A stretch of 57,629 nucleotides of DNA from a virus. Taxonomy: Duplodnaviria > Caudoviricetes. The translations under genes and the position numbers were made by a program. Below the pieces are notes generated by a model that was given only the letters and a program-made list of their open reading frames with translations, had not been told where the DNA came from and searched no databases. This document shows positions 1 to 57,629 of the stretch, piece by piece (within the stretch, counting starts at the first letter, position 1; every line of letters begins with the position of its first letter). The DNA is taken from positions 1 through 57,629 of IMG/VR virus record IMGVR_UViG_3300020044_003994; one strand, written 5' to 3'.

Positions 1-32
1 GCAGAGGAAACCACACAAGAGGATTTATTCGC

Positions 33-440
33 ATGAATTATTTCATCGCTTGCAGCGCAACCAAGCTGCCCCACCCAGCCCCAGCCGGTGACCTGTACCA
101 AGGGCAAGCATTCAAAGCCGCCCGAGATATAGCCAAGCTGCAAGGCTTCGCCTTTTGGATTCTCTCCGCAAAGCATGGGCTAATCCACCCCGATACCATC
201 ATCGCCCCTTATGACGAGTATTTAGCCAGCATGAAACCCGCCCAGCGTAAAACCTGGGGCTTGATGGTTTGCGAACAGATCAAAACCGCACACCTGGACA
301 CCGAGCCCGCCACCATCCTAGCGGGTAAGCATTACGCCGAACCAATCGCCCACCTTTTCCCCAGCCTATCCCGCCCGCTTGCCGGTTTAGGAATCGGTCA
401 ACAACTCCGCAAGCTTAAACAACTCAAAGGAATGACATGA
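33..440 (+). CDS. DUF6884-like protein
   Basis: Motifs IACSATK, DLYQG and ILSAKHGLI..D..IAPYD; GAGGA RBS upstream. Confidence 0.6.
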   Translation: MNYFIACSATKLPHPAPAGDLYQGQAFKAARDIAKLQGFAFWILSAKHGLIHPDTIIAPYDEYLASMKPAQRKTWGLMVCEQIKTAHLDTEPATILAGKHYAEPIAHLFPSLSRPLAGLGIGQQLRKLKQLKGMT

Positions 441-622
441 ACACAATCACAGTAAACATTAAATCAAATTATGGTGCCTTGGCAGCCTATCCGGCTTGCC
501 CTAACGCTGCCCGCTTTGCTGCCCTTGCCGGAACCAAAACGCTCACCCTTGAAGCTTTGCAAACCATCAAAGCCCTGGGTTTTGAAGTGATCCAGAAAAC
601 CCCGCAAACCTTTCAACTCTAA
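437..622 (+). CDS. Small early hypothetical protein
   Basis: AAGGA RBS, ATGA overlap with the previous gene. Confidence 0.7.
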   Translation: MNTITVNIKSNYGALAAYPACPNAARFAALAGTKTLTLEALQTIKALGFEVIQKTPQTFQL

Positions 623-630
623 GGAACACC

Positions 631-903
631 ATGAACACCAAAAAACTGACATTTCACGCCGACCCCTCTCACGGCTGGTTAGAAGTAGATTTTGCCGACC
701 TTGACGCTTTGCACATCACCGCCCAAGTGAGCCGCTACAGCTACCACTCCGGCACCCGAGCCTTTTTGGAGGAAGATTGTGACGCAGGGCTTTACCTAGA
801 CGCAGCCAAGGGGCTGGGCTGGGTTGTAAACATTACCGAAAAATTCACCAATGGCGACAGCTTTGTCCGCAGATTGCCACGCTTTGAAGGGAAAGCAGAA
901 TGA
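631..903 (+). CDS. Conserved phage early protein (DPxHGWL / LEEDCDA motifs)
   Basis: AAGGA RBS; motifs typical of small phage early proteins. Confidence 0.7.
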   Translation: MNTKKLTFHADPSHGWLEVDFADLDALHITAQVSRYSYHSGTRAFLEEDCDAGLYLDAAKGLGWVVNITEKFTNGDSFVRRLPRFEGKAE

Positions 904-1223
904 TTCTCATATCTAAAACTTATCAGACCTTCACACCGGAAAGCATTGAAGCCGGTGAAGCAGAGGATTCAGGCTTTGTTTTTCAAGACGAACCCTATAC
1001 CTTTAAAGAATTGGTTCGCCTGATTCAGCATGAAGGTTTTCACGCCGCTAGCTGTTCGCCAGCAACAGGTAAAACATATGAATGGCTGGACAACTACACG
1101 GAAACCGACTACCAAACCGGAGAGGAAACAGTCTACAGCTTGCACTATTCCCACCGCAACGCACCCCGAGCCGCCAAATACTGGACGGCAGCATTCAAAG
1201 CCGCCAACATCATCAAAGGATAA
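900..1223 (+). CDS. Early hypothetical protein
   Basis: ATGA overlap, contiguous operon. Confidence 0.7.
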   Translation: MILISKTYQTFTPESIEAGEAEDSGFVFQDEPYTFKELVRLIQHEGFHAASCSPATGKTYEWLDNYTETDYQTGEETVYSLHYSHRNAPRAAKYWTAAFKAANIIKG

Positions 1224-1225
1224 CT

Positions 1226-1681
1226 ATGAACCCCAACACTATCAGCAACGCCGCCAATGTCGAATTATTTGGACACAAATCCAGCGACCCAAAACGCAAC
1301 GCACAGCAGAACCTAAACGGACGCACCCACTATGTGAGCGATGACACACTCCGCTTTTTCGGTTCTAGGATTATTTCAGCTTACCCCACCGATGACGGAC
1401 TATTTTTTAAGATTGTCGAAAGTGTAGCAACCGAACACGACAAAAGCCGCCGAGGTTTTCGGGTTGTCGTTTTTGATTTATTTGGGTGCGCCGTGTTTCG
1501 CCCCAGCTTTGACGAATGCACCAGCAGCAGCGCAGCCGCTGAAAAATACTATTTAAAGCACTACGATACCGACACCTGGAAACATTACCAAGCCGAATTG
1601 AAGACCCGAGCCGCCCGCCTTGCAGCCCAGGCAGCAGCCATGACGGAAGCCGCCGCCACGCTTGAAGGGGTGCCCGCATGA
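1226..1681 (+). CDS. Early hypothetical protein (TLRFFGSRI motif)
   Basis: Start reassigned to ATG 1226 after AAGGA RBS; C-terminal part of ORF 1082..1681. Confidence 0.7.
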   Translation: MNPNTISNAANVELFGHKSSDPKRNAQQNLNGRTHYVSDDTLRFFGSRIISAYPTDDGLFFKIVESVATEHDKSRRGFRVVVFDLFGCAVFRPSFDECTSSSAAAEKYYLKHYDTDTWKHYQAELKTRAARLAAQAAAMTEAAATLEGVPA

Positions 1682-1842
1682 TCTACATCCAACGCCGAGC
1701 CGACCGCCAGCTTGAAACAGTAGATGCATTCAGCACCATCAAGGAAGCCCGAGCCATGCTGATTGAATACCGCATTTCCGACCCTTTCGCAACCTATTAC
1801 ATGAGCCGCCGCCCATGCAATGAATGGAAACAAAGCCAATGA
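1678..1842 (+). CDS. Early hypothetical protein, 54 aa (MIYIQRRADRQLETVDAF...)
   Basis: Read by eye, below the ORF-track cutoff; ATGA overlaps on both sides. Confidence 0.65.
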   Translation: MIYIQRRADRQLETVDAFSTIKEARAMLIEYRISDPFATYYMSRRPCNEWKQSQ

Positions 1843-2129
1843 AACCCACCGACACCCCCCAATGCTATCTGTCCCACTCGCCGCATGGCTGGTGCCTGAT
1901 TTTCAGAGAATCCCCGCTTTGCGACTACAAACAAACCGCCGCCGAGGTTTTACAGGTAGCGCATCACTTCAAAGTAGAACCGCACAAAACGCATTATTGG
2001 AACGGCACAACAGGCGATTTTGAGCCCCGATCCGATGCCGATCACCACCAGCCCGAGGAAGCCGCAGCGTTTCGATTGCAGCACTCGCCAGCAGCACCGG
2101 CAGCCGACACCACCCGCCCCCTATTTTGA
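1839..2129 (+). CDS. Early hypothetical protein
   Basis: ATGA overlap at 1839. Confidence 0.6.
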   Translation: MKPTDTPQCYLSHSPHGWCLIFRESPLCDYKQTAAEVLQVAHHFKVEPHKTHYWNGTTGDFEPRSDADHHQPEEAAAFRLQHSPAAPAADTTRPLF

Positions 2130-2140
2130 AAGGTTCAATT

Positions 2141-2350
2141 ATGTATTTTGATCGGTTCGACATTTGCGAAGCTTATTTTTTGGCATTGTCCCATTGTCAC
2201 AGCGGGCAATGGTCTAGAGAATACAAAAGGCTTTGCAAACTAATGAAATATTTCAAACCCAGCCCAATGCTATCGGTTGAAACCCTCAACGAAAACGCCC
2301 GCATTATTTACGACAACGCTTGCAAGAAACTATTGAAAGGCACCCAATGA
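2141..2350 (+). CDS. Early hypothetical protein (MYFDRFDICEAY)
   Basis: AAGG RBS, ATG 2141. Confidence 0.65.
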   Translation: MYFDRFDICEAYFLALSHCHSGQWSREYKRLCKLMKYFKPSPMLSVETLNENARIIYDNACKKLLKGTQ

Positions 2351-2526
2351 ACTACACCCCAGCCGAATACATTAACGCTGGGTTTTCTTTTGAAAAAGGG
2401 AAGACCCCAGCCCAGACCCTGCGCCACATGATCGAATCAGAACACATCGATTTTAAGATCGAAGCCCGCCGCCTGATTGAGCAGGGACGAACCGAAGCCC
2501 GACTATCGGAAACCCAAAACCAATAG
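2347..2526 (+). CDS. Early hypothetical protein
   Basis: ATGA overlap. Confidence 0.6.
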   Translation: MNYTPAEYINAGFSFEKGKTPAQTLRHMIESEHIDFKIEARRLIEQGRTEARLSETQNQ

Positions 2527-2624
2527 AAAAAATTCATTAGACAGGCAGCAACACAACCCCGATACTGCCTGACAGGTTAACCCATAACCTACCTGATAGC
2601 ATCCGAACAACTGAAAGGAACACC

Positions 2625-2792
2625 ATGAACGAATACCAAATCAATGGCTTTGCAAACCGCAGGGAATACCTTGAAAGCCTTTGCGAAGAATACGACAGAA
2701 CCATTGTGTACACACTCGCCAACCTATTAGGTTCATCCGAAGATTTTGATGGGCTAGTGACAAGCCTAGAGGATTACGCCCTGGATTTGTGA
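2625..2792 (+). CDS. Small acidic early protein, 55 aa (NGFANRREYL...EDFDGLVTSLED)
   Basis: Read by eye; AAGGA RBS; not in the ORF track. Confidence 0.7.
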   Translation: MNEYQINGFANRREYLESLCEEYDRTIVYTLANLLGSSEDFDGLVTSLEDYALDL

Positions 2793-2796
2793 AGGA

Positions 2797-2839
2797 CTTT
2801 TCAAGCCCTGCGTGCAGGGTTTGGGAGGCAATTTCGCCT
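2797..2839 (+). promoter_or_regulatory. Intergenic RNA hairpin with G-U pairs plus a small second hairpin
   Basis: CTTTTCAAGCCCTGC (2797-2811) pairs with GCAGGGTTTGGGAGG (2814-2828) using G-U wobbles; AGGC..GCCT follows. Confidence 0.5.
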
Positions 2840-2854
2840 AAACAGAGGATCACC

Positions 2855-3157
2855 ATGATTACCACGATTAAAAAATCACATTACGGCACTTGGATGGCAG
2901 AAACCATGACCCCGCTAGCCGATAACCTGCACATCTGCCTGACCACCATGAAACGGCATGATGGAAACATTACCACCACCGCCAAGGTCGGGAAACAAGA
3001 TGGCATTTTCTTTGTCTACGAACCATTCAAAGATTTCAGCCAGCAGGTCATTGAATCATCCGCACGATGCACAAAGCCCGCAGTTGAACGGCAGCACACC
3101 GCAGCCATTGCCATGCTGGACAGCATCCGAACCGCAGCCCTTGCCCACCACAACTAA
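2855..3157 (+). CDS. Early hypothetical protein
   Basis: GAGGA RBS, ATG 2855. Confidence 0.65.
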   Translation: MITTIKKSHYGTWMAETMTPLADNLHICLTTMKRHDGNITTTAKVGKQDGIFFVYEPFKDFSQQVIESSARCTKPAVERQHTAAIAMLDSIRTAALAHHN

Positions 3158-3167
3158 GGACAACATC

Positions 3168-3539
3168 ATGCAAAAAACAGAACTCGACCTCTCCCACTTC
3201 ACAGGTTCAGACAAATTTTATAGATGGTCGCCCCTGACCCGATCAGTTTTGACCGATGGCACCCAATATGCAGCCGAAACCGCTGGGGCTTTTTGGTTAT
3301 TCGATGCCATTGATTCACATCTGACCACCCAGGGACTGAATGAAAACACCGAATTTGTGTGCGCCAAACTGAAAAAAGTGAGTGGTGCAGACGATGCCGA
3401 ACTGACGCTAGACGATGGCAACGGCACGATTTGGATGACCCAGTACATCCCATTCACAGATTTCCCAATGGATGAATTTAAGACCTTTGCCGTTTACAAC
3501 GGCATTGCTTGGACTCATATGCTGCCATCCGAATATTGA
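3168..3539 (+). CDS. DUF6876-like protein
   Basis: L.HFTGS..FY, LTDG..Y.AE.AGAFWL.DAI, LDDGNG, IPFTDFP, MLPSEY. Confidence 0.7.
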   Translation: MQKTELDLSHFTGSDKFYRWSPLTRSVLTDGTQYAAETAGAFWLFDAIDSHLTTQGLNENTEFVCAKLKKVSGADDAELTLDDGNGTIWMTQYIPFTDFPMDEFKTFAVYNGIAWTHMLPSEY

Positions 3540-3549
3540 AAGGTAAATC

Positions 3550-3723
3550 ATGCCCTCGTTCCTGATACACGAGACATTCATCCGAGAGTATGAAGTCGAA
3601 GCCGCAGACATTCATGCAGCTTACGAAATAGCTGTAAACGAAAACCTCACAGACTACACAGAACACAGCGAAGGTGTGACATATGTGCGTGAGGTTAATG
3701 GTTCATCTGAAATTATCATTTAA
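3550..3723 (+). CDS. Small acidic early protein, 57 aa
   Basis: Read by eye; AAGG RBS; fills the gap exactly. Confidence 0.6.
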   Translation: MPSFLIHETFIREYEVEAADIHAAYEIAVNENLTDYTEHSEGVTYVREVNGSSEIII

Positions 3724-3736
3724 AGGAAAAAATATC

Positions 3737-4255
3737 ATGCCTAACTGGTGCCAAAACTCAATGACGATCAGCCACCCCAATGCTGCCAAGATTAAAAAAG
3801 CAGCAAAAGCTTGGAACTCTGGCAAATTTTTGCAGACCATGATCCCCTGTCCCTCCGAACTGATTGAAACAGAAGCAAGCAATGCAGGAGATGACGAGAA
3901 CAAAGCCAAGATCGCAGCCAACTTAGAAAAGTATGGTTATGCCCATTGGTACGACTATCGGGTCGCTGAATGGGGTACGAAGTGGGATGTGGGGCGTGAT
4001 CCATCCTATGGTGAGGATGCCATAGTCACAAACAAATCTTTTTTTGTTGGCTTTGATAGCGCATGGTCGCCGCCCTGCGCTGCATACGCCAAGCTGAAAG
4101 CCTTGGGGTACACGATCAAAGCCTACTACTACGAGTCTGGTATGAATTTTTGTGGTCGCTGGGACGATGGTCAAGATGACTACTATGACATATCAAAAGA
4201 TGGCATACCGCAGGACATTTCTGACGAGATGGGAATAGAGGAGTATGACGAATGA
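3737..4255 (+). CDS. YubB/DUF1281 (Api92-like) ferredoxin-like fold protein
   Basis: MPNWC.N, WYD....WGTKWD, FDSAWSPP, YYESGM.FCG. Confidence 0.75.
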   Translation: MPNWCQNSMTISHPNAAKIKKAAKAWNSGKFLQTMIPCPSELIETEASNAGDDENKAKIAANLEKYGYAHWYDYRVAEWGTKWDVGRDPSYGEDAIVTNKSFFVGFDSAWSPPCAAYAKLKALGYTIKAYYYESGMNFCGRWDDGQDDYYDISKDGIPQDISDEMGIEEYDE

Positions 4256-4437
4256 GCGAACTGATCGATCTCAAGTGGGGCATCTTTGACATTCAATATG
4301 TACGCCAGGATTTGACAGACGAGCAAGCCATGTCGGTGCTTGTCTACCTCAAAGCATGGCACGACTACAAAAATGGTATCACCGATGCCACCATCCGAAC
4401 CGCAGCCAATGAACTTTTTCCAGAAAGCAAGCCATGA
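4252..4437 (+). CDS. Early hypothetical protein
   Basis: ATGA overlap; GAGGAG RBS. Confidence 0.6.
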   Translation: MSELIDLKWGIFDIQYVRQDLTDEQAMSVLVYLKAWHDYKNGITDATIRTAANELFPESKP

Positions 4438-4922
4438 AAATTGAATTAAAGGGCATCAAGTATTCAGCCTTTGCATCGCACGAAACGATCTGCTACGAGG
4501 CATCCATTTACATCGATGGGGTTCGTGTCGGGACTGTGGACAACGATGGGCATGGTGGTTCTGACAATGTACACCCCTGGGATGTGGCTGAAAGAATTGA
4601 CGAGTACGCCAAGACGCTGCCAAAAATTACCTGCGAGTGGATCGACCCAAAGACAGGCAAACCAGGAGAAATTCACCAAACCCATGAGATTATTTTTGGT
4701 GAACTGATGAACGATCACTTGATAAAAAAAGATGTAAAAAGATTTCTTGCCAGCAAGATCCTATACACAAGTAACGGCAAGCTTTACGCAACGAATGCCA
4801 AGAGTAAAGCCGAATTGCAGATCGCCTTAGCCAAACCAGACCTCAAGCAGCAGCTAAAAGCTGATGTGATTCTCAACCTTTTGCCTTTTGATGAGGCACT
4901 TAAAACCTTCAGGAGTTTTTGA
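4434..4922 (+). CDS. Conserved phage early protein (S.ET..Y.A..Y.DG....V.NDGHGG)
   Basis: ATGA overlap; recurring phage motif. Confidence 0.65.
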   Translation: MKIELKGIKYSAFASHETICYEASIYIDGVRVGTVDNDGHGGSDNVHPWDVAERIDEYAKTLPKITCEWIDPKTGKPGEIHQTHEIIFGELMNDHLIKKDVKRFLASKILYTSNGKLYATNAKSKAELQIALAKPDLKQQLKADVILNLLPFDEALKTFRSF

Positions 4923-4923
4923 T

Positions 4924-5415
4924 ATGGAAGACATACGCAAACAATGGAATGCAATTGATGTAATGAGCATCGTTTTGATGGGGGATGCCGAGCGCATCAT
5001 GTCAATGATGAATGGGTTCCATCTGGAGGGTATGGAGGTTTCCCATTTCCCTCGCATCATGGCTATGTTTCTGGTTGAGGATGGGTTGGCAGCGGATCAG
5101 CCGGACGATGTGCTTCAGAAGTATGTGGACAAAGCCATCGCCCAGATCATCAAAAACAGGGAATCGTTGAAGGACACATTCCCAATCCCCAAGCCTTTGC
5201 TGGAGGCAAAGTACAAGGGCTGCGGTAATGGAATCGTTACCATCGACAAGCAAACCCGCAAGGTGCTGGACTTTGACTACACCGATTCAAAGCTGCGCCC
5301 GATCAAAGAGCAGAACATCAGCATGACCAAGGCAGCGGGCAAGAAAATCCGTGAGGACGATGCCACGATTACCTATCGTGCGAATTTTTCTAGCTGCACA
5401 GTTTGTCTTTTTTAA
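4924..5415 (+). CDS. Hypothetical protein
   Basis: AGGAG RBS before ATG 4924. Confidence 0.6.
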   Translation: MEDIRKQWNAIDVMSIVLMGDAERIMSMMNGFHLEGMEVSHFPRIMAMFLVEDGLAADQPDDVLQKYVDKAIAQIIKNRESLKDTFPIPKPLLEAKYKGCGNGIVTIDKQTRKVLDFDYTDSKLRPIKEQNISMTKAAGKKIREDDATITYRANFSSCTVCLF

Positions 5416-5425
5416 GGGGAGGCAC

Positions 5426-5689
5426 ATGATAGAAGTCGCCGCACAGAAAACCCTGTGGTACAGCGTCCAAGGGCTTGCCAACGAGCCCCAGGGGATAACT
5501 CGCTACCTTTGTGCCGATGGTGATGGGATAGTCGCCTTGGAAGAGATAGATGGGTTCTTTAACCTTGTTGACCAAGGTACGCACATCAAGAAACTAGGTC
5601 GGGATTTGTCTAATGCTTTGCGTGTTGCAGAAAGTTATCTGCACACGAATTACAGAGCAATTTACGAAACCTGTTTGATAAATTATTGA
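5426..5689 (+). CDS. Hypothetical protein
   Basis: GGAGG RBS before ATG 5426. Confidence 0.6.
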   Translation: MIEVAAQKTLWYSVQGLANEPQGITRYLCADGDGIVALEEIDGFFNLVDQGTHIKKLGRDLSNALRVAESYLHTNYRAIYETCLINY

Positions 5690-5697
5690 GGTACACC

Positions 5698-5880
5698 ATG
5701 ATAGAAATCACCAGCCGAACGCAAGCTTTGACCCAGGCATTGATCCTTGGGCTGACCGCAAACACCGAGGAGAAAAGCGATCTGGCAATTTTGCTTGCCG
5801 TAATGATTGCCCGAGGCATGACCGAAGAGCAAATCAAAGCATCTAAAGCAGCCGCTGCCCAGATAGCGGAAGGTATGTAA
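5698..5880 (+). CDS. Hypothetical protein
   Basis: GAGGT RBS before ATG 5698. Confidence 0.55.
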   Translation: MIEITSRTQALTQALILGLTANTEEKSDLAILLAVMIARGMTEEQIKASKAAAAQIAEGM

Positions 5881-5889
5881 ACTGTGTCG

Positions 5890-6096
5890 ATGAAACAAAA
5901 ACCAGCAAAGACTTTGTTCGCCGTGTTCCTAATGGAAGATGAGGAGGGTATTGTTACCGTCCGAACCGAATATGTGGGGCAAGGCGTACATTCTTTTCAC
6001 CTGGGCATGGAGATACTGCAAGGCTTGACCATACTGGAGAAATTCTCTGAAACCCTGTATGTCGAGCCTTGCACCATGTCATCGTATAGGCAATGA
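5890..6096 (+). CDS. Hypothetical protein, last gene of the early + block
   Basis: ORF converging on the primase gene. Confidence 0.5.
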   Translation: MKQKPAKTLFAVFLMEDEEGIVTVRTEYVGQGVHSFHLGMEILQGLTILEKFSETLYVEPCTMSSYRQ

Positions 6097-6891
6097 TCGG
6101 GTCAGGCTTTGGGTGAATTTAAATAGCCCAAGCCTTTGATGTGCATCATTCGCATCCTCTCCCACCACATCACTCATCCAATAAGGTAGCCCTGTTTGCT
6201 TTGCTACCCTCTCCCCTGTCCCGCTCTCATCGTTGTCGGCAATAACATACCCTCCAAATTTCTGCGCCAGCTTGAGCATATTTCCAGCCGAAAAGCACAC
6301 ATGGATCACATAATTGCGCTTCAAGCACCGCAGCGCATGACGCAACGACAGACCTGTAGCGTACCCCTCACACAGAAAATGCTTGCCCTTGTTATCGAAG
6401 TCAAACGATGCGCCCGAACTCTTCTGCCCTGACAGAAACTTCTTTTCGCCATCCGCATCGATCACTTGGCATCCGACCAGCACCCCATCCACTCGCATCG
6501 GAATGATTAGCCTCTTGTCATTGACCCACCCCTCTTCATCAGGGAACCCCTTGGCTTTGAAGTATGGGTGCTTGCCCAGAAACGATCCATTCAGCAAATC
6601 CTTTGCCTTGATCGCTGCCTTTTCCTGCATCCGAATCTTGTCCTGCTCTGCTTTTTTCACAAGCTGGGCGTAATCCCTGCGGGCACCTTCACTGATTGAG
6701 TCAGGCTTCCATATGGAAACCTCTGTATCGGTGGCGTGGTTCTGCACAAAAGCATGGTCGCCCATGAATTTCACAGCACCATTGCGCTTCTTTGGATGAT
6801 CGACTGTGTGGTAACGTTTCCAGTATCCGATGGGTGGTGGGAAATCAATGACGATCCCATGCGCCCGACAATAATCTACCAACTCCATCAT
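6079..6891 (-). CDS. Toprim-domain DNA primase
   Basis: HPYFKAKG, CEGYATGLS, IADND..G.G, DAND Toprim motifs; start at ATGA overlap 6891. Confidence 0.85.
   Translation of the reverse strand: MMELVDYCRAHGIVIDFPPPIGYWKRYHTVDHPKKRNGAVKFMGDHAFVQNHATDTEVSIWKPDSISEGARRDYAQLVKKAEQDKIRMQEKAAIKAKDLLNGSFLGKHPYFKAKGFPDEEGWVNDKRLIIPMRVDGVLVGCQVIDADGEKKFLSGQKSSGASFDFDNKGKHFLCEGYATGLSLRHALRCLKRNYVIHVCFSAGNMLKLAQKFGGYVIADNDESGTGERVAKQTGLPYWMSDVVGEDANDAHQRLGLFKFTQSLTRSLPIR
6810..6821. repeat. GGWAACGTTWCC palindrome site 1 (in primase, WKRY frame)
   Basis: GTGGTAACGTTTCCAG. Confidence 0.85.
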
Positions 6892-8360
6892 CTTCCCTTC
6901 TTCATCTGCCGGATGTACGCCCTGATACCTTTGTCGATGAACTTGACAATCTCCTGGCTTGGATAGACAGGCTTGTCGTACAAACCCCTGGGCCATACGC
7001 CAAACTTCTCTTTGTAGACATGAGCCGCCCGACCATGCGACCATCCCTGGGTCTGGACATACCATTGCAGCATTGACCACCACTCCTGCTTATCTGCCTT
7101 GGACATGGTTCCGGTTAACTCTTGCAACTCCCCAGGCAACTCTACTACCTTGTTCTTTCGTTCCCGAACATGACCGCAATTACTGCAAGCATCCGAACTG
7201 GAGGGCCACAAAGATCCACAAGCCGGACACTTTGCCGCTTCCTTCTCTTTGTCGGTGGGTTCTGGCTTGGTTTTCTCCTTGCCATCATCCAGCTTATCCA
7301 CGCCATGCTCAAAAACATCTTCCCAATCCTGCCGGAACCGCAGGTAATTGCCGCTGTGATCCAGCCAAACGGCAAACTCTTTCCCCTCGCAGCCGCGCAT
7401 GATGCGACCCATCTGCTGTATGTGGGAGGACAAGGATTTACTAAACGGCCTAGCTGATATGCCGATCAGAACATCCGGCACATCAAAGCCTTTGGTCAGT
7501 ATGTCCGTGGCGATCAGCCCATGAATCTCTGTGTCAGGCTTGGAGAAGTCCTCAATCACATCCCGCTTGAAGGTTTCATCGTCCCTGTAGCTGACCGAAA
7601 TGAAGTTATACCCTTGCTCCGCAAACTTCCTTGCTAGGTCAGCGCCGTGGTTCACACCCGAGCAGAACACGATGGTCTTCACCGGCTTTTTGAATATCTC
7701 ATGGGTCTTCTTAATCCACTCAGCAACAATGTCGCCAGTGATCTTCATGCCCCTGGTGGTGGCTTCCTTCTGACTCCACTCGCCCGCCACCTTCTTGGCA
7801 TCGGTCATGTCGATCTCTTTGGAGATAAACACCTTCAAAGGCACAAGCACATTCTGCTCAACTAGCTGCTTGGTTGTGACTGTTGAGACAACATTGGTGT
7901 ATGTCTTGCCCAACCCCTTGGTGAATGGCGTAGCGGTCAGCCCGATCACACGGATTTCAGGGTTGTTCTTGATGAACTCCATCGTCTGCTGCCGGGTTTG
8001 ATGCGCCTCGTCAACGATCAAAAGGTTTAGACCTGGAAATTCACCCTTTCTCTCAAGGGTTTGCGCCGAACAGACCTGGATCTTTTCGTGCGGCCTGTAT
8101 CTCCAATGACCTGACTGCATCACGCCGTGGTCGATGTGATACTTCTCCAGCCTTTGACTGGTTTGATCGCACAGAATGATCCTGTCCAGCAGCATTGCTG
8201 CCCTGTTGCCCTTCTTTCGGGTGGCTTCAAGCAAAGCTATAGCCATTTCTGTTTTGCCAGCCCCCGTGGGGGCGTAGAGTATCTGAGCATTAGCACCTGC
8301 TGCAAACCCCTGGCGCAAAGCCTCCAGCGTATCGGTCTGGTAGCCTCGTAGCTCAAGCAT
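6888..8360 (-). CDS. SF2 DExH helicase (RadD/YejH-like) with C-terminal zinc ribbon
   Basis: APTGAGKT, DEAH, GLTATP, QQMGRIMR, CPAC..CSNC. Confidence 0.92.
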   Translation of the reverse strand: MLELRGYQTDTLEALRQGFAAGANAQILYAPTGAGKTEMAIALLEATRKKGNRAAMLLDRIILCDQTSQRLEKYHIDHGVMQSGHWRYRPHEKIQVCSAQTLERKGEFPGLNLLIVDEAHQTRQQTMEFIKNNPEIRVIGLTATPFTKGLGKTYTNVVSTVTTKQLVEQNVLVPLKVFISKEIDMTDAKKVAGEWSQKEATTRGMKITGDIVAEWIKKTHEIFKKPVKTIVFCSGVNHGADLARKFAEQGYNFISVSYRDDETFKRDVIEDFSKPDTEIHGLIATDILTKGFDVPDVLIGISARPFSKSLSSHIQQMGRIMRGCEGKEFAVWLDHSGNYLRFRQDWEDVFEHGVDKLDDGKEKTKPEPTDKEKEAAKCPACGSLWPSSSDACSNCGHVRERKNKVVELPGELQELTGTMSKADKQEWWSMLQWYVQTQGWSHGRAAHVYKEKFGVWPRGLYDKPVYPSQEIVKFIDKGIRAYIRQMKKGR

Positions 8361-9147
8361 TTTCCACTGCCTTCAGCTTCTTTTGCATCATTGCCACCTG
8401 CTTTTTTAGCTGGGCATTCTCAGACTGGAACATATCCCGACTCTTCTTGACTGATACCAATTCGATCTGGAGCAGACGGATTTCTTCCTTCAACTCACCG
8501 ATCATGGTGGTTGCCAAGTCCTTTTCTTCAGCCGTTCCATCAATCGTAGCTATGGCTAGCTGCTCTGATAGCTTCTCGTTCTCAGCAACCAAGGCATCCA
8601 GCATCTCCTGCTTATGGTCATAAACAGGGGCTTGCGGCTCCGGCTCCTGGGCTGGGCGGCTGGTAAAAGTGGAAACGTTACCACCTTTGGTCTTGAACTT
8701 GCGGGTTGTTTGCACCTCGCCACCTGACAATTCTTTGCGCACTTTGGCTACGAACACATGGGAAACGCCGCAATGCCTAGCGATTTCACGATCAGCCCAC
8801 TGCTTCCACTCGTGATCTTTGAGCATGATGATTACGGATTTGCGTTTGTCATCGTTGCTGGGGCGTAAGCCGTGGGCTTTGTTGGCCTTCAAGCTGTAGA
8901 GAATGGCTTCCCGCAGCGTACCTTTAACAATGTCTACGTCAATGCTGTCATTCTTCAGCTTGCGATTGGCAAAGTAGCGGTGAAAACCATCCGCTAGGTA
9001 GTATTCCACTCCATCATGAAAGACTATGACCGGGGGGAATTTGGCCCCATCTTCCATCTGCCTTGCGTAATCATCAACAGTTTCCTGGCTGATGGCTACC
9101 CGTGACTGTGTTCCCTTGTCGATGCTAATTAGTTCTATGTTAAACAT
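8353..9147 (-). CDS. ParB/Srx-fold protein with HTH and C-terminal coiled coil
   Basis: PPVIV..LADGFHR arginine-patch region; HTH DREIARHCGVSHVFVAKVR; heptad-rich C-terminus. Confidence 0.85.
   Translation of the reverse strand: MFNIELISIDKGTQSRVAISQETVDDYARQMEDGAKFPPVIVFHDGVEYYLADGFHRYFANRKLKNDSIDVDIVKGTLREAILYSLKANKAHGLRPSNDDKRKSVIIMLKDHEWKQWADREIARHCGVSHVFVAKVRKELSGGEVQTTRKFKTKGGNVSTFTSRPAQEPEPQAPVYDHKQEMLDALVAENEKLSEQLAIATIDGTAEEKDLATTMIGELKEEIRLLQIELVSVKKSRDMFQSENAQLKKQVAMMQKKLKAVENA
8671..8682. repeat. GGWAACGTTWCC site 2 (inside the ParB-like gene)
   Basis: GTGGAAACGTTACCAC. Confidence 0.85.
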
Positions 9148-9150
9148 TTT

Positions 9151-9315
9151 TTACCTTTGGTTGTTGCACATTGTCCAGCCCATCAAAAAAGCAATCCATT
9201 GGGATTGAATTCTTGGATGTTCATACTTGCTGCCAGTCCAATTTAATTGTCCTGACCTGCCCCTTGCTGCGGCCCAGCCCTCAAACGCCGCTCTTGTTCT
9301 GTGTATATTGCTCAT
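9151..9315 (-). CDS. Small protein, paralog of 9957..10109
   Basis: Read by eye: KYEHPRIQSQWIAFLMGWTM; GGAGG RBS. Confidence 0.65.
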   Translation of the reverse strand: MSNIHRTRAAFEGWAAARGRSGQLNWTGSKYEHPRIQSQWIAFLMGWTMCNNQR

Positions 9316-9460
9316 GTACCCTCCTTTTGTAACTGTCCATCAATAGCTTGCGAAACCACTTTGTCCCTCCTAGATTTAGCCATTCCTGGTATTCCCATTC
9401 ACGCAATCGAACGCCGACTGCTCGACCTGATTTCGTCAGATCACTCTTTGGTCTTGGCAT
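9281..9460 (-). CDS. Probable ribbon-helix-helix-like small DNA-binding protein
   Basis: Read by eye: MPRPKSDL..VGVRLREWEYQEWLNLGGTKWFRKLL; AAGGAG RBS. Confidence 0.55.
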   Translation of the reverse strand: MPRPKSDLTKSGRAVGVRLREWEYQEWLNLGGTKWFRKLLMDSYKRRVHEQYTQNKSGV

Positions 9461-9597
9461 TTGTGTCTGTCTCCTTCTGCCTTATTTAAAAACAACAGGT
9501 GGCATTGACTGCACTGCCACAACCTGCCTTTGGGCTGGATGCCAGCCGGGGGGAGGTGGATTCTGCCAAAGAAATTGCGTATCTGTTCAGCGATCAT
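9436..9597 (-). CDS. Small zinc-finger-like protein
   Basis: Read by eye: WQCSQCHLLFLNKAEGDRHKC. Confidence 0.6.
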   Translation of the reverse strand: MIAEQIRNFFGRIHLPPAGIQPKGRLWQCSQCHLLFLNKAEGDRHKCQDQRVI

Positions 9598-9815
9598 GGT
9601 TCTTGTGTCTCCTCTGAATGTTCATTCAATCTTTTTAATAGGCGCACAATCCGCTGTTCGTTGTAAGACACCACAGATTTGGCGTATTCGGCTGCACTCT
9701 CAGCCTCCAGCTTTCGCAATTGCGCCTCCCGCAGTTCCTTTGCAATGATTTCATGCAAGGTTCTGGGCCTCACAAAATCTACAAAGTATTTAGAAAATTT
9801 ATTCATCATTTTCAT
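9594..9815 (-). CDS. Small coiled-coil hypothetical protein
   Basis: GAGGG RBS; ELREAQLRKLEAE. Confidence 0.6.
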   Translation of the reverse strand: MKMMNKFSKYFVDFVRPRTLHEIIAKELREAQLRKLEAESAAEYAKSVVSYNEQRIVRLLKRLNEHSEETQEP

Positions 9816-9960
9816 TTGTCCCCTCACAGTTGTGTGCATCCGCCTGTGTTTTAAATTGAAAATGATGGCTGCATTTGGTACACCGCCATGCCTGACCGCT
9901 GGTTACTTTGGTAGTGTTACCAGATTCCCTGACCTGCCATGTGCGGACAAGCTCAATCAT
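9799..9960 (-). CDS. Small zinc-finger-like protein, paralog of 9436..9597
   Basis: WRCTKCSHHFQFKTQADAHNC; ATGA overlap at 9960. Confidence 0.6.
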   Translation of the reverse strand: MIELVRTWQVRESGNTTKVTSGQAWRCTKCSHHFQFKTQADAHNCEGTNENDE

Positions 9961-10109
9961 GCAGCGCCCCGCATTTCCCAGCCCAGCAAGAAATAATTCC
10001 ATCTGGTCTGCATGGCGGCGTTTACATACCGGCCCTTCTCCATTTTGAAGTCGGTGTCGATGTAGCCCCTGCTTCGCATCACTGCGAGGAATATTTTTTC
10101 TGGCCTCAT
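9957..10109 (-). CDS. Small protein, paralog of 9151..9315
   Basis: Read by eye: RYVNAAMQTRWNYFLLGWEM. Confidence 0.65.
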   Translation of the reverse strand: MRPEKIFLAVMRSRGYIDTDFKMEKGRYVNAAMQTRWNYFLLGWEMRGAA

Positions 10110-10603
10110 GTGTTCTTCTCCTTCAAGGCTTGCTCAATGGCCTTGGCAAATGTCCACGCATCAAGATCATCCATATAAGTTGCAGAAGCAGAGGCGGCAA
10201 TTACTTCCTCATCCATCAGCCCAACCCATGTGCGCTGTGGTGGGTAGTTGTTGCTACTGCAAGCCACGCATTCATACAGCACTTCTGCTTTGCATTCGGG
10301 GCATATAGGCTCTGTGCGCTGTGGTGGGGTGGTTCGGAACGACATTTCATCGTCAACGCACTTATCACCTACCTGACAGCGAACTCGATAACACCCTTTT
10401 GGGTTTTTAGCGTGTACGCATGGCTCTTGCTCAATCTCTTGCCCCAACCTTTGAACCTCACGCATGGGGTATTCCAATCGTTCTTTGGCGGCCACCAGTT
10501 TGGCAAATGCTACAAGTGCCTCAGAATATATGCCATCAAGGTGTGGGCGCATTCCAATCAATTTGCATTCTTGTGCCATCTCAATGATTTCATCTTGTGT
10601 CAT
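10106..10603 (-). CDS. Mosaic cassette protein (MTQDEIIEMA / PPQRT x2 / WVGL.DEE / LKEKNT modules)
   Basis: ORF track; internal 16-nt direct repeat at 10229 and 10313. Confidence 0.7.
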   Translation of the reverse strand: MTQDEIIEMAQECKLIGMRPHLDGIYSEALVAFAKLVAAKERLEYPMREVQRLGQEIEQEPCVHAKNPKGCYRVRCQVGDKCVDDEMSFRTTPPQRTEPICPECKAEVLYECVACSSNNYPPQRTWVGLMDEEVIAASASATYMDDLDAWTFAKAIEQALKEKNT

Positions 10604-10746
10604 TTCAGCACCTCTTGTTCCAACAAGGTCATGGCTTCGTCTATTCGTTCATACAGGTAATCGGGCATTCGGTGCTTATCTGCATATGACCATGATTCAA
10701 CCGCTGATAACAGCTTGATGATTTGTAGGATTTGTTCTTTTGTCAT
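10600..10746 (-). CDS. Small hypothetical protein, 48 aa
   Basis: Read by eye; ATGA overlaps on both sides. Confidence 0.6.
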   Translation of the reverse strand: MTKEQILQIIKLLSAVESWSYADKHRMPDYLYERIDEAMTLLEQEVLK

Positions 10747-10952
10747 AAAACCACCCACACGGCTTTACCGCCCGTAGGTTCAAATTCATCAAACTTCAAG
10801 CGGATGTACTGCTGACCCGGCACACCAGCAGACTGCACACACCCTTGAATGCCCCAACTCTTTAGTTCTGTCACCACTACCATGCAAGCCCCAAACATTT
10901 CTTTGTCGGGGTTGACTTGCACAATGTCTCCAACTTTTAAATCTTGTGTCAT
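10743..10952 (-). CDS. Small SH3/KOW-like beta-barrel protein
   Basis: LKVGDIVQV...VVVTE; ATGA overlap. Confidence 0.55.
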   Translation of the reverse strand: MTQDLKVGDIVQVNPDKEMFGACMVVVTELKSWGIQGCVQSAGVPGQQYIRLKFDEFEPTGGKAVWVVL

Positions 10953-11176
10953 GCTTGTCCCCTTGCTTGAATGGCATTGGCGCATTGCTGTTGAATGTCC
11001 CATTCGCCGCCATCGTCTTCTAGCTCTTCACACACCTTTGCACACGCCTCACGCTCCATCTCAATCGCACTGTTGACCAACTGCACCAGATGCGGGGTGG
11101 ATACCGTCCATGTGGTGTAGTGCTGGTTACTGTGAACAATGGATTTCAATCGAAAAATTACTTCATCTTGTTTCAT
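10949..11176 (-). CDS. Cassette protein (EREACAKVCE...ANAIQARG family)
   Basis: ATGA overlaps. Confidence 0.65.
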   Translation of the reverse strand: MKQDEVIFRLKSIVHSNQHYTTWTVSTPHLVQLVNSAIEMEREACAKVCEELEDDGGEWDIQQQCANAIQARGQA

Positions 11177-11316
11177 GCCTTGCCTCCATACCATCCATCA
11201 ACATACATTTCATAAAAGCCCCATGCAAGCAACCATTTCCAACTGAGTTCCTGATTGCGGGGATAGGTTATCTTTGCCATCATTAGGCAAGCGCCTTTTC
11301 CTGGTGGTGCTTTCAT
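11173..11316 (-). CDS. Small hypothetical protein, 47 aa
   Basis: Read by eye; ATGA overlaps. Confidence 0.5.
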   Translation of the reverse strand: MKAPPGKGACLMMAKITYPRNQELSWKWLLAWGFYEMYVDGWYGGKA

Positions 11317-11480
11317 ATCGACTCCCTGTATTCAAATTCCAATACCCAATACATCAGCTTGATGGTGAGCCAGCGGGGTTTCTTGTAGCAGGGCCACCTA
11401 ACCCCAATCCCGTTTACACCGCCAGGGAGTAACCACCAACCTACCGCCTTGGGCTGATTGAAGAATGTGTATTCACTCAT
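11313..11480 (-). CDS. Small Trp-rich hypothetical protein, 55 aa
   Basis: Read by eye; GAGGAG RBS; ATGA overlaps. Confidence 0.55.
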   Translation of the reverse strand: MSEYTFFNQPKAVGWWLLPGGVNGIGVRWPCYKKPRWLTIKLMYWVLEFEYRESI

Positions 11481-11647
11481 TTATCTTTCTCCTCTTCCAC
11501 ATATGCAGCCCACACAGCATCCAGCATATCTGCGGCTTTGTTCATTTTGTAGATCAGCGATCTATGCCTGTCCTCATCCAGCACCTCTGCGTAGCCACGC
11601 AACCATGCGGCCATGGTGAAGTATTGAAGTTTGCTTGGGTCAATCAT
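11477..11647 (-). CDS. Small hypothetical protein, 56 aa
   Basis: Read by eye; GAGG RBS; ATGA overlaps. Confidence 0.6.
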   Translation of the reverse strand: MIDPSKLQYFTMAAWLRGYAEVLDEDRHRSLIYKMNKAADMLDAVWAAYVEEEKDK

Positions 11648-11841
11648 ATTTTTCCTCTTGCGTTTAAATCATCCCAGTGACCGCCATAGATTTCTTCGCA
11701 TTGAACCCAATTGAACAGGTGTTGCCACATAGTTATCGTGTCGCCAACAGCGGCATATTGCCTTTCTGCTATATCCAAGTAGGTTGCCTTCATGCGCTCA
11801 ACATAGGATTCTCTTGTGTCATCTTTGTGTGGGATGCTCAT
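11644..11841 (-). CDS. Small hypothetical protein
   Basis: Part of ORF 11644..11862. Confidence 0.55.
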   Translation of the reverse strand: MSIPHKDDTRESYVERMKATYLDIAERQYAAVGDTITMWQHLFNWVQCEEIYGGHWDDLNARGKI

Positions 11842-11843
11842 GT

Positions 11844-12026
11844 TCACTCTTGTCTGATGCACACAAAGCGCAGTTCTTTCGCACTGTCTTTGACCAATGG
11901 CTTAGTGGAGTTGCCAGCGGCGGCACAGTGGGCCTCGCTCCTGAAGTTGGGGATGTGCGTCACCGACACACTATCGCCCTTGGCAAACACCCCGGCAAAA
12001 ACATAAAGTACAAGTGTCCAGCTCAT
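11844..12026 (-). CDS. Small protein with hydrophobic N-terminus and a Cys pair
   Basis: MSWTLVLYVFAG...F.SEAHC.AAG...C. Confidence 0.6.
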   Translation of the reverse strand: MSWTLVLYVFAGVFAKGDSVSVTHIPNFRSEAHCAAAGNSTKPLVKDSAKELRFVCIRQE

Positions 12027-12391
12027 TTCACCGCCCCTAACTGCGCCGCCATTGCTTCGCATTCGTTTACACAGAAGTCCAGAGTCTTCACGGTGTCGCC
12101 ATCAAAGTTCAGCGTCCTCCCCAGCAAAACCTTTTTGTATTCATCGCTCATCAACTCAGGGTCACGGGCATCCCCAAGATGGGCGCAGTCATACCCAAAC
12201 CACCACAGGTCATCTCTCATGCCAGCGTAGGTCACACCACCATGCACATCAAGGTCAACCTCGTTGTAATCTTTGCCGTACCACGGATGCTCTTTTGGCA
12301 CGGACACATACCCACAGCGGTGTCCCATGTCCTGGGCAATCACTACCGCCTTGAGTCCTGCTCTCGTTGTCCATTCCTTTTCTGCATTCAT
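12023..12391 (-). CDS. Conserved phage protein (CGYV, VHGGVTY, WWFGYDCAH)
   Basis: Characteristic metal-binding-like motifs. Confidence 0.75.
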   Translation of the reverse strand: MNAEKEWTTRAGLKAVVIAQDMGHRCGYVSVPKEHPWYGKDYNEVDLDVHGGVTYAGMRDDLWWFGYDCAHLGDARDPELMSDEYKKVLLGRTLNFDGDTVKTLDFCVNECEAMAAQLGAVK

Positions 12392-12558
12392 TTCTCGCCT
12401 CTCAGTTCTTTTTGTTGAATGTCAAATCGTTCTTTCCACTTCTGGTACTTGAGCGCACAGGCTTCGCATGCACACTCCCAGGTGAATTCATCAGGGTCAG
12501 CAACGCTGCCCTCTCTCTTGATTGGCGCTAGGCCAAAGCCAGATGGAAAGTCGCTCAT
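12388..12558 (-). CDS. Small hypothetical protein (CACEAC)
   Basis: Read by eye; ATGA overlaps. Confidence 0.55.
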   Translation of the reverse strand: MSDFPSGFGLAPIKREGSVADPDEFTWECACEACALKYQKWKERFDIQQKELRGEK

Positions 12559-12887
12559 CGCTTCATCCCCCGGATGTATGCAACAAAGCTTTGCACCGTG
12601 TCACGACCAAACGGCCCTGTGAACTTGGTCTCCAACTCTACAGCCACCTCCTCCAGCGTGTCGTTGCGGTGCAGGTGTACAAACTCTGCGGGGTGTGAGT
12701 GCACATCCATGTGTGCAACCTGCCGCTTGCGCCAGCCGCCTGTGTGTTCCCACTGGCCCTGCTTTAAGGCCAACTGCTCAAATGCTTCGTCTTCTGGGTC
12801 TTTCATTTTTGAATTGCTCCATTCCTCACAGTTGTTTACGCTCTTGAGGCCCATCGCTTGCGCCACTTTGCGGTCAAGGTCACTCAT
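12555..12887 (-). CDS. Cassette hypothetical protein (true start may be internal MKDPEDEAF)
   Basis: ORF track; ATGA junction. Confidence 0.6.
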   Translation of the reverse strand: MSDLDRKVAQAMGLKSVNNCEEWSNSKMKDPEDEAFEQLALKQGQWEHTGGWRKRQVAHMDVHSHPAEFVHLHRNDTLEEVAVELETKFTGPFGRDTVQSFVAYIRGMKR

Positions 12888-13108
12888 GTGTTCTTCTCCA
12901 GCACTTTGTTAGTCCACTCAACTTTGTAGATGCCGCCATCCTTGCCAAAGTCGATGCGTATGTTGCACTCAATCAGGTATGGATGCCTACTGTGCCCCAA
13001 CCCATCCATGTTTTGGTTTACACGGTAATACTTGCTTGCCGCCACCTTGCCTTGGTCTTCAACAGGCACGGTCTGTTGATACAGCGGTTCAGGTGTTTTG
13101 GATTTCAT
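12884..13108 (-). CDS. Cassette protein ending LEKNT
   Basis: Shared junction repeat. Confidence 0.6.
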   Translation of the reverse strand: MKSKTPEPLYQQTVPVEDQGKVAASKYYRVNQNMDGLGHSRHPYLIECNIRIDFGKDGGIYKVEWTNKVLEKNT

Positions 13109-13350
13109 GTGTGCTCCTTGAGTTTGGCTTCAATGGCTCTGGCAAATTCATACAAGTCCCAATCAACCATAAAACCTTTCATCTTCTTGGGCATTGAATC
13201 AATCACTTGTGTGATGGCTTCATCCGTCAGATCAACCCATTCACCCTTTGGACACAACGGCCACACTTGACCTAGTGGCGTGAACAAAGGGCAGTCTTGA
13301 TCTGTGCTGACCACGCCGTTGCTTGGGTCGTACCATGCGATTGGTTTCAT
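13105..13350 (-). CDS. Cassette protein (WVDLTDE...AIEAKLKEHT)
   Basis: Shared junction repeat. Confidence 0.7.
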   Translation of the reverse strand: MKPIAWYDPSNGVVSTDQDCPLFTPLGQVWPLCPKGEWVDLTDEAITQVIDSMPKKMKGFMVDWDLYEFARAIEAKLKEHT

Positions 13351-13580
13351 GTGTTCTTCTCCTTGAGTTTGGCTTGCGCAAAACGAACGCCACCATGAAA
13401 TGCCGCATAGTTATCTGATTTTTCTGCGTCAGGGTCTATTTCTTCATCCGTCAAGCCAACCCATTCCTTTGGGTGCAAGTACACAGGTACAAGTTCAGCG
13501 CCCATTGCGTTTTGGAATTGATGTTCACCGTAGATGAACAACCCCTCGCCATCCTTGCGGACATATCCGTATGGTTTCAT
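13347..13580 (-). CDS. Cassette protein (WVGLTDEE...AKLKEKNT)
   Basis: Shared junction repeat. Confidence 0.7.
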   Translation of the reverse strand: MKPYGYVRKDGEGLFIYGEHQFQNAMGAELVPVYLHPKEWVGLTDEEIDPDAEKSDNYAAFHGGVRFAQAKLKEKNT

Positions 13581-14107
13581 GCTCCCTCCAGCCTCGCTGG
13601 TTTCACGGCCTCAATCACAAACGCAAAAGAGTTTTCGTTTTCATCAATGAATAGCGCATTGAAGTCAGCTTTGTAGATGCTGCGGAAGTCGGACATGGAA
13701 GTATTACCAACACCCTTGCGGTAAATGTCCTGGCTTAAAAACGACAGGTTCTCCCTTTGCAGCACCCTCGTGTGGCTTGGATCCCCCAGTGCCCACACAG
13801 AAAACCTTGATGGGCAGGTCACAAATAACTGACCGCCCGGCTTCAAAATGCGCCACAACTCTGAAAACTGGGCAAAGAAAAACTTGTAGTCCCCCTGTGC
13901 GCCGGTATGCTCCAGCACCTCATAGGCGTGGATCTCGTCAAACTCATCATCCTCAAAAGGATATGGAATCTGCATCAAGTCCCACACTATGTCCGGCTTG
14001 TGGTCTGGGTTGTAGTCCAGCGTGGTCAGGTTTGTGAACCCTTGTCCGTCTGGGCCAAATAACCTGCGCTCGTGGTTTGACCCACATCCAATCAATAGCT
14101 GCTTCAT
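13577..14107 (-). CDS. Class I SAM-dependent methyltransferase (Methyltransf_11-like)
   Basis: LIGCG, PFEDDEFDEI...VLEH, RILKPGG, DPSH. Confidence 0.8.
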   Translation of the reverse strand: MKQLLIGCGSNHERRLFGPDGQGFTNLTTLDYNPDHKPDIVWDLMQIPYPFEDDEFDEIHAYEVLEHTGAQGDYKFFFAQFSELWRILKPGGQLFVTCPSRFSVWALGDPSHTRVLQRENLSFLSQDIYRKGVGNTSMSDFRSIYKADFNALFIDENENSFAFVIEAVKPARLEGA

Positions 14108-14229
14108 CAGTCTTTCCTTTCTTGTTCGTCCATCCAAAACCAAACCTCTGCGAGTGCGTACAGCACCATCCCAGCTACCGCTACACACAGCGCACCCAGC
14201 AAAAATATCGTTACCACTGTCTCACTCAT
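14107..14229 (-). CDS. Small membrane protein, 40 aa
   Basis: Read by eye; AAGGAG RBS; one TM helix. Confidence 0.55.
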   Translation of the reverse strand: MSETVVTIFLLGALCVAVAGMVLYALAEVWFWMDEQERKD

Positions 14230-14590
14230 CTGCACTCTCCTTCACAATGTTGCACTACTATACAACATTATTCATCTACCAGTTAGCTAGGGCTTTCACC
14301 TACCAGACAGGATGATGAGTTAAGCATACCTAACCCGTTGACCCTCCCTCCCCTGCTGGGGGCTTGGAGGATCAAGGCTCTTTACCAAGGCACTATGTCG
14401 GGTATGCCGACTATCGGGTAGCCACTCCGCCCTCCCCTGGGATCCCGATCCTTCTAGCTTTCGCCTGTTGGTCGATCATCTCCCAGTCAGTGGGGTATGT
14501 GTCATGAATGACAGCCTTGTATATCCCTTTCGCTTACGCTACTTGGGGGCGCGGGTCACGCCGAGCCGGTCTTTACAGTCTTCCCTTCGC

Positions 14591-14800
14591 TTCCACCGTC
14601 AGGGTCTGGTCGCTTGTACGTGTGATGGGGGGAGGATGTCTGTCCCCCGTGCTGGCACTACACGGCAGGAGTGGAAAGCAAAAAAGCCGTTAAGACAGAC
14701 CCCGGTGGAATGACACCAGCTTGTGGCTGGAGCAACCCCATTACGGGGTCGGGATCTGACTTAACGGCTTTCAATTGCATGGCATTCCACTGCCTAGCTG
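14591..14800 (-). ncRNA. Structured leader/attenuator with terminator-like hairpin and alternative pairings
   Basis: AAAGCCGTTAAG/CTTAACGGCTTT stem (14683-14771) followed by a U-run on the minus strand; repeated GTGGAA/TTCCAC complements. Confidence 0.65.
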
Positions 14801-14806
14801 GTGCAG

Positions 14807-14836
14807 ATTATTGCAGGAAGTTTCAGCGAATGTCAA
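14807..14836 (-). promoter_or_regulatory. Sigma70-like leftward promoter
   Basis: TTGACA-N18-AATAAT on the minus strand. Confidence 0.6.
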
Positions 14837-14928
14837 CACCCCATGCGCTTGAGGGTTAATAAATTGTTGGGGAGGAATTACCAGCGGTGGCGCAAACACT
14901 CCACAGAGGCGGCAACCACATGAACCAT

Positions 14929-14993
14929 CCAACACGGCTGGGGACTGTTGGCCTACTCCGAGAACCCCCAGAGTCAATCCCCATGCGTGTTAG
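14929..14993 (-). ncRNA. Constant-stem/variable-loop hairpin unit B
   Basis: CTAACACGCATGGGGATTG-N27-CAGTCCCCAGCCGTGTTGG. Confidence 0.7.
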
Positions 14994-15095
14994 TTGTTGG
15001 TGAGATTCGAACTCACGGAGGCCCAAGTATTGCCCATGACGGCACTCAAGTCTCTATAGTCATGTCACCAATAGACCAGACTCTGGCACAACTAC
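14992..15095 (-). ncRNA. tRNA-like RNA (class II shape) with an 18-nt anticodon loop; not a canonical tRNA
   Basis: Acceptor GTAGTTG/CAACAAC (6/7 pairs), D-arm CCA..TGG, stem CATGAC/GTCATG, variable arm, T-arm GTGAG-TTCGAAT-CTCAC; no encoded CCA. Confidence 0.7.
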
Positions 15096-15176
15096 CAACA
15101 CGGCTGGAGACTGTGTGTCCAACGAGCAAGAAGCCTCAATTGGCTACCTGTGGCTGGCAATCCCCATGCGTGTTAG
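15095..15176 (-). ncRNA. Constant-stem/variable-loop hairpin unit A
   Basis: CTAACACGCATGGGGATTG-N44-CAGTCTCCAGCCGTGTTGG. Confidence 0.7.
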
Positions 15177-15185
15177 CTGTTTATC

Positions 15186-15213
15186 AAAAAAATGGGATCT
15201 ACACAGACCCCAT
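15186..15213 (-). terminator. Rho-independent terminator
   Basis: ATGGGGTCT-GTGT-AGATCCCAT followed by a T-run. Confidence 0.75.
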
Positions 15214-15249
15214 AAGGAACGAACACATGAAGTGGCAACTGCTTACCAC
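15186..15249 (-). ncRNA. Candidate ~64-nt antisense sRNA (hairpin, seed, terminator)
   Basis: TATGAT -10 at 15256-15261; hairpin GTGGTAA/TTGCCAC; seed TTCATGTGTTCGTTCCTT; terminator. Confidence 0.6.
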
Positions 15250-15256
15250 GGCTCCA

Positions 15257-15544
15257 TCATACACATTTTTTTAAAATCTCCAAAGCCTCATCCACATTAT
15301 TGACAATAGCTAATAAGCCGCCCGTCCATTCATCAAAGAACTTCTGCTCCGCCTGTGTCAGCGCCCGCGCCGATGGAGACTTGTTTCCATCTTTGACCTC
15401 CAGCAGCAGCGTATAGCCTCTGTAGCCCACCAAAAGATCAGGGACGCCATCACCCATCGTTACCACCCGAACAGTGGCTCCACAGGCCCGCAGCGCAGAA
15501 ACAATTTGCTCCTGATTTGCATCCACTCTATTTGCTCTGCGCAT
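15257..15544 (-). CDS. VRR-NUC-like PD-(D/E)XK nuclease
   Basis: RVDANQ..IV.ALR..G, GVPDLLVGYRG, LLEVKDG, LT..E..F. Confidence 0.8.
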   Translation of the reverse strand: MRRANRVDANQEQIVSALRACGATVRVVTMGDGVPDLLVGYRGYTLLLEVKDGNKSPSARALTQAEQKFFDEWTGGLLAIVNNVDEALEILKKCV

Positions 15545-16280
15545 TGATTTCCTCTATCGGCTTCATCGTTGTGATGTCGTACTTTGCGTGCTTTGTCCAC
15601 ACCCTGATGTAGTTACAGATAGGCCGATCAGGGCAGCTATCACACTTGTGATTCTTGGTGCTGGTGTTTGAGGCGTGGGATCGGTGATAGTGAAGAACAT
15701 GAGGGTTCCTGGCAAACTTGTACCGCTCTGCTAGCTGCATGAACAGATCCCCATCCTCGCAGCCCGCCGTGAGTTTAGTGTTATACCCTTCCACCTGCCG
15801 ATAGGCGGACATATGGTACATACCAAAGTGCCTCCACCCAAACCACGATAGGTTCGGCTCATAGTCCCGGCTGGTCGTGTAGCTGGTAACGTTACCATCT
15901 ACGCCGATTTCGCTGGAATCGCTGTAGACCAGGGCCACATCTGGATGGCTCATCAGATACTGATACTGCATCGCCAAGGCATGGGGATACAGCATATCGT
16001 CCGTATCTAAATGCCCAACGAAATCCCCCTTGATATGGGCCATTGCAGCAGCCCGGTTACCAGGGGTCTTTAAGTTCCGTTCATTCTGGTAAACCCTTAT
16101 TCGCTCATCTTTTTCTGCTAGCTTTTGGGCCAATTCATAGGTGCCATCGGTAGAACGATCATCATTGATCACCAATTCCCAGTTGGGATAGGTCTGCGCC
16201 TGGACACTTTCGATGGCAGCTTTGATGAATTGCACGTTGTTGTAGGCAATCATCATCACGGAAATCAGCGGCAAATTCAT
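15528..16280 (-). CDS. GT2-family glycosyltransferase with C-terminal Cys cluster
   Basis: ISV...YN, AIESV.AQTY.NWEL...DD.STDGT, LDTDD, EDGDL. Confidence 0.9.
   Translation of the reverse strand: MNLPLISVMMIAYNNVQFIKAAIESVQAQTYPNWELVINDDRSTDGTYELAQKLAEKDERIRVYQNERNLKTPGNRAAAMAHIKGDFVGHLDTDDMLYPHALAMQYQYLMSHPDVALVYSDSSEIGVDGNVTSYTTSRDYEPNLSWFGWRHFGMYHMSAYRQVEGYNTKLTAGCEDGDLFMQLAERYKFARNPHVLHYHRSHASNTSTKNHKCDSCPDRPICNYIRVWTKHAKYDITTMKPIEEINAQSK
15885..15896. repeat. GGWAACGTTWCC site 3 (in the GT2 gene)
   Basis: TGGTAACGTTACCA. Confidence 0.85.
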
Positions 16281-16282
16281 GT

Positions 16283-16294
16283 GGTAACGTTTCC
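16283..16294. repeat. GGWAACGTTWCC site 4 (intergenic, next to the GT2 start codon)
   Basis: GTGGTAACGTTTCCAG. Confidence 0.85.
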
Positions 16295-16329
16295 AGAGAA
16301 GTTAATTTATACCAGTTATAACACACCTG

Positions 16330-16358
16330 TTGACACCACACAATTCATCAGGTACATT
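16330..16358 (+). promoter_or_regulatory. Sigma70-like rightward promoter of the recombination operon
   Basis: TTGACA-N17-TACATT. Confidence 0.7.
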
Positions 16359-16386
16359 ACACACTCAACCAACAGACAGGAGAAAC

Positions 16387-16413
16387 ATGAAACTCACAAA
16401 CAAATACCATTGA
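16387..16413 (+). pseudogene. Orphaned original 5' end of the exonuclease gene (MKLTNKYH*)
   Basis: AGGAG RBS; 19 nt identical to 16969-16987. Confidence 0.75.
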
Positions 16414-16987
16414 CATTCATAAATGTCACAGACCATAATGAATCTTTTTTAAAAAAGGAAGAGCCATGACGGGAAAACATTCTGTAACAAATTCTCGAAT
16501 CCCAAAAAACTACAAACTTACAAAAGAATTTTTGGATTCTATTTTTGAATACAGAGACGGTGACTTGTATTGGAAGCTTGAAAAGGCAGGGACTATAGAT
16601 GGAGGCGGCTATTGGCAGACAGGAATTAAAGGCAAGTATTTTAAAAATCATCGCTTGATATTTCTTATGCACCACGGCTATCTGCCCAATGTTATTGACC
16701 ATATTGATGGCAATAGAACCAACAACAAAATTGAAAATTTGCGTGAAGCCACAAGAAGCCAAAACAATTGCAATACAAAAATTCCATCCAACAACACATC
16801 TGGCGTGAAGGGCGTTTCATGGGTAAGTAGATTAAAAAAATGGAGGGTAAGAATTTATGTAGAGAAAAAAATGCACCACTTGGGTTACTTCAATGATTTT
16901 GATGATGCCGTTAAAGCCTCAAAAAAAGCAAGGCAAAAACTCCATAAAAATTTTGCAAGGGAACAATAATGAAACTCACAAACAAAT
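16406..16987 (+). mobile_element. Free-standing homing endonuclease insertion flanked by a 19-nt direct repeat
   Basis: ATGAAACTCACAAACAAAT at 16387 and 16969; AT-rich; own TTGACA-N18-CATAAT promoter. Confidence 0.75.
16466..16969 (+). CDS. HNH homing endonuclease with C-terminal AP2-like domain
   Basis: HRLIF, IDHIDGNRTNNKIENLR, NTSGVKGV.W, W.VRI....HLGYF. Confidence 0.9.
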   Translation: MTGKHSVTNSRIPKNYKLTKEFLDSIFEYRDGDLYWKLEKAGTIDGGGYWQTGIKGKYFKNHRLIFLMHHGYLPNVIDHIDGNRTNNKIENLREATRSQNNCNTKIPSNNTSGVKGVSWVSRLKKWRVRIYVEKKMHHLGYFNDFDDAVKASKKARQKLHKNFAREQ

Positions 16988-17847
16988 TTGGATTACCAGA
17001 AACTATAGTCAACGTTATACATCGGCCCACCTACAGCAAGGGGTCTGCAAACATATCAGCGACAGAACTGCTCAACAGCCCTCGTATCGTTCAACTCAAG
17101 CGCAAGCATTGGGATGAGATTGAGACTGATGCCAGCGAGATGGTCTGGTCACTGTTTGGCTCTGCAGTTCACAACATCTTGGAGCATGGTAAAGATACCC
17201 ACCATATCGTTGAGGAGCGGATCTTCACTGAGTACGATGGTTGGAAGCTGAGCGGCGCGATTGACCTGCAAGAAGTTGAAGACGATGGAATCATCATCTC
17301 CGACTACAAGGTCACAGGCGCATGGTCAGTGATGAATGAGAAACAAGATTGGCACAACCAGCTAAACGTTTACGCATGGCTGGTGGAGAAGGTAAAGAAT
17401 AAGCCTGTCAAGAAACTCCAAATCATTGCCATCGTGCGTGATTGGGTCGCTAGAGACACAGTAAAAGAAGGCTACCCATCATCCCCCATCGCTACGATTG
17501 ACATCCCTCTGTGGCCGTTTATGCACCGTGAGGCATACGTAAAAGACAGGATCAACCTGCATAGCCACGCTTACTTTGAGAGCGAGACTCAAGGAGAAAT
17601 CTCTGACTGCACACCAGAGGAAATGTGGGAAAAGCAAACAACCTATGCCGTCAAGAAAGTTGATGGTGTACGTGCCAAGAGTGTTCACAAGACACTGGAG
17701 GAGGCACAAGCTTCACTTAGCCAGCTTAAGGGCTATTCAATTGAAGTCAGACCGGGCGAACGAACACGCTGCGAAAAGTATTGTCAGGTCAACGGCTTCT
17801 GTTCTCAATACCAAAAATACCTGAAGGAAAAAAATGACAGTGTATAA
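16969..17847 (+). CDS. PD-(D/E)XK exonuclease (Cas4/AddB-like Cys cluster)
   Basis: G.AVH..LE, EER, LSGAIDL, DYKVT, QLNVYAWL, RC..YC....FC. Confidence 0.85.
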   Translation: MKLTNKFGLPETIVNVIHRPTYSKGSANISATELLNSPRIVQLKRKHWDEIETDASEMVWSLFGSAVHNILEHGKDTHHIVEERIFTEYDGWKLSGAIDLQEVEDDGIIISDYKVTGAWSVMNEKQDWHNQLNVYAWLVEKVKNKPVKKLQIIAIVRDWVARDTVKEGYPSSPIATIDIPLWPFMHREAYVKDRINLHSHAYFESETQGEISDCTPEEMWEKQTTYAVKKVDGVRAKSVHKTLEEAQASLSQLKGYSIEVRPGERTRCEKYCQVNGFCSQYQKYLKEKNDSV

Positions 17848-18520
17848 AAAGCTGCAAGCAGCAAGACATGAGCTTTCAAAAGCCAACCTCAAGAAATCAG
17901 GATTGAATTCTTTTGGCGGCTGGAAATACTACGAACTGGGAGACTTTATTCCCACAGTGAACAAGATCTTTGATGAGAAGGGATTGTGTGGCGTGTTCTC
18001 CTTTGGGGAAGTGGCAACGTTAACAATCTTTGATTCAGAAACTGGTGATGGAGTCGTGTTCTCCACCCCTATCGTCTATGCCGAGAGCAACAAGGGACAA
18101 CCTATCCAGTTGCTGGGCAGCACCCATTCTTATTTGCGCCGTTACCTTTGGTTGATGGCGATGGAGATTGTTGAGTCCGATGCGGTGGACGCTGAGAAGC
18201 AAGAGGAAAAGCCAGAGCCGGTGAAGGTCAAGGTCAAGCCACCAGCAAAGATCGCCGGAGCGGATAACCCCTGGCAGCTTTCAATCACAACAGATGAATC
18301 AGCAGGTCTGCAAGATTGGCTGAACATTGTTGTCGAGGCTACACGCATGGCACTGCGTCAGGCCAAATCAGAGAAAGATGTGCTGGACATCTTCAAGGTT
18401 AATCGGGTGATCTTTGATCGCCTGAAAGCAGAATCCGAAGAGGATCATGTCGCCATCCTGGGCGATTTCAAGAAACGCAAAGACGAACTGAAGGAGGAAA
18501 GCAATGGCACAGTACCCTAA
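17834..18520 (+). CDS. erf: ERF-family ssDNA annealing protein
   Basis: KKSG.N.F....Y.EL.D, Q.LGS..SY.RRY. Confidence 0.8.
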   Translation: MTVYKKLQAARHELSKANLKKSGLNSFGGWKYYELGDFIPTVNKIFDEKGLCGVFSFGEVATLTIFDSETGDGVVFSTPIVYAESNKGQPIQLLGSTHSYLRRYLWLMAMEIVESDAVDAEKQEEKPEPVKVKVKPPAKIAGADNPWQLSITTDESAGLQDWLNIVVEATRMALRQAKSEKDVLDIFKVNRVIFDRLKAESEEDHVAILGDFKKRKDELKEESNGTVP

Positions 18521-18806
18521 TTCTGGAAAACTATCGGCAAACAGGTACAAGGACGCACCCAACAAGCCCGACATGGTGGGCGAGTTGGTGATGGACAGAT
18601 CTGCGCTGCGCACACTGTTGGAAGAAACTGATTCCGATGACATCGTGATCAAGCTGGGTGTGTGGAAGATGAGTGGTGAATACGGCGAATGGTTCCGTAT
18701 GTCTTGGAACAACTACAAACCCAAGCCAAAGGACAACCCATATGTCCCGCCACGGCAGGAGAGGCCACGGCAGCAGGTTATTGATGACCAAGATATTCCT
18801 TTTTAG
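18504..18806 (+). CDS. Probable small SSB-like protein
   Basis: N..K....PD..G, acidic DDQDIPF tail. Confidence 0.65.
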   Translation: MAQYPNSGKLSANRYKDAPNKPDMVGELVMDRSALRTLLEETDSDDIVIKLGVWKMSGEYGEWFRMSWNNYKPKPKDNPYVPPRQERPRQQVIDDQDIPF

Positions 18807-18815
18807 GAGAAAAAC

Positions 18816-19100
18816 ATGGTAAGAATATTTTCAGATGTAAACGGCACGGGCGATTATGTTATTCAAACAACGTCAATTGATGTAGATACATTTATCGCAG
18901 AGTTGGCCGAGGCAATGGACATTGCTTTAAAAAAATCAGACGATGGTGGATTGAGTGCCCTTGGGATACTTAAAAACGCCATGCCAATTGCATATAAATT
19001 GTCTGGGTATAAGGCAGAGACTGTTCAAGAGCAACGAACATTAGTTTGTGGAAACATTTCCCCAAATATGTGTGAGGTGGTATCAAGTGCAGGTCGCTGA
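18816..19100 (+). CDS. Hypothetical protein
   Basis: AGGAG RBS. Confidence 0.6.
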   Translation: MVRIFSDVNGTGDYVIQTTSIDVDTFIAELAEAMDIALKKSDDGGLSALGILKNAMPIAYKLSGYKAETVQEQRTLVCGNISPNMCEVVSSAGR

Positions 19101-19617
19101 CCTTTGGTGGGCTGGCAAGGAAGAAGCCCTCTCAACCAAGCTGGACAAAATGGCACCGTCTTGCTTTCGCATGGATGATGTCTTCAAAGCCGCCTTGGTT
19201 AAAACAGCCGAACACCGGGACGGCGTTGGCTGGAAGACTGAGGTACTACAGCAGGATGCTGTTGCCGAATGTATGGTTTATTTTTCACAATGGAAGACAA
19301 GTATGGAAGCATCAATTGCAGCAACGGAATCCACCGTTAGAGCACAAGCATCGGTTGACAACCTAAAGAAAACACTTTTAGATTTTCGTGGATCAATCAA
19401 AAACGATTTATCTTCAATGAAAGCCGCAAGCGAAAGGGTACAGAACGAAGTTGTGCAGATGAGGGAAAAATACAAACAAGCACAAGACTTGTTGACCACG
19501 CCTGAATTTGTGAAAGCAATTGAAAACGCCGAACGCATGGCGTCTGCTTTGAAAGCAATCCAAGCATTGACAGAAACGAAAGTGAGTGTGGCTGTTTTCA
19601 GTGGCGGGAAAGAATGA
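19087..19617 (+). CDS. Coiled-coil hypothetical protein
   Basis: GAGGTG RBS before GTG 19087; start uncertain. Confidence 0.55.
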   Translation: MQVADLWWAGKEEALSTKLDKMAPSCFRMDDVFKAALVKTAEHRDGVGWKTEVLQQDAVAECMVYFSQWKTSMEASIAATESTVRAQASVDNLKKTLLDFRGSIKNDLSSMKAASERVQNEVVQMREKYKQAQDLLTTPEFVKAIENAERMASALKAIQALTETKVSVAVFSGGKE

Positions 19618-20033
19618 AGACAAGTCAGTTTGAGGCCATCAAGGTAGCCATTAAACAAGACAAGACGGGGTATGTCCTTACCCTGTCTATCCATCCAGAT
19701 GAGATTCCTGATGAAGTCCTGCGTGACTTTGTTGGGGCTAGGTATCAGGTGGTAATGGTTCGCTTGAACGGTGAAGAAAAGCCTATGGACAGGGAGCAAG
19801 ACCTGCCAAAAGATTTGGTACAGCTTGCCGGGATCTTATGCAATGACCAGAAGTTTCACGATTGGTTATTCAGCTTAGGGTTCATTGAAGTACCAAACTC
19901 AACAGCATCAACGAACTGGATGCGATCAGAACTGGGGGTTCAATCCCGCGCAGAACTGAAAACAAATCCAGAAGCAGCAAAAACTTTATTGCATATAAAC
20001 GAGGAATTCAAAGCATGGAAACGAAACGGCTAG
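19614..20033 (+). CDS. Conserved phage hypothetical protein
   Basis: ATGA overlap; AGILC.D..F..W, SRAEL. Confidence 0.65.
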   Translation: MKTSQFEAIKVAIKQDKTGYVLTLSIHPDEIPDEVLRDFVGARYQVVMVRLNGEEKPMDREQDLPKDLVQLAGILCNDQKFHDWLFSLGFIEVPNSTASTNWMRSELGVQSRAELKTNPEAAKTLLHINEEFKAWKRNG

Positions 20034-20332
20034 TACCCTACTCAGTGCATCTGAGAGAGGACATTTATTTGAAACTAAAAGAGGCGGCAGGACAGCGCAA
20101 AGCAACGGCACTGGTTCGGGATGCCATCACATTAATCGTAGAGGGCGATGATGTGTTCAATGGCGGATACAACAAGGGGCTGCGAGATGCCATTGCCGTT
20201 ATCCAAGAGAACGAAAGAGCCAGCAGCATCTCCGTAGATGGAGAGTCCATTGCTGACATTCTTTCCAAGCAGATTGAGGCCATGATTCTCAATCAAGCAG
20301 TGGGAGTCAAGAATGGCAAGAAAAAAATCTGA
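20015..20332 (+). CDS. Probable RHH-type DNA-binding protein
   Basis: PYSVHLREDIYLKLKEAA...ALVRDAI. Confidence 0.55.
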   Translation: METKRLVPYSVHLREDIYLKLKEAAGQRKATALVRDAITLIVEGDDVFNGGYNKGLRDAIAVIQENERASSISVDGESIADILSKQIEAMILNQAVGVKNGKKKI

Positions 20333-20507
20333 AGGCATTGAGTCTCTTGTCTCCAAGGTTGAGCCTGTATCCATTCAAGAAATCACAATGCTTGATTGGT
20401 ATGCTGCCTTTGCCTTGATGGCAAGCACTCAGCCCCACGAGATAGCGGCAGAGTACGCATTCAATAGGGCCGAGGCCATGATGAAAGAAAGAGAGAAGAG
20501 AGTATGA
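20313..20507 (+). CDS. Small protein of the D(Y/W)(F/Y)AA..M family
   Basis: MLDWYAAFALM..AF..AEAMMKER. Confidence 0.65.
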   Translation: MARKKSEGIESLVSKVEPVSIQEITMLDWYAAFALMASTQPHEIAAEYAFNRAEAMMKEREKRV

Positions 20508-20722
20508 AGAGTGCATTCCCCACCAACAACTGGCGGCAGATGACACCCATCTCCGAGGGGTACGATGAGGGTATGTTGCTGATGGATTACTTTGCAGCCA
20601 AGGTAATGCAAGCACTGGTCAGCGAGACAGGTATGACCATGCCTGACTTTGCAGCAACCGCCTATGACATGGCAGAAGACATGATAAAGGAAAGAAATGA
20701 ACGACTTCAACGATTGGGCTAG
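20504..20722 (+). CDS. Small protein, paralog of the previous gene
   Basis: AFP..GMLLMDYFAAKVMQ..AY.MAE.M.KER. Confidence 0.65.
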   Translation: MKSAFPTNNWRQMTPISEGYDEGMLLMDYFAAKVMQALVSETGMTMPDFAATAYDMAEDMIKERNERLQRLG

Positions 20723-20876
20723 TTACCTGCTGCGTGCAGAGATGAGCATGAGAATGCTCAACGACAAACTGCTGCATAAACATTACGAGGGGATTGATCG
20801 GCTAGTCGATAGCATCATCGATGATCTGATCAAGACCAAGATATGGACGGCGCACGAGAAGAACAAGATTGAATAA
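20697..20876 (+). CDS. Small hypothetical protein, 59 aa
   Basis: Read by eye; AAGGA RBS. Confidence 0.55.
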   Translation: MNDFNDWASYLLRAEMSMRMLNDKLLHKHYEGIDRLVDSIIDDLIKTKIWTAHEKNKIE

Positions 20877-21135
20877 CAATCTCACCGCCAAGCAGAAGGC
20901 GCACATAGGCAGAGTGAAGATGCTTCCCTGCTCTGTCTGTGACGCGCCAGCACCGTCTGATGCTCACCACATAGAACAATCGTTGCAGTATTGCGTAGTG
21001 GCCCTATGCAAAGACTGCCACCAGGGTTCTATGATGGGGTGGCACGGGCAGAAAAGAATGTGGAAGATCAAGAAAATGGAAGAGCTTGACGCCCTAAACG
21101 TTACCATCGAAAGGCTGTTAGATGTACGTGATTAG
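20869..21135 (+). CDS. Ref/DUF968-like HNH-type zinc nuclease
   Basis: PCSVC, AHHI, ALCKDCHQG; TTG start. Confidence 0.7.
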   Translation: MNNNLTAKQKAHIGRVKMLPCSVCDAPAPSDAHHIEQSLQYCVVALCKDCHQGSMMGWHGQKRMWKIKKMEELDALNVTIERLLDVRD

Positions 21136-21859
21136 TAGCTCTGGCGGCAACGATAGCGTTGCAATGATTCAGTGGGCAATAGAGCAAAAGCTGCCCGATG
21201 TCCATGTAACGTTCTGCGACACAGGCTGGTCTGCCCCCGGCTGGATGGTTCGTATCGATAAAGTACACGCCTACGCCGAGGCGCACGGCATGAAAACACA
21301 CATCGTCAAAAGCATTGGGATGCACGACCTTGTGCGCACAAAGAAGGGCTTCCCAGGTAACGCCCAGCAATTCTGCACCGCACACCTCAAAGGCGTACCG
21401 TTCTTAGAATGGATTGATGAGGAAGACAAAGAGTGCAAGGCCGTGGTCATGGTGGGTAAGCGCAGGGCCGAGAGCGAGGCCCGTAAGGCTACGCCACAGT
21501 TTGTGTACGGCTCAGACTACCACGGCGGCAGAACCCTTTGGCACCCTCTCTACCTACACACAGATGCAGACAGGAATAAACTGCTTAGCCGGTCTGGGTT
21601 TGAAGCGTTACCGCACAGATCACTTGAGTGCAACCCATGTGTGAATGCAAATCGATCAGACTTCCTGCGCCTAACACCTGGAGAGATTGAGCGGGTCAAT
21701 GAGCTTGAGGTAGAGATAGGCAAGCCCATGTTTAGGCCAAAGCGATTCAGCGCCCTGGGCATCTATGGCGTCATTGCCTGGGCAAAAGACGGAAGAGATC
21801 GTGGAGACTTTGCCGAAGAGGATGCTCAATGCTCATCACTCTTTGGCTGCGGTCTATAG
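21122..21859 (+). CDS. PAPS-reductase-family (PP-loop) protein
   Basis: SSGGNDS PP-loop, DTGW, GFP...QFCT.HLK, G.RRAES..R, C.PC. Confidence 0.85.
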   Translation: MYVISSSGGNDSVAMIQWAIEQKLPDVHVTFCDTGWSAPGWMVRIDKVHAYAEAHGMKTHIVKSIGMHDLVRTKKGFPGNAQQFCTAHLKGVPFLEWIDEEDKECKAVVMVGKRRAESEARKATPQFVYGSDYHGGRTLWHPLYLHTDADRNKLLSRSGFEALPHRSLECNPCVNANRSDFLRLTPGEIERVNELEVEIGKPMFRPKRFSALGIYGVIAWAKDGRDRGDFAEEDAQCSSLFGCGL

Positions 21860-21876
21860 TGGAAACGTTTCCACTA
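21857..21876. repeat. GGWAACGTTWCC site 5: perfect 20-bp palindrome between two convergent stop codons
   Basis: TAGTGGAAACGTTTCCACTA. Confidence 0.9.
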
Positions 21877-24800
21877 CTTCATCGACTTGCGGGTTTCTTC
21901 AGCCTGCTCAGCCATCATTGAAATCAATTCTTTGAGGCGGTCAATCTCTTCACGCTTGGTAGCGCCGTCCATAGAGGTGTCGTTTGTAACCATGCGGATC
22001 TGCAAGCGCACCTTAGCCATGTTCTTTGCCGTCTTGTCATAGAACTTGGCTAGGCCAATCTTGTCTTGCTTCTCTTCAAGGATCTTGAGTACCTTAGCGG
22101 AGTCACCGATCTCTGCATAGTGCCGCATATCAGCATACGCCTGACTGATCTCTTTGTTGTTCTCATAGAAAGCAGTGGCGTATTTGGATTGATTCGATGG
22201 CAGCGACTTGATGAATCCAACACTCACCTTGTCCACCCACTTGGTATCAGGATAAGCGCCATCTTTGAACGGCATGACGGCATAGTGCGATGACTCTGCA
22301 ATCGTGCCGCCCAGCCAGCCAAAGTAAGCCTTGATGGCATAGTCCACCTGCACAGGAGACAGCCCCTCACCAGGAACCACCACCTTGGTCAAGCCACCCA
22401 GGGCGATAGCCAACGGGCTTGTGGTGTCTGTTGCACGTTCTTGCTTGGACAAGCGCTCCATGCCGGTAGACTCAATCGGCGCACCAGTGAATGAATCTTT
22501 GTTGGCATACAGATCCACCAGCGGCTTCACAAACTGAGGCAGGTTGACCGCAAAGGTGTCCGTAATCATTCTCTTCAATGACTGCTCAAACTGCTTGCCC
22601 TCTGCGCCTTGGTCAAAGATCTGCTCAGCCGTGCGCTCTGCCAACGTACCAAATGCACCGATCTCAAAAGGTTTGGGTATGCGCAGCGCATATTCCATTC
22701 CAGGCAGCTTGAACCACCAGAAGTTATCCCGATCCCACTCATCCCGCTTCTTAAACTCTTCATCGTCCTTGAACGCAAAGTACAAGGCCAAGGATGCAAA
22801 GCACACAGCGCCGGTAACGATTCCAAAGGACTCAGCTTTTTGCCTGTCCGTTTGCTCAATCGGCTTACCAGTGATGGAGTTATAGAACACCCGAACAGTA
22901 GGATTGATGCCGTCTTTGCCCAGCTTGTACAGACCTTGTGTGCGGGCATTCAAGAATGGAATCACTTGAGTCAGCAGGCGGAAGGCAGGCCATGAGCCTT
23001 GCATAGAGAAGTCAAGCAAATCTCTGGCGTAGTATGAAGCTTCAAGGTGCCCATAACCCTTGTCCTTCATCTGTTGATACAGCGCCATGCGGTTTGCAGA
23101 TTCAGACTTGTTGCCAAACTCTTGGTACTTATCCCATGCCTTTTTAAGTTGGGTCTTAATCTTTGCAGGTGTATCCAGAATGTGTTCTTCTTTGACGCCC
23201 ATCTTGATCAGCCGCTTCACCAGCGCAGCCTGATCTCCCTCAACGATGGAGCCAAAGTTAAACAAAGCGCCGCCAGCCAAGGCAGACATATGGGCAGGAT
23301 TGTTCTTGTTGCTCAAAGCCCAGCCGTTAACCACGTTGGCAAATGGATTCTTCTTCAGGTCACTGACAGCCATCGCAGAGATGGAGTCGCGGAACAAGTT
23401 GCGGATCTTGAACGCAGGAGAAATGGTCACGCCAAACTGGAGGACGTTCTTGAATCCTCTAGCCACATCCAAGAACTTGGACTTTGGCCCCATGTATCCA
23501 ATGGAAGTAATTGAATCCAGCAGCAAAGGATCAAGCACTTGGTAATACACAGGCTGACCATCGACCATCGCCTTAACTGTTCCCTTGCCGGATTCAGTCA
23601 TCCACGACTTGACAGATCCATCGCCGACCATTTCATCATTGCTGCGGTAGTAAACCTTACCGTCAATGATGTAGTACGGCACTTTGAGGTTTGGCTCTGC
23701 GCCGCCCAGCTTTTCGGCAGCAGTAAGCGAAGCGGCAGCAGCCTGATTCTTCATGGAAGCAGACAGGATGTGACTCCAGTTACGCAGAGTGTTTTCCATC
23801 AGATCGGCAAACGGGCTGACACCACCCTCCAAAGCTTTGGAGAAGTGCTGGTTTGACAAGCCGCTAGAAGTCATTACCTTGGAAACGTCACCATCTTCCA
23901 TCTCACGATAGAACGGGATGTAGTTGATGTCAGCAATGAAACGCTCATAGCCGATTGGGTTCTTTTGCAATTCCTCAATCTGGGCCTCAAGCTCTTCAAT
24001 CTCTTTTTCTCTCTTGGCATCAGACAGGTTTTCATTGTTCTGAGCAACATTGATGCGATCACGCAGCCTGTCAATTGCGTTAGCCGTAGAGTCAATCAGC
24101 CCAGCGTCCAGGGCCACCTTCAGCACAGAACGGTTTAGTTTGTTCATCTCCGTGCGCACAGCTTTATAGACCTGCTCACGAGGCTTGCCGTCTATCTCTC
24201 CGGCGCTAAGCTCATCCCTGCGGCTAACAAGCTCATCCAGGTTGTCAATGTTGGATCGTTTGTTCGCGGGCAGATCGGCTTCACGATTCAAGGCAACCCA
24301 CATCTGGTAACGATCCACCTCATTGCCCAGAGGCTTCAAGACTTCAATCATGCCCTTGGTATCAGGTTTGATATTCAGTGCGCCACCGTCATTGAATACT
24401 TGACCAAAGAACATTAGACCTTCAAGAGCGCCGTCTACAGTTTTGGACATACGAGCAAGAATATAAGCGTCTTCGCTGTACTCTTTAATGGTGCGGAACT
24501 GATCAGCAATACCTTGGGAAAGGCGCTGCCAGAAGCGATCCTGCATCTCTTCAATGCGCTCAACGATTGTCTTCCTCTGAGGAGCAAAGATAGGATTGGC
24601 CTTCTCCAAAAAGTCGGGCGGCACATCTTGGAAGCTGGTGGGCGACAGAGGCTTGCGCTTTTGCAGAGCAGCAGAAGCCTTGGCTTTTAATTTGTCGCCC
24701 AAGCTCTCCTCTTCAACCTGTTCTTCGCCCACGCTCTCATAAAGGAATTCTTCCCTGGGCGCATACTTGACATTCTTTGCCAAGACAAAACGACCCACCT

Positions 24801-27800
24801 GCAATACCTCATCGGCAGACACAACAGGCTTGGTGTTTGATCTATCGTAGAAGAATGAATGGCGCAACGGATCCAGGCTAACCTGTGACCACGCAGGATC
24901 TTTCATCTTTTCTTTGACCATCTTGAAGATTTCATCTGGCGTCATATTGACCCAGGTTCCCTCAATGGTTTGCTGCGGTGCTTTTTGTCCTGCACGCCCT
25001 TCTTTCATTTGAGCAATGCCAAACGCCTTCTCTTCAGAACGGATGGCAAACACAGCATTCTTTAAAAATCCAGCCGACTTGTAGCTGATATTCTTTCCAG
25101 CCGCCGCATTGGTTGCGGGCTTGCCTTCGTGAATAGACACTACGCTGCCATTAACTCCGTTGGCTCTTCCCCACTCCAACGCAGGGATGTCCATTCGCAA
25201 GCCAACTTTTGTGCCGTCTGCAATAGGGGCATTAACAAGCTTAGGATCTTTTTTCTGAGGAATCTGGTGTACCAAGATTTCCCTCATGAGCGCCTCAACA
25301 ATAGGAATTTCTAGCTTGTCACCAAGTATTTCTCTGATGGGCATATAGTAATTTACATACTCATCATACTGTTGCTTGGTAATGTTTCCAGCCTTTAGCT
25401 CACGCGCAGCAAGCACAACCTGTTCATTGCGGCCTTCTTTTAGCTTGAATCCCTTGGGCGCAGTTAGCTTGGGAGGAGCTTTAGCAACAGGCTTTGCTGC
25501 TGCCGGTGGCGCAACCTTCTTCGTGCCAATGCTGCGACCAATAGCCTTCTCGGTTACCTCTGTGGGGGTTTCTAGCAATGTATCTGCCGCTCTGACCACC
25601 GCATCCAAAGCGGTTTCATATTGCGCATCTATACCCAGGAACTTCCTGAATATCTCTACCAATCGGGTCAAAGCATTGGTGTTGCCAACCTTTACAGTTT
25701 TAAGGTAGTCCTGAAAATCTGGATAAGTTAAACCCCATGAAATTAATTCTTTGACGTTCTGAACGGTGTTGGCACCCTGAGCAATTGCGTCAAAAATTGG
25801 ATGCTGTTTACCCGCCCTTTTGTCGGCGGCAATCTGCTTTTTTACTTTATCAAGCACAACAGTTAAGTCGTTGTACTCTTTTCCCCGTGCGCTCAGCAAA
25901 GGAACGGTGGCAGCATGAAGCAATTCATGCAAGATGGTGATGTATCTTGTGCCCGTACCTCTATGCGCTTTGCCATTTTTTAATCCGGCAAATTTTAAAT
26001 TACCAGCGCTTAAATTAATTGCGTAACTAAATATGCCACGGTAACTTAAGTCATCTCGGTTTAAAACGGTAACAGGTTTATTGAAAAAATTCCTGTCATC
26101 AAGCTCTTTAATTCGAACCAAGACCTTTTCTGCAACAGCTTTTGCCGCACTGTTTGGCGCATTGTCCACAGCCCATTGAGCAAGCTGAGTAGCGGTCATG
26201 CCCTTTATCTCTGCGGCAATTTCCTCCATTGACTTCTTGGCAACAAAGTCTTTTGGCTCCGGCAGCGCCGGGGGAAGGCCCGCATCTACTGTTGGTTTTT
26301 CTTCTTTTGGAGGGATTTTTTTAATACCGTCAGTCTTTCTTTGGGGTTTAATGACTGAAGAATTCTTAATAGCATCTGCTTGTTCAATTTCGGCTTGGGC
26401 GATAAGTTCGTTGATTTCATCTTGGGTAAATCCTTCGCTGATGTATGTTGCAATTTCGTCTATGGTGTACTGATTTTCACCAATGGTGTATGACTGCGAT
26501 CCGCTTGTTGCAGCAAACAAAGCGTTGCGATATGCACCATTAAATTCTTCAATAGATGCACTAGGCAGGCTGTCGCTTAATTCTTCTCTCAGGCGATCAA
26601 TATCTACGCCAGCAGAACGAGCTTCTTCCTCAAGATCTTTCAAGCTTACTTCGGTAAGATCTTCTTTTGGCTGCTCGGCCATCTCTCCAAGCTCTAAGTT
26701 TGTGCTTGGAACAGCTTTTAGCTTTTCAAGCTGATCCTGTATCTCTGCTTTTTTATTTTGTGCAGCCTCTATCTTTGCGGCGGCTTCTTCGGTTCTATAG
26801 TCCCCATTGCGCAGCTTCTCTGCAATATGTTCTATCGCTGCCTGGGCATCAAAGTTTTCATTGTCGGAGCGGTTTTCCGTTGGCAAAAACGCATCCAGCG
26901 CACCATCGGCCACTAAGTCTTCCAAGAGAACGCCTTGCCCGCTAGCGCTGTACAGCTGACGCAAACTCTTTTTGTCTTTGTCAATATCGGCCAAAGAGAA
27001 TGCGCCGGGCCGCTCCACAAGCGTTCCCTTGAGCATGCTAAACAGGCTTCCCTTTTCAGCCTGCGCCTCTTTTATTTCCTTGTTTACCTCAACCAAAGCA
27101 GCCTGCACTTCTTTTATTTCTTGCTTTTCTTCTGGGGTAAATTCGACCTTTTCTACACCCCTGGGTTTTGTTTGCTCAGTCTCAATAGGAACAAACTCAG
27201 GCGCTTCTGGCTCCACGGGCGCAGCAGCCTGCGGCTCAGGAGGTGTAGCGGCAGGGGGCGCTTCCGCAGGTGGTAACGTTTCCACGCCGGTTGGCGCAGC
27301 GGCACTAGGAACCTCGGTTTGTGAGGGTATACCCTGATCGACAGGTGGTAACGTTTCCACGGCAGCAGGCACGCCCGGTGCTATTTCTGTGGGCGGCGCA
27401 GCAGGTGGCGGCGGAGGTGTGCCTTGACCAGCGGGTGGGGCGGCAGGTGGTAACGTTTCCACCTTGGCCTCTGGACGCCGTGCAGCACCAGCAATGGCAC
27501 CCATGCCACCGCCACCAATAGCAGCCATACCAGCGGCCTGACCAACGCCAGCAAACAGATCCTGCTCAGGGTTGACCTCACGCATAGCCAAATTCTGAGA
27601 GAACTTGCCGCCACCCTCTTCAACCATCTCGCTTACGGACTCGCCCAAAGCGCCTTTACCGGCACCCAGAATGCGACCAGTTTTCCCTGGGACTCCAGCA
27701 AATGCCTCTTCCAAAGTACGTGCGCCGGGAAGTCTCTGGGCCAACAGTGAGATCAAAGCGCCAGACGCACCAGCAGCCCTAGCTAATCCCAAAGCTTTCT

Positions 27801-28608
27801 GAGCAGCTTCCGGCTCAGACATACCCTTGGCTATCGCCTCTTTGTAGATGTCTTCATAGGCACCAGCGCCTATATCAGCACCCTGCTGTACGGCGCCAGT
27901 ACCAACAGCAGCCTTGACACCAAGCTCACCGGCTTTCTTGGCCGCGATCTGCTTAGCCGCCACCTGGGCAGCTTCTTTGGCAGCGCCGCTAGCCACCAAT
28001 GCAGCAGCTTCACGGGCAGTAATACCAGCAGCAGTAAGTGCAGCAGTGCCGCCACCCGTTAACAAGGCTGGAATAATCTGTGGAATCTGCTCCACCAAGA
28101 AGCCAACAAGCAAGGCTGGGTCTTTGACAGTCTCGCCAAAAGCCGTAACACCGGCAGCAATCTGCCCGGTCTTTTCAGCTTCTTGTACCTTCTGCGCCCT
28201 GGCTTCTTCTTTAGCCTTGAGCGCCGGGGACAGCATCTCTTCCCCATACTTCTTGATGTCTTCACCAGCCCCCAACAGACCAGTTTTAGAGAAGTCTCCA
28301 GTAGCCAAGCCATACAACTGACCCGGTAACTGTACCAACGAACCAATGCCAGAAACAAACTTGCCGCCTACGTCCTTGGCAGCTTCACCATATGTCCTTT
28401 GAGGAATAGGCTTGGCTGTAGAAACCGCTTCTTCTTGGACAACAGGCGCTTCTACGCCATACTTTTGCCGGATGGCAAAGCGGGTTGCATCATTTGCCTG
28501 GGAATAGTTGGGATCCTGTGACGCATACTTATTAAAAATGGCTTGCTTGGTAGCAAAGTTTGCATTTACATAATTTGGGTCAGCAAGAACTTCTTGTAAA
28601 GTGGGCAT
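21874..28608 (-). CDS. Giant internal virion / polyvalent protein with HExxH motif and C-terminal LPD38-like domain
   Basis: 2244 aa; LHELLHA; WDRDNFW...RIPKPFEIG; last gene of the virion operon. Confidence 0.75.
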   Translation of the reverse strand: MPTLQEVLADPNYVNANFATKQAIFNKYASQDPNYSQANDATRFAIRQKYGVEAPVVQEEAVSTAKPIPQRTYGEAAKDVGGKFVSGIGSLVQLPGQLYGLATGDFSKTGLLGAGEDIKKYGEEMLSPALKAKEEARAQKVQEAEKTGQIAAGVTAFGETVKDPALLVGFLVEQIPQIIPALLTGGGTAALTAAGITAREAAALVASGAAKEAAQVAAKQIAAKKAGELGVKAAVGTGAVQQGADIGAGAYEDIYKEAIAKGMSEPEAAQKALGLARAAGASGALISLLAQRLPGARTLEEAFAGVPGKTGRILGAGKGALGESVSEMVEEGGGKFSQNLAMREVNPEQDLFAGVGQAAGMAAIGGGGMGAIAGAARRPEAKVETLPPAAPPAGQGTPPPPPAAPPTEIAPGVPAAVETLPPVDQGIPSQTEVPSAAAPTGVETLPPAEAPPAATPPEPQAAAPVEPEAPEFVPIETEQTKPRGVEKVEFTPEEKQEIKEVQAALVEVNKEIKEAQAEKGSLFSMLKGTLVERPGAFSLADIDKDKKSLRQLYSASGQGVLLEDLVADGALDAFLPTENRSDNENFDAQAAIEHIAEKLRNGDYRTEEAAAKIEAAQNKKAEIQDQLEKLKAVPSTNLELGEMAEQPKEDLTEVSLKDLEEEARSAGVDIDRLREELSDSLPSASIEEFNGAYRNALFAATSGSQSYTIGENQYTIDEIATYISEGFTQDEINELIAQAEIEQADAIKNSSVIKPQRKTDGIKKIPPKEEKPTVDAGLPPALPEPKDFVAKKSMEEIAAEIKGMTATQLAQWAVDNAPNSAAKAVAEKVLVRIKELDDRNFFNKPVTVLNRDDLSYRGIFSYAINLSAGNLKFAGLKNGKAHRGTGTRYITILHELLHAATVPLLSARGKEYNDLTVVLDKVKKQIAADKRAGKQHPIFDAIAQGANTVQNVKELISWGLTYPDFQDYLKTVKVGNTNALTRLVEIFRKFLGIDAQYETALDAVVRAADTLLETPTEVTEKAIGRSIGTKKVAPPAAAKPVAKAPPKLTAPKGFKLKEGRNEQVVLAARELKAGNITKQQYDEYVNYYMPIREILGDKLEIPIVEALMREILVHQIPQKKDPKLVNAPIADGTKVGLRMDIPALEWGRANGVNGSVVSIHEGKPATNAAAGKNISYKSAGFLKNAVFAIRSEEKAFGIAQMKEGRAGQKAPQQTIEGTWVNMTPDEIFKMVKEKMKDPAWSQVSLDPLRHSFFYDRSNTKPVVSADEVLQVGRFVLAKNVKYAPREEFLYESVGEEQVEEESLGDKLKAKASAALQKRKPLSPTSFQDVPPDFLEKANPIFAPQRKTIVERIEEMQDRFWQRLSQGIADQFRTIKEYSEDAYILARMSKTVDGALEGLMFFGQVFNDGGALNIKPDTKGMIEVLKPLGNEVDRYQMWVALNREADLPANKRSNIDNLDELVSRRDELSAGEIDGKPREQVYKAVRTEMNKLNRSVLKVALDAGLIDSTANAIDRLRDRINVAQNNENLSDAKREKEIEELEAQIEELQKNPIGYERFIADINYIPFYREMEDGDVSKVMTSSGLSNQHFSKALEGGVSPFADLMENTLRNWSHILSASMKNQAAAASLTAAEKLGGAEPNLKVPYYIIDGKVYYRSNDEMVGDGSVKSWMTESGKGTVKAMVDGQPVYYQVLDPLLLDSITSIGYMGPKSKFLDVARGFKNVLQFGVTISPAFKIRNLFRDSISAMAVSDLKKNPFANVVNGWALSNKNNPAHMSALAGGALFNFGSIVEGDQAALVKRLIKMGVKEEHILDTPAKIKTQLKKAWDKYQEFGNKSESANRMALYQQMKDKGYGHLEASYYARDLLDFSMQGSWPAFRLLTQVIPFLNARTQGLYKLGKDGINPTVRVFYNSITGKPIEQTDRQKAESFGIVTGAVCFASLALYFAFKDDEEFKKRDEWDRDNFWWFKLPGMEYALRIPKPFEIGAFGTLAERTAEQIFDQGAEGKQFEQSLKRMITDTFAVNLPQFVKPLVDLYANKDSFTGAPIESTGMERLSKQERATDTTSPLAIALGGLTKVVVPGEGLSPVQVDYAIKAYFGWLGGTIAESSHYAVMPFKDGAYPDTKWVDKVSVGFIKSLPSNQSKYATAFYENNKEISQAYADMRHYAEIGDSAKVLKILEEKQDKIGLAKFYDKTAKNMAKVRLQIRMVTNDTSMDGATKREEIDRLKELISMMAEQAEETRKSMK
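27272..27460. repeat. GGWAACGTTWCC sites 6-8 (27272, 27347, 27449), encoding VETLPP x3
   Basis: CAGGTGGTAACGTTTCCAC three times. Confidence 0.9.
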
Positions 28609-28611
28609 GGC

Positions 28612-30126
28612 TTACTTCAGCAAGGGATTGGATGTGTCTACTTTACCAGTGGGGCCACCTAGCGTATTCCTTCCAGAAGTTGCCATTCTTTCATCAACTT
28701 TTTTCTTCATATACGCCTCTACGTCAAAGGGCACACCAGACTCTTTGGCTTTTTTCTGAGCTTCACTTATTTCCTTCATGTACACCCCAGCCGCCATGTT
28801 TTGTCTGACATTATCTTCGGCTTGGTCGCGGGTCATTTCACCCTTAAATCCACCCGTAAGAGCCCGCACACGCTCATAAGCCTCAGTTGGACTCAGACCT
28901 GCTGCAACGTAGTTGGCAATAGCAACGGAATCAATGGACGCCGATGGCGTGCTGTGCAATCTAACTCGCATATCACGATCAAGTCGAGCAATTCTTTCTT
29001 GCGTATCTTTGCTCATCTGCGCAATTTTTTCATTGGAATTAATCAAAAGAGTTTGACGAGCCATATCGTTCTTTGCTCTTTCTTTTTCTGTTTCCAAAGA
29101 AGCAAGACCTTGCGTTTGTGCAGAGTACATCTGACCGCCAACAGTACCGGCCAAACCTCTTTGTCGAGCTTGCTCAGTTGTCATGCCGGTAGCAGCAGCC
29201 ATTGCCTCTTCACGTTGCGCTTTGTCAAGGCCACCATACAACTCATTCAAACGGCGTTTCTGCGCAATATCAGCAGCTTGCTCTGCCGCTTGTGACTGCA
29301 AATAAGCAGGGGCTGCACCACCCAGACCGCCCTGACCCATGCCGCTTAACACGGCAAGCGCTCTGTTTAGGTTACGATCTTTGAGCATTCCCTTGTATTG
29401 CTCTTCTTCTTGAGCCAAGCGCCTCCGCTGCTCTTCGCCGTACTCACCTTTCACTCCAGCCATCTGTTGGGCTTGCAATCGGTCTGCATTGATTTGAGAT
29501 AACTGTTGAGGCGTCAACACCGACATTGCAGCTTTTCTAGCAGCTGGATCGGACAAGATCTCTTGCAGGTTCAATGGCTTCTCAGCAGCAGGTGGTGCTG
29601 GCATAAGATCAGCCAAAGACGGTACTGCTGTAGCAGCTTCAAGCCTGCGCCGCTTCTCTTCTTCAGTCTCTTGGACTACGGGCACTTGATTGCCTTCAGC
29701 AAAGGCAATGATTCCACCGCTGCCAAACTTAAACATATCATCTCGCACCGGCAGACGTGCAATACCACCACTTGCCGCAGCAAACTCAGGCTGCTCTTCT
29801 TCCTGCATGGACGGCTGAGGTGTGCCAGGAGGCACGGGCATAGGCTGCTGCTGAGACTGCTGAGCCATTTGCTGTTGGGCCATTTCCTGCTGCTTAGCCT
29901 GAAGGGCCATCAGTCCAGCTTTCTGCTCAACCTGCTCCTTAACAGTAGGCTGTTTACCTTGTGCAGCTTGCTGACTCGCAGCCATCCTTTGCTGCATAAC
30001 CTCTCTGCGCTGCATCTCGCCCGTAGCCATGTAGGCAGGAACCATTGGATCCTTGCCGTTGGCATACTCCATTAGCTTCTGAACAGGAACGTCTTTTAAA
30101 TGCTCATTGATTTGTACGAGATTCAT
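28612..30126 (-). CDS. Putative internal virion (ejection) protein
   Basis: Q/A-rich helical protein; SGGI motifs; position. Confidence 0.6.
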   Translation of the reverse strand: MNLVQINEHLKDVPVQKLMEYANGKDPMVPAYMATGEMQRREVMQQRMAASQQAAQGKQPTVKEQVEQKAGLMALQAKQQEMAQQQMAQQSQQQPMPVPPGTPQPSMQEEEQPEFAAASGGIARLPVRDDMFKFGSGGIIAFAEGNQVPVVQETEEEKRRRLEAATAVPSLADLMPAPPAAEKPLNLQEILSDPAARKAAMSVLTPQQLSQINADRLQAQQMAGVKGEYGEEQRRRLAQEEEQYKGMLKDRNLNRALAVLSGMGQGGLGGAAPAYLQSQAAEQAADIAQKRRLNELYGGLDKAQREEAMAAATGMTTEQARQRGLAGTVGGQMYSAQTQGLASLETEKERAKNDMARQTLLINSNEKIAQMSKDTQERIARLDRDMRVRLHSTPSASIDSVAIANYVAAGLSPTEAYERVRALTGGFKGEMTRDQAEDNVRQNMAAGVYMKEISEAQKKAKESGVPFDVEAYMKKKVDERMATSGRNTLGGPTGKVDTSNPLLK

Positions 30127-30143
30127 ATCTTTCCCTTAGAGAC

Positions 30144-32030
30144 TTAGCGGGTTGGAGTGGGAGTAGCAACTGTTGTTGGAGTAGGCGTAGGCGAAACCTG
30201 ACCCAAAGCCTCCAGCGATTTGTACAGCGCAGTAAGACCGGCAATCTGGCTGCTAATCTTTGCAATGTCGCCCTGCATATTCGTGGTTTCACTCGTTGTA
30301 ATGGGCAGGCCCGCAAGCAAGTTTTTCTGGAACTGCACCTTCTGGAACGGATCTTCCCGCTCTTCTTCAAACTGCTTCTTGTCAGCCGTAAGACCTTGCT
30401 GCTCAATGTCACGCTGAACCGCGCCAGCTGCACCCAGCTTATCAAGGCTAGTAAGACCGAAATTAGCACCGAACTGCCGTGATGCTTCTGTACTCTGACC
30501 AGCCTGCAACTCACGATTTTGATCAGCATTGAACTGGGCCATAGCCTTGTCGTAGGCCGTACTGTATCCCTGACCCAGAGCCGCTTGCATCTTATCCAAG
30601 ACGTTACGCTCACCTTCAGTTTTTGACAGGGCCGAACCGGAACTGCCAAATGCACCCATCTTGGTAGCTTGAGCTTGATTTGCCCGGTTGGTAATCTGTC
30701 CCTGACGGCGCAACTCTTCCAATTGCGGATTGAGTGCAACATTAAGAAATGGATTCATGTACGCCTGGGCAGCGTTGGTATCAAAGATGCCGCCCTTAAA
30801 TTGCGTAGGCGTATATCCCGTTGTAGCCACATCAGACAGACCGGCAAATTGCTGCTGCTGAAGGTCAGAGGCACCGGCAGTAAGCGGCCCTTTGTACCCT
30901 TGATATGGTGTGTTGGCTAGAGCCTGACCCTTGCCAAGATAGTCAGACACCATCGGCCCCGCCCAAGTAGAAAGACCTTGAGCAGTAGATGTACCTTGCG
31001 AGGTTATGGTGGGAGTCGGGACACCCGTTCCTGCTGGGCCTCCGCCTTGAAACTTAGCCACTCCACCGGCAGAAAAGCCAACCTCGCCCCCTGGCATGAA
31101 CTTATTGGGGTTGATTTTCTTGCCCTGTTCGGGGTTCCCAGTGCGTGCTTTGCGAACCCGAGACATCATTTCATACAACTTTTTGGCCCCGGCATCAGAG
31201 TTTCCATTGCCAAGGTGGGAAACGACATCAGCAGGAATCACAAACTCTCCATGACTCAAGGCAGCTTTTTGCTTCCCATCGATAGAAGAAGGGATCTTGT
31301 CAGCCATGCCGTCTGTTTCACCTTGTAGATACCTAGCCACGCCACCACGGGCAAACTGTGCTGGCATCAATGCAGCTACGCCGGAAGCTGGCTCACTGGT
31401 AACGTTACCAGTAGGAGTGGTAGTGGGTGTGGGTTCATATGCCATCCTAAACTTGCCCGCATACGGGTTAACCGATGGCGATGGAGCAGGTCTATACCCA
31501 GACAAAATGCCTTGCGCCTGGGTGGCGGCAGCAGTATTTGCAGCCTCTACACCGCCTGGGGTAACAAATTGTGTGTCAGTAAAGTAGCTCCGCCCAGCTG
31601 AACCAGGGACGCGATAAGGATCGTTGTATTCAACCTGTTTCCGCACGGCGGTATAGGTTGGGATGCTGCCCTGATATGAGTTTGATTGCGGCCTATCACC
31701 ACCCTGCAAAGCCTTAAGGGCCGTAGCAGCGGTACCAATACCAGCTACGTTAAACTTTTTTGTCTGAGGATCGTACAGATAGTTTTTAATGAACGAACCG
31801 GCAGCAGATCCAAGAGTGTTGATAGCATCTTGAACAAGTTGCATACCTGTTGGATTTTGAACAACAGCTTGCGCCTCATTTATGAGGGCTAAGTTAGCCG
31901 GATTATTGTAAAAATCTAGGTAATTTTGATATTGCGCCGCCTTATCTGCCGCCGATGTGTCTACGTCAACCGTAGACCAATCAAAATCTGGGGGGACATA
32001 TAAATCGCCAAAGTCAATTGAATCACTCAT
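30144..32030 (-). CDS. Putative internal virion (ejection) protein
   Basis: FARGG..G.TDGMAD.IP..LSHGEFVIPADVV domain; YMNPF. Confidence 0.65.
   Translation of the reverse strand: MSDSIDFGDLYVPPDFDWSTVDVDTSAADKAAQYQNYLDFYNNPANLALINEAQAVVQNPTGMQLVQDAINTLGSAAGSFIKNYLYDPQTKKFNVAGIGTAATALKALQGGDRPQSNSYQGSIPTYTAVRKQVEYNDPYRVPGSAGRSYFTDTQFVTPGGVEAANTAAATQAQGILSGYRPAPSPSVNPYAGKFRMAYEPTPTTTPTGNVTSEPASGVAALMPAQFARGGVARYLQGETDGMADKIPSSIDGKQKAALSHGEFVIPADVVSHLGNGNSDAGAKKLYEMMSRVRKARTGNPEQGKKINPNKFMPGGEVGFSAGGVAKFQGGGPAGTGVPTPTITSQGTSTAQGLSTWAGPMVSDYLGKGQALANTPYQGYKGPLTAGASDLQQQQFAGLSDVATTGYTPTQFKGGIFDTNAAQAYMNPFLNVALNPQLEELRRQGQITNRANQAQATKMGAFGSSGSALSKTEGERNVLDKMQAALGQGYSTAYDKAMAQFNADQNRELQAGQSTEASRQFGANFGLTSLDKLGAAGAVQRDIEQQGLTADKKQFEEEREDPFQKVQFQKNLLAGLPITTSETTNMQGDIAKISSQIAGLTALYKSLEALGQVSPTPTPTTVATPTPTR
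31395..31412. repeat. GGWAACGTTWCC site 9 (perfect 18-bp palindrome)
   Basis: ACTGGTAACGTTACCAGT. Confidence 0.85.
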
Positions 32031-32031
32031 A

Positions 32032-35000
32032 TCATCTTCCTTCTAAGATTCTCAGGATTTCATCCATAGTAACTTCTTCCTGGGGAAAAAGCGCATTCAT
32101 ATAGCCGCCCTGGGCAATTTTAACTACCCTCGGCTGATCTTGGGTATCTTTTTTCTCTGGCGTTGGAAAGCTAAAGAACCCCACATTTAGGGGATCTCTA
32201 AAGTCAAGTACGTTTGATGCCTCTACCACGGGTGGCGTTGTCGGTGCCGCAACAGCAGGGGATCCCGCCATCATTGCCGCTATCAATTTGTCCGCAGCCG
32301 TTTGTTGACGAGTTTTAAGCTTTGGCGCAGGAGTAGGCGTAGGGGTCGGCGTTGGTGTCGGCGTGGGAGTCGGCGTTGGTGTCGGCGTGGGAGTCGGCGT
32401 TGGTTCCGGCGTAACAACAGGCGTAGGGCTAGGCTCCGGCGTAACAACAGGCGTAGGCGTTGGTGTAGGTGTTGGTGTAGGTGTGGGACTAGGACTAGGA
32501 CTAGGACTAGGACTGGGCTCAGGCGTGGGGCTGGGGCTAGGGCTAGGCTCAGGCTCAGGCGTGGGCTTAGCAGTAGGTTCCGGCGTGACTGTAGGCGTGA
32601 CTGTAGGTGAAGTCGTGGGCGCAGCTGTGGGTGTGGGTGTAGTCGTAGCTATTTGAGGCGCAATCGTTTTGGCAGTCAAATCCATCTTAATGGTTTGATT
32701 TGGATTTACATCATATGGAAGCGTTACCGTTTCCTTTTTGCCATCGTCATGCGCAATCACAGCTTTCTTTGTTGCAGGGTCATAAGACACAACAACAAAG
32801 TCCTCAAACCCAGTTAGAAACTCATCTCCGCCTACGTTTATGTCTGGAATGACTTTCTCTGGTTGTTGATCCAAAATTGTTTGTCTTGGTATAGAGCTAT
32901 CATTTTTAAAAGTAAGAGGATCTTCTGTTTGAATAATAATATTGTCATCAGCCCCTGGGCGTGAAATATTAATGAGGTCTGTTGACCGCATGGTTTCAGG
33001 GTTGGCAGCCTTAAACAATGGTTCACCACCACCATTTATGTAATCAAACAATGCTTTATTTTCATTTTTTAATGTTGCCGCTTGTTGTGTATTTATGTTT
33101 AGTACATCAGCAACACGTTGCACATCAGGCGTAACAGGCACTGATGATGGAATATATTCTTCTCCACCTATAAATTTAGGCGTTGTTATTTTTGGTGTAG
33201 TAGTTATTAGTCTAGGGTCTGTTTCCGCAAATTTTGTTCTTGCAGACTCAGCCGTACCGGGGTCGCCACCTGTTGTTGGTATTTTTGCAATTAAAGGATT
33301 TGATAGGCTAATAGGATTATTAGGATTTTCAGGAACCACAGAGGCTCCCTGCAAAAATGCCAACGCACCTGCGCCGCCAAAAATACCAGAACCAATAACA
33401 GCGTCTTTTACTTTTTGACTAAAAGTTGCCGCTTCACGTAATGCAGTTTGCCCCGCCTGAGTTGACGCCAATCTGGCTAACAAAGCCTGTGTCTGTGCTG
33501 ATGCAGCACTTCCTAGAGCAGAGGCGGATCCTGTAAATGCAAGCTTGTCATCGCCTATACCTTCTAATTCGCTTATGATTTGTTGAGCTTCATTGCTTAT
33601 AAGCAAATTAGGCGATAAATCAGCATCCATAAACCTAAGAAGCGTGTCATACGCAGACTGGGTCGTAAGTGTTTGAGACTCTGGCCGTTCGCCAACAAAC
33701 TTTTGCACCTCGGCATCAGTAGGATCTCTGCCAAGCACACCCTTCAAAAAGTCTTTAGCTTCACTTCTATCTGTTACCAGAGGATCTAATTGAGCATTTA
33801 TTGCCGCAATCGTTGTAGCCTCGTCCCGTGGGCCAACAAAATTCTGCAACCCCTTCATTTCATCAGCGCTTGGATCCCTGCCGTACACAGCTTTAAATTG
33901 CGCCCTTACCTCATCAGCATCGGTGTAAAAAGGGTCGGCTACTTTTTCTCTAAACTTTTCATCAGAGATTCCTGCTTGCCCCCAAATCGTGTCTGGATTT
34001 GGCGCGACCTTAGATAAGCCCTTTTCGGCCTTAAGCATTTCAATTGCATCGGTCAATTCAACTAAGCCGTTGCCATCGTAGTCGTATTTTTTATCCTTAT
34101 CTTCAGGTTTTTTATCATTGGTAACTTCGCGCAGAACCTCTTGAGCGTCTGCGGTTGTCGGGATGTTTGCAATATATTGTTTAATTTCCTCTGGGGTGGC
34201 ATCTCTTCCAGTAACTTCTTTAAAGATGTCAGATTTGTTTTGCCAATCTTGATACTCGGCTTTGGTGTCAAGGCCCAAAGTTGTTGCCGTTTTGTATTCA
34301 CCGGGCGATTCAAATCCAGATATGGTGGCAGCGGCTTTCTCTGCATCGCCATTCCAGCCCTCATTGCGGGCTAACGCATCACGATACTCACCAGCATCTA
34401 ATATGTTTAGCCTTGCAGCATCTTGCTTCTGTGACCAGCTTACCCAATCTTCGTCCCTTGCAAAAGCATCAAGTTCTTTTTGTGGGATCTTGTAATCGTT
34501 ACCATCCAGGGTATACGTGTCAAAGCCATTCTGAAGAGAAAACTCCTTCTTGGTTTGGCCCATATTTTCATAGGCTTTGTTGCTTACTTCTTTAGGAGTT
34601 GCATACCAAATAACTTTGTTTAGCTCTTCAGGTGTTGCATCTCTGCCAAATTCTTTTTGGTAGTAATTATTTGCATCTACGCCGTTTTTAATGGCTTGCA
34701 AACCAGCAGTCGTGGCGGCAACCAAGGCAGCTTTAGTTGGGTCTTGCCCGTTCAATTTGGCGGACACTGTGGCAGTGAAGACCCTTTGAACGCTTGTCGG
34801 AAGTTGTGCAAATCCATCGATCCTGCCAGCTATTGACCCAATGGCTCCACCAACACCGCTGGCTACCATTGCCTTGACAGGATCAGCCCCGGTCAACCCA
34901 GCAACAACCGCACTGCCAACTGCGTTACCAACAATGCCGTTTGCAATAGTGCCAAGATCTAAAGCTCCGCCAATAGCGCTTCCTACCGCGCCAGCAACCA

Positions 35001-35748
35001 CTGGAGTGAGAAAAATTGTGCCAATGGTTGTGGCGGCTCTATTCCAATCTCCAGTGATCAAACCCTGACCAGCAGCTTGCCCCATAAGATAAGCAGAACC
35101 CGTTCCAGGGCCAGCAAATATATCAAGCAATACTGGCGTTAATGGCCCAAGTCCCTGCAAAGCCTCGCGAGCTAATTTAGAAAAGGGATCGTTATTTTGA
35201 TAGTATTTGTAAGGCCCGTACCCAACTTGACGCCCATCTTTTGTTATAAAGTCTTGCCGGAGTCTTTTTTGATCACCAAGGGCGTCGATTGCTGTTGGCT
35301 GTGTAATATACGAAAGAGTCTCACCAAGACCAAAACTTGCATCAGGAAATCCAAGGCCAACGAGAGGCGGGTCATTTGGGCCAATTTTGTATTGGCTCCA
35401 TTGAAGTAAATTTAATTTATTAAACTCATCTACAGGCCAAGCAAACCCCTTGCTTCCAATAGAGGTTGGAAGCTGCCCCTCTGGCATAGTAATTTGAGCG
35501 GCATTTTTAAAAGTATTGGGATCAAGAAATTTTTGTGTATATATTTGATTCCCGTCAATTACTCTGCCTTTATTGACATAATCTTCTGGAATATATGCAT
35601 ATTCTTTTCCGTCAACGCCATAAATAAAAACCTGCGGAACCGTTTGACCCTTTACCCAATATCCCCATCTTGGTTGATTATTTGGTATTGAGTAGTCAGT
35701 ATTTAAAAACTTGGCGTTTTCTGCTGCTTGTTCTTCTGGTGTTGCCAT
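32032..35748 (-). CDS. Large mosaic virion-associated protein with GRDxTxxE repeats, EF-hand-like loop and PT/PS linker
   Basis: Start reassigned to MATPEEQ; see findings. Confidence 0.65.
32328..32645 (-). repeat. Hexamer low-complexity repeat encoding (PT)n/(PS)n
   Basis: GGCGTT/GGTGTC/GGACTA tandem units. Confidence 0.85.
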
Positions 35749-35749
35749 A

Positions 35750-36100
35750 TCAACCAACCTTCCAATTTGTGCCGTCTGAATACACGGGGGTAGCCACTGC
35801 CCCACCTGTCACCACGGTTGCCCCAAACACTGGAGCCAAAGCATCAGATACAAAAGCTCTAGCCCCCTTACCGCTGGTAACTGCACTTGGTAACGTTACC
35901 ACCGTGTAGACAGTGGTTGAAATTGTGTTGAGTGTCGTTGCATTAAGCTGAGCAAAGAGACTGTCCAGGCGGTTGAAGTACAGCCTCAAAACGTTGTTTA
36001 GCTGATCTTGATACGGGCGGTTGTATTCCTCAGTAGCAAGCGGCAAAGCTGGCGCTGCTACCTTATTGAGTGCAAAATCAGATGTGACGATTAAAGTCAT
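35750..36100 (-). CDS. Conserved tail-region protein
   Basis: APALPLA..EY...[14 protein letters not shown]; PVYSDGTNW. Confidence 0.65.
35889..35900. repeat. GGWAACGTTWCC site 10
   Basis: TGGTAACGTTACCA. Confidence 0.85.
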
Positions 36101-38424
36101 CTACGTCCATCCTGGCGGATGTCGATACGTGGTGAGCCAAGCTGCCAAGTCACACCTGCCGCCGTAGATCTAACCTCCATAGCTATCTGCCTCCCTCTCA
36201 CCCGAGTATAGATCTGCCCGGTAAATTCCTCTATAGGGAGAATGGCCGTTCTGGTGACAGTAGCATTGTTTTCTCCGCCCACCGATGCTGGAGTGTTATA
36301 CCCAGAGCCTGAGTTTTGCATGGGTTTGAGATACATCGTCACTTGTGGGCTAGCCGCAGTCGATCCCCTGAACGTAATGTCAGGCAGCACACGCCAAATA
36401 AACCCAAACCTATCCCCATCTTCCAAGTCAATCTCAGCAGATGTGATAAAAGCCTCAATTGGTAACGTTACCGCCGTAGTGTTATCGTCTACGCCTTGCT
36501 CGTGGTTCACGATGTTGTAGTCGTAGGTGGCAGCAAGGGGATAGTCTCGCAGACCGCTATCCAGCCAAGCCGTTCTAGCCATTGAGCCGTAGTACCAGCA
36601 GCCTTGACCCTGGTTTTCTGCGTAGTTGAAGACCACGTAGCTGTCAATATTTTTGCTTGTGCCAGAGCAATAGAACCACCAAATCTCATTAAAACCCTCG
36701 TTTGTTCCTGCAAGAACCTGGGTAAATTGAGATTTATTGATGGTTGAAAACACGTATTGGCGCAAATCGCAATTCTGTGTCTGGGTTCTACCATCGTATT
36801 TGTAGAACTTATCCACACCCATCCAGTACGCCACGCCGTTAGCGTAAGCAACAGCGTTTTCTGATGCAATAGAAATGTTATCGCCAACAATTTGTGGAGC
36901 CCATACATTAGGGGCTCCCACATACTGTAGAGAATAAAGAGATGAATCAGTCCACACCAAGATTTCTTGACGGGCCTGCATGGCTGTAATAATCTGTGAC
37001 CCGTGCGAAAGGTAAGTAAATCCAGCATCGACAGTGGGGCTTGGCGTCCAATTGAAAGGATCTCCCTGGTCTGACCAGCGGATAATCATTGGATTAAACG
37101 TGGCAGATCCGTACTCCGTGGCCCCGAAAGCAAACACAAATCGGCTGGAATCAGATACCAATATGTAATTTTGGGCAATCGGAACATCTGTTGCGCCACC
37201 GTAATCTGCCAAATCTATGGCTCTAGAAGAAATCTTGTGAACCCCTGATTGTGATCCGGTGGTGGCTATGGCAGATCCACCGTAGGTAGCAGACAAATTA
37301 CACGAGGTTCCCGATGAATTGATGACGTAGTACACCTGCCCCACGTTCAATCCAGTAGGCAGCGCACCCGTTGTAGTCAGCACAATTGCCATCCCATCAG
37401 CCAATGTAATGGATGTAGACAGCACTCCCGGCGTAGCAATCGTCACGGTGAATGTCGTGCCTGTCAATCCAAATGAGGCATCCCAATAGTAAATACTACC
37501 GCCGCTTGGGCCAAAAATCAGATCTTCGCCAAAGTTACTTTGACTCCATACACGGAACGTTTGCTGCGATTCTGTTCCATTTCCCCAGGTTCCAGACCCC
37601 CACGTTCCTGCACCCCACCCAACAACCGCAGCAGCATATGAAGCGCCCGTAGCTATTTGATAAGCAGCCCGAACAGTGCCTCCGCCCGTAGCAGTAGAAG
37701 AAGCCTTAGCCGTTACCGTGCAAATCCCTGATTGAGTTGAGCCTGTGGTATTAATTGCAGCCCCGCCAGAGGTCAAAGACAGGCTGAATGTATAGTCCGA
37801 TGTAGCAACAACATAATAGGTTGTTCCTGCCACAAAAGGGTAAGGCAGTGTACCCGTAGTGGATAACGTTACCTGAACATTGTTGGCAAGCTGAAACTGA
37901 GTTGTAAAAATGGCGCTACCAGCAAGCGAAATTGACGCTTCCGATTGCACCGGCACGGTGTAAGTGTTGGCCGTGGTGGTGTAGGTTAAAAGGTATTCCC
38001 CCAGCAAAGTAATGCCACCATTGGACGATGAGCCCGTGAAGGTTACATAGCCATTGTTTGAGTACCCGCCGTTTGCATCAGTGACCGTTACCGTGGACGA
38101 TCCACTCACCATAGCAAATGGATTGGTCAGCGTGTTGGTTTGATTGATCGGGGTTATATCGTAGTAAAAGCCACCGCTTTCGATGTAAAACTTTAAATTG
38201 GTTCCTACGCCCAGGAGCTTTTGTGCGCCAAGCGTAACCCATGCCCACAGGGAGCGGCACACACCAATAAACTTTTGTGCAGAGATTTGTTGCCAACCGC
38301 CAATTTTCTCTGGCGTACCCTGGCGAAAGCGAATCTTGTCACAGTCATACCACCCATTCTCACTGGTGTAACGGGTGTTCTCCTTGTTTACACCGGGCCT
38401 GAGTAGAAGTTTTTTGAGTGGCAT
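36097..38424 (-). CDS. Tail hub/nozzle (P22 gp10-like DNA stabilisation) protein
   Basis: 775 aa beta-rich; RFRQG.PEKIGGW, IRWSDQ, NEIWWFY, C-terminal DGRR; position. Confidence 0.65.
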   Translation of the reverse strand: MPLKKLLLRPGVNKENTRYTSENGWYDCDKIRFRQGTPEKIGGWQQISAQKFIGVCRSLWAWVTLGAQKLLGVGTNLKFYIESGGFYYDITPINQTNTLTNPFAMVSGSSTVTVTDANGGYSNNGYVTFTGSSSNGGITLLGEYLLTYTTTANTYTVPVQSEASISLAGSAIFTTQFQLANNVQVTLSTTGTLPYPFVAGTTYYVVATSDYTFSLSLTSGGAAINTTGSTQSGICTVTAKASSTATGGGTVRAAYQIATGASYAAAVVGWGAGTWGSGTWGNGTESQQTFRVWSQSNFGEDLIFGPSGGSIYYWDASFGLTGTTFTVTIATPGVLSTSITLADGMAIVLTTTGALPTGLNVGQVYYVINSSGTSCNLSATYGGSAIATTGSQSGVHKISSRAIDLADYGGATDVPIAQNYILVSDSSRFVFAFGATEYGSATFNPMIIRWSDQGDPFNWTPSPTVDAGFTYLSHGSQIITAMQARQEILVWTDSSLYSLQYVGAPNVWAPQIVGDNISIASENAVAYANGVAYWMGVDKFYKYDGRTQTQNCDLRQYVFSTINKSQFTQVLAGTNEGFNEIWWFYCSGTSKNIDSYVVFNYAENQGQGCWYYGSMARTAWLDSGLRDYPLAATYDYNIVNHEQGVDDNTTAVTLPIEAFITSAEIDLEDGDRFGFIWRVLPDITFRGSTAASPQVTMYLKPMQNSGSGYNTPASVGGENNATVTRTAILPIEEFTGQIYTRVRGRQIAMEVRSTAAGVTWQLGSPRIDIRQDGRR
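36461..36472. repeat. GGWAACGTTWCC site 11
   Basis: TGGTAACGTTACCG. Confidence 0.8.
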
Positions 38425-38432
38425 TTTTAACC

Positions 38433-38909
38433 CTATGACAAGAACATGGCTCGTTCATCGATACGCCGATTTTGCAGCCCTTTGAGTATTTTCCCACCTC
38501 CTAGGCAGTATTTCAATAGCTCATCCGCAGCGCCAAATTTATCGCCCCGGTTTAGCTTGGATCGTAGTGTGCTGCGCTGCAAAGTCCCTAGCCCCACATT
38601 GAATGAGAATGAAACCAGCGCATCAAACATTCCCTGAGTAAGAGGAACAGTGCAATAAGTTGCCACTCCCTTCTCAAACCTAGCAAGATCAGCTTTAAGT
38701 ATTGCATCCACCTCATCCTTTGTCCATACACGATTGTCTTCCGGGCGCAGGGGGAAGCTCATGCGCTCGGCCATTGGTATCTTGGCTTGTTCGGGGTACA
38801 GAACATGGCCGACACACGCAGTCCAGAGCAGAGCCGGGCATCTATATGGCCTGAATCGCACACCTTCATGGTGTTTTACCATCTCAATAGCTTTGGGGCT
38901 GACTTTCAT
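38433..38909 (-). CDS. Endolysin, GH24 lysozyme
   Basis: HEG...PY.CPA..WT..VGH, FDALVSF.FNVG, GL..RR..ER..F. Confidence 0.92.
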   Translation of the reverse strand: MKVSPKAIEMVKHHEGVRFRPYRCPALLWTACVGHVLYPEQAKIPMAERMSFPLRPEDNRVWTKDEVDAILKADLARFEKGVATYCTVPLTQGMFDALVSFSFNVGLGTLQRSTLRSKLNRGDKFGAADELLKYCLGGGKILKGLQNRRIDERAMFLS

Positions 38910-39421
38910 TTGCCAAAAGCCCTGCCACCAAAATGGAAGCTTATTATTGCCGCGAACAAAGCCTGGGTTTCGTCATCCCACAGTTGGTTTGCCATTTCCG
39001 CAAAGCTCACACTGCTGTTGAAGCCGTGCCAGATCAGGGCGCAGTCAATGCCCACCAGAAGCAAGAAGAAGCCGTAGGTGATGACTGGCCGTACCGATGC
39101 CCTCAGATTCTTCATCCAGACGCTTGTGCCCTCGTTTAAACTTGTATCGTGGGCGTATATGGCCTGCATCTCAGCCTGTTGAGCGCCGATCAGGGCTTGC
39201 TTCTCATTGGATTTGGTTTCCATCTCCAGTTGCTCTGACTTGATATGCTCGACCCGCTCTTGGGCCTCAAAGCCCAGTTTTCGCATCTCCAACTCCCGCT
39301 GGATCTGAAGCTGGGCCAAGGCCATCTCATGCTTCTTGTCACTGCGGTCTTGGAAGAATTCCAGCAGCTTGGGCAAGCCGCCCATCAGGAAAGAGATCAG
39401 GGTTGAAAATAGGGTCAGCAT
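38906..39421 (-). CDS. Holin-like membrane protein (3TM/GTA-holin-like)
   Basis: LRASVRPVITY, II.F.FG.R; adjacent to the endolysin. Confidence 0.65.
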   Translation of the reverse strand: MLTLFSTLISFLMGGLPKLLEFFQDRSDKKHEMALAQLQIQRELEMRKLGFEAQERVEHIKSEQLEMETKSNEKQALIGAQQAEMQAIYAHDTSLNEGTSVWMKNLRASVRPVITYGFFLLLVGIDCALIWHGFNSSVSFAEMANQLWDDETQALFAAIISFHFGGRAFGK

Positions 39422-40038
39422 TACTGTTTGCTCCTTGAAAGCATTGTTGCTGCTATGAGCAGCAGGTTTTTAATCTTCTCCATGTCTTCGGGCTGTTCAG
39501 CCCATCCAACGGTAATCTGTCCAATAAACCTACTTGGATCAGGTGGTACACCCACTCTACACCCAAAGGTCATGCCCTTCTCAATGTACCAAAGGCCAAT
39601 CTCGCTCTGCGCCTGGGTGTAAGACCCGCAGGTTATCTCTCCCGCCATCAGAGCCACCACATCCCTGTTGTTGGCTGCATTGGATGTAAACAGCCCGACA
39701 TCCAGCCCATCATTGATCTTGTCCCGGCCTTCCTTTGTGTAGGCTCTGTGTAGCACCCTTGTGCCAAACATTGGGTTGACCTTAAACACTGCCACCACCA
39801 CCGCCCCGGCGTGTTTAAACAAGTGAGAAGCAGCATCCTCAATTCTGTCTTCTGCGATGGAGGGCATCTTCTGGTTCTCCCGGTATGCCCCCACCAACAA
39901 TTCTTGGTTCTGCCAAAGAAAATACCCTGTAAACGTTACCACCCCCATCACCAGGATGGCGATTAGCTTGAATGGGCTGTCCACATAGGCCAGCACCTTG
40001 CTCAAGGTGTCATCTGGGTTCGGCTTCTCGTTTGGCAT
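39421..40038 (-). CDS. Membrane-anchored hypothetical protein
   Basis: N-terminal TM helix. Confidence 0.6.
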   Translation of the reverse strand: MPNEKPNPDDTLSKVLAYVDSPFKLIAILVMGVVTFTGYFLWQNQELLVGAYRENQKMPSIAEDRIEDAASHLFKHAGAVVVAVFKVNPMFGTRVLHRAYTKEGRDKINDGLDVGLFTSNAANNRDVVALMAGEITCGSYTQAQSEIGLWYIEKGMTFGCRVGVPPDPSRFIGQITVGWAEQPEDMEKIKNLLLIAATMLSRSKQ

Positions 40039-40231
40039 CTTCTTCAACCTGCTTACGCAGCTTTTCCACTTTTTCCATTTGAGCCTTGGCCTCTCGCTTC
40101 ACCACCATCGTGTCCACATACAACAACCCTACCAGAGGGATCATCAACACAAAGACCAGTGCAAACAGGATCAAGACCAGAAGGTATCCAAACGACCCCG
40201 ATGATGAAGACTGATCATCCACATTAGGCAT
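40010..40231 (-). CDS. Small membrane protein with coiled coil
   Basis: TM GYLLVLILFALVFVLMIPLVGLLY; start uncertain. Confidence 0.55.
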   Translation of the reverse strand: MPNVDDQSSSSGSFGYLLVLILFALVFVLMIPLVGLLYVDTMVVKREAKAQMEKVEKLRKQVEEDAKREAEPR

Positions 40232-40740
40232 ATCAGGTATCCGATTACGAAAACCACCAGCACCGTTTCCAAAACCCTGTCCAGTATCTGATTTTTTAAT
40301 CTTTGTCGCCGCCATGCCTTCACCCGCTTTTCGTGCAACTCCCGTGCCGCTTGCTCCGATTTCTGATCCAACAGCCGTTGATACTCATCAACAATTTCAT
40401 GCCAGAGATCAGGTTGACCCATCTCCCAGCGCACCATTCTCTCAAGATCGGCATAGAACTGCTTGGTCTGCCGCAGATACATCACGTTGTCTATGGCTTG
40501 TGTGGCAAGATCGTCTTTGATCCCCTTCTTTTGGTTCTCTTCACGCTGATACTGGGCCTTCTCATGGCTGGCCTCCAACTCTGCGTGCCCCTTGAAAAAA
40601 CTCGAAAGGGCTGTACCAACTTCACCTGTGATCTTTGACAGATCAGACCCGGTTTTCTTCAGGTCTTGGTAAACGCTGATGCAGCCCTTTATGCCTTCAT
40701 ATGCCCCTTTGCACAGGGCAAATGCGGTTATTGGATCAAT
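40171..40740 (-). CDS. Coiled-coil membrane protein with probable ATT start codon
   Basis: Frame open to ATT-GAT-CCA at 40740 with GGAG RBS; in-frame TGA just upstream. Confidence 0.6.
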   Translation of the reverse strand: MDPITAFALCKGAYEGIKGCISVYQDLKKTGSDLSKITGEVGTALSSFFKGHAELEASHEKAQYQREENQKKGIKDDLATQAIDNVMYLRQTKQFYADLERMVRWEMGQPDLWHEIVDEYQRLLDQKSEQAARELHEKRVKAWRRQRLKNQILDRVLETVLVVFVIGYLICLMWMISLHHRGRLDTFWS

Positions 40741-40904
40741 GGCTGCTCCGCAGGCTTGGCCTCTTCAGGCATTGGCACTTGAGGAATGGCTTGCTCACGA
40801 ATAGCCTGGATCATGTCAGCCACTTCAGCGTAAGGGCGTGTACCCAAATACTGCATGACGGCATTCACAAGGCCCAATGTCAATTCAATTTTCTTGTCGT
40901 TCAT
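40728..40904 (-). CDS. Small tail-fiber-associated protein
   Basis: LVNAVMQYLGTRPY.EV; GGAG RBS. Confidence 0.65.
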   Translation of the reverse strand: MNDKKIELTLGLVNAVMQYLGTRPYAEVADMIQAIREQAIPQVPMPEEAKPAEQPLIQ

Positions 40905-40958
40905 AAGTTGCTCCATGTAGTTGTCCGCTGTCAGGGCCAGCGGGTTGCCCTTTTTTAA

Positions 40959-41291
40959 TTATGCCAGCCAAGGCAGTGGCGGGGTCACCACAGGCGGGTT
41001 GATGGCGTTGTCGATCTGTTGCTGTACAGCCGCCTCTGTAGCGTCCTTGTCCACACCAGATGCCCAAATCCAGCCAAGCACTTGTTCTTGGGTTAATTGA
41101 GCATACGGCGTGTAGGGTGAGCCAGCGGTGTAGGTCACGCCACAAGTGCTGTAGACAGACCCGTTGTAGGTCTTGCCGTCTTGCTCTTGTGTGCTACTGC
41201 AAGTCCAGTGAACGGTGAAGACTACATCTGTTTCCCCTTCAGCTTGTGGGTAACAGTCCATTGCGGTAATTGACCATACGATGGTTGACAT
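40959..41291 (-). CDS. Tail-fiber-associated protein
   Basis: VVFTVHW.C, PY..LT.EQVLGW, PLPW. Confidence 0.7.
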   Translation of the reverse strand: MSTIVWSITAMDCYPQAEGETDVVFTVHWTCSSTQEQDGKTYNGSVYSTCGVTYTAGSPYTPYAQLTQEQVLGWIWASGVDKDATEAAVQQQIDNAINPPVVTPPLPWLA

Positions 41292-41309
41292 GGTTTACTC
41301 CTTTAAGGT

Positions 41310-43550
41310 TTATGGATGAGATGCTTTGTAGGCATCAAATTCTGCTTTGAGTTCTTGCAATGCTTTCATCAGCGCATATTGCAAATCTGTTTGGTAGATG
41401 GACAAACGCATCTTGGGTTCTTCAACTGTTCCCCAATTGCTTTCCATGACTAACTCGGGAGCAATGGCTTGCACATCTTGAGCAACAACACCTAATGTCA
41501 ATCCACCATCTTCTTCAAGATTTTGGTCAATATAGTTGAATGTCTGAACGGGTATTGCACAAATTTTTGCAAGATAGTCGCCAGCAGGCGTGAAATTTGT
41601 TTTCTCCCTGCGATCAGATAAGTTCACATTGTTGGCACTGTAATTAGCAATACCACCATTAGATCGAATTTCAGCCCTAAGAGTTGTTGTATCTAAACAA
41701 TACAAAAATGGCGCACCCGAATTATTTGGGGATGCTCCGCTATAGTAAAGCAGCATTCCTTGTGGGTTTGTTGCATTTTGGTTAATAACTCTTGATACAA
41801 AGCCTGTGGCAACTGAACCCGTAACATTTAATCTTTCTGATGCTATTGCACTCGTAGTCCCCACCAGCAAGTTACCGCTGGAGTCAATACGCATACGCTC
41901 GTTAAGGCTTGTCAGTACATCTGTTGTCGATTGGTGTGTATAAAATCTAAGCTGAGTTCCCCAATCATTTTCATTTTCTCTTGAAAAACCAATGCCCGAG
42001 CAAATTTGACCAGCATTTGTTCCTGTGCCACCGCCCAATAACATAACAGTGCTATTTGTTGCACCACCATTAGCGTTATTTAACTGGAATATCGAACTAG
42101 CACCTACTGCCGCACCAGTGGTATTTCCTGAAACAACTGCCCCAGCCAATTGCACATTTACTTTACCAACGCCTGTCTCAGTTGTGCCAATAGCCAAGTT
42201 ACCGCTGGCACTAAGGGTCATATCAATAGATGCACGATTTGTATAGTTAGTTCCAAATCGCATAGAAGCATTTGAATACTGCAAAAAATCAATAGTGCCG
42301 CTATTACCGTTTTTAGTCGCAATAAAATAATCACCACCACTTGAGTTTGCGCCATCGGCATCCCAAATAGCACTAACCGCCCTACTTCCAGCAGTTGCAG
42401 ATGCTGTTGCGTAAATTTGTATCCCAGCGTTATAACTTGCTGTAGTGCTTGCTGTTCTAAAATTGGCAACTGCAACTTGCCCCGATGCTTCAGTTCCTGT
42501 GGCAACTTCTAACTTATAAGCTGGCGAACTCGTCCCAATACCCACATTGATTGCGCTTGCGGTGTATAGGCTTGTGCTGGTTAGGCGCATACTTTCTGTG
42601 CCATCAATCGTGAATGGCATAGCACCACTAGAATTTGCGATGCTGTGTTGCGTAGTCCCATTGTTTAAATAGAGAATTGGCGTGGCTGCTGTGGAGCGAA
42701 TCGCCCCCGAAACATCCAACTTAACCCCCGGCGAACTCGTCCCAATACCCAAGTTACCGCTGGCATCCTTCACCAAGTCGCCGTTACCCACATTGAGCGT
42801 GTCGGTGCTGGCATCCCCAAGAGTCACATTGCCAGATGCAGTCAGCGTAGTAAACGCCCCTGTAGAAGCTGTGGTGGCACCAATCGACATATTGTTGATA
42901 GTGCCCACACCCGTAGATGTAAGAGCCAATGTCGGCGTGTTACTTGCCGTGAGAGTGATTAGATTGGTATAGGCTGTGCCATCCACATCGTAGGCGGCAA
43001 GCGACAAAGTGTTGGTGGCTGTCTTGGCTGATTTAAGCTGAGTGCCAGTTACATATGATGCTGCTTGTGTGATGGTGTCGGTGTCAGCGTCACCAAGGGA
43101 AGTGTTACCAGTGACGGTCAAATTAGTGAACGTACCAGGGCCAGCCGTGTTACTGATCTTGATGAAGTCTGATCCGTTCCAGGCGCACAGGGCTGATTCG
43201 CCCTTTGCAATCGTTACGCCTGAAGTTGGGCCTGCGCCCGCAAGAATAATAGATTGTGTGCCCGAGCTTGCATTGATGACCGTATAGATCTTTGACTGTG
43301 CCGGTGCAGTAATAGTGCGCGTAGCAGAACCGCCTGCCGTCCACAAAAGAATAGCCTCTCGTGCCGTATTAGACGATCCTTGAGTGGTGGTCAACGTTAC
43401 ATCTGAGTCTGCGGAAAGAGTGGTTGTTCCGGCAATTGCAGAGTCCAGCAATGAAGTAATGCCGTTATTGACCGTATCGCCCCATGTGCCACTTAATTCA
43501 CCGGTTACGGGAAGTGCAAAACCCAGGAGTGATGTATATGCTGTAGTCAT
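41310..43550 (-). CDS. Tail fiber with C-terminal intramolecular chaperone (Peptidase_S74-like)
   Basis: GNxGIGT modules; SDRREKTN..GVVAQDV..LMKALQEL. Confidence 0.85.
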   Translation of the reverse strand: MTTAYTSLLGFALPVTGELSGTWGDTVNNGITSLLDSAIAGTTTLSADSDVTLTTTQGSSNTAREAILLWTAGGSATRTITAPAQSKIYTVINASSGTQSIILAGAGPTSGVTIAKGESALCAWNGSDFIKISNTAGPGTFTNLTVTGNTSLGDADTDTITQAASYVTGTQLKSAKTATNTLSLAAYDVDGTAYTNLITLTASNTPTLALTSTGVGTINNMSIGATTASTGAFTTLTASGNVTLGDASTDTLNVGNGDLVKDASGNLGIGTSSPGVKLDVSGAIRSTAATPILYLNNGTTQHSIANSSGAMPFTIDGTESMRLTSTSLYTASAINVGIGTSSPAYKLEVATGTEASGQVAVANFRTASTTASYNAGIQIYATASATAGSRAVSAIWDADGANSSGGDYFIATKNGNSGTIDFLQYSNASMRFGTNYTNRASIDMTLSASGNLAIGTTETGVGKVNVQLAGAVVSGNTTGAAVGASSIFQLNNANGGATNSTVMLLGGGTGTNAGQICSGIGFSRENENDWGTQLRFYTHQSTTDVLTSLNERMRIDSSGNLLVGTTSAIASERLNVTGSVATGFVSRVINQNATNPQGMLLYYSGASPNNSGAPFLYCLDTTTLRAEIRSNGGIANYSANNVNLSDRREKTNFTPAGDYLAKICAIPVQTFNYIDQNLEEDGGLTLGVVAQDVQAIAPELVMESNWGTVEEPKMRLSIYQTDLQYALMKALQELKAEFDAYKASHP

Positions 43551-43559
43551 GTTTAAACC

Positions 43560-44381
43560 TCAAGTTACGACTTCTTCCCAATTGGCGGTCTGTTCGTCTG
43601 AAACATTTGACCAATTAGGAGTCTGCGGGTTGCTGATATTTTGCCACGATGCGACCTGCGTGTCATCTATAGGTTTCCAATAAACCGCAATAACATCACC
43701 TGCCGCACCTACTGCGCTTACGCCTGTCAAAGCCAGTGACCTTTCTGCCACTGACACTGTTCCAACGGATCCTGATGCCAACACTCCAGACAAAGCAATG
43801 GATATTCCACTGACAACCGTTCCCACGGAACCATCTGCCTGCAACGATGGCAGAGGGACAATTACTCCACCTGGGGATCCTGTTGCTAGATTACCCGTCA
43901 AACTGACCGCTGCGCTCTGAACAATTGTTCCTACGGCCCCAGAAGCCTCAACACCAGTCAAAGCACTGCTCTTGTCACCGGTAACGTTACCAGTGGCTCC
44001 AGATGCCTCAGAGCCCGTCAAGGCCACCAATCTTGATGTCGTGATAGTCCCAACTGCACCAGATGCCAATACGCTGGTAATTGCTGCATCTTGACCGCTG
44101 GTAACGTTACCAACTGATCCCGCCGCAGAAACACCCGTCAGCGCAACCTCTAGAGTTACCCCTACGCTACCAACATCCCCATATGCAATGTCTCCATCTT
44201 CACCCTCTGAGGTGCTGGGGGCCATTGTCCCAACAGCACCGGCAGCCAATACCCCCGAAAGGGCAATGATGAGATTTGGTGTGGCAGATCCTACCGCGCC
44301 TGTGGCGGTATTACCTGTGAGGTCAAGAGTACCGCCCCATCCGTTACTCCCCCATGTGCCATCACCCCACCCGAGAGACAC
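43560..44381 (-). CDS. Gly/Ser/Ala-rich repetitive structural protein
   Basis: WG.G.WG..GWGG; ALTGV.A.G.VG repeats; GTG start. Confidence 0.65.
   Translation of the reverse strand: MSLGWGDGTWGSNGWGGTLDLTGNTATGAVGSATPNLIIALSGVLAAGAVGTMAPSTSEGEDGDIAYGDVGSVGVTLEVALTGVSAAGSVGNVTSGQDAAITSVLASGAVGTITTSRLVALTGSEASGATGNVTGDKSSALTGVEASGAVGTIVQSAAVSLTGNLATGSPGGVIVPLPSLQADGSVGTVVSGISIALSGVLASGSVGTVSVAERSLALTGVSAVGAAGDVIAVYWKPIDDTQVASWQNISNPQTPNWSNVSDEQTANWEEVVT
43980..44111. repeat. GGWAACGTTWCC sites 12 and 13 (43980, 44100)
   Basis: GGTAACGTTACCA twice. Confidence 0.8.
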
Positions 44382-44392
44382 GGCCTACCCCT

Positions 44393-44869
44393 TTAGGTGG
44401 TAGCCAAGCGCAACAGAGCAGTCGAAGTCGTATTGGCAGGCATCGTCAATGTAAAGGTTCCAGCCGTGATCGTCTGGGAACCAAAGGTGTGAACACTAAC
44501 GGCCTTGTTACTCTGTGTTGAGTTATAGATTAACACTGCATCAAACGCCGTGGTCAGCGTCACCGTGGTGTAGCTGATCGAAGCCGAAGGCGTCCAGTAC
44601 GCTGTGCCTGCGGTTGTCGAGGTGTTTGAAGATAGCGGAGCCGTTGCGTTTGTGACTGTCACGCCGCCAGCAGAGTACCCAGTGCCAGACACTTCACCAG
44701 AGGCGGAATAAGCTGTGGTGGAAGCATTGATCGTTGCCGATGCAAGATACAAAGCCGCTTTAAACGTGTCAGCAGTGGTGGCTGCACGGATCGGTGCAGT
44801 GCCAAAGTTGTGGGTTGCTGTCAAAACCTCGCCCAAGAACGAAGTGGTCATTGCTTGTGTGTTACTCAA
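44393..44869 (-). CDS. Structural protein, paralog of 45504..45926
   Basis: TTSF..E, FK.ALY, Y.AGG, LIYNS...K.V.V..FG. Confidence 0.7.
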   Translation of the reverse strand: MSNTQAMTTSFLGEVLTATHNFGTAPIRAATTADTFKAALYLASATINASTTAYSASGEVSGTGYSAGGVTVTNATAPLSSNTSTTAGTAYWTPSASISYTTVTLTTAFDAVLIYNSTQSNKAVSVHTFGSQTITAGTFTLTMPANTTSTALLRLATT

Positions 44870-45302
44870 TTGAGTTCTCCTTAAGATAAGAGATTGCGTT
44901 TAAAAGAAATTTTGGATTATCCAAAAACAAACCTAATCCAGTGTTGCAGCGCATACAGAGTAACCCACGAACTGAGCCAGTGTTATGACAGTGATCTATA
45001 AAAAACATTCTAGTTCTGCCGCCCGGATTTTTGGTAAAACAAATAGCGCATTTGCCATTTTGTTTTTCCAACATATTTTCATATTGTTCTATCGTTATTC
45101 CATAAGTAGCTTTGATTTTGCTTTTGCGCTCAATCGCAAGAACTTTTTCTTTGTTATTTTTTCTGTACTCTTTGTTATAAGCTACCCTGCAAGATGTGCA
45201 TCTTGGAAAAGGCTTTCCGGGTCTTTGAGTTTTACTCACGGAAAAAGCAGACAGAGGCTTTTCCTCTTTACACGCAGTGCATGTATGCGTCAGCTTCGCC
45301 AT
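44862..45302 (-). CDS. Endonuclease VII-family nuclease (probable free-standing homing endonuclease)
   Basis: YGIT..QY..M...Q.G.CAIC, IDHCH.TG.VRGLLC..CN.GLG; AT-rich. Confidence 0.85.
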   Translation of the reverse strand: MAKLTHTCTACKEEKPLSAFSVSKTQRPGKPFPRCTSCRVAYNKEYRKNNKEKVLAIERKSKIKATYGITIEQYENMLEKQNGKCAICFTKNPGGRTRMFFIDHCHNTGSVRGLLCMRCNTGLGLFLDNPKFLLNAISYLKENSIE

Positions 45303-45312
45303 GATGTTTCCT

Positions 45313-45507
45313 TTAACCTAATGATGCGGCTTCAGCACCGGCAAAAACCGGCATTTTCTTCAGGGTCACATGGGCAGAACGGTGAACTAGCTCACCCTCC
45401 AACCAATATTCAACCCAAGTGGTTTGTTCATTGTCATTGTCCACGGTTCCTTCTCGCTTCTCAAGCAAAGAATCATCCATTTCGCCCTTGGTGGTCGTGA
45501 CTATCAA
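45313..45507 (-). CDS. Conserved small phage protein
   Basis: TTKGEMD..LLEK, WVEYW..GELVHRS.HV. Confidence 0.7.
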   Translation of the reverse strand: MIVTTTKGEMDDSLLEKREGTVDNDNEQTTWVEYWLEGELVHRSAHVTLKKMPVFAGAEAASLG

Positions 45508-45926
45508 TTTGAACTCCTGATCAATGCTGTGGTTACTGTGTTGGCTGGCATCGTGATTGGAAACGTTCCGCCCACTGTCGATACTTTGTCAGACCCAAAA
45601 TCCAATACTGCCACCGATTTATTCCCCTTGGTAGAGTTATAGATCAATGCACACCTAGCCGTTATAGCGCCCGTCCATGACACATTTGGAAAGCCTACAT
45701 AGGCCGTGTATCCAGAACTGCTCACCGTGATCGGCGTTAACTGCAAACCCCCAGGCGCATAGTTTCCCCCGCTTGACTCGTTGTCAGTGGAGTAAACGGT
45801 TGTGCCTTCATTCAAATTTGCATTCGCCGTATACAGGGCAATTTTGATCACATCCGTGGTCAAGTCATGGATGCCCTGATAAAGCTCAGCTTTGAAGCTG
45901 GTGGTTTGTGTTTGAACAATGCTCAT
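45504..45926 (-). CDS. Structural protein
   Basis: TTSFKAEL..G.HD, KIALY, ARCALIYN, VLDFG. Confidence 0.7.
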   Translation of the reverse strand: MSIVQTQTTSFKAELYQGIHDLTTDVIKIALYTANANLNEGTTVYSTDNESSGGNYAPGGLQLTPITVSSSGYTAYVGFPNVSWTGAITARCALIYNSTKGNKSVAVLDFGSDKVSTVGGTFPITMPANTVTTALIRSSN

Positions 45927-46582
45927 TGGACTGCCGTTCTGACCTGACCATCACGATAAGCATCCATACGCTGTTTGCCATCGCCCAAATTCTTGAGCAG
46001 CGCAATAGACTGCAAATACATATCTTGGTAAAACTTGACCAGATCTGGTTCACCCTTCATGTATCGAATCGCCTCTACCAACGTGCCATTGAGCAGAGCA
46101 GAATCAAAGTGTTCGCCCAGCCATGTCGTTCCAGCAGTCACAATAGACTCTGGATAGTAGTAGTAGTGCAATTCAACCGAATACGTTGTGTCTGGTATTG
46201 GGCCAAGAATGAAAGACAACTCTGTTGCAACCGTTGACTGTGGGCCAAAAATCGCATAGTGCTTAGGCTTGCCACGGTACGCCACTGACGTATTTGGATA
46301 TGCCTCACGCATGAAGTTGACATCTTTATTTAACAAATAAAGATATTCGTTTCCGTCAATCACAGCCAACGAATAAGCAGAGAGAAAGCTAGGATCATCA
46401 GGGGCTGACAAGTATTGATTACCTGCCGTGATTGTCCCCGTCACGTTCTTGCGCAAGTTAGCTAACTGAACAGTGTTATAGATACGCTGCTCAGCCTGCT
46501 TAATCATTATGTTCATGTCTACCGTGGGAAACGTGTTCTCACAGTAGTCAGAAACAGCAATGACCAATTCGGTGTAAGTCAT
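45923..46582 (-). CDS. Head-tail adaptor-like protein
   Basis: IKQAEQRIYN, G.PKHYA, GP.PD..Y.VELHY, LL.G.LVEA. Confidence 0.65.
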   Translation of the reverse strand: MTYTELVIAVSDYCENTFPTVDMNIMIKQAEQRIYNTVQLANLRKNVTGTITAGNQYLSAPDDPSFLSAYSLAVIDGNEYLYLLNKDVNFMREAYPNTSVAYRGKPKHYAIFGPQSTVATELSFILGPIPDTTYSVELHYYYYPESIVTAGTTWLGEHFDSALLNGTLVEAIRYMKGEPDLVKFYQDMYLQSIALLKNLGDGKQRMDAYRDGQVRTAVQ

Positions 46583-46842
46583 GCCATCGGGCCTCTTGCC
46601 ATCACGCCCTTGGTGGCTGCGCCAGTACCACGGATTTTGATGCCATCAGTCTTGGGTGCAGAGTAACCATTGCGGTTGATGTTGCCAACAGACATATTCA
46701 CGTTTGCGGCTGCACTACCATTTGGCTCTTTGCCAGGGTTCGTCTGCATAGGAGCAGCTTTGCCCTTCATGGTATGAGGAACGGCATACGTTGCCGCATC
46801 GCCAACTTCCTTGCCCATCATCTTCTTGCTAAATTTGGCCAT
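46579..46842 (-). CDS. Small basic protein (RGTGAATKG)
   Basis: ORF track. Confidence 0.7.
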   Translation of the reverse strand: MAKFSKKMMGKEVGDAATYAVPHTMKGKAAPMQTNPGKEPNGSAAANVNMSVGNINRNGYSAPKTDGIKIRGTGAATKGVMARGPMA

Positions 46843-47018
46843 TATTTGCTCCCAGATTTCTGGTTCATTGCGCGGGAAAGATTCTTCCCATACATCTTGC
46901 GATCCATGCTGGTAGGGCCACCGGCTTTCATGCCTTTGGTGTGCATACGAGATTCATGGCCTTTGACCATTTTCTTGGCTTCGGTGTCGGCAATCGCCTT
47001 AACTTGCTTCTTGTCCAT
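46842..47018 (-). CDS. Small basic protein, 58 aa (HESRMH..MKAGG)
   Basis: Read by eye; AGGAG RBS. Confidence 0.7.
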   Translation of the reverse strand: MDKKQVKAIADTEAKKMVKGHESRMHTKGMKAGGPTSMDRKMYGKNLSRAMNQKSGSK

Positions 47019-47026
47019 ATCTGCTC

Positions 47027-47440
47027 CTAAGTTGTGCTAACCGTTACTGTACCAACACTTGCCGTTGCCACCAAGTAGTTTGGCGTCAGTGCTACATCAA
47101 AAAAGCTAGATCCACCAACCGGACTCCAGCCCCACTGTATATCCCTGGATCCTCCTGTTGGGTATCCACCAAATCCCGTGTTGTCAATCTGCAAGCCATT
47201 CGGCCCTGCCGTGACATACGTTGTATCCCGCCTGGGCGCTCTCAGAGCCTGCGGATCCTCCACTGGATACATACCCAGCAACAATTGAGGATGATCAGGA
47301 TCCCAGCACTCAGGACAAACCTTGATCTCATACCGCTTGGTCTTTACAACCTCGGTCTTGAGCTTCTTTAGTTTGAACTGCTGCCCGCATCGGTCAAACT
47401 CAGCAATTGCAAACTTGCCTGATGAGTATGTATTACCCAT
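47027..47440 (-). CDS. Conserved virion-region protein with degenerate Zn-ribbon
   Basis: FDRCG...VCPECWDPDHPQL. Confidence 0.65.
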   Translation of the reverse strand: MGNTYSSGKFAIAEFDRCGQQFKLKKLKTEVVKTKRYEIKVCPECWDPDHPQLLLGMYPVEDPQALRAPRRDTTYVTAGPNGLQIDNTGFGGYPTGGSRDIQWGWSPVGGSSFFDVALTPNYLVATASVGTVTVSTT

Positions 47441-48375
47441 TAGGGCGTACTCCCACCTATGAACATCTGTCTAGGCACAAACCTGATCGGCGCTTTCTCG
47501 TGATCTTCACCAGCCGCCAAAGTAAATTGCTCGTCATATGCCATCTTCAGCATATCCATGCGGCCCTGCAATTCAGGAACCTTCATGGCAATGTAGTAGG
47601 CCAAACCAGCCACTACACACGGCAAAAAACGGAAATTCATGTCTGCAACCTGGATACCAGACCCGGCATCTTGGATTCGGCGCATACGGTAATACACAAA
47701 CTCATACGATGTAGAGTTATCTGGCGTAGGCCACACCGTTACCGCTGGTAGCTGGGGCACAAACACCGCCGTAGCAGTCGTGTGAGTGGCCGCTGTAGTG
47801 TTAGCCTGACCACGGAAACATGAGCCTATGTCGTTCCCAGAGATGTAGCCGTAGTAAATGATTTCGTTGTCCAGCTTGATGAAACCAGATGACGCCAATC
47901 CAACAGTGGAAGTCAGCGTAATCGTGGTTGCCGTGCTGGTAACACTTCCACTTGTCAGCAATGTGGTGGGGTTTGTTTCACCAGACAAACGCTGAATCCA
48001 GACCTGGATGGGCCTAGCTTGCTGCAATTTGTTGGGAATGGTCGCATAAGTAGAAACACTAATGCGGGAAATAGTCAGATCTGCCTGAGTTGAAGAGCTA
48101 TTTGCGCCCGTGCGAATCACATGATCCAGCAGATCAATGGTGTCCGATGGCAGCGCATAGGTGTTCAATCCTGGCGTCAAAGGGAATGATCCAGCCTCAA
48201 TAGTCCACATATTTAGACCACGATTTGACCATTCAATTGTCATCAAATTCATTGACCTGCGGGCTGTTCGCAAGTCATAACCACTACGCATTTCACGCCC
48301 AGCACGTTCCCACGCCTCTTCGGCGATCTCCGTGAACTCCATGTTGAACGCTGAAGTGCCAGTGGTATAGCTCAT
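47440..48375 (-). CDS. Neck/adaptor-like structural protein
   Basis: EEAWERAG..GYDLRTARRS.NL...W.NRG; WPTPD; GLAYY. Confidence 0.65.
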   Translation of the reverse strand: MSYTTGTSAFNMEFTEIAEEAWERAGREMRSGYDLRTARRSMNLMTIEWSNRGLNMWTIEAGSFPLTPGLNTYALPSDTIDLLDHVIRTGANSSSTQADLTISRISVSTYATIPNKLQQARPIQVWIQRLSGETNPTTLLTSGSVTSTATTITLTSTVGLASSGFIKLDNEIIYYGYISGNDIGSCFRGQANTTAATHTTATAVFVPQLPAVTVWPTPDNSTSYEFVYYRMRRIQDAGSGIQVADMNFRFLPCVVAGLAYYIAMKVPELQGRMDMLKMAYDEQFTLAAGEDHEKAPIRFVPRQMFIGGSTP

Positions 48376-48617
48376 TTCATGGCTCTCATGTTGTCAACCA
48401 AGTTTGGATATGGGCGACCAGCCTTCTTTGCCGTTGCTTTGGCAAAAGCCTTCTGCGCCAAACTCAGCTTCTTATGCTTTTTAGCGGGATTAGGCTTGTT
48501 CCAAACCTCTCCGCCTTCAGCATACTGTGTGAAGTCAGTGTCATCACGCCGTGCCTTCCTCACCCCCTTGGGCATTTTGGAAGGGTTTACTGCGCCCATT
48601 CCTCGGCTGGGCATCAT
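48372..48617 (-). CDS. Small basic protein (YAEGG; GRPYPNLVDNM)
   Basis: ORF track. Confidence 0.65.
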   Translation of the reverse strand: MMPSRGMGAVNPSKMPKGVRKARRDDTDFTQYAEGGEVWNKPNPAKKHKKLSLAQKAFAKATAKKAGRPYPNLVDNMRAMK

Positions 48618-48618
48618 C

Positions 48619-49020
48619 TCAGCACTTCCCGCCGCGCATCATGCCACGGTTACCAGCCATAGAGATTTTCTTGCCCTGGGTCTTGCCTTTGGTAGCAATG
48701 CCATCACGGCTAGGGGCAGCAGTTTTGACAGCGCCCATCTTGGTAGTGGAAACGTTACCACCCTTTTTCATGCCCATCATCTCAGCCTTTTCATGCTTGA
48801 CCATAGACTTGGGAGCGCCTTTTGCCTTCATAAAAGACACTTCTTTTTTAACCATCGCTTTAGATTCTTTCATGTCACCACCTCGTGAAAATGTTTTGCC
48901 TTTATCGGCTTTTGCAAACTCTTTTCCCACGGATTGTGGGACTCCTACTTTCTTGGCGAACGATGGATTGTGGGCCACCGCCTCCATGAATCTGTGCTGT
49001 TTGGCGCTATGTGAGGGCAC
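48619..49020 (-). CDS. Small basic protein with three xxGG motifs
   Basis: S.KQ..FM.AVAH.P.FAKKVGVPQSVG.EF. Confidence 0.7.
   Translation of the reverse strand: MPSHSAKQHRFMEAVAHNPSFAKKVGVPQSVGKEFAKADKGKTFSRGGDMKESKAMVKKEVSFMKAKGAPKSMVKHEKAEMMGMKKGGNVSTTKMGAVKTAAPSRDGIATKGKTQGKKISMAGNRGMMRGGKC
48748..48759. repeat. GGWAACGTTWCC site 14
   Basis: GTGGAAACGTTACCAC. Confidence 0.85.
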
Positions 49021-49261
49021 TTCGCTGCTCCTTCATAAACATATCAATCTTGGTTTCCAACCTGTCTAACCTGTCCATGATTCGATTAATGTCCGTATGC
49101 AAGTCTACCTTGGTAACGTATTCTTTTGGCATTTCTTCTCGGGTTTTGTTGATCAAAATCTGAAGTCGTTTAATCTCATCGGACTTCTCTTTCAGATTCC
49201 AACCAAGTAGCCCCAGAAAGGCCGTCAAAATAGCATTCCAGATAGCCATTTCCATCAGCAC
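49007..49261 (-). CDS. Small membrane/coiled-coil protein
   Basis: WN..L...LG..W; TREE....YVTK. Confidence 0.65.
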   Translation of the reverse strand: MLMEMAIWNAILTAFLGLLGWNLKEKSDEIKRLQILINKTREEMPKEYVTKVDLHTDINRIMDRLDRLETKIDMFMKEQRSALT

Positions 49262-49680
49262 ATCTTCCCGCGAGTCTTGCCCCGTTGTGCAATGCCGTCA
49301 GCCCGCCTGGAAGCAGAGGTAGATCCACCGGAAGCCATCTTCTTGCCTTTGGCGACCTCACGGGTTAACTCAGACATATCTTCATCAGATCGCCGCTTTG
49401 GCCCCGTTATCATGTCAACACCCATAGCCAATGGAATCCCCACTCCAGCCTTCAACGCATCTTTGGCTGTTTGAGCCATCATTGGCGTTTCTTTAGCCAT
49501 CTTAGAAGCCATAGGATATGTACGCTCCGCCTCCATCTGCTCAGCCGTTCTTCGGGCAGGCGTTTTCTTCATACGGTTAAACGTTGTATCAGGCTCTGGC
49601 ATGGCTTTGTCGTAAGCAGCACCAGCCCTTTTTGAAGCTTTGTCTTCGGCTACATCTTCGGGGGTCATGTATTTAGCCAT
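49255..49680 (-). CDS. Small basic protein ending RADGIAQRGKTRGKMC
   Basis: C-terminus shared with the next gene. Confidence 0.65.
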   Translation of the reverse strand: MAKYMTPEDVAEDKASKRAGAAYDKAMPEPDTTFNRMKKTPARRTAEQMEAERTYPMASKMAKETPMMAQTAKDALKAGVGIPLAMGVDMITGPKRRSDEDMSELTREVAKGKKMASGGSTSASRRADGIAQRGKTRGKMC

Positions 49681-49682
49681 GA

Positions 49683-50216
49683 TTAGCACATCTTTCCGCG
49701 AGTTTTACCCCGCTGAGCAATACCATCTGCACGACTAGAGGCCTTGGAAACGCTTCCACCAGTTTTGTAGGTGCTAGATCCAGCCCGCATCTTTGACTCT
49801 TTTTCTTTTTCGGTCATGTATTTCTCAGGCTTTTGATACATGCTGCCAAGGGCTCTACCAATTTTTGATACGCCAGAGCCAATCATTGCGCCAAGATCGG
49901 GACGCTCTGTAGCGGTTTTTGGCATCATCTTGCCGCTAAAGCTGCGGTAGTAACCTGGAGGAGCAGAAGATTCTTGTGCTTCCATAGGCTTTGGCTCTTT
50001 TTTGGTAACCGGAGGTTTTGCAGGAGCCACAGTCTTTGCAGGCGTTTTTGCGGGAGCAGGTGTCCGCTTTGCACTAGGCGGTGGAGTGACATCACCAGTT
50101 GGACTGTACAACTCACCAGTTTCTGGATTGCGGCGCAGCTTTGACAACTCTCCGCTTTCGTCCATAACATCTAAGCCTACGGCATCGCCCTCTGCGAAAC
50201 GTTTCGTCTTCTTCAT
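49683..50216 (-). CDS. Small basic protein ending RADGIAQRGKTRGKMC
   Basis: AAGGAG RBS. Confidence 0.65.
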   Translation of the reverse strand: MKKTKRFAEGDAVGLDVMDESGELSKLRRNPETGELYSPTGDVTPPPSAKRTPAPAKTPAKTVAPAKPPVTKKEPKPMEAQESSAPPGYYRSFSGKMMPKTATERPDLGAMIGSGVSKIGRALGSMYQKPEKYMTEKEKESKMRAGSSTYKTGGSVSKASSRADGIAQRGKTRGKMC

Positions 50217-50235
50217 AATCACTCCTTGATAGGTT

Positions 50236-50478
50236 CTAACAATTCCAAGCGTGCAATGCTTTATTTATCCGACTGTTTGGATCTTTGGCCGTCTTCTCGG
50301 ATGTGAGCTTCTTTTTCATCCCAGTCATCCTTGCACAGAAAGAGTCTCGCCTGCTGCCGCCCTCTGGTTGAGGAGGCTTCAGATTCATCCCTTGTTTTTT
50401 CGCAGAGGCCCGACCCTTGGCGTTTAAACCACCACTTGGGTTCTTGCCTTCTTTGCGAGTCCATGCTGGGCTAGCCAT
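50236..50478 (-). CDS. DUF6321-like small basic protein
   Basis: GKNP.GGLN.KGRAS, RR.SFCARM.G, DPNSR...AL..W.C. Confidence 0.7.
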   Translation of the reverse strand: MASPAWTRKEGKNPSGGLNAKGRASAKKQGMNLKPPQPEGGSRRDSFCARMTGMKKKLTSEKTAKDPNSRINKALHAWNC

Positions 50479-51214
50479 TTGCTACTTTCAAGTGCAGTTT
50501 TGCGTGTTCTTTGAGCAACGGCTGTAAAGCATCTTGTTCAAAGTTGCGAGTGAATTCTTGTGTGCCAATGTGTGGCAGGCTGATCATTGGATCCAGATAG
50601 ATCTTGAATCCATGCTCCCTGGCCCTGCGACAGAACAGATAGTCTTCACCAATGTATTCACCATCGATGATGGCAAAGTCAAACACGGCGTACTCATCTG
50701 CGCCATCTCCGTCACCTTTGTATTTCCACTCAGGATGCTCTGCGATCATGGCTTCAATTACATGGCGGCGGATCAGCATAAAGCCTGTCGCTACGCTCTC
50801 CACACGCATCAAGCCGTTCTCATCAAACTCTAGCTGGTTGTGTTCATCCAGGTAAAAGTCTAAGAAGAATTTGGCATCTGCTGCCCTGCGAGGATACGTG
50901 CCAGCCACAACATCTCTGTCAGTAGACAGGGCCAATAGCCGTGTTACCGCATCCACATTGATGACCACATCGGCATCCACAAACAGCAGATCGGTACAGT
51001 CTGAATCCATGAAGTTGGATACCAGCTTGTTCCGTGCTTTAGTGATGATTGAGCATCCAGACAGATGTACCAAATGAATGACAACACCCATCTTGTCCAA
51101 CTTGGGAACGAGTTGCGCTATGGCAAAAGCGGTCTTGATGTTGACCTTGCCGTCATAGCAGGGGATCGCAATCATAAGCTTGCGACCCACCAAGTTGAAG
51201 CTCTTATCAGCCAT
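50471..51214 (-). CDS. GT-A fold glycosyltransferase-like protein
   Basis: IAIPCY, ARN.L, LFVDADV, TGFMLI.R, GEDY.FC, H.G. Confidence 0.8.
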   Translation of the reverse strand: MADKSFNLVGRKLMIAIPCYDGKVNIKTAFAIAQLVPKLDKMGVVIHLVHLSGCSIITKARNKLVSNFMDSDCTDLLFVDADVVINVDAVTRLLALSTDRDVVAGTYPRRAADAKFFLDFYLDEHNQLEFDENGLMRVESVATGFMLIRRHVIEAMIAEHPEWKYKGDGDGADEYAVFDFAIIDGEYIGEDYLFCRRAREHGFKIYLDPMISLPHIGTQEFTRNFEQDALQPLLKEHAKLHLKVANG

Positions 51215-51728
51215 AGAACACCGTCACAAAGCTTGTGTTTGAAATGCTGGCATAAATACCAAACGCCGCCAAAATACCTTCTCCGGGAACCAGAACGGCC
51301 ACGGGGTTGGTAACACTTTGAGCGGTTCCAAAACTCACCAGCCAACGAGCGCCGCCATTCACATACCGGCAAGCTGTGCCGGGAGTTACGGTTCCGGTGT
51401 TTGGATCATTAACTGTAAAGGTGCTTGAGTCAACAACGGTAATTACATAATTTCCGTCTGTGCCAGATGCGCCTGCTGCTGCGCTAAAACCAATGCCTAC
51501 ACGGTCACCTGTGCTTAGGCCATGCGCTGACTTAGTTACGGTAACAAGTGTCCCTGTTCTTCCGTAACTAGCGGTTATAGGAGCTACCGCAGTGTCAAAT
51601 ATTTCTACGACACCAGCGCCGCCACCACTACCCTGAAAAGTAATTTGCTTTACACGGTAACGCCCGGCAGGAACGATAAAGCCTGAAACATCAAGATGCC
51701 CAGCCAGTACATCAGTTTGCATTCCCAT
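51207..51728 (-). CDS. Structural protein
   Basis: PGEGIL; HGL.TGD.V; C-terminal TVFYG. Confidence 0.6.
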   Translation of the reverse strand: MGMQTDVLAGHLDVSGFIVPAGRYRVKQITFQGSGGGAGVVEIFDTAVAPITASYGRTGTLVTVTKSAHGLSTGDRVGIGFSAAAGASGTDGNYVITVVDSSTFTVNDPNTGTVTPGTACRYVNGGARWLVSFGTAQSVTNPVAVLVPGEGILAAFGIYASISNTSFVTVFYG

Positions 51729-51740
51729 AATCAATCTCCT

Positions 51741-51763
51741 GAAAAGCGGGGGCCGAAGCCCCC
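51741..51763 (-). terminator. Terminator-like hairpin with TTCG loop
   Basis: GGGGGC-TTCG-GCCCCC then GCTTTTC. Confidence 0.6.
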
Positions 51764-51771
51764 TGGATCAA

Positions 51772-52296
51772 TTAAGCGGATGCTGGGAACTGCGAACCGT
51801 TAGAGTCGGCAACAACGTACATGATGGTGTACTGCACAGTACCTGCGGTCACTGCGGCCACGGTGGGGGTCATCGTTGCAACGATCTTCACATCGGTGGG
51901 GCCAATGCCAATGCCGTTAGGAGAAGCCGTAGATGTAACACCACACCATGCGCCCAATTTGGCGGCTGCGTTGCTGATGGCTGCACGGCCCAGAGCGGTC
52001 ACATCGGTAGCGGCCCAATACAAGGCGGCAGTAGTACCGTCACCAATGCTGACGTTGGCGGCGGTAGAGCCAGTGAACGCAACAGTGGTATCGATCAGAA
52101 TGTCAACAATTTGTGCGCCAGCAGGCAGAACACAAATGGTGTCGGTGGTGGCTGAAGCGGCCTGACCGGTGTAGTTCTTTTTGAAGGTTTGAGAAACAAC
52201 GGTTGCGCCGCAGTTTTCAATAGTACCGACAGTGGTGCCGGTGGTGTTACGAACAGTGCCCAACAGCCAGGGGCCAAGGTGAGTAGCGAAACCCAT
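51772..52296 (-). CDS. Capsid decoration-like structural protein
   Basis: LPAGAQI.DI..D...AF; located after the major capsid gene. Confidence 0.6.
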   Translation of the reverse strand: MGFATHLGPWLLGTVRNTTGTTVGTIENCGATVVSQTFKKNYTGQAASATTDTICVLPAGAQIVDILIDTTVAFTGSTAANVSIGDGTTAALYWAATDVTALGRAAISNAAAKLGAWCGVTSTASPNGIGIGPTDVKIVATMTPTVAAVTAGTVQYTIMYVVADSNGSQFPASA

Positions 52297-52302
52297 AATC
52301 AA

Positions 52303-52376
52303 TTCTCCATGCGTTAAAGCGTATCAATCTTGCATGACAGTCAGCCGGGACTGTTTGATACGCCGGGATTCCCGGT
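52303..52376 (-). ncRNA. Structured leader with potential double pseudoknot
   Basis: GCGTATCAA/TTGATACGC, ACAGTC/GACTGT, CCGGGA/TCCCGG, CATGC/GCATG. Confidence 0.6.
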
Positions 52377-52384
52377 TTGGAAGC

Positions 52385-52413
52385 AATATATCATGCTTTT
52401 AAATGGTGTGCAA
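52385..52413 (-). promoter_or_regulatory. Sigma70-like promoter
   Basis: TTGCAC-N17-TATATT. Confidence 0.55.
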
Positions 52414-52414
52414 C

Positions 52415-52442
52415 AAATAAAAAGGGCTCCCGAAGGAGCCCT
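52415..52442 (-). terminator. Rho-independent terminator after the major capsid gene
   Basis: AGGGCTCC-TTCG-GGAGCCCT-TTTTATTT. Confidence 0.8.
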
Positions 52443-52479
52443 AGTAGCAGGCCAGTTACCTCTGCCGTTCTGGGATTTA

Positions 52480-53391
52480 TCAGGACGAACCAGGGGATCC
52501 GAAGATGCCCAAGGGGTCAGACACGCCGAAGCTGTAACGCTCACGGGCCTTGTAACGAACGTTACCAGTGTCGAAGTCACCGTCCATGCTGTTTTGCAGC
52601 GGGGTACGAATGAAGTGCTTCAGACCGTTAGGTACGTCAGTCATCAGGAACCAAGCGTTGGTGTCAGTCAGATAGTGGTTAACGCAGTAACCTTCTGGAA
52701 TCGAACCATTGTTCTTCAATGCGTTGACATCGTTGTCAGTGGTGCCGACACGGAGTTCGGTTTCCAACAGACGAGTAGCAACGAACATCAAAGAAGGAGG
52801 AACGACCAACTTCTTGGGCTTGGCTGCGATCAACAAACCACGCTCATCCGTCCAGCCTGCGATTTGAATGACGGCATTCTCAAGAGAAGTCTCATTCAAG
52901 TCAGCGCCAGTGGAGGGGCGATTGCTGTTAACGCCACCAGAGATCAAGGGGTGAGCGGTGTTACACAAGGTAACGCCGTCACCGTAGGTCACTGCGGTAT
53001 TGAACGCATTGTTCAACACATAAGCGGCCTTGACCTGCTTGGTGTAAGCCATACCACGGGCCAAAGCTTTGGTGTAGCGGCTGGACAACGAGTCATACAA
53101 GTTGTCTTCCACTGCTTCTTCCGTGATGGAGAAGCCCATAGCGATGGTTTCGTGGTTGTAACGAGCCGTCCATGCTTCCTGAGCATTGTCATAAGCGATG
53201 GCAGAGCCTTCGTTCTTGACAGGTGCAGCAGAGAAACCAGACAGTTTCGTTTCTTCTTCAAAGCTACGCTCCGAGGTTTCGGTTTCGTAAATCTCTTTAT
53301 GCTCTTCGCCGTATTTAGCGTACTCCAAACCGAACAAAGCGTTCAGGCCAGGGAGCAGTTCCTTGAGCAGTTGTGCGCGTGAAATTGCCAT
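52480..53391 (-). CDS. Major capsid protein (Mu gpT-like, HK97 fold)
   Basis: MAISRAQLLKEL.PGLNALFG, AHPL..GG, YLTD..AWF, RERYSFG..DP. Confidence 0.9.
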   Translation of the reverse strand: MAISRAQLLKELLPGLNALFGLEYAKYGEEHKEIYETETSERSFEEETKLSGFSAAPVKNEGSAIAYDNAQEAWTARYNHETIAMGFSITEEAVEDNLYDSLSSRYTKALARGMAYTKQVKAAYVLNNAFNTAVTYGDGVTLCNTAHPLISGGVNSNRPSTGADLNETSLENAVIQIAGWTDERGLLIAAKPKKLVVPPSLMFVATRLLETELRVGTTDNDVNALKNNGSIPEGYCVNHYLTDTNAWFLMTDVPNGLKHFIRTPLQNSMDGDFDTGNVRYKARERYSFGVSDPLGIFGSPGSS

Positions 53392-53401
53392 TTCTTACTC
53401 C

Positions 53402-53998
53402 TTAAACACCAGTGGTGTTGTTATATTGGTGAGTGTTGATTTTCACCAACAGTTCGGTGTAAGTGTCAGCTGCGGTAGCAGTCTCAGGCACAACATCGAT
53501 CACACGGATTGGGATAGTGGCGGTAGTGCCTGCACCAGTCAAGGTCACAGCAAAAGCAGAGTTACCAGTGGTAGTGCTGCCAGCGTTGAGAACCAAAGCC
53601 AAGTTAGTGCCGACAACGGTACGACCTGCGGAACTCATGGTAGTGCCAGAAGACACAACAGCCACTTTGAAAAGTGCTTGCTGGTCATCAACCACATACG
53701 CATAAGCGGGGTTGGTCGAGGTGCTGATAGAGGCAGGCAAATACTGACCTTCAACGGTTTGACCGCTGGAGTTTACGTATGAGCCGCCGACACAGACGCC
53801 GACAATGTTGCCAGAGTTAGTGGCAGTTGAAACAACCAGATAACCGGTGCTGTCGATTTGAACCGTATCTCCAAAGAAGATGGCGGTAGCAAAAGAAGCG
53901 GCAACGGGAATCTGTCGGAAAGCACCAGCGTATGGCTTGCCATCAATTGAATTGATGGGCTTTAGGCCATAAGGTGCTGAGACAGTGGGATAAGCCAT
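53402..53998 (-). CDS. Minor capsid/cement protein
   Basis: APYGLKP, IF.GD.V, YVVDD; upstream of the major capsid gene. Confidence 0.65.
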   Translation of the reverse strand: MAYPTVSAPYGLKPINSIDGKPYAGAFRQIPVAASFATAIFFGDTVQIDSTGYLVVSTATNSGNIVGVCVGGSYVNSSGQTVEGQYLPASISTSTNPAYAYVVDDQQALFKVAVVSSGTTMSSAGRTVVGTNLALVLNAGSTTTGNSAFAVTLTGAGTTATIPIRVIDVVPETATAADTYTELLVKINTHQYNNTTGV

Positions 53999-54017
53999 GT
54001 TTTAAGCTCCAAAAAAG

Positions 54018-54476
54018 TTAAAGACCTTTACCAAAAACGACCTTGGTGCTACGTTCTTTGAACATAGGCATCCGAGGGTCACTTTCTCGCATGAAGGTGT
54101 TGTCCACCGAGGCCATCTGCGCATCTGCTTGATTAGAGAAATACGCATCACGATCTACAGTAAATTCCACTGGGGTTTTGCAAAGCAACAATCCACCGAT
54201 CTCAATACTGTCTGGGAAGCGGTTAGCTTGTCCGCCCATCAAACGAATTTCGGGGTGTTCTGACGCTTTTACTGGCTCCCATCCTTCACGGAGTTTCGAG
54301 GAAATATTCAGAGCATCTGAAGTACCAAGTGTGCTTAAGCGGATCCAACGGAACGCATACCCTTCCTCTGGATGAGGGTCAGGTAGAAGTTGGGGAGGTG
54401 CCCATTTACGGGGACGCTCTGCTCCTGCACGGCTTTCGGTTTCCCGCTTAGCGCGAGTTTGTACTGCATCTGTCAT
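54018..54476 (-). CDS. Conserved head-region protein
   Basis: FRWIR, LREGWEPV, GGLLLCK.P. Confidence 0.65.
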   Translation of the reverse strand: MTDAVQTRAKRETESRAGAERPRKWAPPQLLPDPHPEEGYAFRWIRLSTLGTSDALNISSKLREGWEPVKASEHPEIRLMGGQANRFPDSIEIGGLLLCKTPVEFTVDRDAYFSNQADAQMASVDNTFMRESDPRMPMFKERSTKVVFGKGL

Positions 54477-54478
54477 TT

Positions 54479-55429
54479 TTAAGTCCTCATTTGTTCCGCA
54501 ACCTTACGCGCATAGAGTTCCAAAGGAACGCCTAGACGTTTGGCGATATTTACTTGGGTTTGAGTTAGCACGACCTTTTTAGGGGAAGAGCTTCTCGTTG
54601 CTGGCGCAACCACATTCGATTTGGTTCGCCGTTCTTCCTTTTCAGGCTTCTCAGCGGGCTCCTCAGACTCGAAGGCATCTGGGAACACTTGGCGCATACG
54701 AGAATTTACCTTCTCGTAGTAATCATCTGAAGTCGGATCCACTCCATTTTTGACTAGCTTGTTGTGGAGTACAAGCGCAAAGCCAGTCATCTCATCGTCC
54801 GACCCAAACCAAAGATTCGATTCTCTCCACTTCTCCGCTTTGGGATCCGTGGGAGCCGAACTTTGCGGTATTGTTACCGAAGTTTCTTCTTCTTGTAAAG
54901 AGGCAGGCTTAAAATTGTTCACCCGGTCAAGTTTTATCTTGGTGGATGTCAAATTTTCCTGCGCGTCTACCAAGGCTTCAGAATCCCCAGCTTCATACGC
55001 TTCTTTGTACTTTCGGCGGGCCTCTTCCATCTCCGCAGCAACAGACTTTTTGGCCTGCTCCAGCAGAGCATTCTGCCCCTGATTGAGAGATCCTTTGAGC
55101 TTTTTGTTCTCTTCAACGATGGTTTGAGCCACCCGAATAGCCTCTTCTCTCTCCTTCAAAGCCTGTTCGGTACGCCGTTTTTCCTCGTGATAGCCCTTTT
55201 GTAGGTGCTGAATACGCCGTCTGACCTTCTCGCCGTACTGCGAAAGCTCCTCTTCATCAGCATCTTTAGGAGGTTCCTCCATCTTTTTGCTGTTTTTGGG
55301 CGTGTCATCGACAATTTCTACCTCGGATTCCCCCTCGGCTTCAATTTCAATTTTGATTTCCTGCTCTTCATCACCCTTTTTGGCCTTTTTATCAACCTCA
55401 TCAGGGAATTTGTACTCGGTTTTGTCCAT
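54479..55429 (-). CDS. Capsid scaffolding protein
   Basis: Acidic coiled coil; W...N.WFG; C-terminal IAKRLGVPLE.YA. Confidence 0.75.
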   Translation of the reverse strand: MDKTEYKFPDEVDKKAKKGDEEQEIKIEIEAEGESEVEIVDDTPKNSKKMEEPPKDADEEELSQYGEKVRRRIQHLQKGYHEEKRRTEQALKEREEAIRVAQTIVEENKKLKGSLNQGQNALLEQAKKSVAAEMEEARRKYKEAYEAGDSEALVDAQENLTSTKIKLDRVNNFKPASLQEEETSVTIPQSSAPTDPKAEKWRESNLWFGSDDEMTGFALVLHNKLVKNGVDPTSDDYYEKVNSRMRQVFPDAFESEEPAEKPEKEERRTKSNVVAPATRSSSPKKVVLTQTQVNIAKRLGVPLELYARKVAEQMRT

Positions 55430-55438
55430 TTTTGCTCC

Positions 55439-55837
55439 TTACGCCCGTGTTACGCCACGGGGATCTTGCACAACAGCTTCAACAGAGTCATCATTGATGA
55501 TTCGGAACTCTTTTCCGTGGATTTTGATGCGAGTACCAGTGTTGGGTCGAACCAACACAAAGTCTCCCACCTTACAGGAAGGCCCAGAAGGGAATCGCTT
55601 CTCGTCTTTGAAGGCATCTGGCCCCATTTTCACGACAAAAAGCACTGGTGACAGTAACTCTTCATAGTGCATGGTCTGCCCAGCCTTCACCAAACCGCTT
55701 TCATACTCCTCATCAATGTCCGGTAGGACACATAACAAGTGGTAGGTAGCTGGATCTGGCACCTGTTTTGCCTTTTCTTCCGCCGAAGCATTCAAAATGC
55801 CCGACAAATCTACGGCTTGAACATCAAACTCAGTCAT
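55439..55837 (-). CDS. groES: GroES-like co-chaperonin
   Basis: SGL, V.K.GP.A, CKVGDFV, G.EFRIINDD.V.AVV. Confidence 0.8.
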   Translation of the reverse strand: MTEFDVQAVDLSGILNASAEEKAKQVPDPATYHLLCVLPDIDEEYESGLVKAGQTMHYEELLSPVLFVVKMGPDAFKDEKRFPSGPSCKVGDFVLVRPNTGTRIKIHGKEFRIINDDSVEAVVQDPRGVTRA

Positions 55838-56027
55838 CTTCATCATCCTTTAGTTTCCGCACAAGGTCATTGATTTCCATCTGTGCGGTTTGCAGACCTC
55901 GGATTGCTCCGCACAGCTCTTTGTAATGGGCATAGTCTTTAGCTACGCCATCACTCAGCACTCCTAGATGTTGATTGATGTGTTCTTGAATCTTCTTGTT
56001 CAAAACATCTGCCAGTTTTACATCCAT
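55830..56027 (-). CDS. Small head-region protein
   Basis: DY..Y...CG.IRGL. Confidence 0.65.
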   Translation of the reverse strand: MDVKLADVLNKKIQEHINQHLGVLSDGVAKDYAHYKELCGAIRGLQTAQMEINDLVRKLKDDEDD

Positions 56028-57629
56028 TACTCTCTACCCTTCATTGATTCCAATTGCCGAATAGCCATGTCTGACTGAATGCGTGCTTTGGCCTGCAACT
56101 CTTGGGATTGGATTCGCTTCATCTCTTTTGCAATGTCGCCATCGATTCTTTTCCTCTCAAGCTGCAACTTCTCCATAGAGATCTGTGAATCAATCTGATC
56201 CTTCTGCACCTTGCGCTGAACATCGGCCTTCTTAATTTCCAACTCAGTTTGTTGAATTTGAATCAGAGGATCTTTTGCGGCTTGCTCAGCTTGCTGCTGT
56301 TGACCCTTGGCTTGATTTGCCTGCATAAGCTGCTGTGAGCCTTGCGCCACCAAGCGAGACAACTGCACTTCAACGTCTTCCGGCAAATCAGCATCTGGAT
56401 TAGGCAGCGGAACACCGACTTGCTCTTCAACATCCTTGCGATATTTGAAGGCCAAGTGTTCTGCAATGTGCGCCATGATTGCAGCTTGCATCTGCTGGGC
56501 CATTGGGTTCTGACCAATAGTTGCCGCAATCATTGGGTCTTGCATGAACGATTGGTGCGCCATGATGTGAGCATCTTGGTCTTGGTAGATAAACGCCTTT
56601 GTCGGTTCGCCTCGCAAGAAAGCCATGTTCTCGCTGATCGGATCCCGTGGTTTCTGATCGTCCTTAGTGGGAACTAGCTTATCTGCATTCTTAACCCCCA
56701 GCACTTCAATCATCTGACGATGCAACTGAGGCAAGTTGTAAATCTGCGGAGCCTGCTGCGACAACTGAATGATCGCCTGATACTGCATGATCCGCTGGGC
56801 CATCGTTGCAGAGTTAGGGTCTGACACTGGAATTACTTCCACCATGTCATAGTCTTCTTGCTTGGCTTTACGGTTCCCGCTCTCAGGGTCGTACTCATAC
56901 TCTTTGGGAGCATAGTCACGAATAATGCTCTTTAGGATTTTGAATTCCTGCTTCATTGAGAAATGCACACGGGCCTGCACAGCAGACATCGTTTTTAACT
57001 GCCTCTCAAGCAAAGCCAGCGTAGTACCCACAGGAGCATTTGCGCTCATATCACTGACCTTCATGTCAGCAATAGAACCCAATCTACGACCTTCATCAGT
57101 AATGCGCTCTAACAAACCGGCCAATACTTGACTCGGTTCCTTATAAGGAAGAGCCATGATGTTGTCTTTGATCGACCCGCTAGGTACATCCACATCCCTA
57201 AACTCACCAGGAGAGATCGGTGTATCGTCACCCTTCACTCGCAAACCACGCGACTTCAAACCGCCAGGTAGATTGCTCAACGTACCGGCATCGATCAATT
57301 GACGAATCAGCGATGTGCCAGCCCGTGCATATCCACCGATCAAATGTATGTAGCCAAATCCATAAGCACCAAAACCTGGAACATAGTCATACTGCACCAT
57401 ATGCTGACGCTTCAAGCGCATCACATCTTCTTCATCGTAGTTACGATAGATCGACAAAACCTTACCCGTTCCGGCATCTATCGACACGATGTAAGGTAAG
57501 GCGATCTCATCTTCATCTTCATACCCAGGCATTTCGTAATCGATCTGCACTTCATAGACCTGATACCGATCATCGTCAGTCAAAGAGTAGCCTTGCTCCT
57601 CGGCCTTCTTCTTCTCTACGTCAGTATGA
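56027..57629 (-). CDS. Portal protein (5'-truncated by the window edge)
   Basis: RQLIDAGTL.NLP.G.K.RG, PGEFRDVD, LPYKEPS; Q-rich barrel-like C-terminus. Confidence 0.85.
   Translation of the reverse strand, partial: HTDVEKKKAEEQGYSLTDDDRYQVYEVQIDYEMPGYEDEDEIALPYIVSIDAGTGKVLSIYRNYDEEDVMRLKRQHMVQYDYVPGFGAYGFGYIHLIGGYARAGTSLIRQLIDAGTLSNLPGGLKSRGLRVKGDDTPISPGEFRDVDVPSGSIKDNIMALPYKEPSQVLAGLLERITDEGRRLGSIADMKVSDMSANAPVGTTLALLERQLKTMSAVQARVHFSMKQEFKILKSIIRDYAPKEYEYDPESGNRKAKQEDYDMVEVIPVSDPNSATMAQRIMQYQAIIQLSQQAPQIYNLPQLHRQMIEVLGVKNADKLVPTKDDQKPRDPISENMAFLRGEPTKAFIYQDQDAHIMAHQSFMQDPMIAATIGQNPMAQQMQAAIMAHIAEHLAFKYRKDVEEQVGVPLPNPDADLPEDVEVQLSRLVAQGSQQLMQANQAKGQQQQAEQAAKDPLIQIQQTELEIKKADVQRKVQKDQIDSQISMEKLQLERKRIDGDIAKEMKRIQSQELQAKARIQSDMAIRQLESMKGRE

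Follow-up and report, generated by a model that had tools for sequence, protein, structure and literature searches.

Occurrence of the palindrome in the phage genome

What maintains a short palindrome throughout the genome of an uncultured 58-kb phage, and what reads it? In the window (the whole stretch of DNA analysed, 57,629 nt), GGWAACGTTWCC is present in exactly 14 exact copies, against a mean of 0.01 in 100 dinucleotide shuffles, none of which reached 14. Twelve of the copies extend to the 14-base palindrome TGGWAACGTTWCCA, while a control with the reversed pattern gave 0. If up to one mismatch is allowed, there are 25 matches in the window, compared to a mean of 0.32 and a maximum of 2 in 100 shuffles. 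The 11 one-mismatch copies, to which no strand is assigned, start at 1578, 2963, 5230, 19050, 22813, 23881, 25378, 32717, 37862, 39929 and 49746 (span 1578-49757). A sequence-only reading of this DNA had listed the same 14 positions, the 12 extensions to TGG...CCA and the 11 imperfect copies, and all of them were recovered.

Two of the 14 copies are intergenic and 12 lie in ORFs, where they occupy three reading frames (encoding WKRY once, GNV[ST] six times and V[EV]TLP five times). Synonymous-codon shuffling within genes leaves a mean of 2.27 exact copies (maximum 5, n=300), and codon permutation a mean of 2.03 (maximum 3, n=300). Both means count the two intergenic copies, which were never shuffled, and hence the 12 coding copies observed have to be compared with about 0.3 expected. 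The codon-preserving control proposed earlier thus bears out the claim that the constraint acts on DNA and not on protein, in agreement with the three frames, the intergenic copies and the conservation described below. The palindromes are functional DNA sites, maintained by DNA-level selection. There is no clear sign of a classical operator role, since 12 of the 14 sites are inside ORFs and not at promoters.

The copy TGGTAACGTTTCCA (6810-6821) is located inside the primase-like ORF 6079-7083 and is kept in the relatives G001 and G006. The copy TGGAAACGTTACCA (8671-8682) lies within the gene for a ParB-like protein, where it encodes GNVS of a predicted hairpin; it is kept in 8 of 8 aligned relatives, with local identity of 80-88%. 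One copy (15885-15896) is found in the GT2 glycosyltransferase ORF 15528-16280, and an intergenic one (16283-16294) lies 2 nt upstream of that ORF's start codon, where the junction is divergent; the latter is kept in G001. Promoter-like sites are seen nearby on the plus strand, at 16330 and 16410. The other intergenic copy (21861-21872), between the convergent ORFs 21122-21859 and 21874-28608, retains the motif in G001 with a W change. The giant ORF 21874-28608 harbours three copies (27272-27283, 27347-27358 and 27449-27460). The remaining ones are found in ORF 30144-32030 (31398-31409), ORF 35750-36100 (35889-35900), ORF 36097-38424 (36461-36472, 12-mer only, ...CCG), ORF 43560-44381 (43980-43991, 12-mer only, CGG..., and 44100-44111) and ORF 48619-49020 (48748-48759).

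The three copies in the giant ORF share a VETLPP peptide context, as might be expected if the repeats had merely arisen through the coding sequence, through duplication or by chance. This explanation is refuted by the use of three frames and two intergenic sites, by the 12 coding copies against about 0.3 in shuffles, by the absence of a tandem repeat in the giant ORF, whose three copies have only a 19-bp core in common, and by conservation beyond background. Its probability is practically nil.

Conservation of the sites in related phages

Three relatives preserve the palindrome sites more often than background conservation would explain. G001 retains the motif at all 11 alignable sites, with 10 identical copies, against a background of 45.7% identical aligned 12-mers (P=0.0025). 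G006 retains it at 5 of 6 sites, 4 identical (background 9.1%, P=9e-4), and G025 at 3 of 4 sites, 2 identical (background 5.5%, P=0.017).

The ParB-like protein

The protein encoded by ORF 8353-9147 (minus strand, 264 aa) combines a ParB/sulfiredoxin (Srx) fold, an HTH and a coiled coil, and is the proposed reader of the palindromes. It matches the PHROGs family phrog_1033 'ParB-like partition protein' over residues 1-136 (E=1e-17). There was no Pfam match at 1e-3, and HTH_23 appeared only at E=0.043. The AF2 model (mean pLDDT 82.8) consists of an N-domain (1-91), helices 98-110, 119-126 and 130-140, a hairpin (148-162) and a coiled coil (178-263). Its top Foldseek matches are Noc (7ol9/7nfu), ParB (7bnk/6t1f) and KorB (8qa9), with E ~1e-6 and alignments of about 140 columns that span the N-domain and HTH. 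The assignment as a ParB-fold protein with an HTH, made earlier from the sequence, is therefore upheld. The protein is predicted to dimerise: the homodimer model scores 0.50, compared to 0.01 for the best of 3 controls, and of 30 proteins with structures solved as same-chain pairs, 20 reach the mark for this score, but of 23 solved as single chains only 1 does. Runs agree in at least 72% of contacts, partner pLDDT is at least 69, and the predicted interface comprises residues 179-262, in register.

It had also been suggested that the protein loads and spreads as a CTPase. The GERRxRA CTP motif is not kept: its place is taken by GFHRYFA, which is sulfiredoxin-like, and among solved structures the closest in sequence is a sulfiredoxin. 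CTP-driven spreading is therefore unsupported. With a pocket of this type, any clamping or spreading might depend on CTP, on ATP or on no nucleotide switch. No ParA-binding peptide was found in the protein. As anticipated, no ParA or integrase family was detected in the window, by comparison of 103 ORFs with Pfam and 76 ORFs with PHROGs. The window contains no canonical parS and nothing parS-like even at 3 mismatches, and no lysogeny or plasmid-maintenance genes were seen among its genes. The protein is thus an orphan member of the ParB family, KorB/Noc-like, without ParA, ParA-binding peptide or canonical parS. Its gene is at the head of a primase-helicase module: the primase-like ORF 6079-7083 and the helicase ORF 6888-8360 (6079-8360, minus strand) lie directly downstream and belong to a module that is always co-inherited with it.

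Co-occurrence of the protein and the palindromes

Seven loci with homologues of 87-95% identity contain 14 exact copies of the palindrome, and 80 capsid-relative loci contain 1. G001 encodes the protein at 93% identity and carries 13 palindromes, and G002-G005 have neither the protein nor the palindromes. In G004, a weak, broken ParB-like fragment was noticed (E=2e-4). Among genomes at least 90% complete, three or more AACGTT-centred 14-bp palindromes are present in 11 of 18 carriers of the gene, but in 0 of 5 non-carriers (Fisher p=0.024). The expected difference in the motif between relatives with and without the gene is thus seen in part. The motif does co-occur with the gene; however, 7 of the 18 carriers have fewer than three AACGTT palindromes, and scans of three carriers (G012, G018 and G019) revealed no enriched palindrome of any kind. 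Moreover, the five non-carriers lack primase, helicase, exonuclease, Erf, g19614 and g20015, that is, the whole replication module, and by BLAST mostly also this type of TerS; less than 15% of their DNA can be aligned with the window. Presence and absence therefore cannot single out the ParB-like protein. The pattern would also be expected if another co-inherited phage protein read the palindromes and the ParB-like protein were a passenger. Candidates would be the small terminase TerS, if the sites were of pac type, the primase or helicase, if they served replication or priming, or a small protein of uncharacterised function.

Co-variation of half-sites and recognition helix

Relatives of about 60 kb with homologues of 42-95% identity have variant palindromes, mostly AACGTT-centred. 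The variants that accompany homologues of 42-84% identity are TGGCAACGTTGCCA, TGACAACGTTGTCA, YTGCAACGTTGCAR, CCATAACGTTATGG, CTCAAACGTTTGAG, TGGAA-N4-TTCCA (10 copies), GGTAACTAGTTACC and GATAACTAGTTATC. In 17 dereplicated loci, V or P in the recognition helix goes with W, T or A at base 4 (10 of 10), and T or E with C (6 of 7), an association with Fisher p=6e-4, uncorrected for phylogeny. The recognition helix is the best predictor of whether motif class is shared (AUC 0.91), followed by the whole ParB-like protein (0.85). The outer half-site bases thus co-vary with the recognition helix, as the sequence-only reading had proposed to examine, with exceptions: L245 and L084 (helix SHTF, but TGGT), L248 (CAGT), L285 and L288 (CTGT), and L301. 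When pairs are grouped by overall identity, the helix is only slightly more similar in same-motif pairs (0.66) than in different-motif pairs (0.59). In several clades, class-specific sites are found in or adjoining the proposed reader gene, at varying positions within it.

Five other proteins of the same genomes predict motif class less well than the helix, with an AUC of 0.72 for TerS, 0.60 for primase, 0.71 for both helicase and exonuclease, and 0.58 for Erf, which argues against another co-inherited protein as the reader; the values for g19614, g20015, capsid, portal and TerL are 0.68, 0.77, 0.69, 0.73 and 0.66. The small ORF 15257-15544 also attains 0.91 (13 genomes), but G001 and G008 have no copy of it despite their 13 and 10 sites. 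The N-terminal region of TerS is HTH-like, and in 10 of 14 relatives a class-specific site is found beside terS, at most 600 bp upstream of terL. However, G011 (TGGW) and G023 (GATAACT) have almost identical N-terminal helices in TerS. No other module protein has a DNA-binding domain at E<=1, and 14 dispersed pac sites or origins would be unusual. We therefore consider a passenger role of the ParB-like protein rather unlikely.

The co-variation also bears on the suggestion that a host factor, a LacI-family repressor or another dimeric HTH protein, reads AACGTT palindromes collected by the phage. The constant AACGTT core indeed resembles the cores of LacI-family operators. Yet from one related phage to another, the outer bases follow the recognition helix that the phage itself encodes, which disfavours a host reader. 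Furthermore, in relatives whose capsids are 85-90% identical and which lack the ParB-like gene, none of 25 AACGTT sequences is part of such a palindrome, and the Pfam scan found no LacI-family protein encoded in the window. A host reader is therefore highly unlikely.

The palindromes could also be substrates for an activity that modifies, nicks or recombines DNA at specific sequences; the ParB-like protein would then be an activator, a specificity factor or a bystander. Activation of a DNA thymine dioxygenase by phage ParB-like proteins has been reported (PMC13229309), and genes for a methyltransferase, two glycosyltransferase-like proteins, a PAPS-reductase-like protein, an HNH endonuclease and endonuclease VII are present in the window. 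None of these enzymes is common to the motif-bearing relatives, however: G014 alone has the methyltransferase and G025 alone the PAPS reductase, GT2 is confined to G001 and G002, endonuclease VII occurs in 3 of them, and HNH in none. There is also no Pfam match to a 2OG-dioxygenase family in the window. A substrate role appears very unlikely.

Proposed role of the ParB-like protein

It is thus reasonably probable that the TGGWAACGTTWCCA palindromes, as selected functional sites, are the cognate sites predicted for the phage's own 264-aa ParB-like protein. The coiled coil would make a parallel dimer, so that two HTHs could read the two half-sites. The protein may nucleate at the palindromes on phage DNA, much as KorB does at its operators and Noc at its own sites, and could then control or organise the late region (structural and packaging genes). 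One or more anchoring sites might lie just upstream of the large terminase gene, as in the relatives; this region is outside the window. The system probably serves to control or organise late or packaging DNA.

Comparison with known systems

Canonical ParABS systems, including those of P1 and N15, share the ParB-fold HTH dimer and palindromic sites, one of them inside or beside parB, and N15 has dispersed centromeres. In contrast, the phage described here has no ParA, ParA-binding peptide, parS-like sequence or GERRxRA, and no lysogeny or plasmid-maintenance genes were seen. The immunity repressor and stoperators of cluster A mycobacteriophages are similar in that a phage HTH protein has tens of cognate sites genome-wide; many of them lie within the transcribed region, and they act on expression genome-wide (PMC9283540). 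Stoperators, which belong to temperate phages, are asymmetric and read by a monomer (PMC9283540), whereas the sites here are palindromic, the predicted reader is a ParB-fold dimer, and there is no integrase. Partner-less phage ParB folds with non-partition roles are exemplified by thymine dioxygenase activators (PMC13229309) and orphan ParB-CTPase folds (PMC12704722), for whose phage members the available text describes no cognate dispersed palindrome. The activators have no obvious DNA-binding domain and work together with a dioxygenase (PMC13229309), an enzyme that the window lacks, and divergent orphan folds can bind ATP or GTP instead of CTP (PMC12704722).

Noc of Bacillus is likewise an orphan ParB paralogue without ParA that reads a 14-bp palindrome. 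Its sites are scattered over the genome, mostly inside genes; it is chromosomal, CTP-dependent and membrane-tethering, and has the GERR motif. Sequence identity is only 18%, and the half-sites and C-terminal domain differ.

KorB is accompanied by a ParA-type partner and has roughly a dozen sites. The fold match to KorB (8qa9) extends over 153 columns (E ~5e-6). Unlike KorB, the phage protein has a GFHRYFA pocket, a long C-terminal coiled coil and no identified partner, and 12 of the 14 sites are inside ORFs of an apparently non-integrating phage. KorB itself is described as a sliding clamp, a CTPase of the GERR type, that acts together with KorA at promoters (PMC11790492). KorB and its OB operators in RK2 resemble the phage system in the ParB-fold N-domain with HTH, in several copies of a short palindrome over a mobile replicon of about 60 kb, and in a role beyond partition (PMC11790492).

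The palindromes are constrained as DNA

The 12-bp palindrome GGWAACGTTWCC occurs in 14 exact copies, at the positions claimed in the sequence-only reading, against 0.01 expected from dinucleotide shuffles. Twelve of the 14 extend to TGGWAACGTTWCCA, and the 11 one-mismatch copies were likewise all found, for a total of 25 sites with at most one mismatch (0.32 expected). The copies fall in all three reading frames (12 in ORFs), and two are intergenic, one at a divergent and one at a convergent junction. In the codon-preserving shuffle check that had been proposed together with the motif, synonymous shuffling within genes, with each protein and its codon usage kept, left a mean of 2.27 copies (300 shuffles, maximum 5), a figure that includes the two unshuffled intergenic copies; codon permutation left a mean of 2.03. 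The three copies in the giant gene have a common stretch of only 19 bp, which rules out tandem or segmental duplication as their origin. Frames, intergenic copies, shuffles and the absence of duplication thus place the constraint on the DNA, as had been claimed, and the chance that the palindromes are a by-product of coding sequence is negligible in view of the synonymous shuffles and the frames. The palindromes are a real, selected and dispersed DNA feature. A site-free stretch of about 16 kb, from 48.8 kb across the contig ends to 6.8 kb, is by our own estimate about what 14 random points would leave, and we read no meaning in it.

Conservation in relatives and the site in front of terL

In alignable relatives, site retention was compared with a background defined as the share of aligned 12-mers identical between relative and window. 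The related genome G001, about 90% identical over 73% of the window, keeps the motif at 11 of 11 alignable sites, 10 of them identical (background 45.7%, P = 0.0025). Two more distant genomes keep it at 5 of 6 sites, 4 identical (G006; background 9.1%, P = 9e-4), and at 3 of 4 sites, 2 identical (G025; background 5.5%, P = 0.017). Among more distant genomes the sites lie in different genes, yet number about 10-13 in several of them. That the number stays steady while the genes that host the sites differ suggests selection on having sites, beyond particular positions alone. Class-specific sites, that is, sites of a genome's own palindrome variant, recur within or beside the ParB-like gene, at positions that differ by clade.

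Another recurrent position lies upstream of terL. The end of the window (57583-57629) interrupts the portal gene, and the approximately 3.9 kb missing from it can be seen in G001 (locus L213, 11769-15667), where they hold terS (phrog_51), a 123-aa ORF and terL (phrog_38). Two palindrome copies precede terL there, by 82 and 34 bp, and the former lies within a 26-bp inverted repeat. The same pair is present in G006 and four other contigs, and a scan of viral contigs for TGGTAACGTTACCA returned, among the matches listed, loci with paired sites upstream of terL. Of 14 genomes, 10 have a class-specific site at most 600 bp upstream of terL, against a chance expectation of about 1.1 (P ~1e-9); these 14, which represent several motif classes, are the genomes in which terL and a class-specific site could both be located. 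A promoter scan that covers the sigma-70-like type only found no match with the terL-upstream pair.

Gene content of the window

The 57,629-bp record is linear and about 91% complete by estimate. Pfam and PHROGs scans describe a tailed phage, with capsid (52480-53391), portal (56027-57583, truncated by the contig end), SU10-type adaptor proteins, tail fibre and lysozyme. The replication and recombination set comprises primase-like (6079-7083), helicase (6888-8360), PD-(D/E)XK exonuclease (16969-17847) and Erf (17834-18520) genes. As listed, the primase-like and helicase ORFs overlap by about 196 nt (6888-7083), and the former probably has its true start further downstream; just below this overlap is the palindrome at 6810. 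The giant gene (21874-28608, minus strand) encodes a 2244-aa protein with an LPD38 domain near its C-terminus. Residues 10-631 of this protein resemble the PHROG for virion RNA polymerases of the N4 type; a polymerase domain itself was not found in it. There are no tRNA genes in the window.

Several genes may be mobile insertions or accessory elements. An HNH endonuclease with an AP2-like tail (16466-16969, plus strand), which has a homologue in 0 of 26 compared relatives, directly precedes the conserved exonuclease gene and looks like a homing-endonuclease insertion. An endonuclease VII gene (44862-45302, minus strand) within the structural operon may likewise be a mobile insertion, since only 3 of the 26 relatives have it. 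The PAPS-reductase-like (21122-21859, plus strand), methyltransferase (13577-14188, minus strand) and GT2 (15528-16280, minus strand) genes, each in only 1-2 of 26 relatives, look like accessory cargo that has no relation to the palindromes; a link of the palindromes to PAPS reductase, methyltransferase and glycosyltransferases was ruled out, as these are not common to the motif-bearing relatives.

A megablast of the giant gene found no close relative among GenBank phages. A tblastn search of GenBank phages with the ParB-like protein returned only seven records, at 29-40% identity and none of them studied, so a cultured close relative is absent.

The ParB-like protein: fold, predicted dimer and pocket

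The ORF at 8353-9147 (minus strand, 264 aa) has no Pfam match at 1e-3. Its residues 1-136 match phrog_1033, 'ParB-like partition protein' (E = 1e-17), and the family contains 2194 proteins at E ≤ 1e-3, many with precomputed PF02195. An AlphaFold2 model based on 76 homologues (mean pLDDT 82.8) predicts an N-domain (residues 1-91), three helices (98-110, 119-126 and 130-140, the last two forming an HTH), a beta hairpin (148-162) followed by a disordered linker, and a long coiled coil (178-263). The top Foldseek matches to this model are Noc (7ol9, 7nfu), ParB (7bnk, 6t1f) and KorB (8qa9), with E ~1e-6 and 16-19% identity over about 140 columns of N-domain and HTH, the matched chains being C-terminally truncated; Srx is matched as well. 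By sequence the HTH is matched only weakly, by HTH_23 (E = 0.043). Profile matches include plant sulfiredoxin (Srx; 1.4e-6), which is the best sequence match among solved structures, and M. xanthus ParB (4.6e-4). The earlier assignment of the ORF as a ParB-family protein with an HTH is borne out, since both the N-terminal ParB/Srx fold and the HTH are found.

Folding of two copies predicts a parallel, in-register dimer through residues 179-262, with a score of 0.50 (best of three controls 0.01), contact agreement of at least 72% and partner pLDDT of at least 69 across runs. Of 30 proteins solved as homo-pairs, 20 attain the dimer mark, as does 1 of 23 that were solved as single chains. C-terminal dimerisation is thus predicted to occur through a different structure, a parallel coiled coil. 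Such a dimer would fit a palindromic site.

In the profile alignment, GFHRYFA of the ParB-like protein stands opposite AGERRWRA of M. xanthus ParB, and neither the GERRxRA arginine patch nor the catalytic glutamate for CTP binding and hydrolysis is found. Residues D53, G54, H56, R57 and A60 are invariant in the 76 homologues. QPR has Q14-S-R16 as its counterpart and the asparagine of VEN has N89, both invariant, with alanine in place of the glutamate before the asparagine. Judged from these residues, the nucleotide pocket is not canonical, and the CTP-driven spreading or clamping that had been envisaged gains no backing from them (GFHRYFA against GERRxRA). Divergent members of the ParB-CTPase fold may bind ATP or GTP, according to PMC12704722.

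Co-occurrence of the palindrome and the ParB-like gene

Seven viral contigs with 87-95% identical homologues of the ParB-like protein contain 14 exact copies of the palindrome, and 80 loci around 84-96% identical capsid genes contain one. Among five long relatives, G001 has both the protein and 13 copies, and G002 to G005 have neither. We added 21 more records and counted only genomes at least 90% complete. The expectation that relatives with and without the ParB-like gene would have or lack the motif holds in part: at least three AACGTT-centred 14-bp palindromes are present in 11 of 18 carriers and in 0 of 5 non-carriers (Fisher p = 0.024), and seven carriers remain below three. In the non-carriers, 0 of 25 AACGTT occurrences have palindromic flanks. 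The contrast is weaker than at first sight, because the non-carriers also lack the whole primase-helicase-exonuclease-Erf module and mostly this TerS type. They have less than 15% alignable DNA in common with the window, and one of them, G004, has a weak, broken ParB-like fragment. A further 42 capsid-relative records checked for the gene are all fragments, none at least 90% complete, so that absences among them carry no meaning.

The seven carriers with fewer than three AACGTT palindromes include G016, with ten copies of TGGAA-N4-TTCCA (0.14 expected), and G020, with GGTAACTAGTTACC. G023, only 70% complete, has GATAACTAGTTATC. No enriched palindrome was found in scans of G012, G018 and G019.

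Some ParB-less genomes have repeats of their own. G002 (L217-L218; 32842-40095) contains nine exact copies of (C)ATCTAAGGCTTAGAT(G), in a single orientation and clustered within about 7 kb, unlike the dispersed palindromes; they may serve the early region of G002 as promoters or operators. G022 (L370-L373) is enriched in 13-mer inverted repeats with half-sites GTACGA and GTACCA (half-site counts of 29 and 28), G003 (L220-L223) has six copies of GTAGTG-N4-CACTAC, and G005 (L228-L231) has four of GGGTCAC-N-GTGACCC.

Co-variation of recognition helix and half-site

Loci with 42-84% identical homologues carry variant palindromes, mostly with the AACGTT core and with different outer bases: TGGCAACGTTGCCA, TGACAACGTTGTCA, YTGCAACGTTGCAR, CCATAACGTTATGG, CTCAAACGTTTGAG, CATAAACGTTTATG, CAGTAACGTTACTG and CTGTAACGTTACAG. 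When the recognition helices are aligned in the frame V-S-x-x-x-V, SH(V/P)(F/Y) goes with the half-site TGGW, SHTF with TGGC, SYTF with TGAC, SAEF with YTGC, SQPF with CCAT or CTCA, and SPML with the split TGGAA...TTCCA. The suggested co-variation of motif and helix is thus present, with exceptions: among 17 dereplicated loci that have two or more sites, V or P in the helix accompanies W, T or A at half-site position 4 in 10 of 10 cases, and T or E accompanies C in 6 of 7 (p = 6e-4, without correction for relatedness). The change from P to T together with TGGC is found in two separate sub-clades, in L281 (with 'QCCVSH' proteins) and elsewhere in L271 and L292. The exceptions are L245 and L084 (SHTF with TGGT), L248, L285, L288 and L301. 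For the lineage of G016 (L347-L350; helix VSPMLV), the variable centre of TGGAA-N4-TTCCA indicates that the outer bases are constrained and the AACGTT core is not.

The palindrome TGGWAATATTACCA, with the same outer bases and an AATATT centre, occurs in the homologue-carrying contigs L269 (3081, 7871) and L307 (3110). In L235 and L131, one-mismatch copies of the window's motif are numerous, which suggests relaxed or shifting specificity.

As a control, we asked which protein's similarity best predicts that two genomes have a common motif class, without correction for phylogeny. The AUC was 0.91 for the recognition helix of the ParB-like protein and 0.85 for the whole protein, followed by g20015 (0.77), portal (0.73), TerS (0.72), helicase and exonuclease (0.71 each), capsid (0.69), g19614 (0.68), TerL (0.66), primase (0.60) and Erf (0.58). 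The sole equal of the helix is the ORF at 15257-15544 (95 aa), with 0.91 on 13 genomes; it was ruled out as reader, being absent from G001 and G008, which have 13 and 10 sites. No DNA-binding family was matched in the other conserved module proteins even at E ≤ 1. Within bands of overall identity, helix identity gives a weak contrast between motif groups, and we therefore rely on the position-specific correspondence and the comparison of AUC values between proteins.

On the indirect evidence of co-occurrence and co-variation, it is fairly probable that the ParB-like protein binds the palindromes. That another protein of the module, such as TerS, reads them instead would fit the non-carriers, which mostly lack this TerS type; the lower AUC of TerS (0.72 against 0.91) makes it unlikely. 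A host factor as reader has a very slim chance in our estimate, and no LacI-family repressor is encoded in the window according to Pfam.

Possible function

If the ParB-like protein binds as proposed, the analogy with KorB and Noc suggests that its dimer could nucleate on phage DNA at the palindromes. Because the gene heads the primase-helicase operon, the protein would be expressed with replication. The best-conserved site stands before the packaging genes, and others lie along the 36-kb late operon. Gene position, the site in front of terL and the sites along the late operon lead us to prefer, over partition, a role in controlling or organising late expression or packaging.

A wider and distinctly speculative reading, which we consider improbable as a whole, is that palindromes and orphan ParB-like dimer give a virulent phage its genome identity. 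The dimer would load at an anchor site before the terminase genes and also at satellite sites, about a dozen in number, and replicated phage DNA would be marked for organised late expression or packaging, or shielded. The fast diversification of helix and site among similar phages of about 60 kb might then reflect competition between co-infecting relatives, with specificity groups comparable to those of plasmid incompatibility or phage immunity, and the nucleotide switch would be other than canonical CTP chemistry. It is very unlikely that the palindromes are instead a target of modification, nicking or recombination: phage ParB activators of thymine dioxygenases are known (PMC13229309), but no family of such a partner enzyme was matched in the window.

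The feature is real, and in the literature searched it is a variant of the orphan-ParB kind that has not been described before, with a testable specificity code. The several hundred homologues (407 loci in one collection) form a natural series in which candidate sites can be read from the genomes, and the specificity change, W or C at half-site position 4 with V/P or T in the recognition helix, lends itself to bench experiments. The conserved position before the terminase genes points to late-gene or packaging control. Binding, if true, would bear on the reach of clamp-and-slide mechanisms beyond CTP-type ParBs and would offer orthogonal protein/site pairs for DNA labelling.

Comparison with known systems

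Orphan ParB-fold proteins are common in phages, and to our knowledge the DNA target is known for almost none. Searches of open-access text yielded no account of a ParB-fold phage protein that has its cognate palindrome throughout the genome.

The system is not a member of the ParABS group, because ParA, a ParA-binding peptide and parS are all missing. As previously noted from sequence, the window encodes neither ParA nor integrase: there are no ParA/CbiA/AAA_31 matches, and no integrase or repressor families, in 103 ORFs searched with Pfam or 76 with PHROGs. The ParA-binding peptide, defined as (L|F|I)G[KR]G(L|F|I) in PMC12704722, has no match in the 264 aa of the protein, which begins directly with the fold. 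The difference from chromosomal parS also stands, the consensus TGTTNCACGTGAAACA having no match in the window at up to three mismatches. Nor is the protein a sulfiredoxin, since the catalytic Cys is missing: sulfiredoxins are single-domain proteins with this Cys in GCHR, whereas here the motif is GFHR, with Phe, and HTH and coiled coil are added. The 5mYOX-associated phage ParB has an Fe/2OG dioxygenase partner and no DNA-binding domain, whereas here no dioxygenase family was matched and an HTH is present.

The arrangement is also reminiscent of stoperators in Cluster A mycobacteriophages (PMC9283540). As described there, stoperators are asymmetric, orientation-dependent and bound by a monomeric repressor of temperate phages; here the sites are palindromic, the protein is a predicted dimer and there is no integrase.

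The closest working likeness is to KorB at its operators on RK2 (PMC11790492), or to Noc at its sites. With KorB the window has in common the many copies of one operator on a replicon (here 14 exact and 11 near). Operators of a KorB-type regulator lie at promoters or close to them, and KorA acts as its clamp-locking partner. Here only 2 of 14 sites are intergenic, one of them 36 bp from a promoter-like match, and no such partner was found. The ParB-like protein lacks the GERR motif of a ParB-type CTPase. If the binding is true, an apparently virulent phage would have a system of the KorB/Noc type whose nucleotide pocket is sulfiredoxin-like.

Follow-up and report, generated by a model that had tools for sequence, protein, structure and literature searches.

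Two constant-stem hairpins beside a tRNA-like element in a phage sequence: members of a modular phage RNA family

Two hairpins on the minus strand of the 57,629-nt phage sequence analysed here (the window) belong to a large family of phage RNA hairpin modules that has so far no annotation and is here called S_A. The reading preferred for this family, to which we assign a probability of about one half, is that of a modular polycistronic precursor of phage ncRNAs and tRNAs, in which the constant helices would serve as processing and stabilising punctuation. With its near-invariant stem, its swapped structured tips and its abutment to tRNA-like elements, the family looks like a cassette system for small phage RNAs.

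The initial annotation, made from the letters alone, had described two units with constant arms and unrelated tips, and the repeat search and the arm scan of the window agreed with this description. Direct repeats were found at 14975-14998/15158-15181 (24 nt, 96%) and 14929-14948/15095-15114 (20 nt, 95%), and a scan that tolerated three mismatches located the 19-nt 5' arm at just two sites of the window, both on the minus strand, as compared with 0.01 occurrences expected from 100 shuffles. The 3' arms of the two units differ at one position, and the tips (44 and 27 nt) are unrelated to each other. Folding of the minus strand gave the arrangement proposed earlier, in which a 2x2 internal loop (CA/GC) separates a lower stem of 8 bp from an upper stem of 9 bp in each unit, at minimum free energies of -37.6 kcal/mol for unit 1 (z = -4.58) and -34.8 kcal/mol for unit 2 (z = -5.09), which were equalled by none of 200 shuffles. 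The pairs that are not Watson-Crick are G-U when read on the minus strand. A covariance model, built from 115 sequences that included both window units, scored unit 1 at 62.5 bits (15178-15093) and unit 2 at 65.2 bits (14995-14927) on the minus strand, and the plus strand at only 24.7 and 18.5 bits. Both units carry the defining S_A elements, with GUUGG and a closing CCAAC after each.

Table 1. Features of the non-coding island of the window, with coordinates on the whole stretch.
Feature	Position	Strand	Basis or remark
Intrinsic-terminator-like hairpin and T run	15186-15213	minus	9-pair stem 15213-15192, then TTTTTTT; directly upstream of the array
S_A unit 1	15176-15095	minus	Arms, direct repeats, model match, fold
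S_A unit 1, parts	5' arm 15176-15158; 44-nt structured tip 15157-15114; 3' arm 15113-15095	minus	
tRNA-like S_B element	15095-14993	minus	Sequence reading; between units 1 and 2
Acceptor-like strands of the tRNA-like element	15095-15089 and 14999-14993	minus	GUAGUUG/CAACAAC, 6/7 pairs
D-arm-like hairpin with GG in the tRNA-like element	15086-15068	minus	Sequence reading
T arm GTGAGTTCGAATCTCAC of the tRNA-like element	15016-15000	minus	Sequence reading
S_A unit 2	14993-14929	minus	Arms, direct repeats, model match, fold
S_A unit 2, parts	5' arm 14993-14975; 27-nt class-A tip 14974-14948; 3' arm 14947-14929	minus	
Terminal S_B-type domain (GUUGGAUGG...CCCCAAC, then AAU)	14866-14933	minus	Sequence; compare L003, L060, L055
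CGCATGGGG 9-mer fused to TGTTGACA	14839-14847	minus	Possible relic of a third 5' arm
Sigma-70-like promoter (TTGACA, 18 nt, TG-AATAAT)	14807-14836	minus	11/12 consensus matches only
I1 long hairpin, 22-nt arms 91% complementary, then U run	14676-14771	minus	Conserved terminator-like element

The arms are conserved beyond the window: at least 120 viral contigs carry the exact two-arm pattern. The constant sequence is 5'-(A)C(U/C)AAC ACG [CA] UGGGGAUUG ... CAGUC(C/U)CCA [GC] CGU GUUGG-3', and the family was defined by ACG-[2x2]-UGGGGAUUG / CAGUCCCCA-[2x2]-CGU, with GUUGG common to the next helix. The stem comprises about 17-19 bp, and its bulge-free upper part leaves the symmetric 2x2 loop as the sole interruption; this loop varies among subfamilies, being CA/GC in 43 and fully pairable in 3 of the 69 distinct units used for the stem statistics, a set that includes diverged units found beside an unrelated marker motif. 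Across these 69 units 96.4% of the stem cells pair, against at most 48.1% in slid controls; changes on both sides were seen at 11 of the 17 pairs, and 46 cells were compensatory, as compared with 8.8 +/- 2.4 in shuffles, none of 500 of which reached 46. The stem cells comprised 993 Watson-Crick, 134 G-U and 3 A-C combinations, a set of counts that alone does not tell RNA from single-stranded DNA. The excess of G-U over A-C indicates that the fold exists, and is selected, on one strand only, as had been proposed from the two window units, and the stem is thus supported as a selected structure on the minus strand, which is taken to be the transcribed strand. The stem sequence is near-invariant, more so than pairing requires, with conservation figures that are inflated because the samples were drawn by exact-match patterns and the model was built from them.

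The earlier statement that the module has no named family was confirmed. No gathering-score match to Rfam 15 was obtained across the whole window, GOLLD, ROOL, Y RNA, self-cleaving ribozymes and group I introns included, and a search of 14300-15500 at E up to 10 returned just two chance-level matches, away from the units. Among 40 related loci only tRNAs reached the gathering score, with no match on S_A or on the recurrent payload class B1; a single group I intron match stayed below its gathering score. An open-access word search, which may miss an existing description, found no literature on the S_A stem or the B1 motif.

A second covarying helix, S_B (GUUGGNN...NNCCAAC), nearly always follows S_A directly and without a linker, the last five bases of S_A (GUUGG) being the first bases of S_B. 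It forms the acceptor stem of a tRNA, of a tRNA-like RNA (as in the window) or of another structured RNA, and the domains that it encloses span 43-225 nt (median 93). Positions 6-7 covary (UG/CA, UA/UA, CG/CG, GU/AC, AU/AU and CA/UG), and 102 distinct domains close at a score of at least 12, with AAC then following in 57 of them. In locus L075, S_B is a tRNA by Rfam (48.2 bits, gathering score 29) that begins exactly at GUUGGUG and has a 6-nt anticodon loop, and in L034 a tRNA-Glu likewise begins exactly at the start of S_B. A tRNA-Arg ending in ...CCA joins the S_A arm directly in L062 and L122, which are the only two cases of an arm starting CCAAGACG after a tRNA among the 20 distinct pattern matches listed; at least one other CCAAGACG match (L024) is terminase coding sequence. 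Several S_B payloads keep tRNA elbow features. The tRNAs called by ARAGORN near units lay on the strand of the unit in 13 of 13 cases in a first sample and in 14 of 15 in a larger one, the sole exception (L159) being attributed to an orientation slip of the script, and the phage record MW202545.1 carries six further tRNAs on the unit's strand once oriented by the model match. Flanking ORF families with recognisable products have the same orientation as the units, and in the window the flanking ORFs are encoded by the minus strand. With tRNAs and tRNA-like elements placed among them on one strand, the units resemble what a polycistronic precursor cut by RNase P and RNase Z, and perhaps by RNase III, would look like.

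The segment between the two window units is tRNA-like and contains no ORF. It shows the features expected of a tRNA in its T arm with a UUCGAAU loop, its D loop with GG and its 7-bp-type acceptor, in which six of seven pairs form. As this acceptor-like helix overlaps each neighbouring arm by one base, the element fills the gap between the units, and this part of the initial annotation held. A true tRNA, however, was not found: ARAGORN called no gene in the whole window, the spacer (15094-14994) gave no RF00005 match at E up to 10 in the Rfam search of 14300-15500, no 5-bp anticodon stem with a 7-nt loop could be drawn by reading between the D and T arms, and the fold was no better than that of shuffles (z = -0.63). 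Near-identical copies of the element were present in 3 of the 24 loci with its T arm (L250, L251 and L262). The S_B-type domain after unit 2 likewise gave no significant fold on its own (z = -0.37), and its payload class is placed within an S_A stem in L003 (1639-1735).

The tips proved exchangeable, as had been claimed. Among 211 units from 162 loci, 159 distinct tips in 88 classes were counted, and the stretch between the 14-nt arm cores ranged from 12 to 106 nt. The tips are themselves structured; in class A the tip helix covaries over 17 sequences, pair 15-35 being AU in nine, GC in three, CG in two and UG in two. The tip class of unit 1 recurs in L030, L083 and, diverged, in L062. Class B1 was found within both S_A and S_B stems and also behind promoters of its own, four loci (L130, L141, L155 and L157) having B1 modules directly behind TTGACA-17-TATAAT. 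In the reassortment sample, half of which was chosen through B1, 28 of 72 S_A classes precede at least two S_B classes, 26 S_A classes were found ahead of B1, and in the 229 pairs of loci with a common tip class DNA similarity begins at the 5' arm in 186 and ends at the 3' arm in 173. Modules reassort at the constant junctions, and the mosaic boundaries lie there.

An initial suggestion was that the tips might act as guides or antisense RNAs. This was not supported, as the longest antisense match of either window tip elsewhere in the window was 10 nt, in line with the earlier failure to see a convincing loop target there, and the class-A tip keeps its hairpin through compensatory changes, structure and not sequence being retained. 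The longest same-strand match was 13 nt, against about 11 expected. Constant and variable segments do alternate in a phage, as in an RNA-guide array (a CRISPR mini-array, or a TIGR or bridge-RNA-like system with the variable loops as spacers), and TIGR arrays are phage-borne and may take stem-loop forms (PMC12045711). A guide array is nevertheless extremely improbable for S_A and is already contradicted: the arms form a 19-nt inverted pair, the structured stretches between the arm cores are not spacers of fixed length, the tips keep structure over sequence and have no target in the window, and among the 88 distinct window ORFs no Cas, Tas/Nop, TnpB, IS110, integrase, transposase or RT gene was found.

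The cassette-like exchange and the mosaic boundaries would also fit a DNA element, either a single-stranded recombination site like the attC site of integrons or the terminal inverted repeats of a miniature mobile element, whose RNA would be functionless. Two constant boxes, an unpaired central spacer and a variable tip make up an attC-like architecture, the AAC...GTT ends are attC-like, the strand asymmetry would fit a single-stranded DNA hairpin as well, and genes for an Erf-type recombinase and an exonuclease lie 2 kb from the window units. However, the attC cores RYYYAAC and GTTRRRY were present in only 3 and 13 of 211 units, respectively, and together in none; there are no extrahelical bases, and the internal loop is symmetric. 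Furthermore, the window ORFs include no integrase or transposase, the "cassettes" are tRNAs and tRNA-like elements rather than ORFs, the tips and S_B helices covary with G-U pairs, and host genomes, in which one would expect a source of transposase, lack the element almost entirely. A DNA element was therefore considered improbable. The miniature-mobile-element version of it was rejected because of the lack of a target duplication, the fixed partner helix and the absence from hosts.

The S_A family is widespread in uncultivated freshwater phages. Among cultured phages, a unit search of 50,697 phage records gave only four records, at E of 2 or more, and a comparison of the 1-kb region with phage records matched only MW202545.1, across the I1 hairpin (75% identity across window 14663-14790); the annotation of that record lists both a diverged unit and the I1 hairpin under hypothetical proteins. 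The exact pattern matched twice in 185,579 species genomes, both times on short MAG contigs, and model matches were obtained in 3 of 141 Burkholderiales-order genomes, one of them the MAG already matched by the exact pattern. The two new matches adjoin phage-type genes (HNH and TerS; holin and endolysin), and in G118, a Burkholderiales genome that carries a prophage, the unit is flanked by terminators and precedes the HNH and TerS genes. The genes next to S_A, whose order changes, encode terminases, nucleases of the HNH and VRR-NUC-like types, and unknowns. A 95-aa PD-(D/E)XK-like ORF just upstream of the window units (15257-15544) recurs upstream in 11 loci, but at a distance of about 1 kb in L071; it was rejected as a partner, the recurrence being treated as synteny and not linkage.

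This phage-specific distribution is consistent with a stem that is held by one conserved, sequence-specific partner, which might be an RNA or a protein of host or phage. The tips and tRNA-like elements would then form a combinatorial set of decoys or aptamers, directed for instance at host defences that target tRNAs or sense RNA, and processing would be secondary. A stem sequence kept past the needs of pairing, tips that are very diverse yet structured, modules that reassort freely and the tRNA elbow features kept in several S_B payloads point the same way. However, no partner gene is linked to the units, given the varying order of their neighbours, no Pfam family for RNA binding or RNA processing is represented among the 88 distinct window ORFs, there is no defence that can be named as a target, and the estimate of conservation is biased by sampling. 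Such a role for the stem is thus a doubtful possibility. Tentatively, S_A might also be pictured as an RNA counterpart of the integron, in which dozens of small folded domains, tRNA mimics and B1 among them, mounted on two invariant helices would be swapped between phages by recombination there, released by host RNases and used as fast-evolving decoys or aptamers against host factors, the stem having one conserved partner.

The surroundings of the units raise a further alternative. In the window the units lie between the upstream terminator-like hairpin and the I1 hairpin, and I1-like sequence was also found downstream of the arrays of L071 and upstream of B1 modules, for example in L140. A partial third copy had been noted near 14840. 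The CGCATGGGG 9-mer does exist there, as one of four window copies against 0.54 expected (the fourth, at 10461-10469, is on the plus strand), but the covariance model detected no third unit in the window at E up to 10, and since the 9-mer has no model match and overlaps the promoter-like site, it is a relic at most. The promoter-like site, judged by its sequence, would start a separate downstream RNA. A promoter within the 3' arm (GTGTTGG, resembling GTGTTGACA) was considered and rejected, the common S_B classes showing, by eye, no -10 element after it.

S_A might accordingly be a cis element, that is, a 5' or 3' stabilising hairpin of leaders or intercistronic regions, or an RNA like the put RNA of HK022 for read-through of the surrounding terminators at the entry to late (terminase) operons. 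The modules often immediately precede terminase or other genes, and in 33 of 116 arrays a start codon with its ribosome-binding site lies within 60 nt; terminator-like hairpins were found upstream (within 90 nt) in 11 and downstream in 14 of the 116; and the position of the window and G118 units beside terminators, together with the B1 modules behind promoters, would suit such a role. Near most arrays, however, terminators and promoters are both lacking, some units stand in tandem or within tRNA clusters, the downstream genes vary, and the diversity of the tips would be needless. A cis-acting role was therefore regarded as unlikely.

Under the preferred reading of a modular ncRNA/tRNA precursor, the modules and the genes that flank them would be transcribed together, within a polycistronic tRNA/ncRNA island. 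Punctuation would be provided by the constant helices, with a predicted RNase P cut at the S_A|S_B junction (...CGU|GUUGG...), and the long S_A stem with its internal loop may serve as a stabilising 3' hairpin, as an RNase III-type site or as both. The pieces released would be small stable RNAs with the variable parts as payload, and the constant arms double as sites of reassortment between phages. The three bases that precede the proposed RNase P site (-1 to -3) take part in S_A pairing, which would normally hinder RNase P. As RNase III has little sequence specificity, a processing role leaves the constancy of the stem sequence unexplained.

Two further observations also speak against this reading, namely the upstream terminator-like hairpin with no sigma-70-like promoter between it and unit 1, and the difference in the internal loop between subfamilies. 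Contigs from true metatranscriptomes (runs X16 and X18) cover the window only at 14328-14648, outside the hairpins, which were covered only by contigs from X17 and X20, libraries flagged "probably DNA"; one X20 contig (91 nt, depth 4215, across 14949-14988) may be a collapsed repeat common to many phages.

Enigmatic RNAs are known from phage tRNA islands. What is unusual in the S_A family is that it is small and very widespread and combines two invariant helices with dozens of reassorting folded payloads. If the helices are handles for processing or for a partner, they would provide a natural scaffold for the expression of arbitrary small RNAs together with a catalogue of phage RNA domains that might target proteins of host defence or of tRNA handling, and existing annotations would need correction, such as the "hypothetical proteins" of MW202545.1. 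The two Burkholderiales genomes with copies beside phage-type genes offer an experimental entry point.

Several known systems resemble S_A in part. GOLLD and ROOL are ncRNAs of phages and prophages that occur near tRNAs and partly come from lake metagenomes, their function being given as unknown (PMC5737381). Each is one large ornate fold, unlike the small repeated modules of S_A and S_B, which have no Rfam match. TIGR units consist of 8-12-nt repeats and 9-nt spacers next to a Tas gene with a Nop domain (PMC12045711). S_A shares with them the tandem array of constant and variable RNA segments in phages and differs in the size of the unit, the nature of the spacer and the lack of a gene for the Tas (Nop) protein that TIGR systems require.

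In attC sites, paired R and L boxes, an unpaired spacer and a variable terminal structure are combined, and extrahelical bases of the L box mark the strand that is recombined. S_A likewise has two constant boxes, a spacer, a variable tip, strand asymmetry and cassette-like reassortment; unlike attC, it has no core consensus, extrahelical bases, IntI gene or ORF cassettes, and structural selection keeps its variable parts as RNA-like helices. The R0.3-R1.3 sites of T7 early mRNA are intercistronic RNase III hairpins whose cutting leaves a stabilising 3' hairpin. Like these, S_A is a phage hairpin set of lower stem, internal loop and upper stem, placed between cistrons on the transcribed strand. 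Its stem sequence, unlike that of the T7 sites, is kept across many unrelated phage contigs, its tips are long, diverse and folded, its stem adjoins a tRNA-type acceptor helix, and its cleavage is predicted.

The species 1 and 2 RNAs of T4 are stable RNAs of unknown function that are co-processed in a phage tRNA cluster, and in tRNA punctuation and mascRNA-type RNase P processing, tRNA-like folds are themselves the processing signals. S_A arrays resemble the T4 cluster in their small structured RNAs interleaved with tRNAs, here on a single predicted precursor, and differ from it in the constant hairpin before each tRNA-type helix and in that most of the linked "tRNAs" are degenerate or replaced by other folds. 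In the PeSLs, mobile regulatory cassettes of T4-type phages, short conserved sequences with a promoter and a stem-loop flank exchangeable protein genes. In S_A, too, conserved stem-loop sequences flank exchangeable modules and mark recombination junctions, whereas RNA structure makes up the cargo and a covarying helix the conserved part.

The S_A hairpin, a constant stem with an exchangeable tip, was found in the window as two units with identical 5' arms and 3' arms differing by one base, as the initial annotation had described, and the 19-mer arm matched there twice at up to three mismatches (0.01 matches expected). Both units adopt the fold proposed for them, an 8-bp stem, a 2x2 internal loop, a 9-bp stem and then a tip of their own, with z-scores of -5.09 and -4.58 that were equalled by 0 of 200 shuffles. 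The tRNA-like character ascribed to the spacer between them held in part: it combines a T arm and a D-like arm with an acceptor-like helix that shares one base with each flanking arm, but it has no anticodon arm, is not called as a tRNA by ARAGORN or Rfam, and folds at chance level relative to shuffles. The supposed partial third copy proved to be a bare 9-mer (CGCATGGGG), present four times in the window against 0.54 expected, and the family model detected no third unit there. Consistent with the earlier statement that no named family was recognised, Rfam 15 gave no match in the window.

The units belong to an island of roughly 1 kb in which no ORF is convincing, bounded by one minus-strand ORF that ends at 15257 and another that starts at 14188. 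The window comprises an entire IMG/VR virus record of 57,629 bases, with an estimated completeness of 91%. A GT2 glycosyltransferase ORF and a 95-aa PD-(D/E)XK-like ORF lie upstream of the island, and a methyltransferase ORF downstream. The 95-aa protein (15257-15544, minus strand) contains a PD...EVK motif, matches phrog_93 (E = 1.3e-7) with no Pfam match, and is a putative minimal PD-(D/E)XK or VRR-NUC-like nuclease; homologues precede S_A units in 11 other loci. Another minus-strand ORF of the window, at 21874-28608, encodes 2244 aa and contains an LPD38 (large polyvalent protein) domain.

Elements of the non-coding island, in minus-strand order
Feature	Position	Strand	Remark
Terminator-like hairpin with T run	15213-15186	minus	first element of the island
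S_A unit 1	15176-15095	minus	
tRNA-like element	15095-14993	minus	between units 1 and 2
S_A unit 2	14993-14929	minus	
Domain with closing helix GUUGG...CCAAC	14933-14866	minus	
9-mer CGCATGGGG joined to a strong promoter-like site	14847-14807	minus	
Long hairpin (I1)	14771-14676	minus	22-nt arms, U run
Remaining non-coding sequence	beyond the I1 hairpin	minus	about 330 nt

Matches to the pattern CACGCATGGGGA-N20-50-TCYCCAGCCGTG came from at least 120 viral contig stretches and yielded 130 units, and a covariance model built from 115 non-identical units recovered additional ones, longer in the tip and altered in the stem, from the same loci. As a sample not selected by its stem, loci were collected through B1 (GGGTTAGCGCC...CTGCTTYATGTGAGC), an unrelated motif often found 3' of the stem, and the model was run on 100 of the 120 B1 loci listed. 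This revealed a second S_A subfamily, AAG-UA-UGAGGAUUG / CAGUCCUCA-UU-CUU. In an alignment of 70 units (69 distinct), to which the window contributed two, the B1 sample 50 and the first sample 18 diverged ones, 96.4% of cells were paired, and 11 of 17 pairs had changed on both sides. Compensatory cells numbered 46, compared with 8.8 +/- 2.4 in shuffles (0 of 500 as high), and sliding the partner by 1-3 columns reduced pairing to 35-48%. Because units were obtained through pattern and model searches, the sequence conservation of the stem is overstated; the count of compensatory changes is immune to that selection. The cells comprised 993 Watson-Crick pairs, 134 G-U and only 3 A-C, and it was therefore determined that the helix is under selection on only one of the two strands. 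Of 69 units, 43 had the internal loop CA/GC and 8 had CA/GU; the loop could not pair at all in 53 units, could pair by half in 13 and could pair completely in 3.

Directly 3' of almost every unit stands the sequence GUUGGNN, the complement of which, NNCCAAC, follows 43-225 nt downstream (median 93), forming a second constant helix termed S_B. Among 102 distinct domains of this kind, AAC follows in 57, and positions 6-7 covary (UG/CA, UA/UA, CG/CG, GU/AC, AU/AU and CA/UG). Where GUUGG is replaced by GAUGG (L049, L107 and L117), the S_B 3' strand changes to CCAUC and the S_A 5' side also changes, to CCAUC or to CUAUC/GCAUC; these coupled changes indicate that GUUGG has two alternative partners and forms the better helix with the downstream one. 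In L075 (548-618), S_B is the acceptor stem of an Rfam tRNA (48.2 bits) starting exactly at GUUGGUG, and in L034 it is part of a tRNA-Glu. It is the closing helix of tRNA-like, T-arm-containing folds in the window and five other loci (L019, L036, L035, L089 and L052), and of non-tRNA folds such as B1 elsewhere. In L062 and L122 a tRNA-Arg with a CCA end leads directly into an S_A arm. The L075 tRNA, which ARAGORN did not call, has a 6-nt anticodon loop and the family acceptor stem GUUGGUG/CGCCAAC.

Nearby tRNAs called by ARAGORN were on the strand of the unit in 13 of 13 cases in the first sample, as were six further tRNAs in MW202545.1, a metagenome-assembled relative whose strand was set from the model match rather than from a spurious fuzzy match. 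In the larger sample 14 of 15 were co-stranded; the one scored as an exception, in L159, is an orientation-assignment error, since its tRNA-Met starts downstream of B1 on the same strand. Co-stranded flanking ORF families with recognisable products were two terminase large-subunit families (28-93% identity among loci), TerS-like, VRR-NUC-like nuclease and HNH-like. Crude scans of the 116 distinct arrays with enough flanking sequence found a terminator-like hairpin within 90 nt upstream in 11 and within 150 nt downstream in 14, and a ribosome-binding site with start codon within 60 nt downstream in 33. Thus, most units are intercistronic or lie in tRNA islands.

Fuzzy matching of the 14-nt arm cores, with tip length taken as the distance between cores, gave 211 units in 162 loci; their tips, 159 of them distinct, span 12-106 nt (median 39) and form 88 similarity classes. 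The 27-nt tip of the window belongs to a class of 17 sequences whose apical helix stays paired through two-sided changes (pair 15-35: AU 9, GC 3, CG 2, UG 2). Tips and S_B domains are found in varied combinations: 28 of 72 tip classes with a recognisable S_B are followed by at least two S_B classes, and 26 precede B1, in a sample half of which was chosen via B1. B1 itself occurs within S_B helices 3' of S_A, enclosed by S_A stems, in helices immediately 3' of TTGACA-17-TATAAT promoters, and in a third scaffold, GAGACUGGGAUUG...AGUCCCAGUCUC. With the consensus GGGUUAGCGCC ... CUGCUUYAUGUGAGC (L126-L245, outside the window), it is a second widespread phage RNA module, matched in at least 120 contigs with at least four different closing helices; beside the B1 module of L195, 558-777 gave a group I intron-like match of 38.9 bits (gathering score 50). 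When 229 locus pairs with a common tip class were compared by blastn, similarity began -30 to +10 nt from the 5' arm in 186 and ended -10 to +30 nt from the 3' arm in 173, and it extended as far as the segments compared did in 36 pairs on the upstream side and 32 on the downstream side. The S_A unit is thus a mosaic block delimited by its arms. Possible agents of such shuffling are encoded beside the window's island on the opposite strand (16466-18520, plus), namely a homing-endonuclease-like protein (HNH_3 plus AP2), a PD-(D/E)XK exonuclease and an annealing protein of the ERF family.

Two true riverine metatranscriptomes provided contigs of 214-226 nt over 14328-14648 (3 differences per 222-226 nt), one fragment being bordered by adapter sequence at 14518 and 14648. 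None of their contigs covered the hairpins, for which all coverage came from libraries marked as probable DNA; that the units are transcribed is thus inferred from strand-specific structural selection and co-orientation. A 341-nt stretch here (minus strand), with a fold modestly better than that of shuffles (z = -2.31), is a candidate for another abundant small RNA, independent of the I1 hairpin that lies upstream of it. At 14676-14836 (minus), a near-consensus promoter-like site (TTGACA, 18 nt, TG-AATAAT; 11 of 12 consensus matches) is followed by I1 and its U run, an arrangement suggestive of a self-contained sRNA gene some 125 nt long. I1 is conserved in MW202545.1 (75%), whose annotation lists it as a hypothetical protein, and also close to arrays or B1 modules of other contigs.

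MW202545.1 was the only relative of the region, carrying a diverged unit (27.1 bits; likewise annotated as a hypothetical protein) 140 nt upstream of six tRNAs, and cultured-phage records gave chance-level matches only. Among 185,579 species, one genome each, the exact pattern occurred twice, in MAG contigs of 1.8 and 2.3 kb. The model matched 3 of 141 Burkholderiales-order genomes, one being a MAG already matched by the exact pattern. The two new copies, both diverged, suggest a location in prophages: one (G118:C1:1884586-1884702), in which the stem is compensated (UGGCGAUUC/GAGUCGCCA), has terminators on both sides and lies upstream of HNH and TerS genes, and the other (G064:C30:7250-7331) adjoins holin and endolysin genes. 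From this distribution, the hosts are probably freshwater Burkholderiales.

Taken together, the data establish S_A as an RNA-type (or single-strand-type) helix family that lies on the sense strand of phage operons, bears exchangeable folded tips and is joined to acceptor helices of the tRNA type. The simplest mechanism, to which we assign a probability of roughly 0.5, is a polycistronic precursor punctuated by the constant helices. The processing steps proposed follow the established behaviour of RNase P, RNase III and the CCA-adding enzyme. RNase P would cut at ...CGU|GUUGG..., the site where the family's real tRNAs start, the 3' trailer (A followed by AC or CC) would be trimmed, and tRNA-type pieces would be finished by the CCA-adding enzyme, leaving the S_A hairpin as a stable small RNA or protective 3' end; RNase III may also cut the hairpin, as at T7 early sites. 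This agrees with the initial annotation on architecture and processing but departs from its guide or antisense function, as neither tip has a complement longer than 10 nt elsewhere in the window. The precursor reading leaves the near-invariant stem sequence unexplained, and three alternatives were therefore retained: that a conserved partner binds the stem, the tips serving as a decoy repertoire, which is unlikely; that S_A is a cis-acting leader, which is somewhat more doubtful still; and that it is a DNA-level recombination element, which is improbable and is weakened by the attC core sites, both of which were matched in 0 of 211 units, and by the lack of a recombinase among the window ORFs.

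A guide array of the TIGR or CRISPR type is mismatched in unit size, spacer nature and gene content. Neither the S_A stem nor B1 was described in the open-access literature searched by word or in Rfam 15, which also gave no match on either in 40 related loci. Both the structured RNAs of phage tRNA islands and hairpins that serve in processing are kinds already known; we know of no earlier case in which two invariant helices are combined with many payloads that reassort, and there is a real chance that S_A and S_B form a distinct cassette-type RNA system.

Follow-up and report, generated by a model that had tools for sequence, protein, structure and literature searches.

The minus strand directly behind a 95-amino-acid (95-aa) protein gene of an uncultured tailed phage carries a compact candidate small-RNA gene, made up of a predicted promoter embedded in the end of the protein gene, a 5' hairpin, an open pyrimidine-rich stretch and an intrinsic terminator. 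At least 68 related contigs, drawn from a large number of freshwater and wastewater samples, keep this promoter-to-terminator unit at one place. We give roughly even odds (a probability of about 0.5) to the reading that the unit represents a new family of phage small RNAs, whose promoter is contained in the final part of a protein gene and whose seed is generic and directed against translation start sites.

Results

The phage and its leftward gene block

The window, by which we mean the whole stretch of 57,629 nucleotides analysed here, is a 57.6-kb IMG/VR record of an uncultured tailed phage with an estimated completeness of 91%. The nearest named relatives of the phage are environmental Caudoviricetes. 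Megablast of the window against named phage records gave no match, and a distant search of named phage records gave one match of 128 nt, which falls on a second RNA unit and does not cover the candidate small RNA. A simple codon-usage model gave 96 genes. The candidate unit sits on the minus strand within a leftward block of early-type genes, two of which precede it:

16280 to 15528, minus strand: glycosyltransferase, first of the listed leftward genes
15544 to 15257, minus strand: 95-aa gene, with weak PHROG matches to endonuclease and Holliday-junction resolvase; its 3' end bears the predicted promoter

Pfam, NCBIfam and PDB sequence searches with the 95-aa protein returned nothing. Leftward of its gene follow about 1 kb free of genes, a methyltransferase, many small genes, ParB, a helicase and a primase. 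A tRNA search of the window found none. Among the runs listed as covering 13500 to 16500 none was of RNA; DNA contigs of four sequencing runs contain relatives of the phage, with mosaic joints between 14707 and 15317.

Architecture of the candidate unit

An earlier note on this DNA had described, on the minus strand, a TATGAT -10 box at 16 nt from a TTGGAG, a hairpin starting about 7 nt later, an unpaired stretch and an intrinsic terminator. Every element of that description is confirmed in its place:

15283 to 15278, minus strand: -35-like hexamer TTGGAG, within the final codons of the 95-aa gene
15261 to 15256, minus strand: -10 hexamer TATGAT, at a 16-nt spacer from the -35; overlaps the TGA stop (15259 to 15257) of the 95-aa gene
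15249 to 15232, minus strand: 5' hairpin of 7 bp (arms GUGGUAA and UUGCCAC, loop GCAG), starting 7 nt past the -10
15231 to 15214, minus strand: open 18-nt stretch UUCAUGUGUUCGUUCCUU, unpaired in the MFE and centroid structures
15213 to 15192, minus strand: intrinsic terminator hairpin, 9 bp with a 4-nt loop
15186 to 15191, minus strand: terminator U-tract, six more U after the stem (a run of seven T in the DNA), where the RNA is predicted to end

The 5' hairpin (15232 to 15249, minus strand) contains the nearly invariant GCAGTTGC. The open stretch UUCAUGUGUUCGUUCCUU, which we refer to as the seed, is composed of an anti-AUG part (CAU) and an anti-SD part (UUCCUU). For a 65-nt RNA the predicted fold has an energy of -20.8 kcal/mol (z = -3.7), equalled by 1 of 200 shuffles. 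MFE and centroid prediction give this RNA one and the same structure, and its CU-rich motif is predicted to be unpaired with a probability of 0.97. A transcript would start at about 15249.

Recurrence of the layout and helix covariation

With the 95-aa protein as bait, 351 candidate stretches were drawn from viral contigs; 317 of them encode a relative, and the analysis went on with the best 80 loci. The same succession of promoter, hairpin, CU stretch and terminator is present in 68 of these 80 related viral loci. The terminator lies at most about 110 nt past the stop codon in the window and in all 68 loci between L002 and L070 that reach beyond the stop; L064 is left out of this count, its contig ending there. 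In L071 to L081 another gene takes the place of the unit, and five of these loci show a weak match to the covariance model 740-900 nt further on. The 95-aa gene always accompanies the candidate RNA.

The predicted RNAs (58 unique sequences) are 49-98 nt long, with a median of 69.5 nt. A CU-rich motif (UCUCCU or UUCCUU) precedes the terminator in 54 of the 58, and is predicted to be unpaired at a probability of at least 0.7 in only 22 of these 54. The anti-AUG CAU is missing from one large clade of the family.

A covariance model was built from alignment A1, which holds 23 sequences of the window's broader clade. Paired cells make up 91.7% of this alignment as compared to 83.5% in shuffles, none of 500 being as high, and sliding the partner columns by 1-3 positions lowers the pairing to 38-56%. 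Double-sided changes occur in 7 of the 14 pairs. One pair of hairpin 1 alternates between C-G (11 sequences) and U-A (7 sequences), and in the terminator helix of the family alignment 5 of the 7 aligned pairs show compensatory changes. Searched against the 80 sources, the model gave 66 matches at E<=1, with a single copy in each locus and exactly one in the window; 30 loci outside alignment A1 matched at E<0.01, all at the homologous place. The small RNA that the earlier note had seen on the minus strand, a self-contained unit with an exposed anti-SD/AUG stretch, is supported both by the recurrence of its layout and by its covarying helices.

A U-G pair of hairpin 1 is kept in 18 of 23 sequences; the opposite strand would have a C-A mismatch there. 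Since this U-G pair and the covarying helices fit the minus strand, the folded RNA is the product of that strand.

No known RNA family accounts for the unit among those searched. Rfam 15 covariance models gave no match in the whole window at the gathering score, phage antisense families such as C4 included, and at E<=10 the region 14000 to 15400 returned just two chance-level matches, both away from the candidate. On 18 related loci tRNAs alone were matched.

A predicted promoter in the last codons of the 95-aa gene

Promoters were scored as pairs of -35 and -10 elements, with the -10 lying within 12 positions around the stop codon, against a background of 8160 windows from the same loci. A sigma-70-like promoter within the top 5% of the background was found in 59 of 69 sequences by a hand-typed matrix of E. 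coli promoter frequencies, which may not be those of the host. The promoter of the window scores 7.9, corresponding to a background fraction of 0.014. The window's own clade has a poor -35 (TTGGAG, CTGGAG), and of its 8 members 4 stay outside the top 5%. Typical promoters of the relatives read TTGAAA-17-TAATAT, TTGCAA-17-TAGAAT or TTGACA-17-TAAAAT.

In most relatives a TAnnAT hexamer (TAATAT, TAAAAT, TAGAAT, TAACAT, TAAGAT, TATAAT) overlaps or abuts the stop codon. The offset of the -10 from the stop varies by clade (-8, -5, -3, 0, +2), because the stop is part of the -10 (TAA-TAT, TAG-AAT), inside it (TATGAT) or ahead of it (TGA-TAGAGT); the distance of 17 nt to the TTG is kept throughout these shifts. 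The TTG itself is retained although the codons there read Leu-Glu, Leu-Ala or Ile-Ala in different clades. We regard this conserved, predicted promoter as the strongest new evidence for the unit.

Complementarity of the seed to start regions of the window

The seed was tested for duplex formation with 97 predicted start regions (-25 to +12) of the window. The four best were:

10106 to 10121, minus strand: junction GGAGAAGAACACATGA, start of the gene 10109 to 9957; -24.5 kcal/mol, rank 1 of 97; predicted partner
13347 to 13362, minus strand: junction GGAGAAGAACACATGA, start of the gene 13350 to 13105; -22.5 kcal/mol, rank 2 of 97; predicted partner
13104 to 13120, minus strand: related start region AAGGAGCACACATGAA, gene 13108 to 12884; -20.3 kcal/mol, rank 3 of 97; predicted partner
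12884 to 12899, minus strand: junction GGAGAAGAACACATGA, start of the gene 12887 to 12555; -19.9 kcal/mol, rank 4 of 97; predicted partner

These are the four genes at which complementarity had originally been noticed (positions 13347, 10106, 12884 and 13105), and it is present at each. Contiguous complementarity extends over 11 nt at 13356 to 13346, 10 nt at 12893 to 12884 and at 10115 to 10106, and 9 nt at 13112 to 13104, all of them minus-strand ATG starts. The partial complementarity claimed for early genes is likewise found, in the form of weaker AAGGAACACCATGAA starts at 631 and 2625. Compared with shuffled seeds, a check that the earlier note had proposed, the seed stands out: none of 300 composition-matched shuffles was as extreme in mean energy, and the fractions were 0.013 for the best energy and 0.003 for the count of start regions at or below -14 kcal/mol, an energy that just 3.75% of 37-nt windows drawn at random from the genome attain.

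A second control used pseudo-seeds, namely the reverse complements of the 97 real start regions. The candidate fell at their 9th-20th percentile and so is no better than they are. Complementarity alone cannot single out targets, because the antisense of good real start regions does equally well; the plus strand at the seed appears simply to resemble a good start region of the phage. On the start regions of the window, the window's seed ranks 3rd-4th among 54 seeds of the family, a modest sign that it is tuned to its own phage.

Three copies of the junction GGAGAAGAACACATGA are present in the window, and at least 129 further viral stretches have it too. A relative of the 95-aa gene was absent from all five complete or near-complete junction-bearing genomes examined. 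The earlier note had gone on to suggest a plug-in regulon, in which one small RNA silences any gene that acquires the standard junction. A seed that performs no better than the antisense of strong starts, a junction this widespread, its presence in genomes that lack the 95-aa gene and the absence of CAU from a whole clade all speak against that extension, and we regard the regulon as an attractive, unproven reading.

Seeds and start sites in the relatives

Upstream of the 95-aa gene, at a distance of about 80-110 nt, 40 loci have the start of a divergent gene; they yield 31 unique combinations of seed and start. The open stretch is often a near letter-for-letter antisense of this divergent start: agreement covers 17 of 18 positions in L016, and L045 and L049 agree at 15 of 16 and 14 of 15. 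Across the 31 unique combinations, seeds pair with their own divergent start regions at -17.7 kcal/mol versus -14.8 kcal/mol in cross pairing, a difference reached by none of 5000 permutations. The own divergent target is among the top 3 for 12 of 31. Ranked among the windows of its own locus, the divergent start comes first for 2 of the 31 combinations; the top 1% includes it for 9 and the top 5% for 18. In the window's clade the divergent start pairs poorly (-8.5 kcal/mol in L002 and L007). The divergent gene is not one protein family across loci. The first divergent gene was considered as the unique target and not accepted: it ranks first in 2 of 31, and its protein differs between loci.

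The earlier note had also proposed covariation of seed and junction across related phages as a check. In a matrix of six genomes no clear diagonal appeared: by the mean of the top five, the own set of start regions came first in 3 of 6, and by the overall mean it ranked 1, 5, 1, 5, 6 and 4. The local test of own against cross pairs on the divergent gene was positive. We read these results as a seed that probably follows the start-site style of its own phage, the first divergent early gene being its most visible case, and they establish no single target.

Sequences downstream of the terminator

Two kinds of surroundings are found behind the terminator. Many relatives have a fresh consensus-like promoter directly after it (judged by eye; e.g. 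L006, L041, L059, L065), and because this promoter adjoins the terminator the short unit stands alone there. In L004, L007 and L008, a tRNA-Met begins about 5 nt past the U-tract. In L010, L013, L030, L034, L040, L043, L046 and L048, the gene of a PP-loop-type protein begins about 5-15 nt on and, by eye, leaves no room for a promoter. Since a tRNA or protein gene starts a few bases past the U-tract in these relatives, the terminator must leak. The 350 nt behind the terminator of the window contain two long hairpins, both conserved, as well as a tRNA-like piece, and no sigma-70-like promoter is found from 15186 to 14836.

Discussion

The reading that we prefer is a small-RNA gene that would have its promoter in the last codons of the 95-aa gene and would share its intrinsic terminator with the mRNA of that gene. 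Host sigma-70 RNA polymerase would fire from this promoter at about 15249 and stop in the U-tract at about 15188, and an RNA of about 62 nt would accumulate as a discrete species, in which an open, pyrimidine-rich stretch of 18 nt separates a 5' stem-loop from the terminator hairpin. This stretch would mirror a strong phage start region with SD, spacer and AUG. Its most likely action would be in trans, by pairing over the SD and AUG of mRNAs so that binding of the 30S subunit is blocked. The best predicted partners in the phage of the window are the four small cassette genes with a GGAGAAGAACACATGA-type junction, and in several relatives the best partner would be the first gene of the divergent early operon. 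Part of the polymerase would have to pass the terminator, into the tRNA or protein gene that lies downstream in relatives.

The main rival explanation is possible, although we think it rather unlikely: the element would be an operon-boundary or leader module whose promoter mainly drives the downstream non-coding array, with its long hairpin units and tRNA or tRNA-like genes, or the next protein gene, with no function in trans. Hairpin and U-tract would then form a leaky or regulated attenuator and the RNA of about 62 nt would be a by-product, a version to which we give the same limited credence; the CU-rich stretch together with GCAGTTGC could be the recognition site of a protein or an antiterminator. 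Such a module would fit the tRNA-Met close behind the U-tract in three loci, the eight loci, L010 and L013 among them, in which a protein gene follows without room for a promoter, and the window itself, where two conserved hairpin units and a tRNA-like element follow despite the lack of a sigma-70-like promoter between 15186 and 14836. It would also fit the behaviour of GCAGTTGC, which is retained whatever its pairing partner; the near-invariance of GCAGTTGC is unaccounted for by the small-RNA model. Against a leader stands the strong new promoter right behind the terminator in many other relatives. Nor does a leader give any reason for a stretch that mirrors SD, spacer and AUG and tracks the start regions of its own locus. 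No fold that could serve as an alternative antiterminator was found, the MFE and centroid predictions for the window RNA being the same, and no antiterminator protein was detected among 56 proteins scanned against PHROGs. As to GCAGTTGC itself, it is somewhat over-represented in genomes (e.g. 9 copies versus about 1.6 expected in G006). A role as a genome-wide DNA site was rejected, the other copies lying, by eye, apparently mostly or all in coding sequence and without a common context.

A wider and more speculative reading, which we hold to be improbable, takes the unit as the opening element of an RNA island behind the 95-aa gene of a widespread freshwater phage group, with the small RNA as a general brake on translation. 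As part of the same improbable proposal, the island would comprise a mimic of the mRNA-docking tail of the ribosome, arrays of long hairpins, tRNAs or their look-alikes and a second promoter-to-terminator RNA of about 120 nt. The brake would cover strong SD-AUG starts of phage early genes, and perhaps those of the host, without being gene-specific, and its seed would drift with the style of the start sites. Leaderless messages, such as that of the relatives' 95-aa gene, would escape it.

We consider it very improbable that the anti-SD stretch acts in cis, as a 3' UTR by which the glycosyltransferase/95-aa mRNA folds back on its own start region. Folding back of this kind is known from the icaR mRNA of Staphylococcus aureus, in which an anti-SD stretch of the 3' UTR reaches the start region of the same message. 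The stretch does lie within the 3' UTR of the upstream operon, and it pairs with the glycosyltransferase start at -15.1 kcal/mol. The two start regions of its own operon nevertheless rank 17th and 39th of 97, and self-pairing of the icaR type was rejected on these ranks. In the relatives, moreover, the 95-aa gene is the first gene and starts 8-9 nt after a -10-like hexamer (by eye); because of this short distance it is probably leaderless there, with no SD to mask. A conserved internal promoter would be superfluous in such a model.

Hardly credible, finally, is the view that a plus-strand 15-aa ORF (15226 to 15273) uses the SD- and ATG-like letters as its true ribosome binding site, the minus-strand hairpins being no more than the terminator of the upstream gene: the plus strand does read AAGGA with an ATG 9 nt later, and in about 10 relatives no stop interrupts the opposite frame over 62 to more than 78 codons. 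Against this, just 24 of 59 unique sequences have an SD-like word followed at 4-11 nt by an ATG, the peptides range from 7 to more than 78 aa with the long ones falling by eye into two unrelated sequence types that are antisense shadows of the 95-aa gene, no plus-strand promoter was found upstream, the U-G pair of hairpin 1 and the G-U pairs of the terminator work on the minus strand only, and promoter and U-tract point the opposite way. The ORF was rejected as a gene, with its start in only 24 of the 59 and its peptide not conserved.

Returning to the small-RNA reading, its closest parallels in layout are DapZ of Salmonella, MicX of Vibrio cholerae and ArgX of Lactococcus lactis, which are described as small RNAs from mRNA 3' ends with a promoter embedded in the ORF (PMC9438474). 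As far as that source sets out these examples, the candidate resembles them in its promoter at or just before the upstream stop codon, in a Rho-independent terminator common to the parental mRNA, and in a short RNA (about 66 nt for ArgX) with an open seed ahead of the terminator (PMC9438474). Two features of the DapZ kind are found here by prediction, a promoter at the end of the upstream coding sequence (by the E. coli-type matrix) and a shared Rho-independent terminator. Unlike these RNAs, the candidate is phage-encoded and has no sequence or Rfam relationship to them, and its seed is a generic anti-start-site rather than a specific one.

Among phage RNAs, c4 and its one dedicated target, ant, derive from a common transcript, out of which c4 is processed. 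In contrast, the candidate has its own predicted promoter, its predicted partners lie 1.8-5 kb away or in a divergent operon, no single target stands out and there is no Rfam match. The c4 RNA of P1 and P7 blocks translation by pairing around the ribosome binding site of ant (PMC12197685). Within what that review relates of c4, the likeness consists in a phage RNA pairing around a ribosome binding site, as is predicted for the candidate, and in a seed and target that differ between related phages (PMC12197685).

The candidate can also be set beside short leader transcripts of phages. Ahead of the late operon of lambda, which is controlled by antitermination, the 6S RNA is such a short terminated leader transcript. 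A strong, constitutive-looking promoter, an intrinsic terminator within about 60-100 nt and, in some relatives, genes behind it that would be reached by read-through are shared with this arrangement. Unlike 6S leaders, the candidate is accompanied by no antiterminator gene or recognition element that we could identify, many relatives restart with a new promoter, and its conserved anti-start-site stretch has no role in the 6S system. Two further classes were considered and rejected. A cis-antisense RNA of the lambda OOP kind does not fit an RNA that is codirectional with both flanking genes and overlaps, in sense, the last codons of the upstream gene only. A type I toxin-antitoxin pair does not fit either, as there is no conserved small opposite ORF (a start in 24 of 59 unique sequences, 7 to more than 78 aa).

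A seed that is the antisense of a ribosome binding site always appears to own a 'regulon', and the control with reverse complements shows how little such complementarity proves. To our knowledge, few small RNAs of phages are known. The examples in the relevant passages of a 2025 review come from phages and prophages of E. coli and Salmonella (PMC12197685). If the RNA is made, the unit would represent a new and easily testable family of phage translation regulators, and the DapZ-type layout known from bacteria would be exemplified in uncultured phages.

A near-invariant motif in the RNA family

The candidate small RNA, of about 62 nt and directly 3' of the 95-aa gene, has counterparts at related loci. 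In alignment A1, which holds 23 sequences from the window's broader clade, GCAGTTGC is nearly invariant (window copy at 15235-15242, minus strand). Its pairing partner varies from clade to clade while the motif itself is kept. Further genomic copies, judged by eye, apparently lie within coding sequence, and no context common to the copies elsewhere in the genomes was found.

Structured elements downstream of the candidate small RNA

Further elements follow on the same strand:

15095-15177, minus strand: long hairpin, predicted fold of -40.8 kcal/mol, z about -5
15000-15100, minus strand: tRNA-like piece with a T arm and an acceptor-like 3' end
14929-14994, minus strand: long hairpin, predicted fold of -37.3 kcal/mol, z about -5
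14675-14836, minus strand: second promoter-to-terminator unit, with predicted promoter, hairpin and U-tract
14232-14680, minus strand: ORF-free stretch of about 450 nt, with many GAAA/GCGA-type loops, z = -2.5

Both long hairpins share a conserved base, whose 5' side reads AACACG-CA-UGGGGAUUG and whose 3' side reads CAGUC(C/U)CCA-GC-CGUGUU. A pattern search for this base detected 23 units in 18 of 81 sequences, every one of them on the gene strand. Some loci carry several; at the related locus L042, three were identified by the base pattern and four motif matches by a separate search. Rfam returned no match for the hairpins with the AACACG base. They could be processing sites of the RNase III type or a new structured RNA.

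The T arm of the tRNA-like piece is perfect (GTGAG-TTCGAAT-CTCAC, 15016..15000, minus strand); neither ARAGORN nor the Rfam tRNA model called a tRNA at 15000-15100. The corresponding position in relatives is occupied by genuine tRNAs (Met, Tyr, Leu, Thr, Pro, His).

The promoter of the second unit (14836..14807, minus strand) is TTGACA-18-AATAAT with a TG upstream. Downstream comes a branched hairpin roughly 100 nt long, with a U-tract at its end; its fold energy is -63 kcal/mol (z = -6.5). Conservation of the unit is 70-90% across more than 15 related loci and record MW202545.1, in which the counterpart carries the annotation hypothetical protein. Parts of the ORF-free stretch have 90% identity to the related locus L055 and 72% to L031, and the stretch had no match in Rfam.

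The 95-aa and 2244-aa protein genes

At five related loci, L043, L045, L056, L010 and L030 (~3960-4003), the 95-aa gene starts 8-9 nt past a -10-like hexamer and no SD precedes it; its mRNA in these relatives is therefore probably leaderless. A small divergent gene starts about 80 nt upstream.

A far larger gene lies elsewhere in the window:

21874-28608, minus strand: 2244-aa protein gene with a PHROG match and an LPD38 domain

The first ~630 residues of its product hit a PHROG whose annotation is virion RNA polymerase, within that family's N-terminal part (E = 3.8e-26), and the LPD38 domain is located at the C-terminal end. Domain and PHROG searches identified no polymerase domain in the protein.

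A repeated 16-nt junction

The 16-nt start/stop junction GGAGAAGAACACATGA is present in three copies on the minus strand of the window:

10106-10121, minus strand: junction copy
12884-12899, minus strand: junction copy
13347-13362, minus strand: junction copy

Beyond the window, at least 129 stretches from other viral contigs contain it, and a single contig often has two or three. GGAGAAGAACACATGA may be a common linker between small accessory genes of this phage community.
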